In this document: positions 1 to 64,000 of the stretch, in pieces
How the letters are laid out: each line of letters opens with the position of its first letter
How positions within the stretch are numbered: position 1 is the first letter of the stretch
IMG/VR virus record: IMGVR_UViG_2834966965_000001
Strand: one strand, 5' to 3'
Source of the DNA: an uncultured virus (IMG/VR IMGVR_UViG_2834966965_000001)
Lineage: Duplodnaviria > Heunggongvirae > Uroviricota > Caudoviricetes
DNA length: 64,000 bases
Made by a program: the position numbers and the translations under genes
The notes under the pieces: generated by a model
Databases searched by the model: none
What the model was told of the DNA's origin: nothing
The model's input: only the letters and a program-made list of their open reading frames with translations

Positions 1-960
1 ATGCTTTCTTACCATTTAACTACATCGGGTTCTCACGAACAGCCCCAAGCTAAAACCTACCATTTAACTAATTTCAAGTACCTTTCCGGAAGGCTGAATG
101 CCTTTGTCCTGACATGCAAAGTTGCCCGTCTTTCACCCCATACCATCCGCTACTATACCTATGCCCTTAACTCATTCCTGGGTTATTGCCAAACATTGGG
201 TATCAATACAGTTGAGGAAATAGAAGCAAACCACGTCAGACTTTACTTAGTCAAATTACAGGAACGCAATAACCCTACCTCAGTACTTGATTACTACAAG
301 GCTGTAAAACGCTTCTTTAACTGGCTCATTGAGGAAGGAGTGCTTTCAAAAAGCCCGCTGGCCACTATTAAACCACCCCGAACCGAGCAAAAGATAATCC
401 GGCCATTTACCAGGCAGCAGATAGAAGATTTACTTACCACCTGTGGAGATAGTCCCACCGGATTAAGAAACAAAGCCATGATACTAACTATGCTGGATAC
501 CGGACTCCGAGTATCTGAAATGTCGGCTATACAGCTGAAAGATGTAGACTTTGACAAAGAAACTATAATTGTAATGGGTAAAGGGGCCAAGCAAAGAGTA
601 GTCCGTATTGGACATAAGGCCCAAGAAACCATTCTGCGTTACCTGCTCACTCGTCAGGATGAATGCCCGGCACTTTGGCTTTCAACCATTGGTACAGGCC
701 TTTCAACCGAAGGAATTAAGGTAGTAGTACGTGAACTTGGCAAAAGAGCCGGTCTAACTGGTGTCAGGTGTAGTCCGCATACCTTCAGGCATACCTTTGC
801 TACTCAGGCGCTAATAAACGGGGCAGGGGAGTTTGAGGTACAATCTCTACTTGGACACAGCACTTTGGTTATGACTAAGCGCTATACGGCTAGTCTGAAA
901 AGTGAGCATGCAGTCCAAGAGCATAAGAAATTTAGTCCAGTAGATAATATGAGGCTGTAA
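1..960 (+). CDS. Tyrosine recombinase/integrase of E1
   Basis: TGLRVSE, HTFRHTFA and LGHS...Y catalytic motifs; SAM-like N-terminal domain; close homologue of 15554-16552. Confidence 0.95.
   Translation: MLSYHLTTSGSHEQPQAKTYHLTNFKYLSGRLNAFVLTCKVARLSPHTIRYYTYALNSFLGYCQTLGINTVEEIEANHVRLYLVKLQERNNPTSVLDYYKAVKRFFNWLIEEGVLSKSPLATIKPPRTEQKIIRPFTRQQIEDLLTTCGDSPTGLRNKAMILTMLDTGLRVSEMSAIQLKDVDFDKETIIVMGKGAKQRVVRIGHKAQETILRYLLTRQDECPALWLSTIGTGLSTEGIKVVVRELGKRAGLTGVRCSPHTFRHTFATQALINGAGEFEVQSLLGHSTLVMTKRYTASLKSEHAVQEHKKFSPVDNMRL
10..70 (+). repeat. 13-bp direct repeat TACCATTTAACTA (10-22, 58-70), putative integrase arm-type sites
   Basis: Exact repeat 48 bp apart. A similar pair with the same spacing lies at 15560 and 15608 in E2. 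Confidence 0.55.
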
Positions 961-1002
961 GTCAGTTATACTGTAAGGCAGTTATTTGTAAGAAGGCTAT
1001 TG

Positions 1003-1362
1003 ATGTTAAACAGTTACGCCATACACCGGTTGATAAACAAAAGACGCAAACAAATATATGCACCAAAATTACACTGGAGTTTTAAGCTATATCGTTTAGC
1101 TAAAGAGAATAGCCGGATTATGGCTAAAACAGGTGGTATGCATCCCTCATCAAAATCTGAGTATAGCGAATGTGTATGCACAGGGCCTTTGGACATGTCA
1201 TCAAGAGATGTGTTTAATCTGTGGGTACACAATCCGGGGAATTGGGAAATTATGCGTAACCCTTATTTGGTACAGGCTGCAGTATCAGTTTCCAGGAACA
1301 AAAAGGGAGTATATATCACTTGGATTTGTCGGGCTAGAGCAGATTCAAGACTATTTTTCTAA
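1003..1362 (+). CDS. Divergent CAP/SCP-domain-like protein
   Basis: LINKRR...L.W...L...A..NS..MA and W.HNPGN....NP follow the CAP pattern, but the conserved His residues are replaced. Confidence 0.5.
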   Translation: MLNSYAIHRLINKRRKQIYAPKLHWSFKLYRLAKENSRIMAKTGGMHPSSKSEYSECVCTGPLDMSSRDVFNLWVHNPGNWEIMRNPYLVQAAVSVSRNKKGVYITWICRARADSRLFF

Positions 1363-1759
1363 TGGAAGTTGACTTTATTTAGGAATTATTTATCCCAAAC
1401 AATATGCCCATTTATATCGTGCTTTTCGTAAGTTTCCAAAACATCCGTACAAAACTTTTCTAGTGCCTCATTATTCTCGTTCTTTGCTAATTCATAAAGG
1501 CGAATAAACATTTTCTTACCCGTTTCAGTTTGTTTTAGATTTTTCTTCATAAAATTATGTTGCGCACACAATGTTTGACCATTTTCAATAGTTGCCTCTC
1601 CGCCAAGATCTTTTGGTTTAATATGGTCAACGTGTAAATCAACGCCTTCTTTTTTGCCTTTGCCACAAATAACGCATTTTGAGGTGGTCCCCATAAACTA
1701 GACAGGTAGCTAAGCGAGAGTTTTGCCCCTAAAATATTCAAATAGGAAGGGAGCAGAAC

Positions 1760-2044
1760 ATGGAAGAGAACCGCAGGAAGCACAGTCCATCCTTCAAGGC
1801 TAAGGTAGCCCTGGAAGCCATCAAGGGGGAGGAAACGATAGCCCAGTTAGCCAGCCGTTTCGATGTCCACCCCAGTCAGGTTCACAAGTGGAAGAAAGAA
1901 CTTGCCGAGGGGGCTGTCGGTATCTTCGGCGATGAGCGTAAACATCAGAAGCCGGACAACCAGCAGTTAGTATCCCAACTCTACCAGCAGATTGGCCAAC
2001 TCAAGGTCGAGCGGGATTTTTTAGAGAACGCTTTGGGTCGCTGA
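1760..2044 (+). CDS. IS3-family transposase OrfA (HTH)
   Basis: RRKHSPSFKAKVALEA HTH_Tnp_1 pattern; T-TTT-TTA slippery site at 2017-2023. Confidence 0.92.
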   Translation: MEENRRKHSPSFKAKVALEAIKGEETIAQLASRFDVHPSQVHKWKKELAEGAVGIFGDERKHQKPDNQQLVSQLYQQIGQLKVERDFLENALGR

Positions 2045-2094
2045 ATGTAGAGCGGCGGCGCGAAGCAGTCAACCGCAACCATTCTTCGCTATCG

Positions 2095-2970
2095 GTGGCC
2101 AGACAGTGCCTTTTGCTGGATCTTAATCGTTCCAGTTTGTACTACCAGGCGAAGGGGCTAGCGGATAGGGATCTGGTGGTGATGAAGCTAATAGACCGCC
2201 AATATCTGGCGACGCCGTTCTACGGGGCACGCAAGATAGCCTTGGAGTTAAAGAAACAAGCAGGTCTCACGGTCAACCGGAAACGTGTCCGACGATTGAT
2301 GCAGCTCATGGGTATCCGGGCCATCTACCGTCGCCCCAGGACCAGTACTCCGGCAACCGGGCATAAGGTCTATCCGTATCTGCTGCGCGAGCTGGAAATA
2401 ACCCGGCCCAATCAAGTGTGGGCGGCGGATATAACGTATATCCCGATGTCACGGGGTTTCCTCTATCTGGTGGCGATAATTGACTGGTACAGCCGATATG
2501 TCATTTCCTGGCGGCTGTCCAATACGCTGGATGCAGACTTCTGTGTCGCTGCTTTAGAAGAGGCTCTGAGTAAGGGTACGCCTGAAATATTCAACACCGA
2601 TCAAGGCAGTCAGTTCACCAGTGAAGCCTTTACCGCTTTACTGAAAGAGCACAACGTCGGAATCAGCATGGATGGCAAGGGCAGCTATAACGATAACTTG
2701 TTCATTGAGCGGTTATGGCGAACAGTAAAATACGAGGAGGTGTATCTGAAAGCCTATCAGGACGGTCGTGAGGCTAGAATCAGTCTGTGTAAGTATTTCC
2801 GCTTCTATAACACCAATCGTATCCACCAGTCGCTGGGATACCTGACACCGGTGGAAGTGTATGCTGGTGCTATGGATAAGACTTGTAACGACGTGGTAAA
2901 ATCATCAATAACTAAACCCGCAGGAATGGCAGAACTCTCTCTTAATAAGGTCCCTATTCTGTCCTACTGA
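2095..2970 (+). CDS. IS3-family transposase OrfB (DDE/rve), probably expressed as OrfAB by -1 frameshift
   Basis: WAADITY, NTDQGSQF and IERLWRTVKYE motifs; -1 frame relative to orfA and open from 2017. Confidence 0.93.
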   Translation: MARQCLLLDLNRSSLYYQAKGLADRDLVVMKLIDRQYLATPFYGARKIALELKKQAGLTVNRKRVRRLMQLMGIRAIYRRPRTSTPATGHKVYPYLLRELEITRPNQVWAADITYIPMSRGFLYLVAIIDWYSRYVISWRLSNTLDADFCVAALEEALSKGTPEIFNTDQGSQFTSEAFTALLKEHNVGISMDGKGSYNDNLFIERLWRTVKYEEVYLKAYQDGREARISLCKYFRFYNTNRIHQSLGYLTPVEVYAGAMDKTCNDVVKSSITKPAGMAELSLNKVPILSY

Positions 2971-3297
2971 TGGGGTCCACCTCATTTATAGTCGTCTCTT
3001 GTTAGAATTTTTTCCTTTTGTGCGGGTGTAAAATCTTCCAAGTCTCTCTTAGAGGCCTTTTCAGGGTCATATTTATAAATTCCTTTGGCAATTTTAACCA
3101 GGAAGCCACTTTGAGCCAATTTACGGATTTCCCTATCCGGGTCACGAAAAACTTTACCTGTTCTTTCCTTATAAGTAGTTGAAACCCAATCAACAATTTC
3201 AGGATGTTTTATATCCCGGTTTGGATGCTTCGTAAAGAACTCAACAATGAGGTCTTTTTGGGTAGAATTATTTTGCTTGTCGTTCGTTTGCATAATA

Positions 3298-4128
3298 TTA
3301 TTTTAATAAACTTACTTGATTTAAATTGCCGCCTTTTTGCAAGCGTTCTATCGCTATATTGCAATACTTCTCATCAATCTCAACTCCAATTCCTTTTCTG
3401 CCGTGCAAATAAGAAGCAATAAGAGTTGACCCGCTTCCTAAAAATGGGTCTAAAACAGTATCACCAACAAAGCTAAATAATTTTATACATCGTGTCGGTA
3501 ACTCAATTGGAAATGGTGCGGGGTGACCGCCTGCTCCTTTTTTGCTTTGACCATTAAATGTCCAAACCCCGTTTGTCCAATCCATAAACTCTTGCTTTGT
3601 AATATCATTTACCTTGCTCCCCTTAGTTTTTTTCCAACTATCCTTGTATAAGATCAAAATCAATTCTACGGGAGCGATAACATAAGGAGCAGAAGCAGAC
3701 ATAAATGAACCCCAAGCAGTCCGTCGGGACATATTCCCTTCATTCCAAACAATTGTTGAGTGATATTTCCAGCCAGTATCCTTTGCAATTTTTGTAATAT
3801 CTGCGCCAACTGATTTTTGTCCACCTTTATTTTTATCAAGGGGGATATTTAATAAAAGACGTCCTTCACTTTTTGCTAAATCAAAACATTTTGCAATCCA
3901 TTTTTGGGTAAATTCTAAATAATCTTCGTAGGTTAAATCGTCAACATGAGAATTGTAGTGAATATCAATATTATAAGGTGGAGATGTAATGATTAAGTCA
4001 ACCGAGTTTTTAGGAATAGAAGTAATTTCTAAAATATCATCTTTGAAAATAGAAATTCCGTCCTTTTCAAAATATGGTTTTTGAAAAGTTATCTCATCTA
4101 CTCTTTCTGCAAGACTGGTACTATCCAT
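3298..4128 (-). CDS. Beta-class N4-C/N6-A DNA methyltransferase
   Basis: TSPPY motif precedes HPAPFP and DPFLGSG motifs. Confidence 0.93.
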   Translation of the reverse strand: MDSTSLAERVDEITFQKPYFEKDGISIFKDDILEITSIPKNSVDLIITSPPYNIDIHYNSHVDDLTYEDYLEFTQKWIAKCFDLAKSEGRLLLNIPLDKNKGGQKSVGADITKIAKDTGWKYHSTIVWNEGNMSRRTAWGSFMSASAPYVIAPVELILILYKDSWKKTKGSKVNDITKQEFMDWTNGVWTFNGQSKKGAGGHPAPFPIELPTRCIKLFSFVGDTVLDPFLGSGSTLIASYLHGRKGIGVEIDEKYCNIAIERLQKGGNLNQVSLLK

Positions 4129-4266
4129 GTTTTATCCTTTTTTAGTTAGTCTCTTCTGTGTTGTGGCATTAAGTTCTATTTTGTCAGCCTTACAAAAATA
4201 TTATTCATATCTATTCCTAACTTGAATTCATTATAATTGTTCAAACAGGACAAAACAAATAATAGT

Positions 4267-5418
4267 TTAGTTTATCAATTGCCCTCCAAGTTTTATTGCT
4301 TCCATTACTATAATGGGCAGTTTTTCTTCTTTCATACCGCCCACCAGGGCCATTCTGTTTTGAACTTCTACCTTGAACTCTTTTGAGTTAAACCATTTAT
4401 CTGTTTCAAAATCTATTTGTTTGCATCCGTAGTTTGTGCCTAACGATACTCCGCAGACCGCAGCTGCTGTTAAAAGTACGCCCCGCGCCTGTTTCATGAG
4501 GTGTTCGTACCGAAAACTGTTTTTTTTATAACGCACTATTCCGTATGCTTCCCCAAAAAGGTCAAAGCTATTTGTAATAGTATTCCACCAATCTTTCATC
4601 GCCCATCTGTACCGGTGGCTATCGTTCCCGTGTGTGCGGATTGTTAGCCAGTCTTGAGCGCAGTATCGCCAGATATCACCCATGCGTTCAGTAAGTGACC
4701 AAAAGTCATCTACGCTCATTTCTTTAAGGAAGTCCCGCCGGCACTGGAATTCAACCCGTGTTATCGCGCTTTCTCCATTCCAGCCATTGGTTGACCAAAT
4801 TGTTTGAAACCATTCCTTCTGCGAAATGACTACTTCCAGGGATTTATCATAAATACGCCCGATGATTGAACCTTGGCCGAAACGGTAACCGGTATCCCTT
4901 TGGCCGTTTACATAGTGTTCTGCCGGAAGGCTTCCGTAATATTCAGTTTTGCCCCTGGCGCGAGTAACTACGTCTTGAGCAAGGTTAATACTAGGCATAT
5001 TCATTTCGAGGTCTATACACAAATCACAACGTGAAACCTTGTCACCAACAACTATGGCCCAAGTTCCTATCCAGTGTTTAATATCGTATACAGCTGTTCG
5101 AGCAGTGTTTGCCCAAAGGTACTCAGCCCGAAAGGTTACATATATCTCAGGGTAAATTCTGCCGCCTTCTGCCTTACGGGCAATACAGATACTTACGTCT
5201 CCGTTTTCAAGTACCCATTCATAGCCCTTGGTGCCTCTGGCATGGACGACAAAGGGTTTTCCGAACCAGGTAATACTTGTGCCTTTGCCGCCGAAGAGTT
5301 TTTCGCCAGCGTCTGTTTTGGCTTGCTCAAGTATTTTGAAGCTTTCAATATCTCTATATTGAGATACACAAAAGCCTATTACCAAGCTGTCTACTCCAGA
5401 ACCTAATACAGTATACAT
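4267..5418 (-). CDS. Rolling-circle replication initiator (Rep_trans-like)
   Basis: VSRCDLCID, TGYRFG...RIYDK and TRVEFQ motifs; hairpin-rich intergenic region upstream. Confidence 0.8.
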   Translation of the reverse strand: MYTVLGSGVDSLVIGFCVSQYRDIESFKILEQAKTDAGEKLFGGKGTSITWFGKPFVVHARGTKGYEWVLENGDVSICIARKAEGGRIYPEIYVTFRAEYLWANTARTAVYDIKHWIGTWAIVVGDKVSRCDLCIDLEMNMPSINLAQDVVTRARGKTEYYGSLPAEHYVNGQRDTGYRFGQGSIIGRIYDKSLEVVISQKEWFQTIWSTNGWNGESAITRVEFQCRRDFLKEMSVDDFWSLTERMGDIWRYCAQDWLTIRTHGNDSHRYRWAMKDWWNTITNSFDLFGEAYGIVRYKKNSFRYEHLMKQARGVLLTAAAVCGVSLGTNYGCKQIDFETDKWFNSKEFKVEVQNRMALVGGMKEEKLPIIVMEAIKLGGQLIN

Positions 5419-5484
5419 TTTTTGTACACCTACCTTTGACCGAGTATATGTTTTTTGTACAGTCTTTCACCTTATGGTGTTTGC

Positions 5485-5690
5485 GACCTCCCTGTTAGTG
5501 GGTGAGGGAGGTCTCCGGCCTTTTCGGCCGGGTTAAAACTGTTCCCCCGACTTGGGCTTTTCAGTTTATCCCCTGGTCAAGGCCTCGCCGCCTAGACCGG
5601 CTCTCGCCGGATCTGTCGGCTTGTTTCACAGCCTTGACTGGCAGGGCTTACTGAATAAGCTTGTTCAAGTCGGGGAATGTCAGTTTTTAA
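5485..5690. other. Putative replication origin / packaging hairpins
   Basis: Perfect 9-bp stem 5485-5513 (minus-strand loop CACCCACTAAC), 6-bp stem 5515-5531, and a long imperfect fold-back 5533-5690. Confidence 0.7.
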
Positions 5691-6232
5691 TATACGGCTT
5701 CTTTCGTGTTGTAGAGCTTGAACACTTCTGAGGCCGGTGCTATTTCCAGCAAATAAGGTTCACCGCCATAGCGGCCGTCTATGGTATAGATGACTATCTT
5801 GTTTCCCACTATTTCAGGCAGAAGAGACATTAGCGTTGCATCTCTGAATATAAGGTCTACGCCTAGGCCTTCGTGCATGGTATAGATAATCATGTTGTCC
5901 AGTTTCATAGCTTGCCAAACGTTTACCAGTACCTGGCTTTGTTGTTTGCTGGAATAACCTCTATGGCTAAATAACTGATCTGCTTCGTCTATAAGAATAA
6001 GCCAGCCTCTCAGCTGGTCTTCTTTCATACGAGCCAGGAAGTCTATTATTTCTGAATTCCGTTTTTGGACTATGCCATAAGAAGGTATTGATACGTTGGA
6101 AATTACTTTATCCGGTGTGTAATGACCAAGGCTTATCTCATTAACCGCCAGGGCTACCATGCTGGCGGTTTTGCCGCATCGCATATAGCCCCGTATTTTA
6201 ACTACACCCTCTATAAGGCGGTCAGTTTCCAT
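5687..6232 (-). CDS. Zot/pI-like morphogenesis (packaging/extrusion) ATPase
   Basis: Walker A GYMRCGKT, Walker B LILIDEAD, IIYTMH; no C-terminal TM. Confidence 0.8.
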   Translation of the reverse strand: METDRLIEGVVKIRGYMRCGKTASMVALAVNEISLGHYTPDKVISNVSIPSYGIVQKRNSEIIDFLARMKEDQLRGWLILIDEADQLFSHRGYSSKQQSQVLVNVWQAMKLDNMIIYTMHEGLGVDLIFRDATLMSLLPEIVGNKIVIYTIDGRYGGEPYLLEIAPASEVFKLYNTKEAVY

Positions 6233-6235
6233 TTC

Positions 6236-6562
6236 CTACACCTTGCCGATGCCAAATTGCATAAAGCCCTGTTTACGTTTTTCTTCCAAGGCTACCGCTT
6301 CATATTTGGCAACAGTGGCCGCTTGGTCTCTAACCAGGGTATCAGCAGTATGGGCGTATCTTTCGCACTGGTCTGCAATCTGGTGGAAACAGGAAATACC
6401 AAGCACCTCAGATGTCATATGGCACAACAAAAGGGTTCTGGCCAAAGCTACAGGACAGTTACGATTAGTTGATGAATATTCCAGCATTTGGCTGGAAACA
6501 TTTTTATTGCCGAGTTGGCTTGGATGAATTTCTATTTTTTCCTGGTCTTCTAGATATGACAT
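6236..6562 (-). CDS. Morphogenesis-module hypothetical protein
   Basis: Tightly packed in the operon; positional and weak sequence counterpart of 26455-26871 (RDQ motif). Confidence 0.65.
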   Translation of the reverse strand: MSYLEDQEKIEIHPSQLGNKNVSSQMLEYSSTNRNCPVALARTLLLCHMTSEVLGISCFHQIADQCERYAHTADTLVRDQAATVAKYEAVALEEKRKQGFMQFGIGKV

Positions 6563-7141
6563 TTAACTGCCTCCGGATGGGGGATTAGTCGGGATATAAT
6601 CGCCCTCAGGAATTTCTGTACCATCAGAAGGGTTATCAACCGGATTTTCAGGGTAGACCGGATTATTAGGTATGGTCTGTTCAGGCACAGGTTCACTATT
6701 GCCGGTAGTGAATATCTTGTCCTTATTCTGGAACACAAACATGCCACCTATAGCTATTGCTACTACAAGGAGTATGGTTACAAGATTTACCGATGACTTT
6801 TTAGTTAGCCCTTTTACCTCCTTGAGAGCGTCTGAAGTAATCTTGCCGTTTACCGCCTGGTTAAACATATTGCCGTCAAACATGGCTTGCCCGGTTACCA
6901 GGTTATAATCCACTGCTGAACCGTAGATATGGCCAAAATACGGTTTATTCCATAACTGTTTTATACGATACTCCGGTTCATGTTCATGATAGACATGTTG
7001 CAACCCATTTAGCTTATACTCAAAATGAATACCTTTGTCTGTTACATCTGTAACCAAACCCCTTTCAAACATCAGTCTATCCATGTAATTAACCATTACA
7101 TAACACCGGTTTGAAGGCCGGAATATTTCTAAATCACGCAT
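6563..7141 (-). CDS. Membrane-anchored morphogenesis protein
   Basis: Single TM (LVTILLVVAIAIGGMFVF) followed by a Pro/Asn-rich tail; overlaps the upstream gene. Confidence 0.75.
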   Translation of the reverse strand: MRDLEIFRPSNRCYVMVNYMDRLMFERGLVTDVTDKGIHFEYKLNGLQHVYHEHEPEYRIKQLWNKPYFGHIYGSAVDYNLVTGQAMFDGNMFNQAVNGKITSDALKEVKGLTKKSSVNLVTILLVVAIAIGGMFVFQNKDKIFTTGNSEPVPEQTIPNNPVYPENPVDNPSDGTEIPEGDYIPTNPPSGGS

Positions 7142-7364
7142 TATCGTTACCTCTTATTAAAATCATCATGGCCCAGACAAAACACCATGCCATACCAACC
7201 CCTATTCCAATTCTGGCAAACTGTGGGATAGCTTCATTAGGCAGCAGTGACATTAGAAGGAAGCCGCAGGCGCTTAAAAGGAGCCAGCTTCCCCTTGCCA
7301 GTATTGCCCCAATAAACAGCACAGCGAAGATCACCAGAGTTATTATTAGTCCGATATCTATCAT
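7134..7364 (-). CDS. 76-aa three-TM membrane protein
   Basis: Start MIDIGLII is coupled to the upstream stop (TAATG); hydrophobic throughout. Confidence 0.7.
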   Translation of the reverse strand: MIDIGLIITLVIFAVLFIGAILARGSWLLLSACGFLLMSLLPNEAIPQFARIGIGVGMAWCFVWAMMILIRGNDNA

Positions 7365-7660
7365 TACTCTGTACCTCTCAGCAGTTTGAGCACGATGTAG
7401 ACAAGGATATAGCCGATAGGAGTAAAGATGAGGATATTGAACAAAACGGGCACGCCTTCTAACTGGAAGGTTACAGCACCCCACAGGAACGCCACACTAT
7501 CCCCAATCGTACTAAAGGCGTCTACTATGCCCGTAGGCTGTTCTATGGGTACGCCACCTGTATACGAGCCTACGCCACCAACTCCAAAATGGGCACCGAC
7601 TAGACTAAGCAGCATTACCAATATCACCGATAAAGTTAGTAATGCGTTATTACTCCACAT
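7364..7660 (-). CDS. Small membrane protein, putative minor virion protein
   Basis: N- and C-terminal hydrophobic segments; C-terminus resembles that of 31595-31939. Confidence 0.72.
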   Translation of the reverse strand: MWSNNALLTLSVILVMLLSLVGAHFGVGGVGSYTGGVPIEQPTGIVDAFSTIGDSVAFLWGAVTFQLEGVPVLFNILIFTPIGYILVYIVLKLLRGTE

Positions 7661-9252
7661 TACCCATCACCACCCACCAGCCGTTTGCCACCAGCCGTTT
7701 GCCAGATTATAAAAGCCCCCAAGGCAGCCAGCAGAAGTACGAGCCAAATATCTATCCACCCCATTGCTATAAATGCACCTACCACCAGCAGGGGAGTTAC
7801 TATCGCCATAATCTGTACACGCCAACAAAGAGCTATAGCAGCCGCTACCGCAGCCAACATGATAAGCCAGCGAACTCCGCTATCCTGCTCGCCGATATTG
7901 TCTATGAAATTAGGAATAATCTGGATAATATCGCTTATATCAGTTGTTTCAGGAGGCGGAACAAAAAATGCCCCGTTTACATAATTAACGATGATGTAAG
8001 GCTCTACCTTTACAGTTTCACCGCCCACAGGGATATCAGAACAGCCGGGGCTTAGCCATTCGTCTATATAGGCATCTCCGGAACTCCACAGGACATTCCC
8101 ATAGCTATCATATGACGGGTAGCCAATCATGGCATTTTCAAGTATCATACCGACACGCAGGTTATTATCATCATCAAGATACGAATTTAACCATTGTGTT
8201 TGATTAGCCAAATCCCACTCAGTAGGAACTATATCCCAGGTATGTATGCCGTTTGCCCCTTTATCGGCATCGGTTTGCCCCAATGGATTATAATCCGTAG
8301 AGCTATAGGCGTTAGCCATAAACCAACGGCCATCTGTCTGACTTTCCAGATTAGCCGGATTCCATACCAATACCGCTTTTGTCTTGTGGTAGATTGTTCC
8401 GCTTTGATGCAGGACTATTTCAATACTTCGTATTTTGGAAGTGTCCAGCAAGCCGTCAAGGTTAAAGTACATAACATTCCGGTAGTAATCATCTAAAGCC
8501 ATCAGACCGCTGGTGCGGGTCACCCTAAAATAGTAATCATATGGATTGCTTTCCCACACCTGACTACCATCATCACTAATCAGAGTGCCACCGCTATACG
8601 GGTTTGAATTTGAATCAAATACCTTATAGTAGTTGCTGGTATTTCCGGTAGGGCAGTAAGCCATAATGACATACTTTTGCCCTTGCGTAATACTAGGATT
8701 GCCCAAAGGCAGTTGATAGTCTGCCGTAGTAGTACCTATTTGTGCCTGAGGAGTAGTTATGCTGCCAAGAACCGCACCTAAAGAAGTAGGACTGCCATAA
8801 GCATAAAGGATTACTTGCAAATCGCCCGGATTTCCTACCCTGGCGATTTTTAAAGTCACATACTGACAGCCACCTGTTCCTAAAGCAGTAAAGGATTGCC
8901 CCCTCTTATAATTTGCATATATCTGCTGATAATCACCATTTTGTGACAGGTTTTGAGCATCAGCTATACTGGTAGCTGTAGCACAGGTATAGCCGTTGTT
9001 AAACGTACCCCCGTGGTCAGCCAGCATTATTGAATTGGCTATAGATGTTTGGAATGGGTCACCGGAGACTGCCAAGTCAGACCAGGTAAGGTTTAAATTG
9101 TCGGCATAGTATTCGTAAGCAGAACCAGCTGTAAACATCTTGGTTTGCAGTGTCTCAGTTGCAGATACCGTACCGGGCAGCATGCTAACCAGCATTACCG
9201 CCAGGCTGGATACCACTCCGATTATTCGTTTTAGATGTTTGGTTTTATACAC
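7660..9252 (-). CDS. Putative spike / receptor-binding protein
   Basis: Signal peptide, beta-rich ectodomain containing the shared GQSFT domain, and C-terminal TM segments. Confidence 0.8.
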   Translation of the reverse strand: MYKTKHLKRIIGVVSSLAVMLVSMLPGTVSATETLQTKMFTAGSAYEYYADNLNLTWSDLAVSGDPFQTSIANSIMLADHGGTFNNGYTCATATSIADAQNLSQNGDYQQIYANYKRGQSFTALGTGGCQYVTLKIARVGNPGDLQVILYAYGSPTSLGAVLGSITTPQAQIGTTTADYQLPLGNPSITQGQKYVIMAYCPTGNTSNYYKVFDSNSNPYSGGTLISDDGSQVWESNPYDYYFRVTRTSGLMALDDYYRNVMYFNLDGLLDTSKIRSIEIVLHQSGTIYHKTKAVLVWNPANLESQTDGRWFMANAYSSTDYNPLGQTDADKGANGIHTWDIVPTEWDLANQTQWLNSYLDDDNNLRVGMILENAMIGYPSYDSYGNVLWSSGDAYIDEWLSPGCSDIPVGGETVKVEPYIIVNYVNGAFFVPPPETTDISDIIQIIPNFIDNIGEQDSGVRWLIMLAAVAAAIALCWRVQIMAIVTPLLVVGAFIAMGWIDIWLVLLLAALGAFIIWQTAGGKRLVGGDG

Positions 9253-9283
9253 TTCTTTATCCTTTCTTTTAATCTAGCTATCT

Positions 9284-9318
9284 CTGCCCTGAAAACTACC
9301 TTATCGCCTTCAGGGCAG
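9284..9318 (-). terminator. Stem-loop after the putative major coat gene (attenuator or mRNA stabiliser)
   Basis: 10-bp stem CTGCCCTGAA/TTCAGGGCAG; no clear U tract. Confidence 0.55.
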
Positions 9319-9328
9319 GGGAGAGAGA

Positions 9329-9667
9329 TTAGTCGTTCTTGAACAGGTTGATTGCGGCCATGATAATGCCGACACCGCCGCCAAGAGGAATAGCCCAGAC
9401 AAGCAGGTTCATGATCATCTTGACCATGTCACCGCTGCCGGTATCAGTCTGGATAACAGCATTGGCATCTACCAGGGAAGGAGTAAGAGCCATGAGCATC
9501 AGAGCGGCCATGAACAGCATGACCAGACCGCCAATATTCATGCTACCTGTCTGGCAGGTTACCAGATTGTCCAACCACTGGGCCGCCTGTTTCTTGAGGG
9601 GTATGCCATTAACCATCTGCTCAATGGACATGGCATGTTTAATTCTTTTGAGTAGCTTTACCACCAT
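9329..9667 (-). CDS. Putative major coat protein precursor (two-helix hydrophobic hairpin)
   Basis: Hydrophilic ~41-aa leader, then NIGGLVMLF...LTP, a polar loop, and NLLVWAIP...LFKND. First structural gene, followed by a stem-loop. Confidence 0.7.
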   Translation of the reverse strand: MVVKLLKRIKHAMSIEQMVNGIPLKKQAAQWLDNLVTCQTGSMNIGGLVMLFMAALMLMALTPSLVDANAVIQTDTGSGDMVKMIMNLLVWAIPLGGGVGIIMAAINLFKND

Positions 9668-9719
9668 TTCACCTTCTTTCTTTTTCCGTTTTATCTCAAA
9701 GCCTGCAGTGCTTTAAAAC

Positions 9720-10112
9720 CTAGTGTTTGCCAGCTTTTTCCTTGTTGTTGCTTTCGGCCAGCAGCTGGCGTTCACCGGTCTCAAGTTCAATCTGGACATC
9801 TTCAGCCGTCAGAGAGTCATACTTTTTGCCTTTGTATTCGCTGGTGTCTTCGATGCCTTCCAGATATACAAACTGTCCTTTTTTCAGTTCGCGGTAAGTG
9901 TTTTCGGCCAAAGTTCCCCAGCACTTAACGTTTTTCCAGGTGGAGGCAACGGTTTCTTCTTTCTTTTCCTTGTCCCAATAGCCGCCGTAGCTTACCGAGA
10001 ACCTTGTTACTGCCTTGCCGGTAGGGGTATAGGTCATTACCGGTTCTTTGGTTACCCTTGCCCTGTGGATTTTCATCTCACAATAAGATTTGCGTTCATA
10101 CTTCTGATCCAT
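9720..10112 (-). CDS. ssb: Single-stranded DNA-binding protein
   Basis: YTPTGKAVTRFSV, W.NVKCWG.LAE and LKKGQ.V..EG OB-fold motifs; lacks the acidic DDIPF tail. Confidence 0.88.
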   Translation of the reverse strand: MDQKYERKSYCEMKIHRARVTKEPVMTYTPTGKAVTRFSVSYGGYWDKEKKEETVASTWKNVKCWGTLAENTYRELKKGQFVYLEGIEDTSEYKGKKYDSLTAEDVQIELETGERQLLAESNNKEKAGKH

Positions 10113-10152
10113 AGTCTTTCCCTTTCCTTTTTAAAATATTAAGCCGTACCAC

Positions 10153-10395
10153 TTACGCAGTACGGCTTGCCCACATTAGCTTGAGCTCCTTTAACGAATA
10201 ACCGCCGGTAGCCACTCCTTTGTTATTATTTATATTTGAAGCTTTCGCTTTGCGGTCTCTTATCTCCTGAAGGGTAGGCAGCCGGGGTCTTCCACCCAGC
10301 TTGCCCAGCTCCTTCATATGTTCCTGTCCATACAGGGCTACTGTCTTAAGTCCACCCAGGCGGCCGATTTCTTTGTTGGTTAATTTCTGTTTCAT
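10153..10395 (-). CDS. Small basic KGG-like repeat protein
   Basis: GRLGG...HMKELGKLGGRPR; homologue of 42338-42583. Confidence 0.75.
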   Translation of the reverse strand: MKQKLTNKEIGRLGGLKTVALYGQEHMKELGKLGGRPRLPTLQEIRDRKAKASNINNNKGVATGGYSLKELKLMWASRTA

Positions 10396-10413
10396 TTCAC
10401 AACCAAATGTTAT

Positions 10414-10496
10414 AAATACAACTGAATTGCCTATAATGTAACCGAATACTGTTTCAAATACAACAATATATACAGCCAAATAGACGCAAATACAAC
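10414..10496. promoter_or_regulatory. Three AAATACAAC direct repeats in the divergent control region (candidate operators)
   Basis: Copies at 10414, 10456 and 10488, between the repressor and the early operon. Confidence 0.4.
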
Positions 10497-10575
10497 ACTA
10501 ATTTGGTCTTGATATCTCTTAATATCTTTAAAAATCACAACGATACTGTTACAATTGCCACAGTTGAGGTAAAAG

Positions 10576-11205
10576 ATGTCTAATTTAGGCCTAATAATTA
10601 AAGAATTGAGAGAACGTCGAGGGTGGCCACAAACAGAACTTGCTGACCGAGCAGGCATTTCACGTTCTAGTCTTGCGACTATTGAAATTGGCCGTTCTGT
10701 GCCTAAGGTGGAAACTTCAATAAAAATTGCAAAAGTCTTTGGTATGACAGTTGAAGAGCTTTATTCTAAAGCTGGATACGAGACAGGTAAGACAGTTGTT
10801 GAAACGACAGAAGATATACTTGAACGTCTCAGGCTGGCATCACCGATAGCCGTACCTGTCTATACAGACTTTGTCATTCATGCAGGGGATAATGTGGAAG
10901 CACCAATAGAATATATCTATCTTGCCCGACCCAAAGCGGTTGGCAAGAATATAGAAGCCTATCTTATAAAAGGGCAGTGCATGGAGCCGGATATCCAAGA
11001 CGGGGATATTGCCATTGTGGATAGGGATGTAGCACCGGAAAAAGGCAATATTATTCTTTGCTTGATAAACAGCGAAATTGTCATTGGCCGCTATTTATTG
11101 GATAAAGAAGGCAAACCGTATATTCAGAATGGCCATGGCAAACACACTCTAAAAGAGTGCCAGGCAACAGCCGTTGTGACTGGGATATCAAGAAATATGA
11201 GATAG
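10576..11205 (+). CDS. CI/LexA-like repressor (XRE HTH + S24 domain)
   Basis: N-terminal HTH, HAG cleavage-site motif, and GQCMEP at the G.SM position. Confidence 0.9.
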   Translation: MSNLGLIIKELRERRGWPQTELADRAGISRSSLATIEIGRSVPKVETSIKIAKVFGMTVEELYSKAGYETGKTVVETTEDILERLRLASPIAVPVYTDFVIHAGDNVEAPIEYIYLARPKAVGKNIEAYLIKGQCMEPDIQDGDIAIVDRDVAPEKGNIILCLINSEIVIGRYLLDKEGKPYIQNGHGKHTLKECQATAVVTGISRNMR

Positions 11206-11280
11206 GCTTTTAATGCTCTCGTTTTATAAGTTTAATATGTATTCCGATAATAGATCTTTTCAAGGTGGTCTGATACTTAT

Positions 11281-12066
11281 ATGGCTGAATTTTTAACTAC
11301 TCATGCTGTCGCTTATAACATTGAAAACATTATTATTAATGCGAAAGAACTATTAGTCCTTATTAGTCCGTATCTTCAATTGTCTAAAACATTTTATGAA
11401 AGAATTAGAGATGCGCACAATAAAGGTGTGCAAGTCGTTATTATTTACGGTAAAGATCAATTAAAACCCGAAGAAAAAGTCCAACTCAACTCATTACCCA
11501 ATGTAGACATCTATTTCTGCGAAAATTTGCATGCTAAATGTTATTTCAATGATTATTCTATGATTATCACTTCGATGAATATGTTTGAGTTTTCTGAAAA
11601 AAATAATAGGGAAATGGGGATTTTAATTCAGAAAGATACTGATATAGTAGTATTTAATAAGGCTTTGGGCGAAGTAAAATCTATTATAGATTCTTCTCAG
11701 AAAATTCCTTTGACTAATGTGACCCCCAAAAAATCATCAAGAACTATTGATCAAATAGAATCGAAGAAATCTGATTCAGCAAAAAAACCTATTAAAATGG
11801 ACTTTAATCTAAAAACAGACCTTGGGCAGTTATTCCAGGGTGCACTTTCTTCTATATTGGGTGCTGATAAATTAGATGCTTACTGTATTAGGTGCAAAGC
11901 AAAAATCCCTTATGATGCAAGGCATCCATTATGTGATGCGTGTTATCCTGAATGGGCATCATATAAGAATAGAGAATATAAAGAAGAGTTTTGTCACAAA
12001 TGTGGTAAACGATCTAAAACTTCGTATGCTTATCCCGAATGCCGGGATTGTTACAAAGGAAATTAA
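11281..12066 (+). CDS. PLD-family (single HKD-type) nuclease-like protein with C-terminal Zn fingers
   Basis: LISPY and LHAKCYFND...ITSMN...NREMG motifs; four CxxC pairs. Confidence 0.8.
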   Translation: MAEFLTTHAVAYNIENIIINAKELLVLISPYLQLSKTFYERIRDAHNKGVQVVIIYGKDQLKPEEKVQLNSLPNVDIYFCENLHAKCYFNDYSMIITSMNMFEFSEKNNREMGILIQKDTDIVVFNKALGEVKSIIDSSQKIPLTNVTPKKSSRTIDQIESKKSDSAKKPIKMDFNLKTDLGQLFQGALSSILGADKLDAYCIRCKAKIPYDARHPLCDACYPEWASYKNREYKEEFCHKCGKRSKTSYAYPECRDCYKGN

Positions 12067-12258
12067 TAATTAAATTTAGTACAGTAAGAAATAATCTGGA
12101 ACAGATACTAATGTTTACCCGAGATAGCAGAGGATCGTGTTTATCGGTAATAGAGCAAAGAAGTATTATTGTTCTATTTATAACTACTTGCATCATAGGA
12201 TTAAAATAAGCAATTGTCGAAATCAAGTAATTTTAGCATCCATAATTTAAGGGAGGCT

Positions 12259-12789
12259 ATGGTGGATTGGAATGTTTTGGAATCCTGTTCAACTTTTTTA
12301 GCGGCAATTATAGCCTTATTTCTTGGATTGCGGGGCATATATGAAAATACTAAACATCGTAAAGAACAACTATCAGTTGCTAAAGAAATGAGAAGGCTTG
12401 CCTTACTTGAAGTAGTTTTTGAATGGGCTAATGAAATTAATCAGACATCAATACTATATTCACGAGAAGCTATACATAATAATAATCAAACACAGTTTAG
12501 TGCCAAAGAATCCGATCTATCAAAACGATTAAGTTTTCATTATTCTAGAAGTAAGCATATAGAAATAATCAGCAAAGTATTAAACGAAGGTATTAGTGAT
12601 AACGTATTAGCTGTGAACGTTGTTTTAAAAAATGCATTGAATTGTTTGAATAAATACTATAACGATAAGATATTTGATGACTTATTATTTCCATTAAGTA
12701 ATGAATTATTTAAACTAAATCAATCGTCTTTGGATTTGATTAAAGTAATATCTGAAGAACAAGTATTTGAAGATGTAATTAAAAAGTAG
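12259..12789 (+). CDS. Hypothetical protein with N-terminal TM
   Basis: GGAGG SD before ATG 12259; one TM then a helical region; AT-rich. Confidence 0.6.
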   Translation: MVDWNVLESCSTFLAAIIALFLGLRGIYENTKHRKEQLSVAKEMRRLALLEVVFEWANEINQTSILYSREAIHNNNQTQFSAKESDLSKRLSFHYSRSKHIEIISKVLNEGISDNVLAVNVVLKNALNCLNKYYNDKIFDDLLFPLSNELFKLNQSSLDLIKVISEEQVFEDVIKK

Positions 12790-12829
12790 TATTAAATCAA
12801 TAAGTATTCATTTAATTTTGGAGTAAATA

Positions 12830-15409
12830 ATGAATTTATCTAATATGACTAATCCTTATGATTGGCATATACCTGTAAAGGATAATAAGTTGTTCTCTGG
12901 CAGAAAACATGAGAAACAAATTATATTTGATGAATTAGAGTGTTTAAAATCACGACCAAATAAAAATCCCTTAATAGTATTAAAAGGGGAACGCAGAGTT
13001 GGTAAAACTAGTTTAATTAATTACATATGCAATGATGATTCTACGAACGACATATTTTTTATAGATATAAGGATCTATGAATTAATTACTCCAATCATAT
13101 TTTGGAAAGAAGTTTTTTATAGAATAATATCCAAGTTAAATGACTTGGGAATTAAGGTAGATCGTGGAGGGGATACAAAAACTAATAGTATTGGATATCA
13201 ATTAAACTCTGAAAATACATCCAGGCCTTGTTATTTGGAATGTCCAAGTATTTTTGGAAATGGTGAAATCTCAAATTTCTATTTGCAAAGTGATATTAAT
13301 GAAGTTCTCTCAGCAATTCAGAACAAAGGATATAAAGCTCTTGTATTAATAATTGATGAAGCTCAACATCTTAATAATTCTTCGGATATTCAATCCCAAT
13401 TACGTGATATACGAGATAATGTAAGACACATAGGCCTAATACTTGCAGGTACACATGATATAGCTTCTTTGTTTTCTAATAGTAGTCTCCCGTTGTATGG
13501 CCAACAGACCAGTCTCGAAATTAAAAATTATACTAATATTGAAGAAATTTGCGCATGTGCAATTCTACCGTTGTCAAAAGATGAACAAATACTTATGTCT
13601 CCGGTCACAATCAATTACCTTGCCAAATTAAGTCAAGGAAAGCCAAGTCATATTAGGTTAATATGCAATGCTATTTATGAAAGGTATCGGAAGAATCTAC
13701 AGACTGATCTAAATATCACTAAAGAAGCTCTTTTTGAGATCTTGGAAATAATTAAATCTCAAGAGGAGGATAAGGGTACTTATAACATTATTCGTAGTAT
13801 CGAAAAATTAGATACAGTAAATCTTGAATTGTTATATAACATGACTAGATTCCCTAACTGGACACTCAACGATATTGTGAGTTTAGATGAATCATTCAGA
13901 GGTGAGGCATATAGCGAAGCAGCATCACGAAGAAGGTTTGATTTTATCAACAACAAAAAACAAATATTTATTAGCGATGGCATTCTAGAAAATGATGAGG
14001 AAAGATGTATCCTAAATGGTGGCGAATTTGTTAATCTATTTTTACGTTTTCATATAGAACTCAAAAGATATGGCAAATTGTTAAAAAAGGTTCATTTAAA
14101 CGGTATCGTCCCAACGCCATTTTCCGAAAAATGTATAAAACTATTAAATTCATTATGTTATATTCTTGGCGATAATCCTGAGATCGGGTATTCAATTTTT
14201 CATACCTTTTTCCAAGATCAGGAAGGGGATTTAATACAAAAAGTTAAAGATAGATATCATTTTATTTCGGATTTAATTTCAGGCAAAGCTATGGAAAATG
14301 ATGAACATTCTCGATCGATATTTTCTGAATGTGCTAACATAGCAAATTTAGTTGAGCGTCAAGGTAAATATTGCTTGTATTGTATTTCAATTAGGAACCT
14401 TGATAATTCTTTTGAATTAATACAGACGGAGATGTATTTTAATCAATCTGATCCAGTAAATATAAATCTTCAAGATTTAAATCCAACTGCTTGGGAGAAT
14501 ATTAAGAAACAAGCCGAAATTGCTCATATTGTAATAGAAGATACAGCTTGTTTTGAAGTAGATTTACTCAATTTAGAGTCCTTATTAAAATACGTAGGAT
14601 TAGAATTAAATCAAGTATTATCCAAAGGGAATGATATACAAAAATGGACTGTTTTAGCTTTGCAACATGCGGTGAAATCTGTTGAAAAAGATAATTTTAA
14701 TACTACTGAATATGAAAAACAGATTATGCAAAACCCAAGCTGGGTTCCATACTACTCTAAACATAATATGGAAGATGCATTAATCGATATTGATAATTGT
14801 TTAAATAAAATAGAATCAAGAGCGGTCAAAGCAAGATTATTTAATGATCGTGGTTATATACGTTATTCAATGTCTGATGGCTATAATAAAAGTCAAGCAA
14901 TTAGAGATTTAGAATTAGCAATTAATTATCATTTCATTGACTTCGGTTTATCATTATTGAACGTAGCCTATATTTATTTAGACAAAAATAATTATGATGA
15001 TGCAATTGATTATTGCCAACTTGCTTTGATGCTGAGTAATATGCGGCATAACATTATTGCTGGGTATTTGAGATATCGTTTATTAGTTCCGCCATCAGGA
15101 TTTGGTTTTATTCCCAAAATAGAAATGACACCCGCAAATACAATTGAAATTGCGTATTTAAATATGGCATTTGCATATACGCATAGTGATAGAATAGCGC
15201 TTGCATATACGTGTTTAAATGAAGGATTAGAAGTTATTCCTTCATCCTTTTATTTGAAGCATGGCCTAGCTCGATTATATTTATTTGATATGAAAGCACC
15301 AGAAGCTAAGAAAATTTACCAGGAGTTGAGAAATATGACTTGTCCCTCTCCTTACTTCGTAGATGAACTTAAGCGAATGACCAAGGGATATCATAGATTT
15401 AGGAAGTAA
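12830..15409 (+). CDS. STAND/AAA-type NTPase with C-terminal TPR repeats
   Basis: NPY...FSGR, GERRVGKT, LIIDEAQ and GKP motifs; TPR-like helices in the C-terminal ~220 aa. Confidence 0.82.
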   Translation: MNLSNMTNPYDWHIPVKDNKLFSGRKHEKQIIFDELECLKSRPNKNPLIVLKGERRVGKTSLINYICNDDSTNDIFFIDIRIYELITPIIFWKEVFYRIISKLNDLGIKVDRGGDTKTNSIGYQLNSENTSRPCYLECPSIFGNGEISNFYLQSDINEVLSAIQNKGYKALVLIIDEAQHLNNSSDIQSQLRDIRDNVRHIGLILAGTHDIASLFSNSSLPLYGQQTSLEIKNYTNIEEICACAILPLSKDEQILMSPVTINYLAKLSQGKPSHIRLICNAIYERYRKNLQTDLNITKEALFEILEIIKSQEEDKGTYNIIRSIEKLDTVNLELLYNMTRFPNWTLNDIVSLDESFRGEAYSEAASRRRFDFINNKKQIFISDGILENDEERCILNGGEFVNLFLRFHIELKRYGKLLKKVHLNGIVPTPFSEKCIKLLNSLCYILGDNPEIGYSIFHTFFQDQEGDLIQKVKDRYHFISDLISGKAMENDEHSRSIFSECANIANLVERQGKYCLYCISIRNLDNSFELIQTEMYFNQSDPVNINLQDLNPTAWENIKKQAEIAHIVIEDTACFEVDLLNLESLLKYVGLELNQVLSKGNDIQKWTVLALQHAVKSVEKDNFNTTEYEKQIMQNPSWVPYYSKHNMEDALIDIDNCLNKIESRAVKARLFNDRGYIRYSMSDGYNKSQAIRDLELAINYHFIDFGLSLLNVAYIYLDKNNYDDAIDYCQLALMLSNMRHNIIAGYLRYRLLVPPSGFGFIPKIEMTPANTIEIAYLNMAFAYTHSDRIALAYTCLNEGLEVIPSSFYLKHGLARLYLFDMKAPEAKKIYQELRNMTCPSPYFVDELKRMTKGYHRFRK

Positions 15410-15471
15410 TAATAATTATCTTAAAAATTGATTATAGGAGTTAGTGCATCGGTTGCTTACAGCTTCCATAG

Positions 15472-15516
15472 CTGGCAGTCAAAAGGTAGAGGGTTCGAAT
15501 CCCTCCGGCTCCACCA
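15472..15516 (+). repeat. att core: 3' half of tRNA-Ala(GGC), E1/E2 junction
   Basis: CTGGCAG anticodon loop, T-arm GAGGG-TTCGAAT-CCCTC, acceptor CGGCTCC-A-CCA (U70); identical to 43667-43711. Confidence 0.92.
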
Positions 15517-15553
15517 TAAAGCTAAAAGCGCTGTCGGTAGCTCGAAATGGCGC

Positions 15554-16552
15554 ATGAATGACCGTTTAACTCACAAAAATTCTTACGATTATCCAATCGT
15601 AGCTAGTGACCTTTTGACTACACCTGATGACCTCAGATTATGTCTTTCTACATATCTTCTGATGGCCAAGGTAGGGCAGCTTAGCCCTGCCACAATTTCA
15701 AATTACAGATATATGTGCGGCAAATTCGTTGATTTTTGCCAGGAGCACGGCGTTACTAAGCCGGCACAGATTACTTCGATACACCTCGGTTTATTCCTTC
15801 AGCAATTACAGTTAACCAACGGTCCGCAATCTGTCACTGATTATTTCAAGCAGATACGCCCATTTATCAATTGGCTCAAGGAAAATGGCCAGATTACGGT
15901 AGATCCATTAAAGCAGGTACGTTTACCCAAAGTACCCCGTAAAGTTATACAGCCGTTCACTCAGGAGCATTGCCAGCGGCTACTTTCCTTAGTGTCCGGG
16001 GAGACATTCGAGGATAAGAGGAATAAAGCACTTATTCTGTTATTGCTGGATACAGGCCTCAGACTGCGGGAATGCACAGAGTTAAAATGGAGTGATATCA
16101 ATTACGATAGTGAATTGGTTAAGGTTATGGGCAAAGGGGCTAAAGAACGGGTTGTACGTATAGGTCCTAAAGTTCAAAGAGCATTACTGGAATATCAGTA
16201 TCTTAAAATTCAGTCATTTCCCGGAGATAAGACCCTTGATGTTTGGGTTAGCCGGCACAAAACCCGCTATAGTGATAAAGAGTGCCACCCTTTAACTAAA
16301 AATGGCATCATGCAGACAATCGTCACGTTAGGAAAGCGGGCAGGTATTACAAATATCCGGTGCAGCCCTCATACATTCAGGCACACCTTCGCTACTATGT
16401 GCTTACGGAATGGGGCAGGGGAGTTTGAAGTTCAATCTCTCATGGGGCATAGCACTCTGACCCAGACTAGAAAATATGCTGCCAGCTTGAATTCTGAAGT
16501 AGCGGTTCAGGGGCATAAGAAGTTTAGCCCGGTTGATAATCTAAAGCTGTAA
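15554..16552 (+). CDS. Tyrosine recombinase/integrase of E2
   Basis: TGLRLRE, HTFRHTFA and MGHS...Y motifs; start placed at the ATG downstream of att by homology with 1-960. Confidence 0.93.
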   Translation: MNDRLTHKNSYDYPIVASDLLTTPDDLRLCLSTYLLMAKVGQLSPATISNYRYMCGKFVDFCQEHGVTKPAQITSIHLGLFLQQLQLTNGPQSVTDYFKQIRPFINWLKENGQITVDPLKQVRLPKVPRKVIQPFTQEHCQRLLSLVSGETFEDKRNKALILLLLDTGLRLRECTELKWSDINYDSELVKVMGKGAKERVVRIGPKVQRALLEYQYLKIQSFPGDKTLDVWVSRHKTRYSDKECHPLTKNGIMQTIVTLGKRAGITNIRCSPHTFRHTFATMCLRNGAGEFEVQSLMGHSTLTQTRKYAASLNSEVAVQGHKKFSPVDNLKL

Positions 16553-16562
16553 AAATATCTAT

Positions 16563-16592
16563 AAAAAAAGGCCGGATGGGAATGCCGGCCTT
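16563..16592 (-). terminator. Intrinsic terminator
   Basis: AAGGCCGG/CCGGCCTT stem with a 7-U tract on the minus strand, between convergent genes. Confidence 0.75.
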
Positions 16593-17484
16593 AATTAATA
16601 TCTAGCAGTGGTAGCTGTCTTGCCGGTGTATGTTTTAATACTTTAATTACTTCGTATTCTGTTTTCACACCATTTTGTACTTGCCATTGGGTAGTAAGTA
16701 ATTCGCAATAGAGAATATCTCCTTTTGAGAAGGAGATTAAATTATTGTCGACTTTACTGAGGAAATTCGCATCATTCATTGTTACATTAAATATTGCATC
16801 TCCATCACTGAGACGCCATTTATTATTTTCTTTGAATGCCAAACTAATGATTGAGAAGTTAATCTTTCGTGTTTCTTTCAATATTGGATCATCCAGTAGT
16901 TCTGGTATTTCAAACGCATTGATATCTTCTTTAGTCGCTGATTGAAGTAGTTCTTGATTTGTGCGTATATCTATCCGATCAATACCCTGCTCTCGAACAG
17001 GTCTTGTCACATCAGACATAGCTCTGCGTACTAAAGCATTTTGATATAAGTTTAATAATTCTAAGGGGACTTCATAACTCTGATTATCTATTGTTAGCCG
17101 ATAAAGGCCATCGTTAATCTTTTCGATCTTGGGTTTTCGATTATTTAGCCACTTAATTAAAGCAAAAAGACCAAGAATACCTGTACCGGAACCAAAAAGT
17201 AAGTTTTTTAATGCTTCTGCACTTGATATTATATCGCCCATAGGTAAACTAGAAGTAATAGGCCCAATAATTTCATAGAGTATATGGAAAGAACCGGGAG
17301 CAGTCGCTTTGACATTAACATTTATTTTAGAGGCAGAACCATTCAATACTTGATTTGCAGAATCAAATAGGGAACCAACACCTAGCATACTTACAGCTAA
17401 TTCCCGAACATCCATTTGCCCATCAGATACTGCGGGTCCACTATAAGTTATATCTAATTGAATAGGCTGTGGTTTGATAGCCAT
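16591..17484 (-). CDS. Accessory hypothetical protein (297 aa)
   Basis: Long AT-rich ORF with its own terminator; function not recognised. Confidence 0.75.
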   Translation of the reverse strand: MAIKPQPIQLDITYSGPAVSDGQMDVRELAVSMLGVGSLFDSANQVLNGSASKINVNVKATAPGSFHILYEIIGPITSSLPMGDIISSAEALKNLLFGSGTGILGLFALIKWLNNRKPKIEKINDGLYRLTIDNQSYEVPLELLNLYQNALVRRAMSDVTRPVREQGIDRIDIRTNQELLQSATKEDINAFEIPELLDDPILKETRKINFSIISLAFKENNKWRLSDGDAIFNVTMNDANFLSKVDNNLISFSKGDILYCELLTTQWQVQNGVKTEYEVIKVLKHTPARQLPLLDIN

Positions 17485-17560
17485 AGTTGCTTTCCAATAA
17501 ATTATTGTTCAGATTATACAAGCACTGAATTCATCTGTACAGATTCTATTGCCTATTACC

Positions 17561-17592
17561 CATGAATTATGTCTTTCATGAATTATGTCTTT
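17561..17592. repeat. 16-bp tandem duplication CATGAATTATGTCTTT x2
   Basis: Exact adjacent copies in intergenic DNA. Confidence 0.85.
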
Positions 17593-17685
17593 ATGGTTTG
17601 TCTTATACTAGACTGACTTCAAAATAATTTGCACTACTGAGTATAATTAAATTGAAGGATACCAATATGAAGAAAGGAGGAAATT

Positions 17686-17832
17686 ATGGCCAATAATGAG
17701 AAAACATCACCTGCAGTAGCAACGTTAGCCGCAAAGATTCTTCGGGATCCAAATGCTTCAGCAGATGCAAAGACACTTGCAGCCTCGGTTTTAACCCAAG
17801 CTCCTGACAAACCACACAAGAACAAAAAATAG
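17686..17832 (+). CDS. 48-aa protein MANNEKTSPAVATLAAKILRDP... (not in the ORF track)
   Basis: Strong AAGGAGG SD, upstream TATAAT, clean ORF. Confidence 0.75.
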   Translation: MANNEKTSPAVATLAAKILRDPNASADAKTLAASVLTQAPDKPHKNKK

Positions 17833-17888
17833 AAAATAAGTTATAACTATTTCACTTAGCACTTAGTCGCTCGTAACGCTAAGTGCTA

Positions 17889-18293
17889 TTATTTTGGCAT
17901 TCTGTCTTTATATTCAGGGTCTTTGCGCAGAACTTTCTCAGCATCTTTAACCCACTTGCGGATGATTTTGGTAGCTTTGAGAGGGTCTTTAGCTGGTATC
18001 CAGAAGATTTGCCAACCGCCAGGCAGATAATGTGGTGGCTGGAAACGTTTCATTTCAATATCGTTATTGAATGGGCCAAAAAATTCGTCTGTTTCCATGC
18101 ACCATAACCAGTAATAATCTCGGAGCTGGCCGTATTTTATGAGGTTATAAGCAACTAAGGCAATACCGATTACAAAATACGGGATATACCACCATGGGTT
18201 ATCAAATAAGTCCGATACAACAGCAAATAACCCACCGAAGATGAATAAATAACCTACCCATGTTCGGGTTCTTGTATCCCATTCAAACTTCAT
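17889..18293 (-). CDS. Membrane protein, copy 2 of duplicated HTH-TM cassette
   Basis: Two TMs plus a C-terminal domain nearly identical to that of 18477-18938. Confidence 0.8.
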   Translation of the reverse strand: MKFEWDTRTRTWVGYLFIFGGLFAVVSDLFDNPWWYIPYFVIGIALVAYNLIKYGQLRDYYWLWCMETDEFFGPFNNDIEMKRFQPPHYLPGGWQIFWIPAKDPLKATKIIRKWVKDAEKVLRKDPEYKDRMPK

Positions 18294-18532
18294 CAGAATT
18301 CAATTTCCTCTGGTTTTACCTCAAGAGCTTTAGCTAGTTTGCGGATGGTGATAAAACTTGGATTTTGTTTACCATTTTCAAGTCTGTTAACCGTATCTGC
18401 TCCGATACCTGCTTGCTTAGCTAGCTCGGCTTGACTCCAGAATTTATCCAATCGATGTTCCCTTAGTGCTTTCCTCTTATTTTGGCATTCTGTCTTTATA
18501 TTCAGGGTCTTTACGCAGAACTTTCTCTGCAT
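18293..18532 (-). CDS. XRE HTH protein, copy 2 (start uncertain)
   Basis: SQAELAKQAG...RLENG..KPEEIEF; the expected ATG position reads AGG. Confidence 0.65.
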   Translation of the reverse strand: MQRKFCVKTLNIKTECQNKRKALREHRLDKFWSQAELAKQAGIGADTVNRLENGKQNPSFITIRKLAKALEVKPEEIEF

Positions 18533-18938
18533 CTTTAACCCACTTGCGGATGATTTTGGTAGCTTGGAGAGGGTCTTTGGCCGGTATCCAGAAGATTTGC
18601 CACCCGCCAGGCAGATAATGTGGTGGCTGGAAACGTTTCATTTCAATATCGTTATTGAACGGGCCGAAGAATTCGTCTGTTTCCATACACCATAGCCAGT
18701 AATAATCTCGGAGCTGTCCCCATTTAATAAGGTTATAAATAATAAATGCTGATCCACCTAGTAGATAGAGTAATATTGGTGTCCAACTGTTAGCTACTCC
18801 GGTGATCATGCAAATGATAGCAGCAATAATTAAAACTAGTCCTAATAATGATCTTCCTCTGGTGTCTAGTGATAATATGCCGGCAATGCCAGATAAAGCC
18901 AGAATTCCAACAAATACCCAAACAATCCAATCCCACAT
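18477..18938 (-). CDS. Membrane protein, copy 1 of duplicated HTH-TM cassette
   Basis: Three TMs plus the shared C-terminal domain; TGATG coupling to the HTH gene. Confidence 0.8.
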   Translation of the reverse strand: MWDWIVWVFVGILALSGIAGILSLDTRGRSLLGLVLIIAAIICMITGVANSWTPILLYLLGGSAFIIYNLIKWGQLRDYYWLWCMETDEFFGPFNNDIEMKRFQPPHYLPGGWQIFWIPAKDPLQATKIIRKWVKDAEKVLRKDPEYKDRMPK

Positions 18939-19117
18939 CAGAATTCAATTTCCTCTGGTTTTATATCGAGAGCCATAGCAAGTTTGCGTACGGTAACGAA
19001 ATTTGGTTTATGTTTGCCTGCTTCAAGCCTTCCGATAGTTTCCTTTGTCATTCCGGCTAATTTAGCTAAATCGGCTTGAGAGAGGAATTTGTTTACTCTT
19101 AATTCTTTTAATTTCAT
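18938..19117 (-). CDS. 59-aa XRE HTH protein, copy 1 (not in the ORF track)
   Basis: MKLKELRVNKFLSQADLAKLAG...KPEEIEF read from the minus strand. Confidence 0.85.
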   Translation of the reverse strand: MKLKELRVNKFLSQADLAKLAGMTKETIGRLEAGKHKPNFVTVRKLAMALDIKPEEIEF

Positions 19118-19137
19118 ATCAGGGAAATGTTAGCACA

Positions 19138-19201
19138 ATGTCTCTGTATTATCAATGACTTGTCCTTGACATACTACAAAATAGGGATATAATAGAGACA
19201 T
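19138..19201 (+). promoter_or_regulatory. Consensus sigma70 promoter flanked by an inverted repeat
   Basis: TTGACA 19166-19171, 16-bp spacer, TATAAT 19188-19193; ATGTCTCT...AGAGACAT inverted repeat. Confidence 0.75.
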
Positions 19202-19238
19202 ATATGCGATATTAATAATACAGACAGGAGTAAAGAAT

Positions 19239-19586
19239 ATGCCAACTAAGACTAAAGAAACAGGGGAGTTGCCTTATAAACCACAAGATAGAGTAAAGCT
19301 GGAATACCTTCCGTATCTTTTACGCGAGATGGGTATTACCGAGGTGATGGAAGCCGGATTCTGTAAAGCACCCCAGGCGTGGCTTTCAGCTAATGCTACA
19401 AAGGATCTCATTTACCAGTTTTATGAGGATATAATCAAGGGAGAAATAGTTGCGGAGACTACCATGAGTGAACTGGAAGGTTTGGCTAACATGTTTTACA
19501 CCGGTTATGAAGTGGCTCAGCATGATATCAGCCAGATATTTAAAATACCTGAGAATTCATCACTCAAAGGTGGGCATGTTTGGTAA
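19239..19586 (+). CDS. Hypothetical protein (115 aa)
   Basis: AGGAG SD, own promoter and terminator. Confidence 0.75.
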   Translation: MPTKTKETGELPYKPQDRVKLEYLPYLLREMGITEVMEAGFCKAPQAWLSANATKDLIYQFYEDIIKGEIVAETTMSELEGLANMFYTGYEVAQHDISQIFKIPENSSLKGGHVW

Positions 19587-19604
19587 TAAAAAATGAGGAA
19601 GTAT

Positions 19605-19633
19605 AAAAGGCCGAGTAAAGCACTCGGCCTTTT
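19605..19633. terminator. Bidirectional intrinsic terminator
   Basis: AAAAGGCCGAGT/ACTCGGCCTTTT between convergent genes. Confidence 0.85.
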
Positions 19634-19663
19634 CTTATATCCGGGAATATTTGTGACACTTTG

Positions 19664-22600
19664 TCACATGCCTATAGACCGCCGGACACTCTTCGGGATA
19701 TATGGCTTAAACTTAGGCGCCTTAGTCTGGACAAACTTAATTTCAGGATTATCCTTCAAATTTATCTTAGCTGTAGTAACACCCATTTTTTGAGTAAGAT
19801 TGGTAGGCGGTTTTTTCCCCCGCGTAAAGAATGTTTCCTCAGGAGTACCTTCCAACCGGGTAGCCCCTTCCGGCGGACGGAAAACATATTCATGAGTGCC
19901 ATTGGCACGTTTTATTATCCAGACTGGGCGTTTATCATCACCGGTGCCCAGTTCCCCCTGTTTCCATGCCACATCGCCACTTTTTAGTCTTGGTTTACGG
20001 GTATCACTGTCTTTCTGGCTATCCGTGTGCTCTTTGCCGCCTTTGTAGTTAAAATCTGGCGGTTTAATACGAGATGGTTCAGCTCTAGGCAAGGAATTAT
20101 CTGGTGGATTAGTGGTAGGAACCCTCGGCGGTGGCACCCTTTCCCCTCTGGATGGAGGTATTCGGCTGCGCAGGCTAACATAATCGCCTCCGCCTGTGCG
20201 CAGTTTCCTTTCCAGTGTTTTAGCGGTGATTCTCGTTTTGCTCATATTACCAAAACCAGGCATACGTACCGGTAACTTGCGCAGCTCTTTTTCTATCAGC
20301 TTAGCACGGCGGTTTATTTCTTCTTCAAGACGGATTTTCTCCATCGCAGCCACTTTAGCAAGCCTACCAGCTATGACAAGAGCACTGGCTCGCCCATCCC
20401 GTCCGGCTGTCATGGCAGCTATACGGGCAGCAGACATAGACCGCTGTTCGGAACGCAGTAACTCCCTTACCTCAGGTATTAAATCAGGTGCTATTTGCCG
20501 GGCAGCTTCTAAACGGGCTGCGTTAGACATATTCCGTTCAGAAAGCAGATCTTCCAGTTTATCAGCCAGTTTAGGAGATTTCTCCCGTATCTCAGCCAGT
20601 AAAGCTTTTTGAGTATCCGCGTCAGCAGTAAAGACCTTCTCAATCTTGACAGTAAGCTCCGGGTTGGACTTGGCTAAGGCTTCATAATTGATTTTTTTCT
20701 GCAGGTTAGGGATAAAGATATCCCGTACTGTATTGTAGATACCACGAGCCTTTAGCTTATACAGATCTGCCAGAGAAGGGGCTTTGGCACCAATACCAAG
20801 ATCAAGCTCTCCGCCCAGTTTACTTACCATGGCGGTAAAACGATCCTGTTTTTCAAAGTTTGCCAAAGTTCGGTTTAACAGGCTGTAAAGCTGAGTGCTC
20901 GGGGCTTCCATAGTGATACCCTCAACCTTTACTGTATTGATGGGGGCATTCAGCTTTTTAAAACCGGCATCAATTTTCTTCCAGCCTAATTCAGATATAT
21001 CGGCGATGTTTTTCCATAAGCCATCTTTAAGCTGGGATACGGTATAGTGGGTAGCCACTTTACTTACTTTTACGTCATTTACAGTATAGCGGCGGGCTAT
21101 GTTGGCAATATCATTAGCCGTTTTCTCCGGGGTAGGAGACTGAATGTCCAAATCTCCGGGTTTTCTACCACCAGTAAACGTATATTCAGCAGTACTGCCA
21201 TACAGCACATTATCAGGATGCTGTCGCATATATGCTATGAAATCCTCATCCATTCCCCCAGGGAGTGATTCCACCTTGCCTATTACCTGGGAGAGCGGAC
21301 GAGGTTTAAGCATATCCGCTTTGCCGGCCAGTGCTCTGGTAATCTCCAAGCTCTTTTCAAACCAGTCTGGCGTAACCATTTGCAGCAGGGGGACGTTGAT
21401 TTTCTTGCCGTCCGGGCCAACAGTATTCAATACTATCGGTTTACCCTTATCATCCAGTACAGGTATAGCACGGCTGCCAGGAGTCATTAAGGCTTCGTCT
21501 TCTATGTACTTGGCATATTGCTTAAATACCGGGAATATTTCTCCTGTAGATTGATCACTTTTAACGTAACTCCACGCCTTGGATGCCATTTCATCCATAG
21601 TCCGGGCATCTGAAATTGCATTTGGCAGGCGTGATAATCCTGAATTATAGAAGATAGCAAAGGTAGGGGTTTCTTTAATCTGTCCAACTACTACCTTGCC
21701 CTCGCCATAGACTTTAGTACCGGGAGGCAGGAAGCCTACAACATTTGGAGTGGCTTTACCTATTACATTCCCTTTAAGGTCAACTATTTTCCCGCTGCCG
21801 TCTATCGTGCCTATCTTCTTACCGTTTTTATATACCGGCTGGTGAAAGTAAAACTCACCCAGCAACCTATCTCCGGCTACAATAGCGCCGCCAGGCTGAA
21901 TTTTAACTTCATACCGGGTACCGTCAGGCCGTACCAGATAAGCTTTGTTGTTTTCTATAGAGACTGTCCCGAGTTTGGTATTGTTTATAGATATGGCTTT
22001 GGAGTTATCGGCAATCTGGCCAATAATATTATTATGGCTATCAACCATTCTGCCGTTTTCGCCAATCTGCCCAACCAGAGTCTTATTATTGAAGACATAA
22101 CCGGGCGTTGCGCCTGTAGCCGTTCTGGAAGTCAGCCCAAGGTTCATATTGGGAGAGAGGAATAAGCCCTCATCTTTGGCCATGACACCTCTGGTAAATG
22201 GCTCTCCGAATGGAGTTGAATGTCCCACAGAATTTTTGAGTACCGTCTGAAATCCGGCGTCTGACCATTTAATTGTTCCTATCTCTGTACCATCTACCAG
22301 AATAGGTACAGATCCGGAGGCTTTACCTCCATTCCGAAGCATAATAGCTTCGTCCATAGCTTTAGTTGTATCTATGGCCGCTGGATTAGCCAATACCTTA
22401 GCTATATCCATAGTTTGGCTGCCTGAGCCACGCCAAAATGTGGCAGCTGGTAACTTAACTTTACTGAGCAATACTCCAAGAGGAGAGAAAATGGCTTTGG
22501 TCGTAGCTACGGGATGCAGGGCAGTTGTAATTGGCGCCACAATAAGTCCGCGTGTAGTCATAAGCGTTTCTTTAGCAATAGCTTTACCAACACCGATACC

Positions 22601-24376
22601 AGTCTTAGCTAAGGCGGAAACACCTCCGACAAAAGGCACGAATATTAATATATCGAGTGCGATGCTTCCTAAATTTGATAAGGATGTAAAATCATCTGCA
22701 AGCGTCCCTTTTTCTTTATCCTCCCAAAATGCTACCGTTCCAACTCCGGGTATCATGGAAATGCCTACGTTCTTCATGAACTCGCCCGGGTCTTTTTTAA
22801 AGGCCATGCCAATTTTTTCCATTAAATTGGCATCTTCATAATCAGATACGAACTCGGCATTTTTGAAATCGGTATCTGAAAGCCCAAACCACTTCTGCAG
22901 GATGCCTTTTCCCCATCCGTCAGACACAGCTTGCTGGATATCCACATTTCCAGTATCGTCAACATACTTGAGCAAGTATTTGATATCCACAGAATCGGCC
23001 TTCGACAAACCAACGGCCCTTTCAATCACATTATCAGGGATACCAGCTTTATAGGCTGCAAAAATATCAAAAGTCTGGGTATCTCCTTCTCCACGCATAA
23101 ATGGTTTTAAGGCAATAGCTTCAGAACTATTTCTAAGATTTTGGAGTGTAATCGTTTTCTGTGCTTCACGCATAGCCTGTTTGAGATTAGCTGAAGTAAT
23201 ATCATAGCCAACAATCTTTTTAAGCTCAGCAAAATACTGATCTGCATCTGCTTTGGGTAGGTACGCCCAATTGAAATTGGGGACGTTAAAAGGAATCTGC
23301 TCGTTTGAAGGCAATAAGCCAAGGCTGACCGCCACTTCATCAGGCATGCCGGGAGGTGCATTTTGACCTACGTTATACCCTGCATCCGGCGGCACATAGA
23401 CCGAATCAACTGGTATCAGCCCGTATTCAATCGCCTTTTTAAACTGGTCTTCAGGGGATAAACTTGAAAACTCTTTAGCATCTAAGAACGCCTTTAAAGC
23501 AGTTATATAAGCTAAAGATTGGTCGTTGCCTGCAATGATATTTTTAATCTCTTGGGTATTATCTATCAGATTACCAAATTCATCTGTCCGGGGAGCTCTT
23601 AATCCATCATTTCCCATTACATCCGGCATACGGCTGACGGCTTCCATGATGACATTTGCGGGTGCTCCGATGCTGGCGAGGTAGTTTGTTATATATTCGT
23701 GCATCTTGGCAGGGTCAGACCAGGCTAAGCCCGCCATAGGCACGGTGTAGACTGTGCCATTGGGGGTAGTAAACGTCCAAGCGGTAGAATTATCTACAGT
23801 CACCGAAACATTGTTATCGGTACCGGTGGTATCAGCGCTGTTATCGGTGCTGGTGTCAGAATCATTTACCGGTTCACCGATAAACCTCTTCCCGCTCCCA
23901 GCTGCTATACTTTCTTCTGTTATGGCAGTGAATTGTTTGCCACTGTCGGTCGCTTCACTCTCTGCAGTTATTGATGTGTAGTTCTTTGTGCTACTGTTAG
24001 GATCTGTGATAGTTATACTAGAGTTTTTCCCGATGACGTTTCCGGTTGTTATATCAGCTTTTATACCAGAGAATTGGTCTGCAACGGATTTAATAACAGC
24101 TGCAGATGCTCCGCGGCTAGTCAGATAATTAGTAACATATTGCAGAGTATCATCTTCTTGTCCGTTTATATTGATGTTATACACAGCGCCATCAGTGGCA
24201 ACCGTCAATTTACCATCTTTCAGTTTAACCGTAGCAATATTATTAAAGCCTGAATCAGCTGCTTGCTGGGCAGCTGCTTGGTTGATAATCGCTTTCTGAC
24301 TGGGTCTGTTAAGCATGATCATATTATTTTTCGGTGAACCAGACGCCGGGTTTGAAGGGTCAAATAATATCGCCAT
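19664..24376 (-). CDS. 1570-aa multidomain protein with nucleotidyltransferase-like motif
   Basis: Internal repeats, hydrophobic PGVG/PFVGG segment, G..IG beta repeats, LYGSTA...RKPGDLDI, coiled coil and basic tail. Confidence 0.85.
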   Translation of the reverse strand: MAILFDPSNPASGSPKNNMIMLNRPSQKAIINQAAAQQAADSGFNNIATVKLKDGKLTVATDGAVYNININGQEDDTLQYVTNYLTSRGASAAVIKSVADQFSGIKADITTGNVIGKNSSITITDPNSSTKNYTSITAESEATDSGKQFTAITEESIAAGSGKRFIGEPVNDSDTSTDNSADTTGTDNNVSVTVDNSTAWTFTTPNGTVYTVPMAGLAWSDPAKMHEYITNYLASIGAPANVIMEAVSRMPDVMGNDGLRAPRTDEFGNLIDNTQEIKNIIAGNDQSLAYITALKAFLDAKEFSSLSPEDQFKKAIEYGLIPVDSVYVPPDAGYNVGQNAPPGMPDEVAVSLGLLPSNEQIPFNVPNFNWAYLPKADADQYFAELKKIVGYDITSANLKQAMREAQKTITLQNLRNSSEAIALKPFMRGEGDTQTFDIFAAYKAGIPDNVIERAVGLSKADSVDIKYLLKYVDDTGNVDIQQAVSDGWGKGILQKWFGLSDTDFKNAEFVSDYEDANLMEKIGMAFKKDPGEFMKNVGISMIPGVGTVAFWEDKEKGTLADDFTSLSNLGSIALDILIFVPFVGGVSALAKTGIGVGKAIAKETLMTTRGLIVAPITTALHPVATTKAIFSPLGVLLSKVKLPAATFWRGSGSQTMDIAKVLANPAAIDTTKAMDEAIMLRNGGKASGSVPILVDGTEIGTIKWSDAGFQTVLKNSVGHSTPFGEPFTRGVMAKDEGLFLSPNMNLGLTSRTATGATPGYVFNNKTLVGQIGENGRMVDSHNNIIGQIADNSKAISINNTKLGTVSIENNKAYLVRPDGTRYEVKIQPGGAIVAGDRLLGEFYFHQPVYKNGKKIGTIDGSGKIVDLKGNVIGKATPNVVGFLPPGTKVYGEGKVVVGQIKETPTFAIFYNSGLSRLPNAISDARTMDEMASKAWSYVKSDQSTGEIFPVFKQYAKYIEDEALMTPGSRAIPVLDDKGKPIVLNTVGPDGKKINVPLLQMVTPDWFEKSLEITRALAGKADMLKPRPLSQVIGKVESLPGGMDEDFIAYMRQHPDNVLYGSTAEYTFTGGRKPGDLDIQSPTPEKTANDIANIARRYTVNDVKVSKVATHYTVSQLKDGLWKNIADISELGWKKIDAGFKKLNAPINTVKVEGITMEAPSTQLYSLLNRTLANFEKQDRFTAMVSKLGGELDLGIGAKAPSLADLYKLKARGIYNTVRDIFIPNLQKKINYEALAKSNPELTVKIEKVFTADADTQKALLAEIREKSPKLADKLEDLLSERNMSNAARLEAARQIAPDLIPEVRELLRSEQRSMSAARIAAMTAGRDGRASALVIAGRLAKVAAMEKIRLEEEINRRAKLIEKELRKLPVRMPGFGNMSKTRITAKTLERKLRTGGGDYVSLRSRIPPSRGERVPPPRVPTTNPPDNSLPRAEPSRIKPPDFNYKGGKEHTDSQKDSDTRKPRLKSGDVAWKQGELGTGDDKRPVWIIKRANGTHEYVFRPPEGATRLEGTPEETFFTRGKKPPTNLTQKMGVTTAKINLKDNPEIKFVQTKAPKFKPYIPKSVRRSIGM

Positions 24377-24379
24377 TTA

Positions 24380-25399
24380 TCACCTCTCAGAATAAGGTTT
24401 AGACCAGGCATTCATTGCTGCCCTGGCTATCAAGTATAGGCCTGTAATTACCAGCGGCAGGGCTTTTAACACGGGTTTATCCATTGCAACGGGATCCACT
24501 ATTGAAAATCCATACATCATCAAAGCTACACCAGCAATGATATACATGATCGGATCTTGTTTAATAACAGCAATCGCTGTTATGGCCAAAACGATAATAA
24601 GGTAGAGCATATTCCCCTCCGTTGTTTGTTCTGAATAGTTAATTGATAAGCCGCAATTATTGACTGACCAGGCTCTGTAATATGTAGTTCCAAAATACGT
24701 AACAATATCAGTGTCTATTACGCTTGTACTTGTACCCCGGTAGACCAGTTCTCCGTCATTAATATCCTGAGGATATCCGGCATGCCCACGGACTACTATT
24801 GTCTCTGTGGCTCCAGCTCCGGGTATCCATGAGATGAGTGCGTTATTCCCCTGATATGTGACCTCGAGAGTGGCGGGCTGTAATGGCAAATCAGCGGCAG
24901 GATCTATAAATTCCCAGGCGGAATTTTCGTTATCTGTATAGCTGGTGTCTCCAACTGATATGGTTAGTATGCCGGAGCTGGCCCACCCATCGTCTCCATA
25001 AACCAAGCGGGGGACGATACGCGCCTCAATAACAGTTATGCCGGCGCCTTGTCCGTAGAGATCATTAAAATGGCTGGGGAAAACAGCGTTCGATGTAATC
25101 TCAGTACGGTATTCGGTATCACTGTCTTTATATACCAGGTAAAGCGATAGTTCGTCATAATCGAGGGCATAATCCCCATGCTCTGCTAAAGCAGCTGATA
25201 CTGGCAACATACGGTCCTGAGCATAAGCTGCATTAGTAAGAGTCAGGCGAAACACGATATTGGTTGATGAGGCTTCCTGACAACTAAACTGAGTTGTTAG
25301 CCAACTTGCGGCCGCAATTGGTGCGGGGGTAATACAGAAGCTGAGGGTTGAGGTAGATACCAAAACCACCAGCAGTAGTCTCAATAACCATTTATTCAC
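24380..25399 (-). CDS. Signal peptide + FN3-like ectodomain + three-TM membrane protein
   Basis: ISW.PG...YYRAWSVN FN3-like pattern; C-terminal TMs. Confidence 0.78.
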   Translation of the reverse strand: MNKWLLRLLLVVLVSTSTLSFCITPAPIAAASWLTTQFSCQEASSTNIVFRLTLTNAAYAQDRMLPVSAALAEHGDYALDYDELSLYLVYKDSDTEYRTEITSNAVFPSHFNDLYGQGAGITVIEARIVPRLVYGDDGWASSGILTISVGDTSYTDNENSAWEFIDPAADLPLQPATLEVTYQGNNALISWIPGAGATETIVVRGHAGYPQDINDGELVYRGTSTSVIDTDIVTYFGTTYYRAWSVNNCGLSINYSEQTTEGNMLYLIIVLAITAIAVIKQDPIMYIIAGVALMMYGFSIVDPVAMDKPVLKALPLVITGLYLIARAAMNAWSKPYSER

Positions 25400-25659
25400 G
25401 CTTCAAGCCCTTCAAATTTAGCCTGTAAAATGAGTTTCCTGCTTAGTTTTCTACGGGACCTTATGTACCAGACCATTACCCCCAGATGAGAAAATATAAA
25501 TATTCCTACGGATGCGACGGCCAGTGTTTCGAACATGTTTATTATTGCGAATACGAATAATGCTATTGAGGTAACCATTGCCAGGCTATAATAAAGCGAA
25601 AAGCGATTATTAAGTCGGCCGCTTGCGATGGCTTGAAAATCTTTGTCTGTAAGTTTCAT
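25396..25659 (-). CDS. Small two-TM protein
   Basis: Operonic overlap; hydrophobic segments. Confidence 0.65.
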   Translation of the reverse strand: MKLTDKDFQAIASGRLNNRFSLYYSLAMVTSIALFVFAIINMFETLAVASVGIFIFSHLGVMVWYIRSRRKLSRKLILQAKFEGLEA

Positions 25660-25663
25660 ATTC

Positions 25664-26461
25664 TTATACTTCCTTTTTTAACCGGCGGCCAACACGGCCG
25701 ACAGTCGCGATATCCAGTCCTTTTTCTGCCAGTGAAGTCAGTAACCCTGCATCTGCTTCTTGGAAATCCACCTCACCTATTGGAGATGGTCCCGAAGCAG
25801 ATGCTTTAAGTTCTTCCATTGAAGGATTGCGTCTGAGATCAATAATATCCTGCTGTTTTTTGATTACAATTTGTCTTTGGCCTTCAAATATATCAATGAC
25901 GTTATAGCTGCGATAATAAGGGAATATTCCCCTGGGAGATAATATCTTGGTACCCATATCAGACCATGGTTTGCCGGTCACAAATCCTTTGCAGTCCAGC
26001 GTCCTCAATAAAAAGAATTTACCGCGGGATATGTGATTAGCTTTGCCCCATGGGGTGTAATACATATCGGTGCAAATGGTGAGAAAATGGGTTAGCCAAC
26101 GCATACGGTCATAGAGCCACATCCAGTTTTGCAGTGTGTAGAACATACCCAAACCAAGTTTGCGGCGCTGCATGCCGACATACCCGGTAAGCTGATTGAT
26201 AACCGTCATGTGACGGGATGAATCGTTAAACTGCTGGATTTCATCAATATCAACAATCACACTCTTAAGTGACCGGGACATGGTGACTAGTTCGTGGATT
26301 TCTATTTGTTTAACAGGGCGATATGTCAGGGGAGTGTATAGATCATACCCGGGGAAAACTCGGCACTCACCACCCAAGGCCATATGAAGTTCTGAGAAAT
26401 ATGTCATGGCGGTAGTTTTACCGCCGCCTTCAGGTCCTATGAAGCCCCAAATAGCTACCAT
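25664..26461 (-). CDS. Zot/pI-like morphogenesis ATPase
   Basis: GPEGGGKTT, IVDIDEIQ and QRRK...FYTLQ motifs; start may extend to 26518. Confidence 0.82.
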   Translation of the reverse strand: MVAIWGFIGPEGGGKTTAMTYFSELHMALGGECRVFPGYDLYTPLTYRPVKQIEIHELVTMSRSLKSVIVDIDEIQQFNDSSRHMTVINQLTGYVGMQRRKLGLGMFYTLQNWMWLYDRMRWLTHFLTICTDMYYTPWGKANHISRGKFFLLRTLDCKGFVTGKPWSDMGTKILSPRGIFPYYRSYNVIDIFEGQRQIVIKKQQDIIDLRRNPSMEELKASASGPSPIGEVDFQEADAGLLTSLAEKGLDIATVGRVGRRLKKEV

Positions 26462-26871
26462 TGGTTTAAATCCTTGGGCGGGCCGCCCTTTTGACCATTC
26501 TGATTGTTGCCTTTCCATTTGAAATGCTGACCAATACCGATTTCTACCAGCTGATCACGACTCCTACCGCCAACTGAAACATTGGCCGCAAGCCACGTGC
26601 GCAGGGCTTCGATACCGTCATCATTCTCAAATTCCTGGCATAACGCAAGATACTGGCAGGCAGCATTTTTCTGCCGTTCATCCTTGAAAGTGGTCCGCAT
26701 CATAAGTTTTGCTAGATCATCGCCCGGGTTGACCAGATCACCGGCTATTGATGGAGTATTTACGTTTTGCAGCATTCCTTCGAGTTTATCGAGGGTTAAA
26801 CCGGTCTTAGGCGGGCTATCTGTTCCCGCAATTCCGAATTCTTCAATGTTATCGTTTAATTCTTCGACCAT
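26455..26871 (-). CDS. Morphogenesis-module hypothetical protein
   Basis: Directly upstream of the ATPase; VSVGGRSRDQLV motif. Confidence 0.7.
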   Translation of the reverse strand: MVEELNDNIEEFGIAGTDSPPKTGLTLDKLEGMLQNVNTPSIAGDLVNPGDDLAKLMMRTTFKDERQKNAACQYLALCQEFENDDGIEALRTWLAANVSVGGRSRDQLVEIGIGQHFKWKGNNQNGQKGGPPKDLNQW

Positions 26872-26872
26872 G

Positions 26873-27265
26873 CTAAGCTCCTATTGACGAAGAGAATATG
26901 ATTACTACCAAGAAAGCGATTGCCGCAAATAGTGCCCACATGGCACCGATCTTGAGTTTTTTCCAAACATCGCTGTTTCCGCCCCAGATTGGTTTTACTT
27001 GGGGAGAAAAAGCTTTTAGCCCTCTGTAAAGGCTTGAGGGCAGGGTTTTTATAGTTTTTGGTAGCTCCGGTTCTATATATGAAACTGCACCATCGCTGGA
27101 AGTTTGCTTAATTACCAAATACATCCAGTGGTCTTTGAACAGTACTTTTCTCGCGTTATGAGGTATATCAGCAATTGGAACTGACTGTTGTTTCCAACCT
27201 ATTATTGGATCAATAACAACTGCTGTTGTAGTCTGTGATTCAGCTTTTTTTAATATATTTACCAT
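26873..27265 (-). CDS. C-terminally membrane-anchored protein
   Basis: C-terminal TM; operonic. Confidence 0.72.
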   Translation of the reverse strand: MVNILKKAESQTTTAVVIDPIIGWKQQSVPIADIPHNARKVLFKDHWMYLVIKQTSSDGAVSYIEPELPKTIKTLPSSLYRGLKAFSPQVKPIWGGNSDVWKKLKIGAMWALFAAIAFLVVIIFSSSIGA

Positions 27266-27699
27266 GGTAATTTAACCTTCCCTGCTGAAATGAGGCCTAT
27301 CACCATAAGAACGATGATAAATCCGGCGCCACCAAATATCAGAGTCTGCAAAATATCAAACAGCCGGTTTTCTTTTTCTTCAAAATTGAGGTTAAAGCGG
27401 GATTTCTTATCAGCTTCACCTGATATTTTTACGGTTAATTTATGTGATTCTTCAGCCAACTTGTTGGCATTGATTGAAATAGCAATGGGCGCTACGTCTC
27501 GCTCACAAACCAGCTGGTAGGGCATGCCACTGCCAGCTTTGGGAAATGAGTCCGAACCTAGCGCCCATGCTTGCCGAGCTTTATCGTCTATCACGCAAGC
27601 CACATCAACCGGCAGACCAAGGTCCAGCAACCTCCTATCTTCAGTTAATAGAAGGATTCCATGCCGTCTTTTTTGCTGCCAGATTTTCATATAGCTCAT
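27259..27699 (-). CDS. C-terminally membrane-anchored protein
   Basis: C-terminal TM; operonic. Confidence 0.72.
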   Translation of the reverse strand: MSYMKIWQQKRRHGILLLTEDRRLLDLGLPVDVACVIDDKARQAWALGSDSFPKAGSGMPYQLVCERDVAPIAISINANKLAEESHKLTVKISGEADKKSRFNLNFEEKENRLFDILQTLIFGGAGFIIVLMVIGLISAGKVKLPW

Positions 27700-27708
27700 T
27701 AAGTGAGA

Positions 27709-27963
27709 TTAACGAAGCCCGCCGCCGTGCCCATCGCCGCCGCGTATACCCTTAACACCGCTGAAGGCCAAGAACCCAGCGCCACCCAGACCAAACAGCC
27801 AGAGAATGGCAGGAGTCAGCTTCAGGAACACATCAAAGCTGGTGTAATCCGCGATATGAGTGTCAGCCCGAAGGATAGCCAACTGGTCCAATACGGGTAC
27901 GGTCAGGATCGACAGCACAAACACTATGCCAATGGCTCCAAAAATACGCATCCAATTTCCCAC
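27709..27963 (-). CDS. Putative major coat protein (two-helix hydrophobic hairpin, 84 aa)
   Basis: Very strong SD AGGAGGTGA; helix-Pro-loop-LKLTP-helix with a basic/Gly tail. Confidence 0.7.
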   Translation of the reverse strand: MGNWMRIFGAIGIVFVLSILTVPVLDQLAILRADTHIADYTSFDVFLKLTPAILWLFGLGGAGFLAFSGVKGIRGGDGHGGGLR

Positions 27964-28004
27964 TTAATTCACCTCCTTTCATTTAGTAATAAAAATTGTT
28001 ACTA

Positions 28005-28460
28005 TTAGCTCTGCCTATGGAATAATGCCCAAACAGAGCCACCGATAAGAGCAAAAACACCAAACAGTATAAGGACAGGAGTCCAGCCGACAAACAAACT
28101 CATCATGGTCCACTCTTCCAGAGCATCCATGTCGTAATTGATAGTGAGTGTCCGTGTTTCACTTTGGGTAAGCCCTGTTACCTCAAGAGTCCTGGTTGCG
28201 GCGGTATAAGTGCCGGCAACTGGTACATCGGTTAGAACGGTTGAGGTTATTGATGTAACTGATGTTGCCCGGTCTCTATATAATTCATTCACCAATACCA
28301 CGTCTGCACTGGTTTCGCCTACCCCTGTGGTTACGGCTGTTTTAGCTTCGGATACAGTGTCTACCTGCAAATCATGAGCTGAATCAGTGAATACAGGCAT
28401 AACGCTAAAAATAGCCACAACACCGAAAGCTGCCACGATGATGCCAATAATTTGCTTCAA
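28005..28460 (-). CDS. Coat-protein paralogue with inserted Thr/Val-rich beta domain (151 aa)
   Basis: TTG start after GGAGGTGA; same two hydrophobic helices (VMP...WTPVL) with a long insert between them. Confidence 0.68.
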   Translation of the reverse strand: MKQIIGIIVAAFGVVAIFSVMPVFTDSAHDLQVDTVSEAKTAVTTGVGETSADVVLVNELYRDRATSVTSITSTVLTDVPVAGTYTAATRTLEVTGLTQSETRTLTINYDMDALEEWTMMSLFVGWTPVLILFGVFALIGGSVWALFHRQS

Positions 28461-28615
28461 ATACTTCTCACCTCCTCTCCTTATAATTTGGTTTTGAAGC
28501 ATTTTATCTTGCATTTTGGGCGTACTGAGCCGTTCATCGGCTCTCATTTTCCAAACAATACTATTAAATATATAAAAACCCTTTACCTTTTGATTTGAGT
28601 GAGTAAACTAGTGCT

Positions 28616-28891
28616 ATGAAAATGAAACTGAAGAATGAAAGACAACAGAGGAGTGAGCCCTTCGTACTTACTACGGTGGGTGAGGCTATCACTGAGCTGG
28701 AATTATTTAAGGATGATGTGAAGGTTGTGCTTGAACACTACAAACGCAGTCCGGCAGCCATGGCTAAGGTTGTTGGAGTGAACCGGCGTAAGATCCATGA
28801 TTGGCTTAGCGGCAGATCTTACCCTCGGGAACCAATAACGTTGTTGAGTATAATGAAATGTGCAAACAAAATACGGGCCTTAAAAAAATAG
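28616..28891 (+). CDS. HTH DNA-binding protein
   Basis: MAKVVGVNRRKIHDWLSGRSYP XRE-like motif. Confidence 0.7.
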   Translation: MKMKLKNERQQRSEPFVLTTVGEAITELELFKDDVKVVLEHYKRSPAAMAKVVGVNRRKIHDWLSGRSYPREPITLLSIMKCANKIRALKK

Positions 28892-29865
28892 CTCTCGGAC
28901 TGGTATTGGCGGTGACGTGCTTGGCTTGTCTGCCTGCGCCTGTGCTGGCTGTTGACCCGGCAACTCCTACTACATTTACCTTGGACTCGGTGCAGGTAGT
29001 TACCAACATACTTGAAGATGATGATATGGTTGTAGCTTTCCGTTACAACATCACCTACTCAAGCGGTCAGCCGTCTATCCCTGCTAATAAACTCTTTCAT
29101 TTTCGGCTGATGGATACTGACGGGATTACTCAGCTGGGAGCGATAGAACCTTACCCATACTATAATTCAGGTTATGGGCAGGGTTTTTCTGCCTTTTATT
29201 TTGCCGGCGATGCAGCTCCTGACTGGGAATCCGCTCTGGTGCTGAAAATGGTTGGAAACCCACAATATTGGGCCAGCCCGCCGGAAGTTAATTATACGCT
29301 GACCAGTGCTGATTACAGCCAGCTCTCTACCAGATCTGAGAATAGTTCCCTGCTGGGAAATTATATTATTGAGACCTGCCGCGACCTGGAAATAAACTGG
29401 TCTGTAAAATTGGTCACTGAAACTCCTCAGGGCACTATTTTAAACGATACAGGAGCTGCATATGGGCGTGGGACCATCCCAGGGCTACAGAACATGTGCC
29501 CTCAGATATTTTCTAGCCAGCAGCAGGTTATAGATATACCGGATCAGACATGGACTAACACCAAACTGAATGAGTGGATCCATCAGTTTGATGGAACAGT
29601 GGTAGGGGATGCCCTTATCGGCCTCTCAGATCTATTTTCAGTGTCATGGATAATACTAACCAGTCTGATCTGTGTAGTCCTGGTTATTTTGGTCTTTGTG
29701 TGGGGTATGCTGGCTTACTCTGATAATCAAGCAGCCATGGTTGCCGGCATCCGTATATTCTCCGGAGGGGCATTAATGGGTATTTTCCACCCGGCTGCCC
29801 TGGCATTAATAACTCTGGTTTATGCTGCTTACACCGCGTTTGTGATAATAGGAGATAAGGGATGA
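28858..29865 (+). CDS. Secreted-domain membrane protein, putative minor virion protein
   Basis: Signal peptide (PVLA-VD), beta-rich region, C-terminal TMs. Confidence 0.78.
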   Translation: MCKQNTGLKKIALGLVLAVTCLACLPAPVLAVDPATPTTFTLDSVQVVTNILEDDDMVVAFRYNITYSSGQPSIPANKLFHFRLMDTDGITQLGAIEPYPYYNSGYGQGFSAFYFAGDAAPDWESALVLKMVGNPQYWASPPEVNYTLTSADYSQLSTRSENSSLLGNYIIETCRDLEINWSVKLVTETPQGTILNDTGAAYGRGTIPGLQNMCPQIFSSQQQVIDIPDQTWTNTKLNEWIHQFDGTVVGDALIGLSDLFSVSWIILTSLICVVLVILVFVWGMLAYSDNQAAMVAGIRIFSGGALMGIFHPAALALITLVYAAYTAFVIIGDKG

Positions 29866-31598
29866 GAAAACTTAGGATACTCAGTTCCGGTGCTGTTCTG
29901 GGTACATTAGTTTGTATATTTACAGCCGGAGTAATCGCTGCTTCAACTATTACAGGTGCCTTATACCGGGCAGACATATCAGTGGCCAATATAAGCTACA
30001 CAGCAACAAAGGTATCTGTACCATTCACTTTTAATACGCAGAGCCTGCTTGATGGGCAATATATAAACTCCAGTTTCAGTAACGTAGTTATACGAGATTC
30101 GGCAGGGCAAGATATAGCTTTTATGCCTGGACAGGGGATTGATCCTTGGATTATGTGGGTCGAACAGATCAGCCAAAATTCGGCCTTGAATTATAGTCTT
30201 TATACCGGTGGAAATACTGCTATGGGTGGTAAATTGGCCTATTTCCCGGGTACATCTGGTATGACCGTGGCTGATGCTGCCAGTCTGGAACTGGGGAATA
30301 ATTTTGAGATTGAGTTATCTGGCTATTTTGAGAGTGGAAATATATGGAATAAGAGTCAGGTATTTGGTGTCCTTAATGATGCTTCGGGATTATCAGTATT
30401 CGGTTCGTCCTCAATTACTTATCAATATACATCTGGTACCGGTGTAATCGAGACAGTGCTAACAAATAATTGGGAAGGACAAACGTTTACTGCAACCAGC
30501 ACAAACTATGTGAGTGGCGTTGATTTATATGGAGCTAAGTATGGTAATCCCACAGGAAATTCTTACATCGCATTGTATGCTACCTCAGCGGGTTTCCCGA
30601 TTGGTTCCCCACTCACAGTTACTACGTTTGTTACTTCTACATGGACCAGTTCGTTGGAATTTCGCCATTATGATTTTAATGCTCCTGCAGTATTAACCAA
30701 TGGAGAAAAGTATGCATTAATACTGTACGTTGATAATGGGGATTCTAGCAATAATATACGATGGTATAAAGATGACACGTCACCTACATTTGCAGATGGT
30801 AATCGTGTATATAGTACCAATGGTGGCTCGTCTTGGACTAATGTCAGCGGTGAGGACTTTGGGTTCAAGATATATACAAATCCTATTATATGTAGCTATA
30901 GCCAATTGACTGGCGAACATACTATTAAAGTTACTTTAACTGCTGGAAATTCTTATTTATATGTAGATGGCGTGTTAGCTGACTCAGCTGCATTTGCAGG
31001 TTCCATTACTGATAATGCCAATGGCTGGGTTATCGGTGCAGGTGGCTCGATGCCTTATCTCTACTACGCCAAAATAACGGTGGGCGGGGTATTAAAAGGC
31101 TCGTGGGCATGGGAATACGCCGCCACATTCACAGATTTATCCGGTAATAGTAATGATGCCACGCCCTCATTCCGGACTACAACTACGGATGCAGACGTAA
31201 GCGCTTCAATAAAATCCTACAGTGCTATCAGCCAGTCATTGTCATCTATATCTGACGATGATGCTCCTAATGTCATTCCTGATATGCCAGAGGTGCCCTC
31301 AGGCTGGTTTACGGACCTACACCCAGAGACATTACCCGGTGGAACTGAAATAAATAATATGCTGATTGATGCGGATATCCCCCCTGGTGTCTTTTGGTAT
31401 CCTATGTGGTTTTTGGGTGGTACAGTAGTCGTTATGCTGGTGTTTGGAGTTAGCCGAAAAATATTACCGGCAGCAATGGGTGGTATTTCATGGGACATAT
31501 TCTGGTGTGCGGCAGTGGGTGTAGATTTTTGGGTTTTAATACCAAATAGCTTGGTGGCAATAGGGGAGATAGCCAACCGAAAGAAGCAGTCATTATGA
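29862..31598 (+). CDS. Putative spike / receptor-binding protein (LamG-like with inserted GQTFT domain)
   Basis: Signal peptide; LYVDG...DLSGNSND LamG-like motifs; C-terminal TMs. Confidence 0.8.
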   Translation: MRKLRILSSGAVLGTLVCIFTAGVIAASTITGALYRADISVANISYTATKVSVPFTFNTQSLLDGQYINSSFSNVVIRDSAGQDIAFMPGQGIDPWIMWVEQISQNSALNYSLYTGGNTAMGGKLAYFPGTSGMTVADAASLELGNNFEIELSGYFESGNIWNKSQVFGVLNDASGLSVFGSSSITYQYTSGTGVIETVLTNNWEGQTFTATSTNYVSGVDLYGAKYGNPTGNSYIALYATSAGFPIGSPLTVTTFVTSTWTSSLEFRHYDFNAPAVLTNGEKYALILYVDNGDSSNNIRWYKDDTSPTFADGNRVYSTNGGSSWTNVSGEDFGFKIYTNPIICSYSQLTGEHTIKVTLTAGNSYLYVDGVLADSAAFAGSITDNANGWVIGAGGSMPYLYYAKITVGGVLKGSWAWEYAATFTDLSGNSNDATPSFRTTTTDADVSASIKSYSAISQSLSSISDDDAPNVIPDMPEVPSGWFTDLHPETLPGGTEINNMLIDADIPPGVFWYPMWFLGGTVVVMLVFGVSRKILPAAMGGISWDIFWCAAVGVDFWVLIPNSLVAIGEIANRKKQSL

Positions 31599-31939
31599 GG
31601 CCACAATGGATCACATGGATTGTATTTACCTACCTGGTGGGGCAGGTTATGTGTCTGGTTTTGGAAGGTACATGGCTAGGCGCAGCTGATCAGTCTTTTC
31701 TCAATGCACTTCTTGGATTTACGGCTATCGAGTACACTGATAGTACAATTGCCAATGTAGGTATTACCGTGGTCAATATGGTAGCTGGAGCAGCTGGATT
31801 TTTTACTTATGCACTACCTAGATTATTGCTCTGGAATTACTCTTTTCTTGATGGTAGTTGGTTTTTAGCCAAGCTTTTCTTCTTATATCCTATTTCCGCC
31901 GGTACAATATTTGGCATATATACCTTATTTCGCAGGTAA
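31595..31939 (+). CDS. Small membrane protein
   Basis: ATGA overlap; counterpart of 7364-7660. Confidence 0.72.
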   Translation: MRPQWITWIVFTYLVGQVMCLVLEGTWLGAADQSFLNALLGFTAIEYTDSTIANVGITVVNMVAGAAGFFTYALPRLLLWNYSFLDGSWFLAKLFFLYPISAGTIFGIYTLFRR

Positions 31940-32188
31940 CAGCAGATATCGTTGTCTACGAAAACGCAATGCTTTGAATTGCTCACGGTAAATCCGTAAT
32001 TCAGTTATTGATAATCGATTATTACGAGAAGGCTGAATTTTTTCCCATAGCCGGGTACATGCCCGCTGACATGTACAGATGCTGCATCCCTCTTTTCCCA
32101 GCTCATCCGCACACTTGAACAGCTCACGCTGCAATTCTAAAAATAAATCAGATGCATCACAGAGCTCATTTAATTCAGTTGTCGTCAT
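31925..32188 (-). CDS. Hypothetical Cys-containing protein
   Basis: GAGGTGA SD; CxxCxCxxxC. Confidence 0.6.
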   Translation of the reverse strand: MTTTELNELCDASDLFLELQRELFKCADELGKEGCSICTCQRACTRLWEKIQPSRNNRLSITELRIYREQFKALRFRRQRYLLLPAK

Positions 32189-32197
32189 CAAATCACC

Positions 32198-32632
32198 TCA
32201 CTTATCAGATACTTTAGATACCAGCTCAAAGTTAAGGATTAAACCTGCTGCTCCTTTGGTAGAACTCGCGATTTTAGCACCGTCATATTGTGCGGGCACA
32301 TCACAAGTGAAACTTATACTCAATTTAGGGCTGATCAAACCTTGAATACCGTTGGACTTGATCTCTAAGTTTTCTGGCCCGGTAAAAATTATGGTTTGGT
32401 TTTTGGCTGGATTAATACCTTCCATCACAAGGGATATGCTTTCAATGTACACACATTCTGGATTAAGTGTTGATAACATGCCTACGTCTTGTAAAGTAAC
32501 CGAAGCTATTGCTTTTACATCCAGAAAACTAGGTCCACCTCCGGCATCTACAATTTCTTTCGCAGTGAATTTATCGACCTTTCCTAATACAATCGATTTT
32601 GGATTACTGGCGGTTTGTACTGATTTATTCAT
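32198..32632 (-). CDS. Hypothetical protein
   Basis: AGGAG SD; operonic ORF. Confidence 0.65.
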   Translation of the reverse strand: MNKSVQTASNPKSIVLGKVDKFTAKEIVDAGGGPSFLDVKAIASVTLQDVGMLSTLNPECVYIESISLVMEGINPAKNQTIIFTGPENLEIKSNGIQGLISPKLSISFTCDVPAQYDGAKIASSTKGAAGLILNFELVSKVSDK

Positions 32633-32827
32633 TTAATTATTCTCCTTTATTTTAGAGCGCCTTAGTATTAGTAAAATAAAGGTATATGAGGCAATTAGAG
32701 CTAAGGCTAATAACCCAACCTTTAGTATCAAGTCATCTTCATCAATAAAAAGTTTAATTAATAGAAGTGCTCCAATTTCGCAACTAAAAACCGAAAAATA
32801 GTACTCTTTTAATGTGATTTTTATCAT
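32633..32827 (-). CDS. Small two-TM protein
   Basis: SD and hydrophobic segments. Confidence 0.55.
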   Translation of the reverse strand: MIKITLKEYYFSVFSCEIGALLLIKLFIDEDDLILKVGLLALALIASYTFILLILRRSKIKENN

Positions 32828-32958
32828 TTCCCTTCCTTTCCCTTAGCACATTTTTATTAAGATAGGACTGCATTTTTTACAATTGTGAATTTTGATGTCT
32901 TATCGTTTTACAAAGGAGCTCTTTTGTAAACCCCTCAGGATCTGCCCGTTTTTAGCTT

Positions 32959-33273
32959 TCACAAATTACCTCCATCAGGGGTGGGGTTTGTAAAAGAGAT
33001 ATCTCCCAGAAAATTAAATCTGCCAGAGATCAAACCTATATAACTTGGCGGTGGTATTCTGGAGTTGATGAATTCCGCCTTATGTTCCAGTAAATAGGCT
33101 TGAATGTCTTGCTCGGTTAATCCGTCAGGAGCATCTCCATAAAAAATACATTCGAAGTCCAGAATTTCTAGCATACCAAAGTACAATCTTAAATTATAGT
33201 CATCAGGGACTTTTTCACGAGAATGGCGTCCGGCGTTTTTACGGATTTCTTTGAGTTGTTCTTCTGTTAACAT
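32959..33273 (-). CDS. Hypothetical protein
   Basis: Abuts the upstream gene. Confidence 0.6.
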   Translation of the reverse strand: MLTEEQLKEIRKNAGRHSREKVPDDYNLRLYFGMLEILDFECIFYGDAPDGLTEQDIQAYLLEHKAEFINSRIPPPSYIGLISGRFNFLGDISFTNPTPDGGNL

Positions 33274-33999
33274 TTACTTTGTCTCTACTTTCTTAAACTC
33301 TATGCCCCAGACCCAATCATTATTTGCCCACTCATGACCACGCTTAGCGTTTATCTTGTCCCAGAGTTCGCTATACCGCTTCCTGTAAGTTATGCCTCTG
33401 GAATAATCAATGTCACCAAAGTATTTTGTCCCTTCGGCTTGTGCATCCGGTTCGCTAATGTCCTGTATTCTCTGTACCCTTATCTCGGTTATCTCAAGCA
33501 GAATACGGGAATACTTACGTGGCATAAAAATTGAGGACTTCCATGGCTTAAGGTCAGAGTCAGTGTTATATGCCCACGACCCGAAATCAGCGGCGTAAAG
33601 TATGCCCAATTCACCATGACCGCTCGGCATATGTCCCCATTCAATAAGGTCATTAACTGATTTGAGATTTTGTCCGGCAATAAATTTATTATTAGCTTCT
33701 TCGGCAGTATCCTTGCGAAATGTTTGAAACGTCTCCTTAACCCATAAGCGGTCTCCGATAGTTCCATAAGGGCAATGTATTCTTCCCCCTGCATTATCAC
33801 TGTCTTCATCATGTAATATTTTTAAGTAGCAGTAGCCATCATTGTTTATTGAGTTATGCGGTACTGCATTATCAATCTGCCAAGCAGAATAGTAACAGGG
33901 AATCTTAATTACCCGTCTAGTCTGTGTCTTCTTACCATCCAGAATAGCCCGTACCATTTCACCCGACATTAAAATTGGTCGCTCTTTAATTGCTGTCAT
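33274..33999 (-). CDS. ASCH/PUA-like phage protein
   Basis: KERPIL...MVRAILDGKKTQTRR, CPYG..GDRLWVKE and MPR..SRI.LEI motifs. Confidence 0.8.
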   Translation of the reverse strand: MTAIKERPILMSGEMVRAILDGKKTQTRRVIKIPCYYSAWQIDNAVPHNSINNDGYCYLKILHDEDSDNAGGRIHCPYGTIGDRLWVKETFQTFRKDTAEEANNKFIAGQNLKSVNDLIEWGHMPSGHGELGILYAADFGSWAYNTDSDLKPWKSSIFMPRKYSRILLEITEIRVQRIQDISEPDAQAEGTKYFGDIDYSRGITYRKRYSELWDKINAKRGHEWANNDWVWGIEFKKVETK

Positions 34000-34292
34000 T
34001 TAATAAGCTCCTCATAGGTTTCGTTCAGTTCTTTCTCCCAATCAGGATGTGGGCAACCGCCTCTAGCAATATGTGCGTAACGAAATATTCTCCCTAAGAA
34101 ATCTAATAGTGCTGGATTGGTATCAGCTAAGTGGGGGTTCATCTCATTCTCTGTTAATCCCTCAATTACATATAAGGCTTTGTCTTTAAGGGTTAGCTCT
34201 TTTGTCATACTATCTTTTACCCTCCGCTCTTTAACGAGTTTTATGTTGTCCTTAGTGGCTTCTGTGGCAGTCATTCCTTTACGATATATCAT
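33996..34292 (-). CDS. Hypothetical protein
   Basis: Operonic ORF. Confidence 0.6.
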   Translation of the reverse strand: MIYRKGMTATEATKDNIKLVKERRVKDSMTKELTLKDKALYVIEGLTENEMNPHLADTNPALLDFLGRIFRYAHIARGGCPHPDWEKELNETYEELIK

Positions 34293-34296
34293 GTTC

Positions 34297-34701
34297 TTAC
34301 ACTCCTATTGCCTGTAATGAACAAAAATCAAACGTATTTAAGAACCGTACCCCATCATCCAAATTCTCAAATACTACATCCGCCAATTCTCTAACTATGG
34401 CAAAATATCTGCTAAACTCTGCATCCGATTCTTGTTTTTCATCTACAAGAACTACAGTTTTACCTAACGCTTTGGCATATCCAATCTCACATGCTAACCC
34501 ATATCCAGAAGGGTTTGTTTTTTCCATATACGCAAATACGATGTCGGACTCCTTCACATAAAAAATATCCCATACCTTATAGTGCGAAGGGAGTTTATGC
34601 CCGCTTACTTTAGGGTTAAAATACCTATGTTTTGGGCATATTTTCATCACATCTTCCTGCCACTCGGAGTTCATACCTCCTGAAAGATAAACTCTAACCA
34701 T
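34297..34701 (-). CDS. Nucleoside 2-deoxyribosyltransferase-like protein
   Basis: VYLSGGM, FNP, D.....SD and EIGYA.ALGK motifs. Confidence 0.8.
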   Translation of the reverse strand: MVRVYLSGGMNSEWQEDVMKICPKHRYFNPKVSGHKLPSHYKVWDIFYVKESDIVFAYMEKTNPSGYGLACEIGYAKALGKTVVLVDEKQESDAEFSRYFAIVRELADVVFENLDDGVRFLNTFDFCSLQAIGV

Positions 34702-35542
34702 TTATAATTCCCTCCATATTTGCAAACTGATTAAGCTTTTGAATTTTAAAATCAGGTAATACCAACTGCCCGAAGTCCTCCGGTGTGCGAAAGTCTACCT
34801 CAGTAAGAGGGCGACAAGAGGAATGAAGATACATACTATCGGTTATATAACCTCCATTCCTATTGCGTAGGGCATTATCAATTGAGGTTGCAACATCCCA
34901 ATCTGAAGTATTTTTTATTGATTGCCACTCGTTATTACACTGGTACGGGCAACATACACAGGCAGAGCGGGGAACATTTATGTTTGGGTAGTAATATGCA
35001 AGCCATTCTAAGCATGCCTGTCGTGACATAGGCATCATATTTACAAGGGGAAATACTGGGATTAGCCATTTATTATTTTGTCGGTAAGACAACATCCTAT
35101 TTGCTTCATCGGTGGATATTCCAATCCATAAATCTACTGCCTCAGAAGGAATACGCTCATTTGGTGTGACGCATAACCATCGGCGTATTTCGTGGCGTAT
35201 AGGGGCAATCTTATATTCTCTGGTGCATTGTCTCCGTAAAATGCTTTTAATGCCCGTCTTATTAATACAGTGGGCTGGTATGACAATAAACGAACTCTTT
35301 AATTCGTTTGCGTTCAGAATGTCATTTTTTAAGTCTCCAGCCTGTATACGTGCTATCGGTATACTGTTTTCCCCAGCCAGTTTGGTTAACCATGCGAGGT
35401 GAGCATAAGTGGCTTGGCTTTCTGCACCAGTATCGGCAAAAATGGCAATATCAGGTTTGGGTAACTGTCCTTTGATTGACATAAGAAGTATTGTGGTGCT
35501 TTGTACCCCAGCACCTAGTGATAGCACTGTAAATTTACTCAT
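34694..35542 (-). CDS. PAPS-reductase-like PP-loop (adenine nucleotide alpha-hydrolase) protein
   Basis: SLGAGVQST, FADTG.E, RQCT..YKI.P, GISTDE and SAC..CPY motifs. Confidence 0.8.
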   Translation of the reverse strand: MSKFTVLSLGAGVQSTTILLMSIKGQLPKPDIAIFADTGAESQATYAHLAWLTKLAGENSIPIARIQAGDLKNDILNANELKSSFIVIPAHCINKTGIKSILRRQCTREYKIAPIRHEIRRWLCVTPNERIPSEAVDLWIGISTDEANRMLSYRQNNKWLIPVFPLVNMMPMSRQACLEWLAYYYPNINVPRSACVCCPYQCNNEWQSIKNTSDWDVATSIDNALRNRNGGYITDSMYLHSSCRPLTEVDFRTPEDFGQLVLPDFKIQKLNQFANMEGIING

Positions 35543-35563
35543 ATCTCTATTGCCTGTTGCTGG

Positions 35564-35806
35564 TTACGCTGAAGTAACAACAGACATTACCGTGGGAATC
35601 AATCGGATATAATCCTTCACTACAGCCCCCCCCGCTCGTCTTAATCTACAAATAGTGCAAAGCTCCTTTTGCTTTTGTCTTATAAAATCCTCGCCGAAAG
35701 CCTTTAAAATCTTGGCCTTAATCTCTTCCCTTTGTTTTGCCTGACGTGTTATCTGTGCTTTTGTGAACATTTGTTTATTTCCTCTCAAATTTAATATGGC
35801 GGTCAT
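35564..35806 (-). CDS. Hypothetical protein
   Basis: ATGA overlap with the resolvase stop; GAGGTGA SD. Confidence 0.5.
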   Translation of the reverse strand: MTAILNLRGNKQMFTKAQITRQAKQREEIKAKILKAFGEDFIRQKQKELCTICRLRRAGGAVVKDYIRLIPTVMSVVTSA

Positions 35807-36486
35807 GCCGTCACCTCTTCTTTTTCCATCTCTATGTCCACCAGCTGGGGAATTGTTAGGCCTTGAGCCTGGCACTCTCTTTGCAGCCGGATCTGGACAA
35901 ACCCCGGGGTCACTTTTTTACCAACCCACTTGCTGATAATCTCGGCCGCTGCGGAAAACTTCCTACCGCCTAGCTGATAGGCTTTACAAACTTTTGTGAT
36001 GTCAATATCTATGCGGGGCTTGCCGATTGGATTACCCGACTTAGTGCCGCACTTTTTTGCGTGCAGCATCCCCGCCATTGACCGCTCCCGGATGATGTCT
36101 CTTTCAAACTGAGCAAACCCTGCATAGATGGTAAAGATAAGGTCTCCGGCTGGACCGGCGACATTGAGCTCCGGCTGGGTCATAAAAACCATGTCTATAC
36201 CATAACCCCGTAAAATCTTTACGGTCCGCCAGGCCATCTCTATATCCCTGAAAGCCCGATCCATTTTCCAGACCACCAGGGCTTTATACTTTCGCTTGGC
36301 AGCGTCTTCCATGGACCGCGCCCAGGCCTTACGGTGGACGAAGTCACTGGCAGAAGCCAGATCTATATACTCTTCAGATATTTCCCAGTCCTGCCGCCGG
36401 CAATATTCACGGAGCTCGGCCAGCTGGACTTCCGGGTTCTGGTTCTTATCAACAGTGCTTACCCTGGCATATAACGCGACTTTCAC
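35803..36486 (-). CDS. Small serine recombinase (resolvase/invertase)
   Basis: ALYARVST, VWKMDR..R and FERDII.ER motifs. Confidence 0.92.
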   Translation of the reverse strand: MKVALYARVSTVDKNQNPEVQLAELREYCRRQDWEISEEYIDLASASDFVHRKAWARSMEDAAKRKYKALVVWKMDRAFRDIEMAWRTVKILRGYGIDMVFMTQPELNVAGPAGDLIFTIYAGFAQFERDIIRERSMAGMLHAKKCGTKSGNPIGKPRIDIDITKVCKAYQLGGRKFSAAAEIISKWVGKKVTPGFVQIRLQRECQAQGLTIPQLVDIEMEKEEVTA

Positions 36487-36737
36487 AGTTTTATATCCTC
36501 TCCGCGTTCTTTGGCAGACCTAACGTATTGGATGAATCCTAAATATGAAAAGTCAAAGCCTGTGATAACCCCAGCAATTAGGCATAAAAGGAGATCTAAT
36601 TTAGGTACATCAAATTCACCCACTCCCAGCAATGAAATCAATCCCACCAAGTTTATAAATAAGAAACTGGGAGATTTAAACGCTCTTGCGAACGTAATCA
36701 GGTCCGCTTTTGTAAGTTCATTTTTAGTATTTTTCAT
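36483..36737 (-). CDS. Small two-TM protein
   Basis: AAGGAG SD before MKNTKNE; overlaps the resolvase start. Confidence 0.55.
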   Translation of the reverse strand: MKNTKNELTKADLITFARAFKSPSFLFINLVGLISLLGVGEFDVPKLDLLLCLIAGVITGFDFSYLGFIQYVRSAKERGEDIKL

Positions 36738-36796
36738 GTCAGCCAACTCCTTTTTATGTGTCACCCTAAATTTGAGTGACACATATTTATTTTGAG

Positions 36797-37032
36797 GTGC
36801 AAGAAATCTTGACAATTACGAATGAGTATTTTATTTTTAGCTTTAATATTTTCTTGCACTTCTCTTGCACCTATTATTAATTTAGCTTTATATTTTCTTG
36901 CACTTGTCTTGCACCTGTATTGCACTTCTCTTGCACTTCTTGCACCCTCTTGCACCCCCAAGGTGCAAGAAATTTTACGTTCAGATAATTTTTGGCTTAC
37001 GATTAAAAATAGTTTTCTTGCACTTCTTGCAC
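36797..37032. repeat. E2 replication origin: (C)TTGCAC iterons
   Basis: 10 forward and 2 inverted copies, often 11 bp apart, in AT-rich DNA just downstream of the primase-helicase. Confidence 0.82.
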
Positions 37033-37085
37033 CATTTTTTAATACATGGGATATTTTCGGGGGCGACACACATTTTTTCATTGTT

Positions 37086-39683
37086 TTACTCACCCCTCTT
37101 TTGTTCGTCACGTCCTAAGAATTCACGTTTGATATGCAATACACGGCATCCTTTCGCTATTACCGGGATATATTCAAATACAGTGGATTTGCCGTCTTTA
37201 CCCGGATCCACATAACCACGCTTCACCAGATCCATAAAAACAGCATCCTTTTTGACAAAAGCCTCATTGATTTTCTGATAATGCTGGCTGGCGACCTGGT
37301 AAGCCAGATCATTGTGGAGGGAAACATGCCCGTTAGTCCGGTCATCCCAGCCGATCAGAGTTTGGCCAGGTGAAGGCGAGCGGGGATTTGCCCCGTCTTT
37401 AACGTCCAGGTATGCCGTACCGCCTATAAGGGCTGCATTTAAGGCATTTATAAACTTTTTAGAGGGTGTAGCATCATCTATCCGGGCACCTTGACGCTTG
37501 GCCATTTCAATAAATACTTCGCGGGCCTGTTTTAAAAGGTACGCAGATCCCACTGAATCATTTTCACCATTCCCGCTCTCGTCTATAAATCTATCGAATA
37601 TATCCGATGCCCCGTTTTCTTCAGCCCAGCGGATAGCCATTTCCAGACCGATATACAGGAGAGCTATAGATCTGGGCAGCCTAAGATGCACGTTTTCACC
37701 CCGGAGGCTCTCGGTAAATTGTTCAAAGACCTCTTGATAGCGTTGGCGCAGATACACTTTCTTTGCCGGCCAGTCAGCTTGCAGCCATGCCAGGTAATGA
37801 GCCATAGCCCGGCGGTATAGATGGTCTTCTTTTTGGGATAGGGTAAGACAAGGGAATTCGATATCCGTTTTTGACATTTCAATTACCAGAAAGCGGGCAT
37901 TATTGCTTTCGCCTGGCGGTTGCCCTTCCGAAGTGGATATCAGAAAGCCTCTGGGTACATATTCCTGTCTCATAGAGGTATCAGCTGACATGCGCTTGCG
38001 GCCTTGTCTGTTTGCTTGGCCGCGGCATACATAATCCGCCTTGGCATCAAACTCTTTTTGAGAGGCGGTAGTCTGCCCGGGTGACCAGTCATCTACCAGC
38101 ACCGGCATATCCTTGCAGGTGAACAGGATGCGCTCCAGGGTATTCTGAGTATCCCGCCAGGCAGCCGGCACACAGGTATAATCAAAATCTCCGTAGTGGC
38201 AGAGTGCCAGTGACGCTATGGTAGTTTTAAGGCTGCCGGATCCGGCAATCAGCCAGAGGTTAAAATTGGTGTCGATAGCATCTGAGAGGGGTGTCATATA
38301 CATCGCCGCAAACAGAGGCAAGGTAATGTACAGTTTGGCCACTTTAAGGAAGTTAAAACTGGCCTCAATAAAGGCTTTTACATCGTCATCCGGTTCAGGT
38401 GACGGCACATCATAATGGCTGATATTAGAGGGCATTTCAACTTCTACATTATCGGCACCAATGGCGCCGTGGGGAGTCAGGTAAACATCTTTACCGTTGA
38501 TATTCGTCCAGCCGGTATTTTCGTAGATAATCCGGCAGGGTGCGTCCATCGACATATACTGCATTGCCCCGCGTAACAGGCGTTCAGCTGAAGGGCTGGG
38601 CTCAATCATGGCCTTAATTCCCCACTGGGATAATGCCCATGACATAGAGGAAAAGTTTTCAGAAGGAACTTCGATATCCGGAAAGGGACGGCCCGTACAG
38701 TCTGTACCGCCTATCCTGAAAAACGTCTTTCGGTTTATGCCGTTGTCTTTAATAATTTCTTCTTTAACGGCAGCCACAAAATTACACAGCGGAGCATCAT
38801 ACGGCACATTGTCCTTATAGGAATGGTAAATAATTCGGCCGGCTTCGATACTGAACTTGCCGTCAGATAGAAAGTATAGATTCTGGTTTTTTGATGGCGT
38901 GTAGCTTTTGGCTGTGGCTACTAGGTCATCCAGAACGGATATCTGGCCGCCGGCTTCCAGCCACTCGGTAAAATCCTTGGCGTCACCGGGTACCTCTATA
39001 ATCTTGACCGGTATCTTTTGCCGCCGGCAAGACATGGCAATATCAGAGGCATGTTTACGGCCCGGGGCGTCTTTATCGGCAATAATTACTACCTGAGAGG
39101 CTCCCAGCAGGTCATTAGTATAAGTCTCTCGCCACTTGCCGGCGCCCATTGGCGAGGTAGTGGCCACCAGTCCCATAGCACGGGCGTTGTCGGTGTCTTT
39201 TTCGCCCTCGGTTACCCAGATAGTCTGGCCTGTTTTTACAGCCTCCAGCACTTCCGGCAGATGGTAAATAACCGGCTCTATATCCTTCATATTCCAGACC
39301 CAGCCGGTCTTGCCGCCAGGGTGCCGCTGAGAGAAGCTCTTAGGCTCAAACCTGACTACCTGGAATATCAGCTGGCCGCTTTTGTCCGTATAGTCATAAG
39401 TCTGCTTTATCTCGCGTTTAACGCCGTTTTTGGGCTTGGATTGCTTAGGTGTTTTGGGGACTAAATCATCCACCGGCATATCCAGCGCGGCTATGATCTG
39501 TTCATACGTGCACCCGGCGAAACACTTAAGGAGCACTCTGCCGTCCTTTTCACTTACGGATAGAGACGGATTTTTATCGGCATGGGCCGGGCAGCAGGCC
39601 ATCCAGCCGGCGCCGTTTTTCTTAACGCCCTGTAACTTGGATAGTATATCGTCTATCGTATATTTACGTTTAGTTGTTTCCAT
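37086..39683 (-). CDS. Primase-helicase (Zn finger + TOPRIM + DUF927/Cch-like helicase)
   Basis: CPAH...C.AGC, TEGEKD...DKD, GSGSLKTT and LVDDW motifs. Confidence 0.88.
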   Translation of the reverse strand: METTKRKYTIDDILSKLQGVKKNGAGWMACCPAHADKNPSLSVSEKDGRVLLKCFAGCTYEQIIAALDMPVDDLVPKTPKQSKPKNGVKREIKQTYDYTDKSGQLIFQVVRFEPKSFSQRHPGGKTGWVWNMKDIEPVIYHLPEVLEAVKTGQTIWVTEGEKDTDNARAMGLVATTSPMGAGKWRETYTNDLLGASQVVIIADKDAPGRKHASDIAMSCRRQKIPVKIIEVPGDAKDFTEWLEAGGQISVLDDLVATAKSYTPSKNQNLYFLSDGKFSIEAGRIIYHSYKDNVPYDAPLCNFVAAVKEEIIKDNGINRKTFFRIGGTDCTGRPFPDIEVPSENFSSMSWALSQWGIKAMIEPSPSAERLLRGAMQYMSMDAPCRIIYENTGWTNINGKDVYLTPHGAIGADNVEVEMPSNISHYDVPSPEPDDDVKAFIEASFNFLKVAKLYITLPLFAAMYMTPLSDAIDTNFNLWLIAGSGSLKTTIASLALCHYGDFDYTCVPAAWRDTQNTLERILFTCKDMPVLVDDWSPGQTTASQKEFDAKADYVCRGQANRQGRKRMSADTSMRQEYVPRGFLISTSEGQPPGESNNARFLVIEMSKTDIEFPCLTLSQKEDHLYRRAMAHYLAWLQADWPAKKVYLRQRYQEVFEQFTESLRGENVHLRLPRSIALLYIGLEMAIRWAEENGASDIFDRFIDESGNGENDSVGSAYLLKQAREVFIEMAKRQGARIDDATPSKKFINALNAALIGGTAYLDVKDGANPRSPSPGQTLIGWDDRTNGHVSLHNDLAYQVASQHYQKINEAFVKKDAVFMDLVKRGYVDPGKDGKSTVFEYIPVIAKGCRVLHIKREFLGRDEQKRGE

Positions 39684-39706
39684 AATGGACCTCGATTACT
39701 ATTTAT

Positions 39707-39750
39707 TCAGGACAGGGAAGCGGGAGGGAGACCACGCTCCCCCGTCCTGA
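39707..39750. promoter_or_regulatory. GC-rich stem-loop upstream of the primase-helicase
   Basis: TCAGGAC.GGG...CCCCGTCCTGA imperfect stem. Confidence 0.45.
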
Positions 39751-39758
39751 TCCGGGTA

Positions 39759-40559
39759 TCACTGTCTAAAAGCACTCGACCTGGTGCTTTTATCAGCTCG
39801 CTCGCGGTACTTGCCCGGCCACATACCAGCTGCTTCAGGGAAACGGCAGCGCAGGTTATCTTTGATAAATACCGGGACATCAAATTTTTCGGCGATAAAA
39901 ATAATCATGTCGATGACTTCACGGGTAGGCTGCACATGAGGAGATAAGTTAGAGAATCCCCCGATGACCACATAGTCAACGGATTGAATGGCTCTGAGGG
40001 TTAATAGCGAAGGAATATAGGTCGTCAGCGGTTCAAACGATATCCATTTATGTTTTGCCTGGGCTACCTTTAAAAAGTTGATTAAGGCGAAGCAATCGGG
40101 AAATGATTTCCCGCCCGTCATGGATATACCCACATAGGCATTGTCCGGGAATACACCCCATTTGCTCAGATTCCAAGGGCATTTTGTCAGGAAATAGAAT
40201 TGCTGTTCAGGATTAGCCCGGACAATGGAAAATACCGAATCACGTAACGAGCATTCGACTAAACCTGAATCATCAATCGGCAGCCATTTTTTTTCAAAGG
40301 GGTTGATATCATCTGCAAATAGATCTCCAGTGAAACAAACGCCTATTCTGGCTCCCGGAGTTTTTACTGTAAATGGTTCATACAGCCGATTAGTATGTAC
40401 AGTGGGTTCAAAACTACGGCCGAAGCGTTTGGCCATAGCCTTAGCCCAGCACTCAAACGCTGAACCGCCGCCGCCGCAAATTCTCGGATCCTTCCAGTTA
40501 TTACAGCCGGTAACAAAGTTCCAGCAGTAGTCTAGATATTCAATCTTAGTGCGATTCAT
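39759..40559 (-). CDS. DUF5131 (phage Gp37/Gp68) radical-SAM-like protein
   Basis: TKIEY....WN.VTGC...C.....C.A, FLTK, SFEPL, VVIGG and PVFIK motifs. Confidence 0.85.
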   Translation of the reverse strand: MNRTKIEYLDYCWNFVTGCNNWKDPRICGGGGSAFECWAKAMAKRFGRSFEPTVHTNRLYEPFTVKTPGARIGVCFTGDLFADDINPFEKKWLPIDDSGLVECSLRDSVFSIVRANPEQQFYFLTKCPWNLSKWGVFPDNAYVGISMTGGKSFPDCFALINFLKVAQAKHKWISFEPLTTYIPSLLTLRAIQSVDYVVIGGFSNLSPHVQPTREVIDMIIFIAEKFDVPVFIKDNLRCRFPEAAGMWPGKYRERADKSTRSSAFRQ

Positions 40560-40920
40560 TTTGCTGCTTTCTTTGCAGCCGATCTATTTCGGCTGCAATA
40601 AGTGCGCCGGCCTTTACCAGGTTGCGGATACGCTCTGGAAGCGGTAAGTTTTCATTTGGTAAAATCGAGTTAGTCCAAGTGTTTTTTAGCTTCCTTTTAT
40701 CCCACGTTTTCTCCCATGTATTAGGCCAAGGATCGGTGAAGATTGATTGACCTTTATAAGTTAGTTCGTGACAATATAGATTTATAGGACTTGCGTAGCA
40801 TACTGCGGCAAGAGCAAGCTCCCCACTTTCATGAATAACATCTTCATCATGTTTGGTATCAAATCCAAGTTCTTTGATCTGCCGTTCACGTTCCTGTGCT
40901 ATTAATTCAATGCCGGTCAT
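40546..40920 (-). CDS. Conserved phage hypothetical protein
   Basis: ERERQI...HD/E...ELA.AA and LVKAGALIAAEIDRL motifs. Confidence 0.75.
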   Translation of the reverse strand: MTGIELIAQERERQIKELGFDTKHDEDVIHESGELALAAVCYASPINLYCHELTYKGQSIFTDPWPNTWEKTWDKRKLKNTWTNSILPNENLPLPERIRNLVKAGALIAAEIDRLQRKQQNESH

Positions 40921-41117
40921 TTCAGACCTCCAATTCTATTTTTGTTCATTTCAGACTGGACCATATTTCTAAGAGGCTTAAGTGTTGCATCTAGCTCACC
41001 ATTTTTGAGCGCTTTGGACATACATTCCATACAGACACCTCCATTTACACTCCCACCTTTACCGCAGCGTGGGCACTTAGCGTTAAGATTTACGTGGATG
41101 ACAAATTGGCTTGTCAT
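40917..41117 (-). CDS. Small Zn-finger protein
   Basis: CPRC...CMEC; ATGA overlaps. Confidence 0.6.
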   Translation of the reverse strand: MTSQFVIHVNLNAKCPRCGKGGSVNGGVCMECMSKALKNGELDATLKPLRNMVQSEMNKNRIGGLK

Positions 41118-41321
41118 TTCCCCACCTCCACACAGCATGCATGCAGTACATCACCAATCGGTTCTGTTACCAGATCATGGATAATACGGAAGCGAGAAAA
41201 CCCTACTTCTCCTGGCAGTACCAGGCAACCACAATTGGGGCATTTATAGTTGTGGTCAGCCTTTACAGGGCAGAACATGTAATTCCCTTTGCGATAGCGG
41301 CGGGGTGATAATTCAATCGGT

Positions 41322-41666
41322 TTAGATGATGTCGCTGTGACCACTTCGTTCGGCCTCCTGTCTGAAAGATTCATTGCGCAGTTTGATTGCCATTTCGCGG
41401 GCACCTAATTCGCCTGCATCAGTAGGATTAAAACTGTGTATAGGGTATTCAGGACCGCCCTCTCTGGCTTCTGGTGTTAAGTACGAACGGAAAATGACAT
41501 CAAAACTATCTACTGACCGCCTGACTATCCATTTACCAGGGCTGCGGTCTTTAATGGGCGTACACCCTGGACTCCATTCCCAGCCCGGAGTAGGGGCAGG
41601 GCGTCCTTGTTCAGTCTCGGTATGTATCTCAGCCAAGATAACCATCCCACTAGTCATTTTTGTCAC
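41322..41666 (-). CDS. Hypothetical protein
   Basis: Operonic ORF. Confidence 0.55.
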   Translation of the reverse strand: MTKMTSGMVILAEIHTETEQGRPAPTPGWEWSPGCTPIKDRSPGKWIVRRSVDSFDVIFRSYLTPEAREGGPEYPIHSFNPTDAGELGAREMAIKLRNESFRQEAERSGHSDII

Positions 41667-41871
41667 CGGTACTTTCTTCTATTGCGCAGGTATAGGCCAT
41701 CGTCCACAATAAAATAGTGATAAACAGCGAAAGGACAATGACCGCTACAATAAGCAACTGATTAGCATCGGATAATTTCCACGCTTGGATACCAATGAAA
41801 TCGAACATAAGGGAAATACATCCCAGTACTAATAGCCGGTGGGATTTGCGGAAGCCAGGAAGTATCTTCAT
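41650..41871 (-). CDS. Small two-TM protein (paralogue of 41868-42068)
   Basis: MK.L..F+.SH.LL N-terminus shared with its neighbour. Confidence 0.6.
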   Translation of the reverse strand: MKILPGFRKSHRLLVLGCISLMFDFIGIQAWKLSDANQLLIVAVIVLSLFITILLWTMAYTCAIEESTGDKND

Positions 41872-42068
41872 TTCTTTGCCTCAGCTTCTTTGCAGGCCTG
41901 CTTATAGGCTGCATAGAGGATATATAGGGCTACTAGAATTTCCAGAATACACATGACGAGCTCTGGCCATTCGATTACCCGCTTCAAACCACTAATACCG
42001 GCGGTCAGGAAGATAATGCTGGCAGCTAACAAAAAATGAGATTGTTTGAAAACAGATAAGAATTTCAT
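41868..42068 (-). CDS. Small two-TM protein
   Basis: ATGA overlaps; two hydrophobic helices. Confidence 0.6.
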   Translation of the reverse strand: MKFLSVFKQSHFLLAASIIFLTAGISGLKRVIEWPELVMCILEILVALYILYAAYKQACKEAEAKK

Positions 42069-42304
42069 GCGTTAACCGCCTCCGTTGTTTTTGCGGACAT
42101 AGTTTGGGTTACCCATGAGCCATAACCCGTAGAGCACCACTGGCGTACCCAGCAGTTCTCAGCTGTCCAGCCGGACTTAGGGTTTTTCACCGGATATTCG
42201 AGGGTGGCTTTCCGCATGGCATCTACCGGGCTGTCAGCCTTTCCCTCCCACCATTGACCAGTGCGTTCGTTCTTGATACGATAAGTTACTTGTTGTTGAG
42301 GCAT
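42065..42304 (-). CDS. Hypothetical Trp-rich protein
   Basis: SD present; operonic. Confidence 0.6.
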   Translation of the reverse strand: MPQQQVTYRIKNERTGQWWEGKADSPVDAMRKATLEYPVKNPKSGWTAENCWVRQWCSTGYGSWVTQTMSAKTTEAVNA

Positions 42305-42337
42305 TGCCTCGCACTCCTTTCCGGAGGGTAGCTAGGA

Positions 42338-42583
42338 CTAGTAGCCACCCTCCACTGCACTTTTCACAAGGTGCTTTAATTGAGATAAAGTAAGGCTGTC
42401 GGTAGCTCTTCCTCCCTTTTCTCTTCTCTCTTGAATTTGTCGCACCTGCAAATCTAACCAATTGGTAGAGCGTGGTCGTCCACCGAGCTTTCCGATGTTT
42501 CGCATATGATCAGCCCCATGGATGAGTACTGTTTGTATTCCCCCGATACGTCCAGAGTCTCGTTTAGTTAGTTTCATGGTCAT
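42338..42583 (-). CDS. Small basic KGG-like repeat protein
   Basis: GRIGG...HMRNIGKLGGRPR; homologue of 10153-10395. Confidence 0.75.
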   Translation of the reverse strand: MTMKLTKRDSGRIGGIQTVLIHGADHMRNIGKLGGRPRSTNWLDLQVRQIQERREKGGRATDSLTLSQLKHLVKSAVEGGY

Positions 42584-42809
42584 CTCTAATACTCATATGG
42601 ACTATTACATCAGGAATTAATTGAGGGAAATTACGAACAACAGCTTTAAGTATTGTTAAATGTATCGGTCTAATACCTGATTTCGTCATTTGCCACAACT
42701 GCCGGTTGATGCCAAGTTTTGCAGCAAAAGCCGTATTGCTTAGTTTCAGGTCATACTGTAAATTGATTAAGACACTAAGAAGATTTCTTGCTACAGTGTT
42801 ATTATTCAT
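42564..42809 (-). CDS. Cro-like HTH protein
   Basis: FAAKLGINRQLW...SG motif; divergent from the repressor. Confidence 0.65.
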   Translation of the reverse strand: MNNNTVARNLLSVLINLQYDLKLSNTAFAAKLGINRQLWQMTKSGIRPIHLTILKAVVRNFPQLIPDVIVHMSIRDDHETN

Positions 42810-42987
42810 GACAACTATTGTTGCATTAGCGCGCATATGGAGTCAAAATAGTAGAGCGGAAACTAGAGTAAATAATACTGTAGTTGCAATATGCTAAAGT
42901 ATTATGCATGGCACAATATCTCTTATTTTCTGCTGATATCGTGCAATTACTGCCTTAGTTATGCTACCATTGTTGCAGAGGGTTATT

Positions 42988-43611
42988 ATGGATATCCAGA
43001 TCGGGTTAAAGGTAAAACAATTAAGAATAGCCCGCGGCATGACACAAGCTAAACTTGCTGATGCAAGTGGTTTAACTCGCGGTTATATTTCGATGCTAGA
43101 GCTACGTAAAAGCACTATGCCTAGTTATGAGGCATTGTCAAAAATTGCACGAGCGCTTGGTGTTGATATTAAAGAGTTCAAAACAGATCCTGAGATAGTC
43201 AGGTTAGAATCTCCTGAAGAGGTTCTAAGAAAATACCAGCTTATGGCGCCAGTTAGTATTCCTGTATATGACCACTTTTATGTCCATGCAGGAGATGCTG
43301 CATTAGCTCCGATTGAGTATATTTACAGAGCGCGCGAGAGTTTTGCACCTCAGAATATAGAAGCTTATAAGGTGCGCGGTAATTGCATGGAACCCGTGAT
43401 AAGTGAAGGGGATATATTGCTTATAGATCGTGATAGAACCCCGCAAAAAGGCAATATACTGCTTTGTGTTGTAGATGGAGAAGTTATAGTAGGAAAATTG
43501 ATAGAGCAAAATGGTGAGCTTTATTTAAAAAATGGGCATGGAATACACTCTTTATCCGATTGTCAGGCAAGTGCTGTGGTAGTCGAAGTTAATAAAAAAT
43601 TAATCTTTTAA
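42988..43611 (+). CDS. CI/LexA-like repressor (XRE HTH + S24 domain)
   Basis: HTH, HAG and GNCMEP motifs; homologue of 10576-11205. Confidence 0.9.
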   Translation: MDIQIGLKVKQLRIARGMTQAKLADASGLTRGYISMLELRKSTMPSYEALSKIARALGVDIKEFKTDPEIVRLESPEEVLRKYQLMAPVSIPVYDHFYVHAGDAALAPIEYIYRARESFAPQNIEAYKVRGNCMEPVISEGDILLIDRDRTPQKGNILLCVVDGEVIVGKLIEQNGELYLKNGHGIHSLSDCQASAVVVEVNKKLIF

Positions 43612-43662
43612 GGAGAAGTAGAGCATCCTGACATCTATTCGTAGTGCTCGGTTTTTGGGGGG

Positions 43663-45201
43663 CTAACTGGCAGTCAAAAGGTAGAGGGTTCGAATCCCTC
43701 CGGCTCCACCAACCGTCACAGTTCCCGAACCGTTAATCTGTGAGGCAATAAAAGAAAAAGGCGCATTAAATAGCACTCGATTAACATTCCCACCTTCTAC
43801 ATGGATTTCTTTAAACAAAGTCTCACAGAGTAACCGCCTGCCATCGAATCCACCTCGTTCCCAGAGAGTAACAAGTTCGGTACAAAGTTCCAGAGCGATT
43901 TCAAAATCAGCTTTCACTAAGTGCTGACGTTGCTTAACTACCTCCACAGTGGTTGTTAGACGAGATTTTTCGGCTTCAATCTGAGACCGATGCTCCCGAA
44001 AGTCCGCCTGAGAGATTCCCTCTTCTATATATAGACGCTGCAAGTTCTTTTCCATTCTTTCCAGCTTAGCTAATCTTTCTTGTGCTTTTTGAAGTTCATT
44101 ATTGCTGTCTGCTTCAGCAGAAAAGAATTTAGCGATAGCCCCTCTTAAATCCTGGCGGGTTTCCTCCGATATCACAATGCTCCGGAGAATACCCGGAATT
44201 TGCTCTTCAACCTTGCGGGTATTATAAAATATCTGGCTGCCATTAGTTTTAGTGCGGCTACGGTAATAACTGATGCGTTTCTTATTATTAGTCTCTACCC
44301 AGCAGGGGCTGTTAGCTTCAACCGAATGTACTAAACCTCTAAGCAAGTATTGATGGTGGCGGACCCTCTGCCTGTTCTTATCGTGAGACCTGAGGACCTG
44401 TTGTACTTGAGTAAAAGAAACCTCATCTACAAGAGGCGGTTGCTTCCCTTTAACCGGGATATCCCCCTGTCTGAGCCAGGTCTCTCCCAAATAAAAGCGG
44501 TGATGGAATATTTCACTCCATTTTGTAGCAGCGATCCGGTTGTCTAACCGGCTGCGGTAACCCAGGGAATAGGCGTGTTCAGCCCACTCTTCCAAAGTGT
44601 ATTTGCCTGTTCCCATTTCCTTAAACGCTTCAGTCACAAAAGGACCGTTCTTAGGATCAACGTCAATCCAGGCTTTTTCTCCATCTCGCTTATTAAGATA
44701 ACCAAAGGGAGCTTTCCGGGGCCAGCCGCCATTTTCTACCGACTTCTGTAAGCCTTTCTTGACTTCGACCGCCAGGTTCTTGGAATACCAGGTACTGATA
44801 ACCTGCATCATGCGGCGGCCAATGTAGCCCGAAGGCGTAGAGGCATCCCCTGGCTCACTGACACTCTCCAGTGTCATCTGGAGATCGGCCAGCTCCTTCT
44901 CATAAACTACAAAGTCATAATCATTACGGGCAAAGCGGTCGAATTTATGGACCAGGATCACATCAAAGGCTTTACTCCGGGCTGCCGTTATCATTTTCTG
45001 GAAATCAGGCCGTTTATCAGTGCGGGCACTTTCTCCGGCGTCAATGTACTCACTGACTACTGTCCAGCCTTTACCCTGAGCATGATAGCGGCATCTTTCC
45101 AACTGGAAAGGAATAGATAAATCCTTTTCGGCCTGCTCGTCAGTGGAGACTCTGGCATAAATACAGCAACTAGTTTGCTTGCCAGTTAATTCTTTAACCA
45201 T
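43663..45201 (-). CDS. Large serine recombinase (integrase) of E3
   Basis: IYARVST, HKFDRFAR, recombinase domain (APFGY) and coiled coil; AGGAG SD at MVKEL; 3' end reads through att. Confidence 0.92.
   Translation of the reverse strand: MVKELTGKQTSCCIYARVSTDEQAEKDLSIPFQLERCRYHAQGKGWTVVSEYIDAGESARTDKRPDFQKMITAARSKAFDVILVHKFDRFARNDYDFVVYEKELADLQMTLESVSEPGDASTPSGYIGRRMMQVISTWYSKNLAVEVKKGLQKSVENGGWPRKAPFGYLNKRDGEKAWIDVDPKNGPFVTEAFKEMGTGKYTLEEWAEHAYSLGYRSRLDNRIAATKWSEIFHHRFYLGETWLRQGDIPVKGKQPPLVDEVSFTQVQQVLRSHDKNRQRVRHHQYLLRGLVHSVEANSPCWVETNNKKRISYYRSRTKTNGSQIFYNTRKVEEQIPGILRSIVISEETRQDLRGAIAKFFSAEADSNNELQKAQERLAKLERMEKNLQRLYIEEGISQADFREHRSQIEAEKSRLTTTVEVVKQRQHLVKADFEIALELCTELVTLWERGGFDGRRLLCETLFKEIHVEGGNVNRVLFNAPFSFIASQINGSGTVTVGGAGGIRTLYLLTAS
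43667..43711 (+). repeat. att core: 3' half of tRNA-Ala(GGC), E2/E3 junction
   Basis: Identical to 15472-15516. Confidence 0.92.
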
Positions 45202-45211
45202 TCTGATACTC

Positions 45212-45724
45212 CTATGACTGATCCCACCCTGTTTTTTCTTCCTCTGTTGCAAATTCAGTAATCCGTTTTGTAGCTATCTCCTCAGGAACGCCAAAATGTT
45301 CGGCAATCTCCCAAAAAGGCGCAAAACCCAGTTTAGCTAATTCCTCCTCCGGAATTAAAAGATGAGCGGCACATTGGTCAGCTTCCCTTTCTTGCCTGTA
45401 CCGGAGGACCTCTTGCAAACCATAAAAGGCGAGTTGATTACCGCAGTGCAAGAGATGATGGGCCAGGGCATGAGCTACCAGATAACGTCGCTCACGCGGA
45501 TCTAACCCAGCTGCAATACCAATAAAAGGGCCTCTTTTAACTTCTTTTACCGGATACAAAAAAGCCCAGGTAACTATCTCACAGCCTTCTTCTATTGCTA
45601 TCTTTTCAATGTCCAGGGGGAAATTCTTACCAGGATATTTCTGAGATACTTCTCTCGCTTTCTGAATCGCTTTATTACTCATCCGCAAACTCTCAAAACT
45701 TAATCGATAAAGCCAAACTCTCAT
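45212..45724 (-). CDS. ImmA/IrrE-family metallopeptidase-like protein (HExxH changed to HALAH)
   Basis: RERRY.VAHALAH.LLH and EREAD..AA.LL.P motifs; next to an XRE repressor. Confidence 0.82.
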   Translation of the reverse strand: MRVWLYRLSFESLRMSNKAIQKAREVSQKYPGKNFPLDIEKIAIEEGCEIVTWAFLYPVKEVKRGPFIGIAAGLDPRERRYLVAHALAHHLLHCGNQLAFYGLQEVLRYRQEREADQCAAHLLIPEEELAKLGFAPFWEIAEHFGVPEEIATKRITEFATEEEKTGWDQS

Positions 45725-45725
45725 T

Positions 45726-46133
45726 TTATCGCGATTTTCTTGTGTCTTTTTCCTTAGCTAAACGTCTTCTCTCTTCATCCAGGGTAAAGCGAATAAATGA
45801 CTTTACCCTTTCCTTAGCTTCCCCCTCTAAAAGGGAATCCACCTGCTGGAACATAAGCTCCAGCTCCGGATCCTTAAGATCCAGGTCACCCACCTTATCC
45901 CAGGGATAGTGATTGAGAGTGCCTGTAATGGCGGCATAGATATCCTCAATTCTCAGATCCAGCACTCTTGATAGACCGGCGATTATTTCCGGCTTAGGTT
46001 GCCGGTTACGGCTGTTTTCTATGGCCGTAATGTTTTCCAAACTGGTGCCGACCAAGCGGCTGAGGTCACCTTGAGTCATGGATTCATGCCGGGTCCGGGC
46101 CTCCCGGATTAGCTGTGCTAAATTGATTGCCAT
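45726..46133 (-). CDS. ImmR-like XRE repressor
   Basis: N-terminal HTH (MTQGDLSRLVG...IEN). Confidence 0.85.
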   Translation of the reverse strand: MAINLAQLIREARTRHESMTQGDLSRLVGTSLENITAIENSRNRQPKPEIIAGLSRVLDLRIEDIYAAITGTLNHYPWDKVGDLDLKDPELELMFQQVDSLLEGEAKERVKSFIRFTLDEERRRLAKEKDTRKSR

Positions 46134-46165
46134 AACTTTACCCTCTTATGAAATGACTAATTATA

Positions 46166-46326
46166 GGTAATGATATTACTTTTAATTGAGTCTGTCAATA
46201 GGTTTCTGTCACTTTTTGAATCCGTAAATATATTTAGCCACAAATACGCTCAGCTCTCAAGCGTGGTAATATAATTACCTTTCTTGCATATTGACAGTAT
46301 TACCTATTATAAGTAATATTATTACT
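46166..46326. promoter_or_regulatory. Divergent promoters with three RGTAAT-N3-ATTACY operators
   Basis: Palindromes at 46166, 46265 and 46312; TTGACA-17-TAATAT (+, 46291) and TTGACA-17-TATCAT (-, 46198). Confidence 0.8.
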
Positions 46327-46352
46327 ATTATCAGTCAGTCAAGGAGGGAATC

Positions 46353-46553
46353 ATGAAGAGGGGCCGTCCCAATATTTTGGGCGATGATAGGGTGGTTATC
46401 CGGGTAGTCCTGCCGCTAAAAGACTACCAAAATCTGGAAAAAATCGCTGACCTGGAAAGGACAGATATTGGAACTCTCGTTAGACGCGCGATAGTCCGTC
46501 AATATTTCGCTCCGGATGATAGTAAGGCTGAGAAAAATGGTTCTAAACGTTAA
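46353..46553 (+). CDS. Ribbon-helix-helix (CopG-like) protein
   Basis: AAGGAGG SD; GRP...VIRVVL...L..IA.....LVRRAI. Confidence 0.72.
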   Translation: MKRGRPNILGDDRVVIRVVLPLKDYQNLEKIADLERTDIGTLVRRAIVRQYFAPDDSKAEKNGSKR

Positions 46554-46740
46554 AGCTGAGCATAAGGCGGAGCCAGGCCAGGCAGGGTCTATAAAGTTTA
46601 GCACTGCCCCCCACGATGGCCAGGCAGCAGTAGAGCAAAGATTACAGAATCTTATTGATCTGGCTATTAGTATCGGCCGGAGAGACGGATTAATCGGTAG
46701 CAATGAGAAAAATCAAATACCTGGTAGTGAAGGAGGTTAG
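46540..46740 (+). CDS. Hypothetical protein
   Basis: Operonic ORF; start uncertain (46516 or 46540). Confidence 0.45.
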   Translation, partial: VLNVKAEHKAEPGQAGSIKFSTAPHDGQAAVEQRLQNLIDLAISIGRRDGLIGSNEKNQIPGSEGG

Positions 46741-46741
46741 A

Positions 46742-47677
46742 ATGTCACCCATCAAAGGAATCAGCGAAGTAATCAGACTGCCACGTTTGGGAAAAATAAG
46801 ATTAGGCATTAAAAATGAAGTGGGTGGAACGGCGTATCCGGAGCCGACGGACTACTTTGTGTGTCCGGAAGAAGTTAAAAAGGCTTTTGGCGAAAAGCCC
46901 ATCGAACTGCGGATCATGTTCCCTACTAATGATCCGGCGCAGTGGGCCAGCCAGTATTTAAGGTGTTATTCCGATTCCCGGTTATTAATTTGCAAAGGCA
47001 ATGGGGAAACCGCGATCTCCAGTTTCAACTCCAGTGTCAAAGAAGTCCCTTGTGATCCGGCAAGCTGTAATTTCTATCGACAAGGACGTTGCCGACCAAT
47101 GATGAATCTCCAATTTCTTCTCCCCAACTGTCCAGGATACGGAGTCTATCAGTTGGATACAAGCTCTTATCATTCCATGGTTAACATCAATTCTAGCCTG
47201 GAGCTTGCTCGTAACATTTTTGGCAGATTCTGCATGATTCCCTTCTCACTACTACGGGTAGGAAAAGAGGTCCATCCTGAAGGACAAACAAAAATTGCAC
47301 AAGTTCTCAGCTTATTACCAACGTTCTCGATAGAAGAAACCTTGAAGTATGCCCAAATGCCTCCAGAACAAGCCTTAGTATTACCCCCTCCCGATAATGA
47401 AGCTCCAGACGATTTCTTTCCGGAAGAATCAACCAAGAAAGAAATTCAGTCCCAACGTTTCCAGAAGGATGCCCTGGTAGAACTATGGGACCGAGCGAAG
47501 AGAAAGGTCTGGCAATTCGAGATGCAAGATTACCAAGTAGCCCATTATTTCCGTAAATACTGCCACATGGAAGCAGGATTAAAAGACTTTGAATCATCTC
47601 TACCTCCGGAGAAATTCAAGGCGGAACATCTTGAGGGTTTTCTCAAGGATATTGAGAAACATACCCAATTTTCTTAA
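46742..47677 (+). CDS. Gp3-like (recombination directionality factor-like) protein
   Basis: LPRLGKIRLG...P...DYF motif, Cys cluster and T.S..S..N; AGGAGG SD. Confidence 0.7.
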   Translation: MSPIKGISEVIRLPRLGKIRLGIKNEVGGTAYPEPTDYFVCPEEVKKAFGEKPIELRIMFPTNDPAQWASQYLRCYSDSRLLICKGNGETAISSFNSSVKEVPCDPASCNFYRQGRCRPMMNLQFLLPNCPGYGVYQLDTSSYHSMVNINSSLELARNIFGRFCMIPFSLLRVGKEVHPEGQTKIAQVLSLLPTFSIEETLKYAQMPPEQALVLPPPDNEAPDDFFPEESTKKEIQSQRFQKDALVELWDRAKRKVWQFEMQDYQVAHYFRKYCHMEAGLKDFESSLPPEKFKAEHLEGFLKDIEKHTQFS

Positions 47678-47765
47678 TAGGGTACGTTCATCCAATTCCC
47701 ATAAGTCTCCGGTTGTTTATTGATTAAATACAACCTTTCCTAAATTTTTGTCTTGAGAGGACCTG

Positions 47766-50294
47766 ATGGCCAATATCTTTTCCGAGGAAATACCTGACTT
47801 ACTTAAAGAACATTTAAACCATTTATTAAGTTCCGCAATATCATTGGAAGTTATCAAGGAAAGAGGCTATAAAACCATATTTGGTATTACGGAGCTTAAA
47901 AGCAAGGGCTTCGCCAAGCCTCAGCAGCGGCATCCGGGCATATTAATCCCCATTCACGGAGTAGATGGACAGATTGCAGGCTATCAGTACCGGCCGGACC
48001 ATCCAAGGGATTTTCACAATCCGAGGGATGGGAAAGTCCGTAAAATCAAGTATGAAAATCCAACCGGTTCCTCAATTCACCTGGACGTTCCAACCAGGTG
48101 TCTTAAGGACCTGGGCAACCCGAATATCCCGATTTTATTCACGGAAGGGATCAAAAAGACGGACGCCCTGGCTACGTCCGGGGCCTGCGTGGTCGGTATG
48201 ACCGGCGTGTGGGGCTTCAAAGGCAAAAATATCTTTGGGGCTTCTACCGTCCTTTCAGACTTCGATTATATCGCTTTTAAGGACCGTGATATTTACCTGG
48301 TCTTTGACTCCGATAGCAAGACTAATTCCCAGGTCCGGGCTGCCCTGGACCGTTTTACTGGTATCTGCACCAAAAAACAGGGAAATGTGAAGGTCGTCAA
48401 TCTACCGGCCGGATCGAAAGGCGAAAAGGTTGGGGCTGATGATTTTTTAGCCCAGGGACATACCCTCCAGGATATTATCGCCTTAGCCGTACACCCGAAT
48501 TTTGATAATAATCCTACTCTGGAGACCGGTTTCAAAAATCTGTTTACTATTCAGGACGGGGTTTTAGGCTATTTCAAAACAGACGGTCAAACGGTCCATA
48601 CCATTCCCCTAGCCGATTTTGCGGCCGGGATTAAACAAGTCATCACGCGGGATAACGGAATTGAGCAGGTTAAATCATTTCAGATCGTAGGAAAAGAGTC
48701 TAACGGTCATGACCTGCCGGAGGTGGAAGTCCCGACAGCTAAGTTTGAGAGTCTATCCTGGATCACGGATGCCTGGGACGTGAGAGCCGTAATTTCCACT
48801 GATAACACGGCGAAAGCCAAGATCCGGGCTGCCATACTTTCCCTCAGTAAAGATACTGCTCAAAGACGTTACATTTACAGTCATACCGGCTTTAGGGTCA
48901 TAGATGGGCAAAGGACTTTTCTCACTAATGGAGGGGCCATCGGCGTCCCTGGAGTAGATGTTGAGTTGGACGATGATCTGGAGAACTATGCTTTACCGCA
49001 ACCCACGGAGGATCTCAAAGAGGCTCTTAAAGCCAGCCTGGAGTTTTTGTCCATCGGTAACCGTAAGGTACTTTTACCCTTGTGGGCCGGGATGTACCTG
49101 GCTCCCCTTGCGGAGATCGTAGATCCAAACTTTACGATTTTCCTGGTCGGTCTCTCCGGGTCTTTCAAAAGTGGGATCACGGCGTTAGCCTTAAATCACT
49201 ACGGTTATAAATTCAGCTATAACAATCTCCCAGCATCCTGGACTTCAACTCAAAATAACCTGGAATATCTCTTGTTCCTGCTTAAAGACATGCCCCTGGT
49301 GATTGATGATTGGGCTCCAGGCCAGGATTCCGGGAAAGCCAAAGAACTGGAGGCCAAAGCCGAGAGGATCATCCGGGCGCAAGCTAACCGGCAAGGCCGG
49401 GGCCGGATGAATGCCGAGGGATCCAGCCGGAAGACCTACCGGCCCAGAGGACTCTTAGTGACTTCCGGAGAGCATTTGCCCGGAGGTCATAGTCACACAG
49501 CCAGGATGTTCGTGGTCGAGATCCGCAAAGGTGATCTTGACCAGGATAAGTTTTTTGTCCTGGACCGCAAAAAAGGCCTCTTAAGTGTTGCTATGTCAGC
49601 CTATATCCAGTATCTAATCCGGAATTGGGATGATCTCAAGGCCACTTTACCGGATAAGGTCCGGGAGTGGGTAAGGTTAGCGCAAAAGGGATCGCAGCAT
49701 CCCAGACTCCCGACAGCCGTGGCAGCCTTATATGCCGGACTAAATTGTGGATTAGCGTTTATGGTTGAAAACAAGGTTCTCACCCGGAAAGAGGCCAAAG
49801 CGATAGGAGATGAAGGCTGGCAAGTTTTTATGGCCTGGTCACTGGAACAATCCAGCCGGGTAGATGCCGAAAGGCCGGGCCGGAGATTTATGGACGCCCT
49901 TATTGCTTTGAAAGAGTCCGGAAAACTCAACATAGGCAGCATTAATGACGAAATGCCAAAGATCCCCACACCTGGACAGGTCAACATTGGCTGGTATGAC
50001 GAGGAATATAACTTACTTCTCAATCCGGAGATCGCTTATTCTACGGTCCGTCAATTCCGTAACAACTCCGATGAGCCGTTAACCTTCAAACAGGAGGCTG
50101 TCTGGAGGGACCTGAAAGAAATGGGCATCACAGATTGCTCCAACGGCCGGACCCGGTATCAAGCCAGGGTATATGGCAATCAGACCTATGTAATCAAGAT
50201 CAGAACATCTGCCTATCAGGATACCGGCTATCTAAAAGAGATCCGGGAGGAAATTAACCGGATCGAAAAGGGTAAAACCGATGATGAACCTTAA
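47766..50294 (+). CDS. Primase-helicase (DUF3854-type TOPRIM + DUF927/Cch-like helicase)
   Basis: QYRPD.P...KYE.P, TEGIKK, FDSD, GADD, GLSGSFKS and IDDW motifs; C-terminal two-thirds homologous to 37086-39683. Confidence 0.88.
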   Translation: MANIFSEEIPDLLKEHLNHLLSSAISLEVIKERGYKTIFGITELKSKGFAKPQQRHPGILIPIHGVDGQIAGYQYRPDHPRDFHNPRDGKVRKIKYENPTGSSIHLDVPTRCLKDLGNPNIPILFTEGIKKTDALATSGACVVGMTGVWGFKGKNIFGASTVLSDFDYIAFKDRDIYLVFDSDSKTNSQVRAALDRFTGICTKKQGNVKVVNLPAGSKGEKVGADDFLAQGHTLQDIIALAVHPNFDNNPTLETGFKNLFTIQDGVLGYFKTDGQTVHTIPLADFAAGIKQVITRDNGIEQVKSFQIVGKESNGHDLPEVEVPTAKFESLSWITDAWDVRAVISTDNTAKAKIRAAILSLSKDTAQRRYIYSHTGFRVIDGQRTFLTNGGAIGVPGVDVELDDDLENYALPQPTEDLKEALKASLEFLSIGNRKVLLPLWAGMYLAPLAEIVDPNFTIFLVGLSGSFKSGITALALNHYGYKFSYNNLPASWTSTQNNLEYLLFLLKDMPLVIDDWAPGQDSGKAKELEAKAERIIRAQANRQGRGRMNAEGSSRKTYRPRGLLVTSGEHLPGGHSHTARMFVVEIRKGDLDQDKFFVLDRKKGLLSVAMSAYIQYLIRNWDDLKATLPDKVREWVRLAQKGSQHPRLPTAVAALYAGLNCGLAFMVENKVLTRKEAKAIGDEGWQVFMAWSLEQSSRVDAERPGRRFMDALIALKESGKLNIGSINDEMPKIPTPGQVNIGWYDEEYNLLLNPEIAYSTVRQFRNNSDEPLTFKQEAVWRDLKEMGITDCSNGRTRYQARVYGNQTYVIKIRTSAYQDTGYLKEIREEINRIEKGKTDDEP

Positions 50295-50324
50295 ACTAGG
50301 ACCCACCCCCTATATATTTTTTGT

Positions 50325-50547
50325 GATTACAGCGATTACAGGGCAATATTTTGAGGCTAAGGCGTGCGTAATCACAAGGTCAAAAAAGGACTGAATACCA
50401 GTGATTACAGCGATGACAAATTGTGATGACAGAGTGATTACAAATTCGAGGCTAGTAGTAAGTAAGTATATAAAAAAGTGATTACAGATAGATTACAAAA
50501 TTGAAGCTAAATCAAAAACTCTCACGCTTATTGTAATCGCTGTAATC
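50325..50547. repeat. E3 replication origin: GATTACA iterons
   Basis: 6 GATTACA, 2 GATGACA and 3 inverted copies directly downstream of the primase-helicase. Confidence 0.82.
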
Positions 50548-50589
50548 GCTATTTTAGGTATACCCCCCTTGTAGTCTGAAAGGAGAGTC

Positions 50590-50964
50590 GTGTCTGAGGC
50601 TAAACAAAGGAATTTTTGGGAAAATGACCCGGAAGAAATTGAAAATGAAAATTATGGAATTCCGGTCGAAATGACCTGGGAAGAAGCCGAAAAAGTAGCC
50701 CAGGAGACAAGATCCCAAATTAATTTGCAGGGTTGGTGTTTATGGCGACTCCGGAACGTTAAGGGCCAGAAGATTTGCCTGGTCCGGGATTATAGCGTCC
50801 ATAACTATCCGGCGGAATACCCGGCATTTTCCCTGGCGGAGTTAGATATGCTGCCGGATGATTTTCCAAACTCAACTCTCAACCTGATTATCAAGGCCAA
50901 GATTTTAGGGGATGCAGTTATCGAGTCGGTTGAAGAAAATAAAAACGGAAAGGAGGCTAATTGA
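50590..50964 (+). CDS. Hypothetical protein
   Basis: AAGGAG SD; GTG start. Confidence 0.65.
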   Translation: MSEAKQRNFWENDPEEIENENYGIPVEMTWEEAEKVAQETRSQINLQGWCLWRLRNVKGQKICLVRDYSVHNYPAEYPAFSLAELDMLPDDFPNSTLNLIIKAKILGDAVIESVEENKNGKEAN

Positions 50965-51542
50965 AAGTAGCGATCTATGCCAGGGTGTCAACTCCGGGTC
51001 AGGAATTAGAGCAGCAACTAAATGCTTGCCGGGATTTCTGTCAGTATAAGAAATTTGACTCGATCCAGGAATATACCGATGTATGTAGCGGAGTTAAATA
51101 TTCCCGGCCTGGCCTGGACGCTATGCTCAAAGCTGCCCGGCATAGTAAATACGCCGGAGTCGTGGTCTTTCGCCTGGACCGTTTAGGCCGGAGAATTATG
51201 GACTCGATTATGCTTTTCGATGAACTATCCCGGAGAGGCATTGAAATCTATTCCGTTCATGAGGGGATTGATCCTTCAACAGCAGCCGGTAGACTCAATA
51301 AAAACTTAATCTTAGCTTTTGCCGAATATGAGAGGGACGCTATCTCTGAGGCCACTAAACAGCGATTAGCTGCATTAAAGGCCTCCGGGAAGATCCTGGG
51401 CCGTAAGCCATTATCTAAAGCGAAAGTCCGGAAGGTCCTGGAATTAAAAGCCGAAGGAAAGACATACCGGCAGATTAGGGACCTGGCCGGTTTATCCCTG
51501 GGAAAAATAAGCGAAATTTTAGTAGGAGGAAAAAATGTCTAA
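50961..51542 (+). CDS. Small serine recombinase (resolvase/invertase)
   Basis: AIYARVST, LDRLGR, GR and C-terminal HTH. Confidence 0.92.
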   Translation: MKVAIYARVSTPGQELEQQLNACRDFCQYKKFDSIQEYTDVCSGVKYSRPGLDAMLKAARHSKYAGVVVFRLDRLGRRIMDSIMLFDELSRRGIEIYSVHEGIDPSTAAGRLNKNLILAFAEYERDAISEATKQRLAALKASGKILGRKPLSKAKVRKVLELKAEGKTYRQIRDLAGLSLGKISEILVGGKNV

Positions 51543-51825
51543 AAAAGTAACCATGATGGACCGGGTAAAGGGGATGTTCAAAAAATCAGTGAAGCCGAGA
51601 AGAATGAGAAGGTCGAAGATCCGGGATCTCTTGAGATGTACTTTTTGCGAAGGCTGCAATTCTATGAGCTATGTAACCGAATTAGGACCGAGATTTGTTA
51701 TCTGCCAAAATTCAGGTTCCGATCATTACGGTCATATCCTGGACGGCAAGCTGCATACTTGCCGACTTCATTCCTCTGCACCTAAGAAGGTTAAAGATCA
51801 AATGAAACTGGATCTCAAGGGATAG
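51535..51825 (+). CDS. Hypothetical Cys/His protein
   Basis: AGGAGG SD; CxxC...C...H. Confidence 0.62.
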   Translation: MSKKVTMMDRVKGMFKKSVKPRRMRRSKIRDLLRCTFCEGCNSMSYVTELGPRFVICQNSGSDHYGHILDGKLHTCRLHSSAPKKVKDQMKLDLKG

Positions 51826-51855
51826 CCCATGGAATAGAAGCCGGAGGGACGCTTA

Positions 51856-52194
51856 ATGGAGAAAGATAGTATGTTGTGGATCCAGTTAACTCGTCCGATA
51901 GATGTACAGAAAGGCGATATTCTGAGACTCCGGGTAGATAACATCCGGCAATATCAGCCGAGAAATTATCAATGGCTTGTGACTCCATTAGGGAAGGAGG
52001 AGGACACGATCAAACTGGAAATTGTCAATCCCAAGCCGGTTAAAAAGGGAATGATCCTTAAAATCCTGGATATGAAAGAAATTAGATCCGGACGCTGGAA
52101 TTGTAAGGCTGAATTGATTGAGGCCCTGGAGCCGGTTACCTGGGACAATATTAGACAGGCTATCCAGGCGGCTAAGGCAAAAAAAGATGTTTAA
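51856..52194 (+). CDS. Hypothetical protein with duplicated beta repeat
   Basis: P..V.KG.IL+ unit occurs twice. Confidence 0.65.
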   Translation: MEKDSMLWIQLTRPIDVQKGDILRLRVDNIRQYQPRNYQWLVTPLGKEEDTIKLEIVNPKPVKKGMILKILDMKEIRSGRWNCKAELIEALEPVTWDNIRQAIQAAKAKKDV

Positions 52195-52483
52195 CTATCT
52201 GGCGAAAGAAGCTCTCAAGAGAGAGAAGTCCGGCCGGGACATTCTGCGTTTCTTAGGACGGTTTAAGCGGATCATTCGGAGAACAAAGCGGATCCGTGGG
52301 GAAGTCTCGCGGATCCGCAGGGATCTGGGAAATGAGAAAGGTTAAATTTTGGCTTTTGTTTTACCTGGTAAAGCTGTTAATGTTTCGCGCCAAGGTATAT
52401 TACCAGGTGCGGCAAATTAAAAAGGGCTTGTTCAAAAAAGGGGGGCCTCCGTAGCGAAGCTAAAATTACGGCTAAAACGGGTC

Positions 52484-52508
52484 GTTCAGATAATGACGTT
52501 TTTTGAAC
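52484..52508. other. res/hix-like recombination site
   Basis: GTTCAGATAA-TGACG-TTTTTTGAAC imperfect palindrome near the resolvase and a resolvase remnant. Confidence 0.45.
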
Positions 52509-52534
52509 TCTGATTAAAAGATTATTAGGAGTAT

Positions 52535-52819
52535 TTGATATTAGCGGAGGTTGCCGAAATGGAAAGCGAATCAATCAGACAACTGGTTAATACCGATATG
52601 GAATATGCCAGGGAACATAGGGGGAGACAGATTGGCCGGAAAAGATACGACATCCCCTTTGCAAATATTTGCAAAGCGATGATAATAACCGATTGGCACC
52701 CTACCCCCGCTGCAAAGCTAATAAGTAAAGAATTTGGTCGGACGGTTAGTCCTGGCTTTATTACAACGAGGATCAAGAGATCGGGTAAAACCAAAGAGGA
52801 AATCATTAAAGATTCTTGA
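52535..52819 (+). pseudogene. C-terminal remnant of a resolvase related to 35803-36486
   Basis: IGR.R.DI....CKA...AA..ISK..G..V.PGF aligns with the E2 resolvase C-terminus; catalytic domain absent. Confidence 0.7.
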
Positions 52820-52842
52820 TGGTAACGATCGCCTGTAATGAG

Positions 52843-54912
52843 CTATAGGTTAATCTCAAGCGTTTCTATTTTTTCTCTAAATAGTTTTCTTTGTTGAAAT
52901 CCGTCGAGTAAAATTTTACCAATCCTATTTTGTTCTTCCTTTTCAGGGAGAAAAACTTGTATATTTAGTAGGTCGGCGTCAGATATCGCAGGAATAGCTG
53001 CTCCTGTTCTAAACCTGAAGATTTGTTCGAGGAAGTATTTTGACCTAAAATAATAAAGCAGGTAAAAAGGATTTACTATTTGTTTGTTTGGAATTAGAAC
53101 TCTGAAGCCATTAGTACATATTGATCCGGCATATTCCTCAGTAACGATAGCTGAAACATGTTTTGAAGTACCTATGGAATTTCCAGCAACAGCTGTTAGT
53201 AATTCACCTGTTTTAAGCTCAAAAGAAGCTCTGCTAGGCAGATCATGCACTCTATACTCGGTTGAATTAATTATTTCGCTATAATAGGCACTTATATCAG
53301 ATAGTTCAACATAGTTAATAATAAGGTCCTTCTGTTTGAGTTTTTCTGACTTAGATTTACTTAGTTTCACCAGATCACCTAATTTGTATAGTTTTCTATC
53401 CTTAAAATCTTGAGCCAGTTGTCGATAATTAGGTTTATAAAACTCATAGTCAAATCTGGATATATTCAGCTCATCGCGATTAATAGTAAAACAATTTTCG
53501 GAAGGCGACTTTTTAGATATACCTTCGGAGCAAAACGATAAATATGAATTCACGACGTCCGAAAAATCTTCATCTATCAAGAGATTGCCTTCTATGTCTT
53601 TGTTGATATTCCCTTTTTCATCCTTTCTGTACACTAATGAGCCATTTTTATTCCCGAGATACCCTAATTTGGTTACATTCCCAAATAATATTTTTTTAGG
53701 TACTTTGTTGTCTCCATTTTTCTTTCTAAGAAACAATAGGGAGGTTTTAACTCCTGTACCAGATGGAATAAATGTTTCTTGAGGAAGCTTTACAACCGCG
53801 ATAAGGTCAGCTAATTCAAGAATATATGTTCTTAGGTATGTAAGGGTAGAATTTTCAAAATCACCATTTGGTAATACTATAGCCATTCTTCCGCCTGGTT
53901 TTAAAAATTCTAGGCATCTTTCAATAAACAGTATCTCGGGTACTTGTCCATTAACTAATGAATCGGTTTTACTACATTGGTTATTTGCACAATTCCATTT
54001 GTGACCAAGAGCAAAATTCCTTAGTTGTGCTTTATTGGATATTTTACCTTGTGTACCGAAAGGCGGATTGGTGAGTATGACATCAAAATAATTTTGATAG
54101 GGATTATTAGTTCCACAAACTTTGTTAATGTCAAAATTAAGAGTGCTCCAATCAGTTAACGAGTCCGAAAGAATAATTTTCGAAAAGCCGTCACCTTCTA
54201 GAATCATGCGCATCGTTGCCATTTTCGCCGCAGATCTATTTATTTCTAAACCGAATATATTATCTTTAGCGAAATAATCCGTTGCTGAAGGCGTGTTTAA
54301 AACAACGTATTTTAGAGCAGATATTAAAAATCCACCACTTCCGCATGCTGGATCAAGAATTTTCTCGTTTGCCTTAGGTTGGATAATATCCACGCATAAT
54401 TTAATAACAGGTTCCGGGGTAAAGAATTGACCGCGACCTATCCTTTGTGAGCTATGAATGAACTTCTGGAAAGCCAAGCCCTTTATATCGTTCGATGATT
54501 TTAAAAGGTCGATAAATTGGAGCTTGTTAACAACGAACGCTAAAGTGGTAGGTTTTAGCTTTATTTTCTCAGTTGAATCAAAAATGGTTGAAAAATAACA
54601 AAAGGTGTTTTCCTGCAAGTCTTTAAATCTATTCAAAAAATCTAAATCGTTATTACCATTGAGAAGATTTGAATATTCATTTGAACTAATATTAAAACCG
54701 AGTTTCTTATTCTTTTCATCGAATATCTTGATAAAAAGAATCTTCAGAGTCTCTTCAAGTGCCTGTTCAGGAGATAAACCATCATTTGCATATATATGAT
54801 TATGAATATCTTCGAATATTCTTAACAGGCTACCGCTTTTTTCAAGTGAGGTTTTGTCTTCAAAAGTAAATAGTGGAAGATTGTGTGGATCAGATTCAAT
54901 ATATTTTTTCAT
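52843..54912 (-). CDS. N6-adenine methyltransferase fused to a specificity (TRD/HsdS-like) domain
   Basis: GQFFTP, DPACGSGG and TNPPF motifs; C-terminal TRD (LP..EEQ..I). Confidence 0.9.
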   Translation of the reverse strand: MKKYIESDPHNLPLFTFEDKTSLEKSGSLLRIFEDIHNHIYANDGLSPEQALEETLKILFIKIFDEKNKKLGFNISSNEYSNLLNGNNDLDFLNRFKDLQENTFCYFSTIFDSTEKIKLKPTTLAFVVNKLQFIDLLKSSNDIKGLAFQKFIHSSQRIGRGQFFTPEPVIKLCVDIIQPKANEKILDPACGSGGFLISALKYVVLNTPSATDYFAKDNIFGLEINRSAAKMATMRMILEGDGFSKIILSDSLTDWSTLNFDINKVCGTNNPYQNYFDVILTNPPFGTQGKISNKAQLRNFALGHKWNCANNQCSKTDSLVNGQVPEILFIERCLEFLKPGGRMAIVLPNGDFENSTLTYLRTYILELADLIAVVKLPQETFIPSGTGVKTSLLFLRKKNGDNKVPKKILFGNVTKLGYLGNKNGSLVYRKDEKGNINKDIEGNLLIDEDFSDVVNSYLSFCSEGISKKSPSENCFTINRDELNISRFDYEFYKPNYRQLAQDFKDRKLYKLGDLVKLSKSKSEKLKQKDLIINYVELSDISAYYSEIINSTEYRVHDLPSRASFELKTGELLTAVAGNSIGTSKHVSAIVTEEYAGSICTNGFRVLIPNKQIVNPFYLLYYFRSKYFLEQIFRFRTGAAIPAISDADLLNIQVFLPEKEEQNRIGKILLDGFQQRKLFREKIETLEINL

Positions 54913-54954
54913 AACACATATATGTTATTCCATTTACACATATGTGTCAATAGG

Positions 54955-55905
54955 TTAAACTAGCCTACCGTCAATTTGTGACCTATCTATTCGGCGATAA
55001 CAGGGTTTAGTTATATTAATACAATCATCTACATCACGATACCATGGCCTTTTTATAATAACATCGCGTTTAAGACCCTTAACAAGGATATCAATAATAT
55101 AATTCTGATATAAGTGCTCCGGTGATGATGGAGAGTGACCGATCTCCTCAGGATTCATAAAAACAAATTCGTGCTTTCCTGTTCTCAAGAATAAATCAAC
55201 GCTCATGATATTAAAATCGCATACTAAAGGTGCGGCCTGATCAATGTTTGTTATAATTCCCACTCTTTTACTAGGCTGGTGCGTTTCAAGAATAGATATC
55301 GCCCCCTCAACATCTCGATATGCCTTTTCTGTAAAATATGACTTATCCAGAGAATACACCCATGTTTTTAAAGCGGCCTCATTTTCCCAAATATTGTCTA
55401 GTGAACAAGATTCGCAACCTGGAAATTCCTTACGCCACTTGAAATCTGGGAATTTCTGATCTGAATGCTTGAGTTCCCACTGTTCTTTAACTTTTAAATA
55501 GGTTTGATAACCTTTTTGATATACCGTATCTGCATTTTTTTTGGTGTTAAAAACTCGACCTTTGAGAAAATTAATAACTTTTTCAGGTGAATCGAGTTTA
55601 CCGCCTCTAAACTCCGAGTTACTCTTTAGCCCTTTACTTTCGATGACCAACCAGTCATCTCCAGTAACACCTCTTTTTCTTACGTAAAAATCACCGCGAG
55701 CTTCGGCGTTTTTGGCATCATTCCCGCCACTTGGCTTTTCCTTGATTCTAACTACTTCAAAACCCTTATCCTTTAAATAATTCCCGAGTAGCAATTCGCT
55801 GATAGCCCCAATGATATACCCCTGTGCACTTGGGCTCTCTATCAAGGCTTGCAAAAAAATATCTTCAGCAACACCAAAATTCTTTAAAATAAAATCTTTC
55901 AACAT
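54955..55905 (-). CDS. Putative PD-(D/E)xK restriction endonuclease
   Basis: G..SE...GDF...IESK motif; lies between the C gene and the MTase. Confidence 0.7.
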   Translation of the reverse strand: MLKDFILKNFGVAEDIFLQALIESPSAQGYIIGAISELLLGNYLKDKGFEVVRIKEKPSGGNDAKNAEARGDFYVRKRGVTGDDWLVIESKGLKSNSEFRGGKLDSPEKVINFLKGRVFNTKKNADTVYQKGYQTYLKVKEQWELKHSDQKFPDFKWRKEFPGCESCSLDNIWENEAALKTWVYSLDKSYFTEKAYRDVEGAISILETHQPSKRVGIITNIDQAAPLVCDFNIMSVDLFLRTGKHEFVFMNPEEIGHSPSSPEHLYQNYIIDILVKGLKRDVIIKRPWYRDVDDCINITKPCYRRIDRSQIDGRLV

Positions 55906-55913
55906 AATTTTAA

Positions 55914-56126
55914 CTAAAATTTCAATAAATCACTTACATCAATGTTCAGAGCGATAGCTATTTTTTCGATATTTTCCAATGTAATATTCTTCTCTGCCCT
56001 TTCAATCATGCCAATATATGTCCGATGGACTCCCGCACGAGCTGCTAGTTCTTCCTGAGATAGTCCTTGCCGCACGCGTTCATCTCGAACTCTTTTACCG
56101 AATTTAGAAAGTATCTCTTTTGACAT
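55914..56126 (-). CDS. R-M controller (C) protein
   Basis: SQEELA..AGVHRTYIG.IER..KN.TL motif. Confidence 0.85.
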   Translation of the reverse strand: MSKEILSKFGKRVRDERVRQGLSQEELAARAGVHRTYIGMIERAEKNITLENIEKIAIALNIDVSDLLKF

Positions 56127-56152
56127 ATAATTCTTTCCAAGTATAATTTACG

Positions 56153-56183
56153 GCTAACTATAGTTCTACATACTATAGTTAGC
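56153..56183. promoter_or_regulatory. C-box operator
   Basis: Two ACTATAGT palindromes 15 bp apart (56157, 56172) upstream of the C gene. Confidence 0.75.
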
Positions 56184-56329
56184 ATGTAGCTAAAAAGCGG
56201 AGATTTTTCTCTCTTATCGACTAATCTATCACGTCTGTATCTTGGGGAAGCCCTGATTGTATGCAGATATTTTTGGGAGTATAATTCACCAATGTAAATC
56301 AACGAGCTACATCGCATGGAGGTTATAAT

Positions 56330-57235
56330 ATGGCAATACCGGATTTTCAGACCATAATGCTTCCTTTTCTAAAAATAGCTGAAGATGGGAAAGAGCATTC
56401 TAAACGAGAAGCAATAGATAACCTCACTAGTCTATTCAAACTCAGTGAAGCGGAACTAAGAGAATTGTTACCAAGCGGCAAACAAGAGTTATTTGATAAT
56501 AGGGTCGGCTGGGCAAGGACTTATTTAAAGAAGGCTGGATTATTAAACACAACTCGAAGAGGGTATTTCTGCATATCCGAACGGGGTCTAGAATTATTAA
56601 AGCAAAACCCAAGTAAAATTGATGTAAATTTACTCAAACAATATCCAGAATTCAAAGAATTCATTACCTATAAAAGCGATAAAAGTAATATTATTTCCAA
56701 AGAAGATGAAAAAACGACTCCTCAAGAGAGCTTGTATAATGCCTATCAGCGAATCACCGAAGAGCTCGCAAAAGACATTCTTCAGCAAATAAAAATGGTA
56801 TCTCCAAAAAACTTTGAAAATATAGTGGTTGATCTATTGGTCAAAATGGGTTATGGAGGGAGCGACAAGGATGCAGCACGTGCAATCGGAAGATCAGGAG
56901 ATGAAGGTGTTGACGGAGTAATCAATCAAGATACTCTAGGTATTGATAGGATTTATGTACAAGCCAAACGTTGGAATGATAAATCTGTTGGTCATCCGGA
57001 TATCAGGGACTTTATCGGCGCGCTTGATTTTAAACATGCTGAGAGGGGAATTTTTATCACCACTTCAACTTTCACAAAAGAGGTCAAGGAGAACGTAGAC
57101 CGCAGTTCCAAAAGGATTATTTTAATTGATGGGGACGAACTCGCCAAGCTAATGATTACTCATAAGGTCGGAGTATCTATTGAAGATACATTTGAGTTAA
57201 AAAAGATAGATATGGATTATTTTATTGAGGAATAA
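56330..57235 (+). CDS. mrr: Mrr type IV restriction endonuclease
   Basis: Mrr_N (MAIPDFQ...NRVGWARTYL) plus D.GVDG...QAKR catalytic domain. Confidence 0.93.
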   Translation: MAIPDFQTIMLPFLKIAEDGKEHSKREAIDNLTSLFKLSEAELRELLPSGKQELFDNRVGWARTYLKKAGLLNTTRRGYFCISERGLELLKQNPSKIDVNLLKQYPEFKEFITYKSDKSNIISKEDEKTTPQESLYNAYQRITEELAKDILQQIKMVSPKNFENIVVDLLVKMGYGGSDKDAARAIGRSGDEGVDGVINQDTLGIDRIYVQAKRWNDKSVGHPDIRDFIGALDFKHAERGIFITTSTFTKEVKENVDRSSKRIILIDGDELAKLMITHKVGVSIEDTFELKKIDMDYFIEE

Positions 57236-57270
57236 TTATAATATGACTCTATTTTTCAGGGAAGGAAAAT

Positions 57271-57297
57271 AAAATAGGCGGTTGTTCCGCCTATTTT
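57271..57297. terminator. Bidirectional intrinsic terminator
   Basis: AAAATAGGCGG/CCGCCTATTTT between convergent genes. Confidence 0.85.
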
Positions 57298-57300
57298 GGT

Positions 57301-59601
57301 TTAACTTTTAGATTTACCGCTTCCGTTAGCCAGGGCTAGGACCGCTATTCCGGCCACAGCTACCAAGCCCCAAGAAGAACTTGCTGCTGGAGGAGGCGTA
57401 ACTCCGGAGGGCGTGATTGTGATAGCCTTTTCCGCTACTTTATACCAGCCAGTTGTCGGAGGAGTAGGACTAATCGGATTAACTACAGCCCCACCTGGAC
57501 AACCTTCCAAAACCGCCTTGCCGGTTAAAACCGTTTTCCCCATCACTCCCAGGAGTACCTTAATGGTATCGGTAGCGTCCCGGCCCAGGTGAATCGTGTC
57601 CACTTTGCCGCTTAAAGTGCCCAGGGTAACAGTGGTCCGTGTCCACCAGCCGTTAATTTGTTGCCAGGCATTATCATCAAAGGCCTGGATTTGAACATTT
57701 AACTCCAGCGGACTCCCGGTTTTAATTGTGGCAGGTTGCACACCTACGATCTGCCCGGTTATTTCCCCGGATCCTGGCGTCGCCACAACAATAACGGCCC
57801 CCATCTTGACCGGAGAGATTACCTCAGGACTTGCGATCTTAGCATACACATCATAGGGACTCTTAGACGGATCTATGCCCTCACTAATGAATATAGGGAT
57901 CTTGCCGGTCTGTGGACTCCAAGATGCACAAGCCGGGATATTAATATCCTGGGTAGCATTTAGGACTTCATCAAAGCCGAAAATGCCCTTAATACCGATA
58001 GCCCCATAGAGTTGTTTGGAGGTTGCCGGTCCCAGGTATTCAAAGATTGTCTCGATCCAGCAAGTATTTCCGACACTTACCGGAGAGGTGACTGTTTTAA
58101 TTACCAGGTTACGGAATTGTGGATTAGTGCCCTGGACGATGATCACGTCTTGCTGGGTAGGCGAAACGATCTCCGGGAATGCCCCATCAAATTTGGCATA
58201 GCAGCTGTAAGGGCTATTTGCCGGATCAATAGCTGAACTGACATTCACATTCACGTCCACGTAATAGGTAGTCCAGTCATCGGATTTGGGTATCTGGACG
58301 CTAACCGATCCGGTAATAATCTCGTCGAAACCGGCCCATCCGGCAGATCCGATAGCTGCGTAAAGCACCTTAGACATAGCCGATCCACGGTAGTCCCAGG
58401 ATACCGATATTTTACAGTTTTGCCCTACTTTTACCGGCGTGGTCCAGCTGGTAACCATCAAATTCCGGAATTCTGGATTAGGGACCGGATTGCCTCCATT
58501 TACAACGATCACATTGGTCAGTGTAGGAGAGCTTACTCCTCCAATCTTGACATAAAGGCAATAAGGACTATGAGTGGGATCTATGGCCGAAGTAACAGGG
58601 ACCGCTATATCCATAGTTACCGAAGTCCAGGACCGGGCCTCCGGCATAAAGAAAAGCTGATCTTTCCATTCTATCTCGTCAAACATTCCTAATAATATTT
58701 GACCGATGGAAGCGTGTAAGTTTTCCGCACAAGCCGGTCCCTGGTATTCACAAGTTACCCGGACTTGACAGGTCCCTCCCTGGTCCACCTGAGCCGTATA
58801 GCTCACTATCTTTACATTTTTCCAGGCCGAAGCTGGTATGTCCGTCCCTACCATGAGAACGTTTACCAGCGTGGGCGAGATAATGGTAGGGAATACCCCG
58901 TTAAACTTGGCATAGATCGAATATGGCGAATTAGCCGGGTTAATCGCCGTGGTAACCGGCACATCTACCCCGACATAGTATTGCGTCCATACCTGAGTTT
59001 CCGGGATCTGGACCCATACCTCCCCAGTTAGGATCTCGTCAAAACCGCCCCATCCGGAGGACCCTATAGCTGCATGAAGTAGCTTGGAGAGAGCCGGTCC
59101 CTGGTATTCAAACTGTACCTCTACCCGGCAGTTTTGCCCGGCCTTGACCGGGTTCGTGTACTGATAGGCTGTGAGATTTCTAAACTCGGATTGAGGGACC
59201 GGAGGATTGCCAGGAATGGCGGATCCGTAAAAACTTGCCAGGTGTACCATTCCGTCTGGGAGTCCATATCCCCAATCCATCCAGGCTCTAAATGAGTTCC
59301 AATCCCATGACTGAGACGCGTAAGGCGTACCGAATAGGAAAAAGCTGATATAAGAGTTTTCATTTGGCATATTAGCCAGGTCATACGCACGGTTATCGCC
59401 TCCGTCTCCTCCCCACTGGACCGTTTGATCCAGGACCTTACCATAGGGATTCCCCTGCCAAAGCTGATATGAGGTAGCAATCAAAAAAGTTTTCCAGAGA
59501 GTGCCATCATTGTTAGCCACATACCAATCAATATTCGCCTTGAGCATTTGCCCGGCCGCGACCTGGGGAATATCTATGCTGATTAGTTGCCCGGTAATCA
59601 T
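57301..59601 (-). CDS. Membrane-anchored protein with four tandem ~115-120-aa Ig-like repeats
   Basis: FRNL...G..C...EY.GP...IG...FDE...SPY..Y.K repeated four times; C-terminal TM. Confidence 0.85.
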   Translation of the reverse strand: MITGQLISIDIPQVAAGQMLKANIDWYVANNDGTLWKTFLIATSYQLWQGNPYGKVLDQTVQWGGDGGDNRAYDLANMPNENSYISFFLFGTPYASQSWDWNSFRAWMDWGYGLPDGMVHLASFYGSAIPGNPPVPQSEFRNLTAYQYTNPVKAGQNCRVEVQFEYQGPALSKLLHAAIGSSGWGGFDEILTGEVWVQIPETQVWTQYYVGVDVPVTTAINPANSPYSIYAKFNGVFPTIISPTLVNVLMVGTDIPASAWKNVKIVSYTAQVDQGGTCQVRVTCEYQGPACAENLHASIGQILLGMFDEIEWKDQLFFMPEARSWTSVTMDIAVPVTSAIDPTHSPYCLYVKIGGVSSPTLTNVIVVNGGNPVPNPEFRNLMVTSWTTPVKVGQNCKISVSWDYRGSAMSKVLYAAIGSAGWAGFDEIITGSVSVQIPKSDDWTTYYVDVNVNVSSAIDPANSPYSCYAKFDGAFPEIVSPTQQDVIIVQGTNPQFRNLVIKTVTSPVSVGNTCWIETIFEYLGPATSKQLYGAIGIKGIFGFDEVLNATQDINIPACASWSPQTGKIPIFISEGIDPSKSPYDVYAKIASPEVISPVKMGAVIVVATPGSGEITGQIVGVQPATIKTGSPLELNVQIQAFDDNAWQQINGWWTRTTVTLGTLSGKVDTIHLGRDATDTIKVLLGVMGKTVLTGKAVLEGCPGGAVVNPISPTPPTTGWYKVAEKAITITPSGVTPPPAASSSWGLVAVAGIAVLALANGSGKSKS

Positions 59602-60059
59602 TTACTTGCCTCCTTATTGCTGGATCGTCCAGCCCCCAATAGAACAATACCAAACAGGACAGCGATAGCTATTGCTCCTATTCCGATAGCAGTAGCAGCT
59701 CCCGGAGAATATTGGGCAATATCATCTACCTGTTTGACCGTGAAGAAAACAAAGATAATCGCCAATACCGCCAGGACTCCCAGGATGATCGCATTCCACC
59801 AAAGCGGAGAGGCCGAAGCGACTAATTCCACCATGTAATCCGTTGTAAAGATCCCGGATTTATCCTCATATACCCTTAACTCCAGAAGTAAGCTGCCCTG
59901 GGCCTGGAGTTCGTTTACATGGGCGTTTACCAGGTCCTCAGCCCTCCAGTTGGCCCCCATCTGATCCGGGAGATTGACCCTGAAAGTATAGACACACCTT
60001 TCCGCATGGCCGTTAAATTCCTGGTTTGCTTTAACTTCTTTGATTAATTGATAAGCCAT
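59598..60059 (-). CDS. Two-TM membrane protein
   Basis: C-terminal hydrophobic helices. Confidence 0.72.
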   Translation of the reverse strand: MAYQLIKEVKANQEFNGHAERCVYTFRVNLPDQMGANWRAEDLVNAHVNELQAQGSLLLELRVYEDKSGIFTTDYMVELVASASPLWWNAIILGVLAVLAIIFVFFTVKQVDDIAQYSPGAATAIGIGAIAIAVLFGIVLLGAGRSSNKEASK

Positions 60060-60062
60060 ATA

Positions 60063-60386
60063 TCACCCCTTTTTAGGTTGATATTTTTCGAGTATGTGTA
60101 AGATCGCATTAACGTTCCCCTCGACATTAGCTAGTTTTTCGTTGATCCCTTGAAACGAGTCCCGGCATTCTGGAATGATCTCCAGATGGACTTGATGAAT
60201 TTTGCAAGTAAGATCTTGAAAGTCTTTGTCATGTTTCTCCTTAAGTTCTTTAATTTTCACGTCCTGGTTGGCTAGCTTGGTATTAATGGATCCGATTGTC
60301 CGTCCCCAGGCATAAGCCCATACCAGGACATTCAAGATAATCGCGATTAAGACTCCGCTGATTATTGCCGAAATGGATAATTCCAT
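60063..60386 (-). CDS. N-terminal TM + coiled-coil protein
   Basis: TM followed by a heptad pattern. Confidence 0.7.
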   Translation of the reverse strand: MELSISAIISGVLIAIILNVLVWAYAWGRTIGSINTKLANQDVKIKELKEKHDKDFQDLTCKIHQVHLEIIPECRDSFQGINEKLANVEGNVNAILHILEKYQPKKG

Positions 60387-60571
60387 TACTTAGTCCCTCC
60401 AGGATCCTCAGGTTTTTTACGAAAGTAGTATTGAAGCACTAAGGTCCAGGAGACGATTGTTGCTCCCAGTACTTCGCTTGGCAGCATTAGCCAGCTATTC
60501 ACAATCCACAAGGCTGGGATAAGAATAATAAGAAATAAAGCTAGGCGATCATTAAAGAATTTCCATCCCAT
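60386..60571 (-). CDS. Small two-TM, holin-like protein
   Basis: Two TMs and a YYFRKK charged tail; GGAGG SD. Confidence 0.6.
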   Translation of the reverse strand: MGWKFFNDRLALFLIILIPALWIVNSWLMLPSEVLGATIVSWTLVLQYYFRKKPEDPGGTK

Positions 60572-60580
60572 AGGTCCCTC

Positions 60581-61327
60581 CTAGGCCAGATAAACTAACG
60601 ATATTGTGTACTGTAACCGGATTTGACCTGCGTTTGGAATAAGGATCTCCGGACTCAAAACATCTCGACTAAAGAGAAAATTACTCATGCTGTAGGCTGT
60701 ACCAGTTTGCATCTTGACGATATAGCCAATTTCTCTTACCGTGATGTCTCCTCCGGAATTATTATTCATAAATCTGACCATACTATCGGTTAGAGTTTTA
60801 GTGCCAGCGTCATAACTGAGAACAGGGGCCTCTTGAGCAATCATTGAGAGCTGTCCACTCCCTAGTCCGTTAGCGATTGGAGTTTGTAGGTTGTAATGCT
60901 CAAAACTTTCAACTGCCCCATTGGTCCCTACAACTATGCCATGACCGGCATCGTTAGCAGCCGCCCTTGATCCTCTCCCAGCACTTTCGTTTTCCCTCGT
61001 TTCAACATTGTAGTAATCAATATAAGTTACCCAAGCACCATAAGAACCGGTGTATCTGGTAATATTTCCGTCAGTTTTTTTATAACTGAGAAGTCCGGAT
61101 CCATAAGTGGCGTCTGTGGGGTTTGAACTTCCAAGCTGGCAAAAGATCAGGTTATAAGAGTTCCGTGTCCAGCTATGACTTCGCTGTTTACGGTGAGTCA
61201 CGATCTTGCCGTTTTGGGTTACTCGAATATCCAAGTGTCCACAAAGGATCGGTATTCCAAGTTTCTTCCCCAGAGCCTCAAGCCGTTGGTATTTAGCTTC
61301 GGTTTCGGGCGTATCTAAAATTAGCAT
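60581..61327 (-). CDS. Virion fibre/collar-like protein, paralogue 2
   Basis: KQRSHSWTRN...NNSGG.ITVREI...RDVL shared with 61340-62077. Confidence 0.7.
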   Translation of the reverse strand: MLILDTPETEAKYQRLEALGKKLGIPILCGHLDIRVTQNGKIVTHRKQRSHSWTRNSYNLIFCQLGSSNPTDATYGSGLLSYKKTDGNITRYTGSYGAWVTYIDYYNVETRENESAGRGSRAAANDAGHGIVVGTNGAVESFEHYNLQTPIANGLGSGQLSMIAQEAPVLSYDAGTKTLTDSMVRFMNNNSGGDITVREIGYIVKMQTGTAYSMSNFLFSRDVLSPEILIPNAGQIRLQYTISLVYLA

Positions 61328-61339
61328 TTTATTACTCCT

Positions 61340-62077
61340 TTATACTGGATAGGTCAGCGCGATCGTGTAAGTTACTTTTAACTGTCCAGCGTTAGGTAGG
61401 GCAATCTCGGGGGCAAGAACGTCTCTTCCAACCATCAGCGTAGGAAATTGACCATAAATCATACCTCTAGTGTATTGAGCAATTTCCCTTACCGTGATAA
61501 TGCCTCCGGAGTTGTTGTTCATGTAACGGGCAATAGCCACACTCCAGGTTTTGGTTCCGGCATCCCAGGACTTTACATTAGTCAAATGAGCCGAGTAGTT
61601 GAGTTTTCCAGATGAGGCCCCTTCGGTAATGGGCGTCTGGAGAGCAAATCCGTTGAAGTCCTCGACAGCGTTTCCGGATCCTGCGACAATTCCAGCAGCT
61701 AGGGATCCAGTATCGGCCCGGTAGCTACTGCCAAGACCTTCGGAGTCCCCAGGGGCGAAGTTGCTAATTCCGCTTACAATGTGTCCAGCGTAATTATTAC
61801 CGTAAATAGTTCCGTTGGTGTACTTCATGGTCAGGACTCCACCCTCGAAAGTGGCCCCTGAGTAGTTTTTGGCAGTTAATTGAGTGAACAAGCCATTATA
61901 AGCGTTCCGTGTCCAGCTATGACTCCGTTGCTTATGATGATGGATAGTCTTTCCCTTCAAGGTGACTTCCATTTCCAGGAAACACTCCGGGACCGGGATA
62001 CCAAGCTCAAGTCCCAATTTAGCCATTTCCCGGTATTCTCTTTCGGATTTCTTTGGTTCTGTATATTTACAGGTCAT
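61340..62077 (-). CDS. Virion fibre/collar-like protein, paralogue 1
   Basis: Same motifs as 60581-61327; AAGGAGG SD. Confidence 0.7.
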   Translation of the reverse strand: MTCKYTEPKKSEREYREMAKLGLELGIPVPECFLEMEVTLKGKTIHHHKQRSHSWTRNAYNGLFTQLTAKNYSGATFEGGVLTMKYTNGTIYGNNYAGHIVSGISNFAPGDSEGLGSSYRADTGSLAAGIVAGSGNAVEDFNGFALQTPITEGASSGKLNYSAHLTNVKSWDAGTKTWSVAIARYMNNNSGGIITVREIAQYTRGMIYGQFPTLMVGRDVLAPEIALPNAGQLKVTYTIALTYPV

Positions 62078-62088
62078 TATTGCCTCCT

Positions 62089-63306
62089 TTAGTACGTCCC
62101 GATCCAGACCCTGCCTAAGATTGGCTGAGTGGTTTGGCTAGTGTATGCCGTAACTTCGGCTTTTACCCAATAGAGGTTATAGGCCAGGATTGTTGTTATG
62201 GCCCAATCCCCAGGTCTGGTGAAGTGGATAGTATGTCTGCCTGGACGTTTCCAGCTATTTGATTTGTCCCCATCGCTACTTAAAGTTAGAGGTAGCCAAG
62301 AGACACCATTGTAATATTTCCAGGTGATTGTGTATGTTCCGACTCCGGCTTGGTTTACCCACACGTTCACGTAGTCAAACGGAGAACTATTACCAACGTA
62401 AAGACCATCCCCAACAGCCGTTGGATTTGGAGTGGCCGGAACATCAAGAGAGTTATTTCCATACTCCTCAAACAACAATTCTCTAGTGGCGTCAGCGGTC
62501 CATGATCCTCCGGAGTTGGTAGAACTACACTTTTGCCCTCCAGCATATCCGGCAGCCGAAGATCTCCAGTTAAGGGTCCCGGCGGCCGTTCTCACGACAA
62601 TAGCGTAAACGGTTCCAGCAGTTAAAGCGGTTCCAGCCCCTAGAGAGATGTCGTAAACTCTTTCGTCATTTGAGCTACTAAGTTGGCCTCCGTCCAGGGT
62701 TCCACTACAAAGATCGCCTCCAGTGGGCAGACCGCCAGATGTAGCCCGGATTGAGACGGTAATTGCCCCAACACTAGATCCATAAAGGCAAAGCCTCACT
62801 CCCCGGATAGTGTGATTTGTGCCTGGAGTAAAGGTCATGGCTTTCCAGGTAGTATTAGTAATACTTTCCTGGTTGTCGTCATTTTGTAGCCAGGACTGAT
62901 CTACTACAGGGTCGCTATTGGCCTGGGTTGTTACTTCGGTATCTGTGGGAGGCGCATCATCATGGCTGACAACTCTTTCCGAGTCGCTGATGGCAGCTTG
63001 AATGCAAACCTGGGCAATAGTGGGAACAGGACACGTCAGGCTAGGCGTAGCGGTTTCCGCACCGCTAAAGGTAGCAATAGCCTGGGCCTGGATGGTAGGA
63101 ACCGGAATATTCAGACTTGGGCGAGCTTGAGCTTGCCACTGGACCATTGTGCCCTCAATCCCAAATATAATCGTATGCCACTTGATATTAGGGGCAGCCA
63201 GGTCAGCATCTACTCCCACCAGGCCGGAGGGGTTGCCTCGATGGAGTCCCTTTTTGTAATCTGAGCTATCGGGAGATAAGAACCTACGAGCTACATAAAA
63301 TCCCAT
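62089..63306 (-). CDS. Putative receptor-binding protein with the shared AMTFT/GQTFT beta domain
   Basis: ATSGGLPTG...LTAGTVYAI...STNSGGSWT closely matches the E2 spike insert. Confidence 0.78.
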   Translation of the reverse strand: MGFYVARRFLSPDSSDYKKGLHRGNPSGLVGVDADLAAPNIKWHTIIFGIEGTMVQWQAQARPSLNIPVPTIQAQAIATFSGAETATPSLTCPVPTIAQVCIQAAISDSERVVSHDDAPPTDTEVTTQANSDPVVDQSWLQNDDNQESITNTTWKAMTFTPGTNHTIRGVRLCLYGSSVGAITVSIRATSGGLPTGGDLCSGTLDGGQLSSSNDERVYDISLGAGTALTAGTVYAIVVRTAAGTLNWRSSAAGYAGGQKCSSTNSGGSWTADATRELLFEEYGNNSLDVPATPNPTAVGDGLYVGNSSPFDYVNVWVNQAGVGTYTITWKYYNGVSWLPLTLSSDGDKSNSWKRPGRHTIHFTRPGDWAITTILAYNLYWVKAEVTAYTSQTTQPILGRVWIGTY

Positions 63307-63710
63307 TATTTCTCCTCCAGCGTGTACTCATAAGGGATCGCCTTGCCGTTATCCAGGGCGTTATCGCTTTGCGCTTCAACACGGAAGGCCTCATAGATCC
63401 CGAGAGGGCTGTTAATCACCGGAATTGCCTGGGGATCAGCCCCGACAATATAGTCATCGTCCAGGATACATTTCTCTGTTCCGTTGACTTGCTGATAAAG
63501 TCGGATGCTGATGTTTGCAGCAGCAGTTAACGCCGAAAGGTCTACCAGGAGAGAGTCAATCATCTTTCCATCGTCATTTTGTCCGATAGTTACGAGATCG
63601 GCCCCGGCCGTGCCACTGGTCGCCACTCCGGATTGCCAGTTAGCGGTTACGGATCCCTTATAGCGTTCAATCTCCGAAGAATATGCCTTAATATTCAGCT
63701 TATTCACCAT
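63306..63710 (-). CDS. Small beta-rich putative virion protein
   Basis: Operonic; alternating beta pattern. Confidence 0.65.
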   Translation of the reverse strand: MVNKLNIKAYSSEIERYKGSVTANWQSGVATSGTAGADLVTIGQNDDGKMIDSLLVDLSALTAAANISIRLYQQVNGTEKCILDDDYIVGADPQAIPVINSPLGIYEAFRVEAQSDNALDNGKAIPYEYTLEEK

Positions 63711-63980
63711 TTAGATCGCCTCCTGGGTAATAACCGAGGCTGTGACAGTCCCTAAAGTCGGATTAACCGAGGGCGTAACCGTACAAGCGATAAAAGGCAT
63801 CCACTCCTCAAGTTTGAGTCCGTAAGCCCCTTTCTCACCGGCTGCGATTTTGAAAGTATTGATCTGATAGGATCCCTCAATGTTATCGCTGGAATTGCCC
63901 ATTACAGCAACCGTGACCTCTTGATTAAATCCGTTGAGGACTGATAAGAGTACCCGGTTTGCTGCCAAGACGTTAGCCAT
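63711..63980 (-). CDS. Small beta-rich putative virion protein (may start beyond the window)
   Basis: Operonic; beta pattern. Confidence 0.6.
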   Translation of the reverse strand: MANVLAANRVLLSVLNGFNQEVTVAVMGNSSDNIEGSYQINTFKIAAGEKGAYGLKLEEWMPFIACTVTPSVNPTLGTVTASVITQEAI

Positions 63981-64000
63981 GCGTTGAGCTTTTAGAACAT

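Follow-up and report, generated by a model that had tools for sequence, protein, structure and literature searches.

In the stretch of DNA analysed here (the window, 64,000 nt, whose positions are used throughout), two adjacent integrated elements, E1 and E2, are arranged head to tail after a single tRNA gene. We consider them two lineages within a broad class of pI-ATPase viruses and not one virion on two replicons. The probability of this explanation as a whole, including the reading that the window comes from a genome of the Dehalococcoides mccartyi type and contains integrated elements arrayed in tandem after tRNA-Ala(GGC), is put at roughly 0.7. The elements are taken as related neighbours because they have integration and repressor genes in common but differ in replication and largely in particle genes. 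The array consists of the following parts.

1-15468: E1, left element
15469-15516, plus strand: att repeat copy 1, 3' part of tRNA-Ala(GGC), right end of E1 and left end of E2
15517-43663: E2, 28.2 kb repeat to repeat
43664-43711, plus strand: att repeat copy 2, right end of E2, abutted by a third element, E3, which carries a serine integrase

The 48-nt direct repeat flanking E2 is identical at 47 of 48 positions between its copies, with a spacing of 28,195, and its 25-nt 3' core occurs only in the two att copies (0 expected by chance). Positions 15472-15549, at the E2 left junction, match the 3' part of an ARAGORN-called tRNA-Ala(ggc) and the next 33 nt in the relative genome G056 (92% over 78 nt), where this sequence forms the left junction of the E1-type element. 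In G056, an intact tRNA-Ala(ggc) stands directly before the orthologue of the E1 integrase, and in raw RNA reads of run X24 the att repeat continues leftwards as a full-length tRNA. The tRNA-Ala att site for E1 is just upstream of the window, i.e. outside it. In metagenome runs X1 and X2, the sole joint found at the E1 ends leads from 15541 to 1, which an integrated left junction explains equally well.

Both elements carry the same three types of integration and immunity genes.

1-960, plus strand: E1 tyrosine integrase (Pfam Phage_integrase, E 1.6e-35)
15428-16552, plus strand: E2 tyrosine integrase, IME1 HOG02 type (Phage_integrase, E 6.8e-29; phrog_1)
10576-11205, plus strand: E1 CI-like repressor, HTH plus S24 autopeptidase (Pfam HTH_3, E 4e-16; Peptidase_S24, E 5e-8)
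42961-43611, plus strand: E2 CI-like repressor, HTH plus S24 autopeptidase (HTH_3, E 1.9e-15; Peptidase_S24, E 3e-12)
10153-10479, minus strand: E1 small basic GG-motif protein
42338-42583, minus strand: E2 small basic GG-motif protein, homologue of the former

By BLASTP, E1 and E2 are 45.4% identical in integrase (328 aa, E 1.7e-84), 41.6% in repressor (209 aa, E 1.5e-62) and 37.8% in GG-motif protein (82 aa, E 2e-14), and the sharing of these genes claimed by the sequence-only reading is confirmed. Its name for the last pair, "KGG protein", found no backing in Pfam, where no family was matched up to E 10. Judging by the letters between the joint ends in runs X1 and X2, the true start of the E1 integrase is 3 nt before the window, and its G056 orthologue is 90% identical (aa); the E2 integrase probably starts downstream of the att repeat. 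These comparisons support a shared cassette of integrase, tRNA-Ala att site, CI/S24 repressor and GG-motif protein on two unrelated replicons. Identities of 38-45% would fit common descent or past exchange between elements competing for one att site within one host.

The E1 replicon is represented by three features.

4267-5418, minus strand: putative rolling-circle Rep, gene II-like endonuclease (phrog_33635 endonuclease, E 6e-12)
5419-5686, minus strand: structured intergenic region between ATPase and Rep genes, candidate origin and packaging signal
9720-10112, minus strand: SSB of the cellular OB-fold type (Pfam SSB, E 6.9e-16; phrog_44)

In a tblastn search of 50,697 phage records, Rep matched five records, all of them Thermus inoviruses. 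BLASTP aligned it with gene II of Thermus phage OH3 at 24% identity over residues 4-325, nearly its full length (E 2e-17). The SSB is 98% identical (aa) to its G056 orthologue, with a dN/dS of 0.02. Folded as ssDNA, region 5419-5690 reached -64 kcal/mol versus -30 for shuffles (z -9.1), and none of 200 shuffles was as good. The rolling-circle Rep, SSB and hairpin origin proposed earlier agree with the family matches and the fold.

Between this region and the SSB gene lies the predicted particle module of E1.

5687-6232, minus strand: short pI/Zot-like assembly ATPase, 181 aa
6236-7660, minus strand: four small proteins, candidate minor coat or assembly proteins (108 aa, soluble; 192 aa, one TM segment; 116 aa and 98 aa, two TM segments each, by hydropathy scan)
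7660-9252, minus strand: 530-aa secreted, C-terminally anchored protein with N- and C-terminal hydrophobic segments, candidate adsorption protein
9329-9667, minus strand: candidate major coat protein with two hydrophobic segments, between the SSB and adsorption-protein genes

The ATPase itself matched Pfam AAA at E 6e-5 and Zot at E 0.011 (15.7 bits, under the Zot cut-off of 20.3), and Zot was matched in 18 of the 49 members of its family, at best with 2.5e-15. Against the OH3 morphogenesis protein, hhalign gave 96.5% with a single OH3 template sequence. The four-protein block matched no family in Pfam or PHROGs. Its 108-, 192- and 98-aa genes are 79-94% identical (aa) to their G056 orthologues with dN/dS of 0.04-0.12, and the 116-aa ORF, outside the dN/dS set, is 85% identical. 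Divergence among the E1 genes is greatest for the coat-like protein (58% aa versus G056), whose translation probably starts internally, near residue 43.

The remaining parts of E1 are as follows.

1675-2982, plus strand: IS3-family IS of 1,308 bp (orfA 1760-2044, orfB 2095-2970; Pfam HTH_Tnp_1, rve)
1386-1694 and 2982-3293, minus strand: halves of a wHTH-HNH gene split by the IS
3298-4128, minus strand: N6/N4 DNA methyltransferase (Pfam N6_N4_Mtase, E 2.2e-43; PADLOC MTase_II, E 9e-94)
11281-15409, plus strand: low-GC variable cargo with a PLD-family nuclease, a 191-aa protein and an 859-aa P-loop/TPR protein

In the main form in runs X1 and X2 the IS is absent: contigs run from 1674 straight on to 2983, have 255 letters to either side of the join and open a 202-aa frame. 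E1 without the IS is therefore about 14.2 kb, in line with the ~14 kb first estimated. The cargo (GC 0.29-0.34; Pfam PLDc_2, AAA_22, TPR; PADLOC DrmC/MkoB-like) had a depth of 0 in X2 and about 225 in X1, and G056 holds a different 6.1-kb segment at this position. Compared with G056, 11 of 11 E1 genes had dN/dS of 0.02-0.34, rough values as dS is saturated (0.3-2.8). The names of the clusters of E1 orthologues come from many D. mccartyi genomes. RNA-library contigs span the E1 core, with SSB and coat-like genes about sixfold deeper (1352 versus 217), though these are Logan contigs and not proof of transcription. Purifying selection, clusters from many genomes and RNA-library contigs over the core indicate a maintained family. 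Judged from sequence, E1 is a conserved element, predicted to be an inovirus-like provirus, whose core measures about 10 kb; it is under purifying selection and present in many D. mccartyi genomes. In the literature searched, no published description of an E1-type provirus was found.

E2 carries a different replicon and a larger particle module.

19664-28547, minus strand: particle block encoding 180-aa and 84-aa two-TM proteins, proteins of 146, 130 and 138 aa, the ATPase, then proteins of 87, 339 and 1570 aa
25664-26518, minus strand: pI-like ATPase, 284 aa
28616-31939, plus strand: particle block encoding a 91-aa HTH protein, 335-aa and 578-aa secreted membrane-anchored proteins and a 114-aa three-TM protein
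35803-36486, minus strand: small serine recombinase, resolvase (Pfam Resolvase, E 1.6e-33)
36797-37032: iteron cluster close behind the primase-helicase gene, candidate replication origin (repeat families D3, D16)
37086-39683, minus strand: primase-helicase with CHC2 zinc finger, Toprim and DUF927 (Pfam Zn_ribbon_DnaG, Toprim, DUF927; phrog_6088, phrog_239)

Eleven of the window's 12 TCTTGCAC sites lie inside the iteron cluster, with 1.66 expected window-wide and no shuffle reaching 12; the 28-kb element with primase-helicase and iterons described from the letters was confirmed. The minus-strand particle block, in which Pfam and PHROGs revealed no tailed-phage hallmarks, is syntenic with the IME1-type loci L001 and L004-L006. 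Some relatives of the E2 ATPase are D. mccartyi and Dehalogenimonas proteins; of the 16 relatives, 2 matched Pfam Zot. E2 falls into the published IME1 family. It is not a classical inovirus, and the sequence-only reading had likewise argued against one.

To compare the particle modules, 46 ORF profiles from E2 and its relatives (one being the E3 serine integrase) were searched against the E1 ORFs. Seven of the 46 matched at E < 0.01. Three of the seven belong to the particle module, with E values of 7.6e-4 for the ATPase, 0.003 for the 84-aa membrane protein and 1.8e-13 for the 578-aa protein. Among 143 single-sequence hhalign comparisons of E1 with E2 particle-module proteins, one reached 30% probability. 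BLASTP found one common particle domain pair, in the 530-aa and 578-aa proteins (27% over 151 aa, E 4.5e-8). This domain, a beta-sandwich of about 130 aa (residues ~116-245 and ~204-338, respectively), gave 94% by hhalign versus 0.1% for a reversed control. Its model (pLDDT 79.5) resembles phage receptor-binding, baseplate and fibre modules and CBM6, which points to the same host surface and not the same capsid. For the ATPase families, hhalign gave 92% with three E1 sequences and 98.3% (E 1e-14, 167 columns) with 49; two unrelated P-loop proteins of the window, taken as controls, gave 4% and 0.05%. Additionally, the E2 ATPase profile matched 7 of 117 E1-family representatives at E < 1e-7, and the E1 ATPase profile matched the distant IME1-like locus G371 (4.7e-13). 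Homology of the ATPases appears detectable at profile level only, and a common, distant origin is likely. The E1 coat-like and E2 84-aa proteins show a collinear resemblance over two helices (29% over 52 columns; hhalign probability 20%, HMM E 0.003). Overall, resemblance among the small membrane proteins is weak or marginal at best. Of the morphogenesis genes once thought shared, the ATPase and one domain remain.

Given the two-helix resemblance, more of the virion may be common to E1 and E2 than sequence methods show. It is nevertheless unlikely that both make essentially one virion with fast-diverging membrane proteins, which would package ssDNA of the rolling-circle replicon in E1 and 28-kb (ds)DNA in E2, as pleolipoviruses do. 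The ATPases score 98.3% between E1 and E2, versus 96.5% for E1-OH3 and 79.6% for E2-OH3 (hhalign with one classical inovirus protein, which is not a phylogeny), and neither has a membrane segment by hydropathy scan. The local order is also alike, running from two-TM small protein(s) through one-TM proteins and a soluble protein of ~110-140 aa to the ATPase, and the two-helix match and the domain common to the large anchored proteins point the same way. However, 142 of the 143 comparisons stayed below 30%, at least five further conserved E2 particle proteins (1570, 339, 335, 146 and 130 aa) have no E1 counterpart, and the common domain is of a receptor-binding type that is mobile between unrelated phages. 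Since the comparison leaves "same virion" unsupported, tolerance of ssDNA and dsDNA by one virion, the earlier inference, does not follow from this sequence.

E1 stands directly beside E2, at the same att site and with the same regulatory gene types, and an IS splits one of its genes. This would suit a defective remnant, or a satellite needing E2 (IME1) or another helper for its particles, with the common integrase, repressor and att site a sign of parasitism on the larger element. The main text of the 2026 IME1 preprint names no E1-type region among strongly enriched viral-fraction regions. We regard this as improbable: E1 itself encodes an ATPase, an adsorption-type protein, coat-like proteins, a Rep and an SSB and carries an origin-like region, purifying selection acts on all 11 genes tested, and the IS-free form dominates in two runs. 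In G056, the E1-type element lies at ~175 kb and the sole IME1-type ATPase found at ~972 kb. The libraries of the preprint were made by dsDNA adapter ligation, which would under-sample ssDNA particles. Least credible is that neither element makes virions, both being integrative and plasmid-like with ATPase and membrane proteins serving another membrane function. Pfam and PHROGs did reveal no capsid, portal or terminase genes, and most module proteins lack a known family. Yet, for the E2 family, 56-79% of reads from DNase-treated viral fractions map to IME1s according to the preprint, the E1 Rep is closest to inovirus gene II among phage records, and a parallel gene order exists in an isolated inovirus.

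Under the preferred reading of two lineages, E1 would be a temperate inovirus-like provirus made of its core, the IS and a 4.2-kb cargo. The tyrosine integrase would insert E1 at the tRNA and the CI/S24 repressor would keep it silent. Upon induction, the gene II-like Rep would nick the origin in the structured intergenic region and SSB would coat the displaced strand. The pI/Zot-like ATPase, five small membrane proteins and the 530-aa adsorption protein would then assemble and extrude particles without lysis. E2 would use an integrase and repressor of the same kind, replicate by its primase-helicase at the iteron origin and form particles from a larger, mostly different module. The virion-related features common to both would be a distantly related assembly ATPase and the receptor-binding-type beta-sandwich domain.

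The E1 order parallels that of OH3: SSB, coat-like protein, adsorption protein, small TM proteins, ATPase, intergenic region and Rep. Its coat-like gene, with SSB and adsorption-protein genes on either side, holds the position of gene VIII in OH3. In Ff phage the intergenic region occupies the corresponding place between ATPase and Rep genes, and the E1 region is placed likewise. The SSB of E1 is of the cellular type and not of the gene V type. Roux et al. required a membrane segment of pI-like proteins, and the E1 ATPase, lacking one, is unlike pI-like proteins by that criterion; their four Dehalococcoides detections are of the E2 (IME1) type. E2 agrees feature by feature with the IME1 description in the preprint, where elements of 21-28 kb show enrichment in viral fractions protected from DNase. 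The preprint proposes a filamentous or budding virus with dsDNA and argues against a classical inovirus. E1 would offer a natural ssDNA-type comparator for IME1.

ORF listing together with Pfam and PHROG scans showed several mobile elements in succession along the window. Two copies of a 48-nt direct repeat, 47/48 identical, divide the first three, and the 25-nt repeat core has no further occurrence in the window (0 expected by chance). Starting from a tRNA-Ala outside the window, the array is laid out as follows.

1-15468: E1, a predicted inovirus-like provirus whose left end falls outside the window
15469-15516: att repeat, left copy
15517-43663: E2, a predicted IME1-type element
43664-43711: att repeat, right copy, 28,195 bp from the left copy
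after the right copy: E3, a third element

In G056, a relative genome carrying an E1-type element, ARAGORN found an intact tRNA-Ala(ggc) with the orthologue of the window's first gene directly next to it. The 3' part of this tRNA and the next 33 nt are 92% identical to window positions 15472-15549, and raw RNA reads of a relative (X24) prolong the att repeat leftwards into a full tRNA. Based on this prolongation and the G056 junction, the att repeat represents tRNA-Ala(GGC) from the anticodon loop to the CCA end. An initial reading of the repeat as the 3' end of tmRNA (ssrA), modelled on ssrA islands reported by McMurdie et al. 2011, was dropped because G056 has a tRNA-Ala(ggc) at that junction and the X24 reads extend into the tRNA. 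ARAGORN and Rfam found no complete tRNA or Rfam family within the window, so the intact tRNA-Ala gene must sit immediately before position 1. Beyond the tRNA core, the E1 and E2 integrase genes are preceded by 33-34 nt of nearly identical sequence, and this common left-junction sequence would fit related integrases using related arm sequences.

Reads were placed on window positions 1-20000, mostly as assembled contigs. A joint from 15541 to 1, with 9 letters between, appeared in two metagenome runs (X1 and X2) and in X24, and it was considered as a sign of circular E1. It is no evidence for a circle, since the left junction of E1 has the same 34 nt as that of E2, which explains the joint. A separate X1 contig at depth 209 joined 1349 to 15508, where the att repeat ends, and leaves out 14,158 bp; its short side has only 22 letters, and the joint does not correspond to plain excision from att to att. 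The closest database proteins carry D. mccartyi names, and on this basis the host is predicted to be a Dehalococcoides mccartyi-type bacterium.

E3, which abuts the second att repeat, opens with a 529-aa serine integrase (43663-45252), and the last ~16 codons of this ORF run antisense through the tRNA-Ala fragment. Over 43663-52200, E3 also encodes a resolvase and a DUF3854-DUF927 primase-helicase, alongside a Gp3-like recombination directionality factor and an ImmA-like peptidase paired with an HTH protein. The element is similar to the DsiB-type islands reported by McMurdie et al. 2011. At the right end of the window, the minus strand of 57301-64000 encodes unannotated proteins of 766, 153, 107, 248, 245, 405, 134 and 89 aa, and no Pfam family matched in this block. 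The 766-aa gene has an internal periodicity of ~354 nt, and the 248- and 245-aa genes are paralogous.

Most of E1 is organized as a minus-strand operon facing away from a divergent repressor.

1-960: integrase, preceded after Rep by a methyltransferase and a wHTH-HNH gene split by an IS
4267-5418, minus strand: Rep, 383 aa
between the Rep and ATPase genes: intergenic region, 268 nt
5687-6232, minus strand: P-loop ATPase, 181 aa
6236-7660, minus strand: four small proteins, three of them membrane proteins
7660-9252, minus strand: secreted, C-terminally anchored protein, 530 aa
9329-9667, minus strand: coat-like protein with two hydrophobic segments
9720-10112, minus strand: SSB (Pfam E 6.9e-16)
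10153-10479, minus strand: small basic GG-motif protein, first operon gene from the repressor
10576-11205, divergent from the operon: CI/S24 repressor

The E1 Rep matched five of 50,697 phage records, all of them Thermus filamentous phages. It aligned over nearly its whole length with gene II of OH3, our classical inovirus comparator from Thermus (24% identity, E 2e-17), and is predicted to be a rolling-circle initiator related to gene II. The intergenic region folds as ssDNA to -64 kcal/mol, compared with -30 for shuffles (z -9.1). The E1 ATPase by itself fell below the Pfam Zot cut-off (E 0.011). A full HMMER search of 1.84 billion representatives recovered 117 relatives, mostly of 170-210 aa; Zot was matched by 18 of the 49 family members aligned (best 2.5e-15), and the family profile aligned to the OH3 morphogenesis protein with an hhalign probability of 96.5%. 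At the family level, E1 thus appears to encode a pI/Zot-like morphogenesis ATPase. E1 further has a set of short membrane proteins and a large candidate adsorption protein, in a gene order that takes in the SSB and parallels that of OH3. Taken together, the Rep, the intergenic fold, the ATPase family and the OH3-like order mark E1 as a putative inovirus-like provirus. E1 departs from the inovirus pattern in its cellular-type SSB and in an ATPase without a membrane segment, none being found in 5687-6232 by a Kyte-Doolittle scan, which is a crude predictor.

E1 belongs to a maintained family and is not debris. Every E1 core gene is present in G056 in the same order at 58-98% amino acid identity, and dN/dS between the two was 0.02-0.34 for 11 genes, these values being rough because dS is saturated. 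The conserved core is ~10 kb. Exact-sequence cluster look-ups placed the E1 ATPase, Rep and 530-aa protein in many named D. mccartyi genomes and on contigs of 7-12.6 kb. The clusters include D. mccartyi locus tags such as B1772_00300-00325 and B1778_00325-00355, whose prefixes fall in one series with those of the KB-1 genomes named by Nesbo et al. (B1773 and B1774). Among 401 sampled Dehalococcoidia species genomes, one carried the E1-type ATPase proper, the other five matches being of the IME1 type. As a query, the E1 Rep gave no match in the genome-contig or viral-contig collections, and the E1 ATPase gave no loci in viral contigs and two in metagenome contigs; two single members of its family, used as collection queries, gave no matches. 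Ten sequence clusters examined for hosts of the wider E1-type ATPase family had uninformative names.

An IS3-family element at 1675-2982 splits the wHTH-HNH gene of E1 into minus-strand ORFs at 1386-1694 and 2982-3293. The IS is missing from the dominant form in two metagenome runs, and the IS-free join reopens a 202-aa frame. Low-GC cargo (0.29-0.34) at 11281-15409 encodes a PLD-family nuclease (DrmC/MkoB-like according to PADLOC), a P-loop/TPR protein of 859 aa and one further protein of 191 aa. This cargo is not in run X2, and G056 has a different 6.1 kb in its place. The segment from the repressor to the right att is thus a variable cargo slot, and it looks like a swappable defence slot. 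Contigs of an RNA library (X20) had a depth of 217 across 4646-9224 and of 1352 across 9381-10061, the SSB/coat-like stretch. These depths are suggestive of E1 expression; library contigs do not prove transcription. X24 reads fall almost only on the tRNA fragment and are uninformative on E1 expression. The ATPase-Rep intergenic region is 0.7-0.9 kb longer in two E1 relatives (L008, 994-1887; L017, 11131-11861), and in G056 a 216-aa ORF lies inside the extra stretch. The origin-like region of the E1 type therefore tolerates insertions.

E2 is built on a different replicon, and no tailed-phage hallmark gene was found in it by Pfam or PHROGs.

15428-16552: tyrosine integrase, adjoining the left att repeat
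25664-26518: 284-aa ATPase, with a particle-type module around it that comprises numerous small membrane proteins as well as large proteins that are secreted and anchored
35803-36486: serine resolvase
37086-39683: primase-helicase, with an iteron cluster adjoining
thereafter: GG-motif protein
42961-43611: CI/S24 repressor, adjoining the right att repeat

Of the 12 TCTTGCAC sites in the window, 11 lie within 236 bp in the iteron cluster (1.66 expected window-wide). The E2 ATPase shares 99% identity with a D. mccartyi protein and 56-58% with proteins of Dehalogenimonas, and it had no match among the 50,697 phage records. Its neighbours are kept in four relative loci (L001 and L004-L006).

These features correspond to the IME1 elements, reportedly first named by Molenda et al. 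in 2019. In the main text of Nesbo et al. (bioRxiv 10.64898/2026.09.15.751708), IME1 elements (DmV) of Dehalococcoides and Dehalogenimonas measure 20.9-28.1 kb (stated maximum 28,058 bp) and have 14 conserved gene groups, including a pI-like ATPase, a tyrosine recombinase, a resolvase, a primase-helicase and a terminal repressor. IME1s are also described there as circular episomes and in viral fractions: 56-79% of DNase-treated KB-1 viral-fraction reads map to them, and electron microscopy showed filaments and vesicles. The authors propose that IME1s are non-lytic dsDNA filamentous or budding viruses. As in the IME1s described, E2 has a tyrosine recombinase at one end and a CI-type repressor at the other, each beside an att repeat; a pI-like ATPase (HOG04) with small TM proteins on either side; an HTH gene on the opposite strand, then three proteins that are secreted or carry TM segments; a serine resolvase and an archaeal-type primase-helicase in the replication module; and a GC content of about 44-45% without tailed-phage hallmark genes. 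At 28,195 bp, the repeat-to-repeat distance of E2 is slightly above the IME1 maximum of 28,058 bp, and the particle evidence comes from other family members. Judged by this architecture, E2 is a predicted IME1 element and already known as a kind. The sequence-only reading had held that it would fall if E2 DNA is never packaged; for the IME1 family, the viral-fraction reads reported in that main text (10.64898/2026.09.15.751708) answer this in the negative.

Several accessory features of E2 were also observed. The gene right after the integrase (16591-17484) belongs to the PDC-S42 candidate defence family (PADLOC E 1e-102; phrog_3243). A tandem duplication at 17886-19030, with 588-645-nt spacing, yields membrane proteins of 134 and 153 aa that are 72% identical; its second HTH-gene segment copy has 80% DNA identity to the 3' end of 18293-18532 and no listed ORF. 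A nucleoside deoxyribosyltransferase-like gene (34297-34701) is followed by a PAPS-reductase-like gene (34694-35542; phrog_424 E 2e-36), and one IME1 carries a PAPS-reductase-like accessory gene according to the preprint's main text (10.64898/2026.09.15.751708).

E1 shares the integrase, repressor and ATPase types of IME1 but is not an IME1 itself, as it lacks the primase-helicase and resolvase, has Rep and SSB instead and has a core of only ~10 kb. Profiles of the IME1 primase-helicase and resolvase matched no E1 ORF, and most IME1 particle-module proteins are without a detectable E1 counterpart.

The sequence-only reading had proposed that E1 and E2 run one virion, integration and immunity backbone on two unrelated replicons. 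By BLASTP, the integrases were 45.4% identical (E 1.7e-84), the repressors 41.6% (E 1.5e-62) and the GG-motif proteins 37.8% (E 2e-14). The last had been called KGG proteins, and they did not match the Pfam KGG family. A generic HTH match was also found, and one domain of the 530-aa protein of E1 matched the 578-aa protein of E2 (27% over 151 aa, E 4.5e-8). Profiles were made for 46 ORFs (45 from E2 and the integrase of E3), with at most five relatives apiece from L001 and L004-L007, and seven of them matched an E1 ORF at E < 0.01. These were the integrase, two HTH/repressor, GG-motif, 578-aa (1.8e-13), ATPase (7.6e-4) and 84-aa two-TM profiles, the last matching the E1 coat-like protein (E 0.003).

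The particle modules were then compared by hhalign, with 11 E1 proteins set against 13 families of the E2 particle module in 143 single-sequence comparisons. A probability above 30% was reached by the 530/578 pair only, at 94% against 0.1% for the reversed-sequence control. The two ATPases aligned at 92% with three E1 sequences and at 98.3% (E 1e-14, 167 columns) with 49 E1-family sequences, whereas two control P-loop proteins from the window, unrelated to them, reached 4% and 0.05%. By these family alignments, the E1 and E2 ATPases clearly appear related. Of the 117 E1-family representatives, seven also match the E2-family profile at E < 1e-7, and the E1 ATPase profile matched a distant IME1-like locus in another Dehalococcoidia genome (4.7e-13); the two families thus grade into each other. 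The coat-like proteins of E1 and E2 are collinear and 29% identical over 52 columns, with a probability of only 20%, and were not counted as homologous. At least five conserved particle-module proteins of E2 have no E1 counterpart.

Residues 95-260 of the E1 530-aa protein were modelled with AlphaFold from a 5-sequence alignment, giving an all-beta sandwich (mean pLDDT 79.5). The PDB entries that Foldseek matched best are a baseplate protein of phi812 (E 1.2e-5, TM 0.66), a capsid-associated chain of PBCV-1, the mycobacteriophage Douge central fibre and CBM6 carbohydrate-binding modules. On this model, the domain would be the kind of module exchanged among host-recognition proteins. A receptor-binding-type module common to E1 and E2 points to a shared host surface, not a shared capsid.

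These comparisons uphold the common integration and immunity backbone on two unrelated replicons, with homologous integrases, repressors and GG-motif proteins. The claim of the same virion is not supported: the features detected in both particle modules are a distantly related assembly ATPase and one receptor-binding-type domain. E1 and E2 are best read as two pI-ATPase virus lineages with one host and one tRNA target in common. A further scenario, which we consider unlikely, would make E1-type elements the nearest ssDNA-replicon relatives of IME1. IME1 would have arisen from a small inovirus-like ancestor, or the reverse, with Rep and SSB swapped for a primase-helicase, a resolvase and an iteron origin and with the particle module enlarged; both would still extrude particles through the peptidoglycan-free Dehalococcoides envelope by the same unusual pI-type ATPase free of membrane segments. 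If true, this would be a bacterial counterpart of the pleolipovirus ssDNA/dsDNA switch, side by side in one genome.

No description of an E1-type RCR/SSB element was found in the literature searched; a mention in Molenda et al. 2019 or in the preprint supplements is possible. The words 'rolling', 'SSB' and 'single-strand' have no occurrence in the IME1 preprint main text (10.64898/2026.09.15.751708). That text leaves open the dsDNA content of the particles and their appearance. E1 offers a natural control for IME1, with the same host and att site, related regulators and assembly ATPase, and a classical ssDNA replication kit of Rep, SSB and a hairpin-rich intergenic region. Since E1-type elements occur in several D. 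mccartyi genomes, existing viral-fraction material could serve to look for both elements at once. The published KB-1 libraries were made by dsDNA adapter ligation, so a flat E1 profile in them would be uninformative on ssDNA. Should E1 particles carry ssDNA and IME1 particles dsDNA, both genome types would occur in Dehalococcoides within one broad pI-ATPase virus class; if E1 is not packaged, it would be one more conserved island at a tRNA hotspot.

The Pleolipoviridae of haloarchaea combine one membrane-vesicle virion module with different replication modules and have ssDNA or dsDNA genomes. The likeness to E1 and E2 is one of concept, and no sequence link was found; the host here is bacterial, and the E1 and E2 virion modules are not the same. 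PHROG and Pfam families of the pleolipovirus core proteins (spike, membrane protein and NTPase) matched nothing in E1 or E2. The only trace on that side is a weak match of the E2 ATPase alignment to a Halorubrum genome (L003), 39% over the 53-residue Walker-A region. The same alignment weakly matched a Micrarchaeota contig (L002, 27% over 166 aa), and these matches hint that archaeal elements may also carry the short ATPase type.

The Thermus phages OH3, phiOH16 and Zuza (Tubulavirales, Paulinoviridae) have a gene II homologous to the E1 Rep (24-26% identity), and the OH3 morphogenesis protein is related to the E1 ATPase family (96.5%) within a similar gene order. Similarity was seen only in Rep and the ATPase, the phage-record search having been queried with Rep alone. 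E1 differs from these phages in its temperate make-up, with genes for a tyrosine integrase and a CI/S24 repressor, and in a core roughly double their size; its SSB is of cellular type, and its ATPase has 181 aa and no predicted TM segment, whereas the OH3 morphogenesis protein has 318 aa.

In the inovirus survey of Roux et al. 2019 (PMC6813254), E2-type sequences are filed as 'Densinoviridae Sf_3', and all four Dehalococcoides entries listed in its supplement are E2-type (pI cluster PC_00033); no E1-type entry is listed there. The pI-like criterion given in that paper is one or two transmembrane domains, which the E1 ATPase lacks by the crude Kyte-Doolittle scan, and this demand is possibly why E1 has no entry. 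Pipelines demanding a membrane segment in pI can overlook a whole inovirus-like lineage. Roux et al. also describe replication and integration gene families as broadly exchanged across inovirus families and structural proteins as family-specific. E1 and E2 show this pattern.

Follow-up and report, generated by a model that had tools for sequence, protein, structure and literature searches.

The closest described systems to the element studied here are the IME1 elements of Dehalococcoides and Dehalogenimonas. According to a recent preprint (Nesbo et al., bioRxiv 10.64898/2026.09.15.751708, October 2026), Molenda et al. had given them their name and Roux et al. had classed them as Densinoviridae-like; they are now described as non-tailed, likely filamentous or budding viruses of Dehalococcoides. 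In the text of this preprint, IME1 DNA is reported from DNase-treated viral fractions at a depth of ~39,000-56,000x (background 30-400x), along with the recovery of circular episomes and the sighting of filaments and vesicles by TEM. HOG04 was proposed to be a pI-like ATPase and HOG00/HOG01 to be SSV1-VP1-like hydrophobic proteins, with the caveat, made in the preprint itself, that neither the shape of the particle nor the nucleic acid inside it has been resolved and that a helper virus is possible. The kind of element, and most of the interpretation given in the initial annotation of our locus, can therefore be regarded as already published.

The window, which is the whole 64,000-nt stretch analysed, contains the element (E2) between two 48-nt direct repeats of a tRNA 3' part at 15469 and 43664 (47/48 identical), and the spacing of 28,195 bp read in the initial annotation is real. 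Loose contig ends occur at 15471-15472 and 15516-15517 in 4 public runs, and no whole tRNA or tmRNA was found in the window. The main features of E2 outside the module of interest are:

15469..15516, plus strand: left att repeat, a tRNA 3' part with T-arm, acceptor 3' strand and CCA (the pseudo-tRNA; direct repeat D6)
15428..16552, plus strand: tyrosine recombinase, first gene of E2 (PF00589, 6.8e-29)
19664..24376, minus strand: 1570-aa protein, encoded at the end of the leftward operon (ORF; kept in relatives)
35803..36486, minus strand: serine resolvase of the replication/maintenance module (PF00239, 1.6e-33)
37086..39683, minus strand: primase-helicase with CHC2 zinc finger, Toprim and DUF927 (domain families)
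42961..43611, plus strand: terminal repressor, HTH_3 and S24 peptidase, LexA/CI-like (domain families)
43664..43711, plus strand: right att repeat, the second copy of the tRNA 3' fragment

Five of the six criteria published for IME1 in Dehalococcoides were found in E2. As far as the preprint describes them, the two share the host genus, integration beside a tRNA or pseudo-tRNA, GC content (~44-46% in E2, 44-45% reported for IME1) and gene layout, in which a tyrosine recombinase comes first, followed by a large CDS, a pI-like ATPase and then, on the map, five TM or hydrophobic proteins, with an opposite-strand repressor that precedes three membrane proteins, and with a resolvase, a primase-helicase and a terminal repressor. 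From att to att, E2 is slightly longer than the range reported for IME1 (20,930-28,058 bp). No tailed-phage capsid, portal or terminase family was detected among the 33 E2 ORFs scanned (Pfam, PHROGs). We favour, at a probability of about 0.6, the reading that E2 is a 28.2-kb IME1-type element, that is a temperate, non-tailed Dehalococcoides virus integrated at a tRNA 3' end, with positions 24380-31939 as its virion-biogenesis module. To our knowledge, its 28 kb and its primase-helicase make E2 unlike every characterised filamentous bacterial virus, which counts against this explanation.

The module consists of two divergent, tightly packed operons that both start from a 155-nt intergenic region:

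24380..25399, minus strand: 339-aa membrane protein with an N-terminal hydrophobic segment and two C-terminal TM segments (ORF, TM prediction)
25396..25659, minus strand: 87-aa protein with one TM segment (ORF, TM prediction)
25664..26461, minus strand: 265-aa pI/Zot-like P-loop ATPase (family profile matches)
26455..26871, minus strand: 138-aa soluble 'RDQ' protein (ORF)
26873..27265, minus strand: 130-aa protein with a C-terminal TM anchor (ORF, TM prediction, locus conservation)
27259..27699, minus strand: 146-aa protein with a C-terminal TM anchor (ORF, TM prediction, locus conservation)
27709..27963, minus strand: small hairpin, 84 aa, candidate shell protein with two TM helices, an acidic loop and a basic C-terminal tail
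28005..28460, minus strand: large hairpin, 151 aa, first gene of the leftward operon, with the same two helices and an 80-residue beta domain in the loop
28461..28615, no strand: divergent intergenic region, presumed promoter/operator from the gene layout
28616..28891, plus strand: 91-aa HTH protein, opening the rightward operon (position kept in relatives)
28858..29865, plus strand: 335-aa membrane protein with an N-terminal hydrophobic segment and four C-terminal TM segments (ORF, TM prediction)
29862..31598, plus strand: 578-aa 'spike' with an N-terminal hydrophobic segment, a central lectin-like beta domain and C-terminal TM segments
31595..31939, plus strand: 114-aa protein with three TM segments (ORF, TM prediction, locus conservation)

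This order recurs in related loci. The small hairpin lies directly 3' of the large one in 21 of the 24 loci holding the large form, the 3 exceptions being contigs that stop at the large hairpin gene or at most ~310 nt past it, and the complete order through the ATPase was present in 12/12 loci long enough to reveal it. This repetition across related loci indicates a conserved module, beyond chance. The 1570-aa protein has homologues in L001, L005, L007, L010 and L016 and matched no Pfam, PHROG or NCBIfam family, while the conservation of the 339-aa protein is limited to its C-terminal part and the 335-aa protein is 59-63% identical to its relatives. The 91-aa protein matched HTH_31 at 0.0039, below the Pfam cut-off, and the repressor family phrog_2328 at 0.0024. 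The spike matched phrog_877 and phrog_5986 at ~1e-6, and Lectin_like and Laminin_G_3 weakly. A palindrome, GAGCCG-N5-CGGCTC, lies at 28527-28543 within the intergenic region and was listed as a terminator-like site.

The two hairpin genes carry near-perfect SD sequences. The 84-aa ORF has a GTG start with GAAAGGAGGTGA 5 nt upstream, and the 151-aa ORF a TTG start preceded by AAGGAGAGGAGGTGA. A longer, 180-aa ORF was considered for the large hairpin and rejected, as the 151-aa form is the one used in the record of the window itself and in 153 relatives. Both proteins have two hydrophobic helices, and the strong SD sequences, the LKLTP motif (residues 47-51 of the 84-aa protein) and the Thr/Val-rich insert (Thr+Val 39% in its 80 residues, 17% in the remainder of the protein) are all present as first described. 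The paralogy proposed for the pair was likewise borne out by hhalign, with 97.9% and E 5e-13 for 5-sequence alignments and 98.8% and E 5e-17 for alignments of 37 and 46 sequences, in which both helices align across a single insertion. On these sequence profiles, the two hairpins are true paralogues that differ by one acidic, Thr/Val-rich insertion of ~80 residues.

The AF2 model of the small form is a helical hairpin (pLDDT 85.5), and that of the large form (pLDDT 92.5) folds the insert into a six-strand beta domain, with the strands in residues 33-112. Net charge of the loop is negative in 34/37 small and 46/46 large forms, and the C-terminal tail of the small form has a mean net charge of +4.65, reaching at least +2 in 37/37 relatives. 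The negative charge of the insert is compatible with an extracytoplasmic, virion-surface position, in line with its initial interpretation as a surface domain. A whole family of such viruses had been expected, and such a family was found, with 153 clusters for the large form and 101 representatives for the small-form profile. Both hairpins can be considered candidate coat proteins.

VP1 and VP3 of fuselloviruses are paralogues, and E2 similarly has two paralogous copies side by side. The solved major capsid protein VP1 of SSV19 (PDB 7xdi, chain 7xdi_A) is, like the E2 hairpins, a hydrophobic helix-turn-helix hairpin of ~70 residues, and each helix has a proline that aligns. It was the best PDB sequence-profile match, over 65 collinear residues, at a non-significant E of 0.081 that carries compositional bias. 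By structure, it ranked 1 of 48,161 chains for the large form (Z 8.8, rmsd 1.6 A, 69/69 residues aligned), as the sole chain with Z of at least 8, and 3 of 48,161 for the small form (Z 8.1, rmsd 2.3 A), where designed hairpins tie with it; both Z scores lie below ~13, a level that helical hairpins can reach through their common arrangement according to the structure tool. Foldseek gave no match at E <=0.001 in PDB or BFVD for either model, VP1_SSV1 was absent among the best 50 BFVD matches listed, and hmmscan against PHROGs gave no VP1 family match. The fusellovirus analogy first drawn is borne out by the profile and structure ranks; the resemblance to the coat protein of archaeal spindle-shaped viruses is suggestive, not conclusive, and the matches are weak in absolute terms. 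In contrast to Fuselloviridae, E2 has a bacterial host, no further fusellovirus gene was recognised in it, and there is no room in the 84-residue 7xdi chain for the 80-residue beta domain of the large paralogue. The likeness could reflect either homology or convergence.

A neighbouring element in the window, E1, looks like an inovirus-type prophage, with a gpII-like endonuclease and SSB. Its relevant genes are:

5687-6232: E1 ATPase
7364-7660: E1 small TM protein
7660-9252: E1 spike, 530 aa
9329-9667: E1 hairpin

The initial annotation had seen in E2 the same module in the same order as in E1. The positional order (hairpin, spike, small TM protein, TM proteins, 108-aa RDQ protein, ATPase) does agree, except that the spike and small TM protein lie within the same operon in E1 and in the divergent operon in E2 (28616-31939, plus strand). 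Homology was detected only for the ATPase (88%) and the spike central domain, so that 'counterpart' denotes position or architecture for most gene pairs. The E2 spike matched the E1 530-aa protein at 2e-8 and a 405-aa protein of a third element, E3, at 2e-11 (BLASTP); as the domain also occurs in tailed-phage PHROGs, it is a promiscuous one. RDQ is found in both proteins named after it, which show no similarity to each other (hhalign 0.2%), and the position reads REQ or RIN elsewhere in the E2 family. No similarity was seen between the small TM proteins (0.6%), and that between the E1 and E2 hairpins is non-significant (3-12%).

For the ATPase, 26461 is the probable start (265 aa), as relatives begin at M20 of the ORF. 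It shares 99% identity with a D. mccartyi protein and 56-58% with Dehalogenimonas proteins. Pfam Zot was matched by 5/15 family members (best 3.2e-6) and missed by the window's own sequence, for which AAA (0.024) and ABC_tran (0.25) were best, and PDB 2r2a (E 0.042) was the only PDB match of the profile reaching beyond the P-loop region. The morphogenesis protein of Thermus filamentous phage OH3 (Tubulavirales, Paulinoviridae, NC_045425.1) aligned at 80.5% probability (hhalign, E 1.3e-5, 183 columns). Filamentous bacterial viruses of this kind also resemble E2 in having clustered short hydrophobic proteins, a small TM protein after a large adsorption-type one, and presumably non-lytic release. 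However, OH3 has 5.7 kb with a gpII endonuclease and gpV, whereas E2 has 28 kb, a primase-helicase and no RCR endonuclease; the gene VIII product of OH3 has ~46 aa, whereas the candidate coats of E2 are two-helix hairpins. Unlike canonical pI, which has one TM segment, none was predicted in the E2 ATPase, and this counts against the favoured explanation.

Gene content, paralogy, models, conservation and the family of the ATPase were demonstrated in the present analysis, and for the individual protein roles, topology and particle shape we infer the following. The first two genes of the leftward operon encode the paralogous membrane hairpins, which would be highly translated and are predicted to insert N-in/C-in. 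The small hairpin would have its short acidic loop outside and its basic tail inside, able to contact DNA, the large one would expose its acidic beta domain outside, and jointly they may build a hydrophobic shell around the DNA, on the model of fusellovirus VP1/VP3. The hairpins are followed by two tail-anchored proteins, a soluble one and the pI/Zot-like ATPase, which lacks pI's own membrane anchor and would power DNA loading and extrusion at the membrane. In the rightward operon, the small HTH protein would act as a regulator and the lectin-domain spike would serve adsorption, alongside the polytopic membrane protein and the small TM protein. Release would be non-lytic, by extrusion or budding, and, as the host has no outer membrane, could do without a secretin.

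Dehalococcoides is reported to lack a cell wall, and many module proteins are integral to the membrane, with type-I-like spikes, so virions could instead be pleomorphic membrane vesicles of the pleolipovirus or plasmavirus type, in which the hairpins are internal or matrix proteins in a lipid envelope, the 578-aa protein is a fusion or adsorption spike and the ATPase is a packaging or accessory NTPase. A locus in a Halorubrum genome does match the ATPase, weakly and in the P-loop only (39% over 53 residues, E 1e-4), and in the preprint abundant vesicles were seen besides filaments, with the genome linked to no single particle type. However, the ATPase matches inovirus-type pI/Zot beyond the P-loop, the hairpin geometry best fits the lipid-poor protein shell of SSV19 VP1, and the small hairpin has a basic tail that points to direct contact with DNA, which leaves this explanation a small chance of being right. 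That E2 is a satellite or mobilisable island dependent on a helper virus, with a membrane module for, e.g., surface modification or superinfection exclusion, would agree with the lack of a recognisable capsid fold among the 33 ORFs scanned and with earlier work, cited in the preprint, that proposed a satellite/PICI nature; we consider it quite unlikely for a conserved module of ten or more genes carrying a morphogenesis-type ATPase.

By size, their two TM helices and highly basic C-terminal tail, the small two-TM proteins could be non-structural, holin-like or membrane-remodelling, and serve to permeabilise or bud the membrane; class II holins have two TM segments, N-in/C-in, and a charged C-terminal tail. 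This is very unlikely, as no endolysin-like family was found in E2 (Pfam, PHROGs), the strong SD and operon-first position fit abundant products, one paralogue bears a conserved folded ectodomain, the best solved match is a capsid protein, and the text of the preprint reports no evidence of host lysis. A small two-helix hydrophobic protein and a P-loop ATPase in one operon are also found in conjugative T4SS (VirB2, VirB4), and the initial annotation had named matches to these components as evidence against a virus. VirB2-type pilins are likewise two-helix hydrophobic hairpins, and the module could be a conjugation or secretion apparatus with the ATPase as transfer motor. This is hardly credible, since no VirB4, coupling-protein (VirD4), relaxase or VirB6 family was detected among the 33 E2 ORFs at E <=0.01, the ATPase is small and Zot-like, and DNA of such elements was found in DNase-protected extracellular fractions (10.64898/2026.09.15.751708).

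To summarise, the main text of the preprint neither calls the two VP1-like groups paralogues distinguished by a loop insertion nor mentions an E1-type neighbour. The present analysis adds to that text the paralogy of the hairpins, the beta-domain insert, the comparison with SSV19 VP1, the synteny of the locus and the comparison of E1 with E2.

The window holds three integrated elements in tandem (E1, E2 and E3), and we read the gene block at 24380-31939 of the second, E2, as a virion-biogenesis module in which two paralogous hairpin proteins would form the shell, one of them with a surface beta domain, while a pI-like ATPase would drive non-lytic release. We give this reading a probability of about 0.6; an enveloped-vesicle type of particle, reliance on a helper virus, and other roles for the hairpins are less probable alternatives. 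All of the ORFs named in the initial annotation were present in the window, and the features needed for the argument are as follows.

1-15468, minus strand for its key genes (4267-5418, 5687-6232, 7660-9252, 9329-9667 and 9720-10112): E1
15469-15516 and 43664-43711: 48-nt direct repeat bounding E2, 47/48 identical, starts 28,195 bp apart
27709-27963, minus strand: small hairpin, 84 aa, near-perfect Shine-Dalgarno sequence upstream
28005-28460, minus strand: large hairpin, 151 aa, TTG start, near-perfect Shine-Dalgarno sequence upstream
43663-64000: E3, the third element, starting at the right att repeat

The leftward operon of the module runs from the large hairpin through the small hairpin, 146-aa, 130-aa and 138-aa proteins, the ATPase, and 87-aa, 339-aa and 1570-aa proteins, with neighbouring stops and starts overlapping or almost touching. 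The 146-aa and 130-aa proteins each end in a C-terminal transmembrane (TM) anchor and the 138-aa protein is soluble. The rightward operon encodes a helix-turn-helix (HTH) protein of 91 aa, followed by proteins of 335 aa, 578 aa (the spike) and 114 aa. Between the two operons, the divergent intergenic region contains a perfect GAGCCG-N5-CGGCTC palindrome (28527-28543), where the 91-aa HTH protein may have its operator. Searching 12 module proteins against NCBIfam gave nothing meaningful, and the 1570-aa protein had no usable match in the ESM Atlas. A 180-aa ORF was also considered as the large hairpin and was set aside because relatives do not use the longer form.

Each hairpin protein has two hydrophobic helices behind its strong ribosome-binding site, and the Thr/Val-rich insert described for the 151-aa protein is an 80-residue stretch between the helices with 39% Thr+Val. 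The two proteins found nothing when compared with each other by BLASTP, and the small hairpin matched the large-form orthologue of a related locus at 1.7e-4. For their paralogy we take the profile-profile comparison to be decisive: alignments of 5 sequences gave a probability of 97.9% (E 5e-13) and alignments of 37 and 46 sequences gave 98.8% (E 5e-17), with both helices aligned and a single insertion of ~77 residues in the large form. Both hairpins have a proline late in helix 1 and another early in helix 2, together with a (D/N)-x-x-(D/E)-(Y/F/W)-T motif ahead of helix 2. The proposal that these are two paralogues is thus borne out.

The hairpins also belong to a wider family, as had been suggested. 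The small-form profile detected 101 proteins at E ≤0.001 among 1.84 billion representatives, including singles of ~80 aa, tandem double hairpins of ~160 aa with two matched stretches, forms of 98-130 aa with an N-terminal extension, and the large form itself, so the family has at least four architectures. The large form was found in 153 clusters, nearly all of 144-165 aa. The N-terminal extension of the 98-130-aa forms is basic.

In the AlphaFold2 model of the large hairpin (46-sequence alignment, mean pLDDT 92.5), a helix at residues 2-32 is followed by six strands within residues 33-112 and a second helix at 120-150; the small hairpin was modelled as a helical hairpin (pLDDT 85.5). The C-terminal tail of the small form carries a mean net charge of +4.65 (at least +2 in 37/37 relatives) and its loop is net negative in 34/37, while the net charge of the loop/beta domain in the large form averages -11.2 and is negative throughout (46/46). 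Membrane-protein topology follows the positive-inside rule, and this charge pattern read by that rule therefore predicts that both hairpins lie N-in/C-in, their loop or beta domain facing outwards. Once a particle has been extruded or has budded, that face would be its surface. By analogy with inovirus pVIII, whose C-terminus meets the DNA, the basic tail of the small hairpin may be placed to do the same. The insert had been interpreted as a surface decoration domain; given the modelled beta domain and the charge-based topology this is reasonable, though it is not a demonstrated fact.

Three comparisons, none of them significant singly and with helical arrangements able to reach Z ~13 by chance of fold, point to VP1 of the fusellovirus SSV19 (7xdi_A): it was the best match of the small-form profile among 177,635 distinct PDB sequences (E 0.081, 15.8 bits), it ranked first of 48,161 chains for the large-form model (Z 8.8, rmsd 1.6 Å, 69/69 residues), and it ranked third for the small-form model (Z 8.1, rmsd 2.3 Å), level with two designed hairpins. 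In the profile match, positions 7-71 align with residues 19-83 of 7xdi_A and both prolines are aligned; in the large-form search it was the only chain with Z ≥8, the runner-up scoring 7.7. With Foldseek, the large-hairpin model had no match at E ≤0.001 in the PDB (best 0.078) or in BFVD (best 7.6e-3), where most of the top matches covered ~80-100 columns of uncharacterised, tail-fibre or structural proteins of tailed phages. The small-hairpin model reached a best E of 1.0 in BFVD, with VP1_SSV1 absent among the best 50. Neither hairpin matched a VP1 family in PHROGs by hmmscan, and neither the large hairpin nor the E2 ATPase had a tblastn match at E ≤0.01 among 50,697 phage records. On these profiles and models we regard the likeness to SSV19 VP1 as real; it may or may not reflect homology.

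The ATPase probably starts at 26461, giving a protein of 265 aa, a start that matches 14/14 aligned relatives. Five of the 15 family members reached Pfam Zot (best 3.2e-6), the window protein alone falling below threshold. Against the PDB, the family profile found 2r2a, labelled 'Uncharacterized protein' in the table and which we take to be a Zot N-terminal domain (E 0.042 over 122 profile positions), and hhalign against the morphogenesis protein of the Thermus filamentous phage OH3 gave 80.5% (E 1.3e-5, 183 columns). Canonical pI carries a TM segment and the E2 ATPase has none; as inference only, its membrane link might come from the two tail-anchored proteins whose genes lie immediately upstream.

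E2 shares the pI/Zot-type morphogenesis ATPase with Tubulavirales and inovirus-like phages. Those phages, however, have ssDNA genomes of ~4-11 kb with a gpII-type rolling-circle endonuclease, whereas E2 is 28 kb long and encodes a primase-helicase, with no Rep family detected; their major coat is a short single-helix protein, whereas the candidate coats of E2 are two-helix hairpins. The initial annotation had itself named a conjugative type IV secretion system (T4SS) as a reading that would undermine a virion module. As no VirB4-type ATPase, coupling protein or relaxase family was found among the 33 E2 ORFs (Pfam, E ≤0.01), that reading is effectively excluded.

The module had been presented as a divergent version of one in E1, and homology between the two elements is indeed detectable, for two proteins. 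BLASTP linked only the central domain of the spikes (530 aa in E1 and 578 aa in E2; 27% identity over 151 residues, E 2e-8), a domain also present in an E3 protein of 405 aa (2e-11) and in PHROGs 877 and 5986, with weak DUF4082 and lectin-like signals. In hhalign, single E1 sequences gave 42-57% for the ATPase and a three-sequence E1 alignment gave 88% (E 3e-6, 155 columns), so that homology of the two ATPases is probable along almost the full length of the E1 protein. Across a matrix of 7 E2 families and 6 E1 proteins, the ATPase pair alone stood out; the hairpin pair came second and every other pair scored ≤2%. The 112-aa hairpin of E1 has the same architecture as those of E2 and was the top-scoring E1 partner of both E2 hairpin families, with a probability of only 3-12% (11% for the N-extended variants). 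The correspondence proposed for the 'RDQ' proteins (108 aa in E1, 138 aa in E2) did not hold, as they are unrelated (0.2%) and RDQ is not kept among E2 relatives. Of the spike and the small TM protein downstream of it, both said to have E1 counterparts, the spike shares its central domain, but the small TM proteins are unrelated by sequence (0.6%).

E1 itself encodes an SSB, and in tblastn its 383-aa protein hit gene II replication endonucleases in five Thermus filamentous phage records (5e-14 to 3e-9) at ~25% identity, with coverage of 69% in four of them and 52% in the fifth. The positions of its genes follow the V-VIII-III-VI-...-I pattern of phage OH3, and its order is inovirus-like: SSB, a two-TM 112-aa protein at the coat position, the 530-aa spike and a 181-aa ATPase. 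From this gene content, we favour an inovirus-type prophage as the reading of E1; E2 would be a related, much larger element with the same assembly strategy. The E1 ATPase is very rare, with only 3 clusters among 5.8 billion proteins; IMG/VR gave no distinct locus for it and no pattern match for the gpII-like protein. A bolder and rather unlikely possibility is that the tandem of E1 and E2 at one tRNA site represents two ends of one virus lineage, E1 being inovirus-type with a two-helix hairpin at the coat position and E2 a 28-kb primase-helicase derivative with homologous ATPase and spike domain, in which the hairpin was duplicated and one copy acquired a surface beta domain. If, moreover, the hairpins were true fusellovirus VP1 homologues, such a lineage would connect filamentous phages of bacteria to the spindle viruses of archaea by way of a shared shell protein, and would also provide a bacterial system for testing the transition from an ssDNA filament to a dsDNA budding virus.

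E1 also contains an inserted IS-type transposase pair (HTH_Tnp_1 orfA and rve orfB, 1760-2970), near which lie an HNH endonuclease and a DNA methylase. Its right end (11000-15409) has a GC content of 29-34% against ~44%, and carries a PLD-like nuclease (11281-12066), a 191-aa ORF and an 859-aa AAA/TPR protein (12830-15409); these low-GC genes are possibly defence cargo.

The repeat bounding E2 consists of a T-arm, the acceptor 3' strand and CCA, that is, a tRNA 3' fragment. No whole tRNA or tmRNA was found in the window by ARAGORN, and Rfam at the gathering threshold gave no family. Contigs of four public runs from three studies match E2 from ~15472 onwards, with loose ends at 15471-15472 and 15516-15517, and in two of the runs the sequence left of 15472 completes an anticodon stem around the loop 15472-15478, which would have the anticodon GGC (Ala) by our own reading and not by a tool call. 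The repeat and its continuation in these contigs place the integration site of E2 at the 3' end of a tRNA, here adjoining a pseudo-tRNA fragment. An early idea that the repeat was a tmRNA 3' end was dropped because of the tRNA-like continuation in the public contigs. The same runs cover E2 from ~15472 but leave the E1 part at 9000-15002 with almost no cover; no contig was seen bridging the uncovered part, so the pattern is no more than a hint of E2-like elements existing without E1. Among named proteins, the nearest come from Dehalococcoides mccartyi (99% for the ATPase, 89% for the large hairpin) and Dehalogenimonas.

Gene order in the module recurs in relatives. Among related loci drawn from a Dehalogenimonas MAG, IMG/VR and metagenomes, the small hairpin immediately follows the large one in 21/24 large-hairpin loci (19/22 distinct contigs, two contigs having been fetched twice); in the remaining three, the contig runs out at the large-hairpin gene or no more than ~310 nt past it. 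The order through the ATPase is kept in all 12 sufficiently long loci, and the divergent HTH/335/578/114 block is present in every related locus with a left flank. The same module order is seen in the Dehalogenimonas MAG locus (L001), the IMG/VR loci and the metagenome loci.

This kind of element is already described in the preprint of Nesbo et al. (bioRxiv 10.64898/2026.09.15.751708, dated 2026-10-01), which reports Dehalococcoides/Dehalogenimonas elements called IME1, of 20,930-28,058 bp and with exactly the architecture of E2, and proposes that they form a novel lineage of dsDNA viruses that bud and are likely filamentous. In the preprint, a pI-like role is given to its protein group HOG04, the group HOG00 and several HOG01 proteins are found to match SSV1 VP1 structurally, IME1 DNA dominates DNase-treated viral fractions, and earlier work is credited with finding the elements and their circular forms and with an inovirus-like classification. 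The observation behind the initial annotation was real and its interpretation largely correct, but the kind of element was not new. No further papers on IME1-type elements were found in the literature searched.

By the screening criteria in the Methods of the preprint, E2 agrees with five of six, size alone falling outside. It has the tRNA 3' fragment at 15469-15516, repeated at 43664-43711; a tyrosine recombinase as first CDS (15428-16552, plus strand; PF00589, 6.8e-29); a large CDS, the 1570-aa ORF at 19664-24376, in which the optional metallophosphoesterase family was not found (Pfam, E ≤0.01); a bifunctional primase-helicase (37086-39683; Zn_ribbon_DnaG 1.3e-8, DUF927 3.1e-7, Toprim below cut-off); and a terminal Cro/C1-type HTH repressor (42961-43611; HTH_3 1.9e-15, Peptidase_S24 3.1e-12) that stops 52 nt short of the right repeat. 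The IME1 virion module of a pI-like ATPase, five TM/hydrophobic proteins, a repressor and three membrane proteins is likewise found in E2. At 28,195 bp between repeat starts, E2 lies outside the size criterion (~23 ± 2 kb) and is 137 bp longer than the largest reported element; size is a soft screening criterion, and the surplus length of E2 sits in variable accessory regions.

Several features of E2 lie outside the module. Accessory genes encode PAPS-reductase-like (34694-35542; phrog_424, 2.4e-36) and nucleoside 2-deoxyribosyltransferase-like (34297-34701) proteins, and the preprint mentions one IME1 with a PAPS-reductase-like gene. The variable region contains a tandem duplication at 17886-19030 (276 nt at 92% identity and 95 nt at 80%) that produced paralogous proteins of 134 aa and 153 aa, 72% identical; public contigs have several alternative joints within 16551-19608, so this region differs among relatives. 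Short direct repeats at 36843-37038, of a 30-nt and a 26-nt family built on TTGCAC(T/C) units, cover the 3' end of the primase-helicase gene and the sequence just beyond, and are candidate iterons or a candidate E2 origin.

The third element, E3, has a large serine recombinase gene whose 3' end overlaps the att repeat, a Gp3-like RDF, a DUF3854/DUF927 primase-helicase, a resolvase, a methylase/specificity fusion and an Mrr-like endonuclease. Its unannotated gene block at 57301-64000 encodes paralogues of 245 aa and 248 aa (43% identical, E 2e-57), the 405-aa protein sharing the lectin-like domain of the E1 and E2 spikes, and a 766-aa protein with a ~354-nt repeat unit present four times. E3 may be another non-tailed virus.

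To summarise, IME1-type elements appear to be a non-tailed bacterial virus lineage in which an assembly ATPase of inovirus type goes together with a hydrophobic shell protein like that of archaeal viruses, in hosts that are used in bioremediation. As the lineage claim is already public, the window serves chiefly as independent confirmation from sequence. What it adds is a clear demonstration that both candidate shell proteins belong to a single family, one member of which has an ectodomain inserted in its loop; paralogy of the two VP1-like groups via loop insertion is unstated in the accessible text of the preprint (10.64898/2026.09.15.751708), which is likewise silent on tandem-hairpin variants and on any E1-type element. 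Antibodies, virion proteomics and cryo-EM could readily be aimed at the beta ectodomain. Further additions are the other architectures of the hairpin family (tandem double and N-extended) and the adjoining small inovirus-like E1, whose ATPase is the nearest outside relative found and may help position the IME1s in virus evolution.
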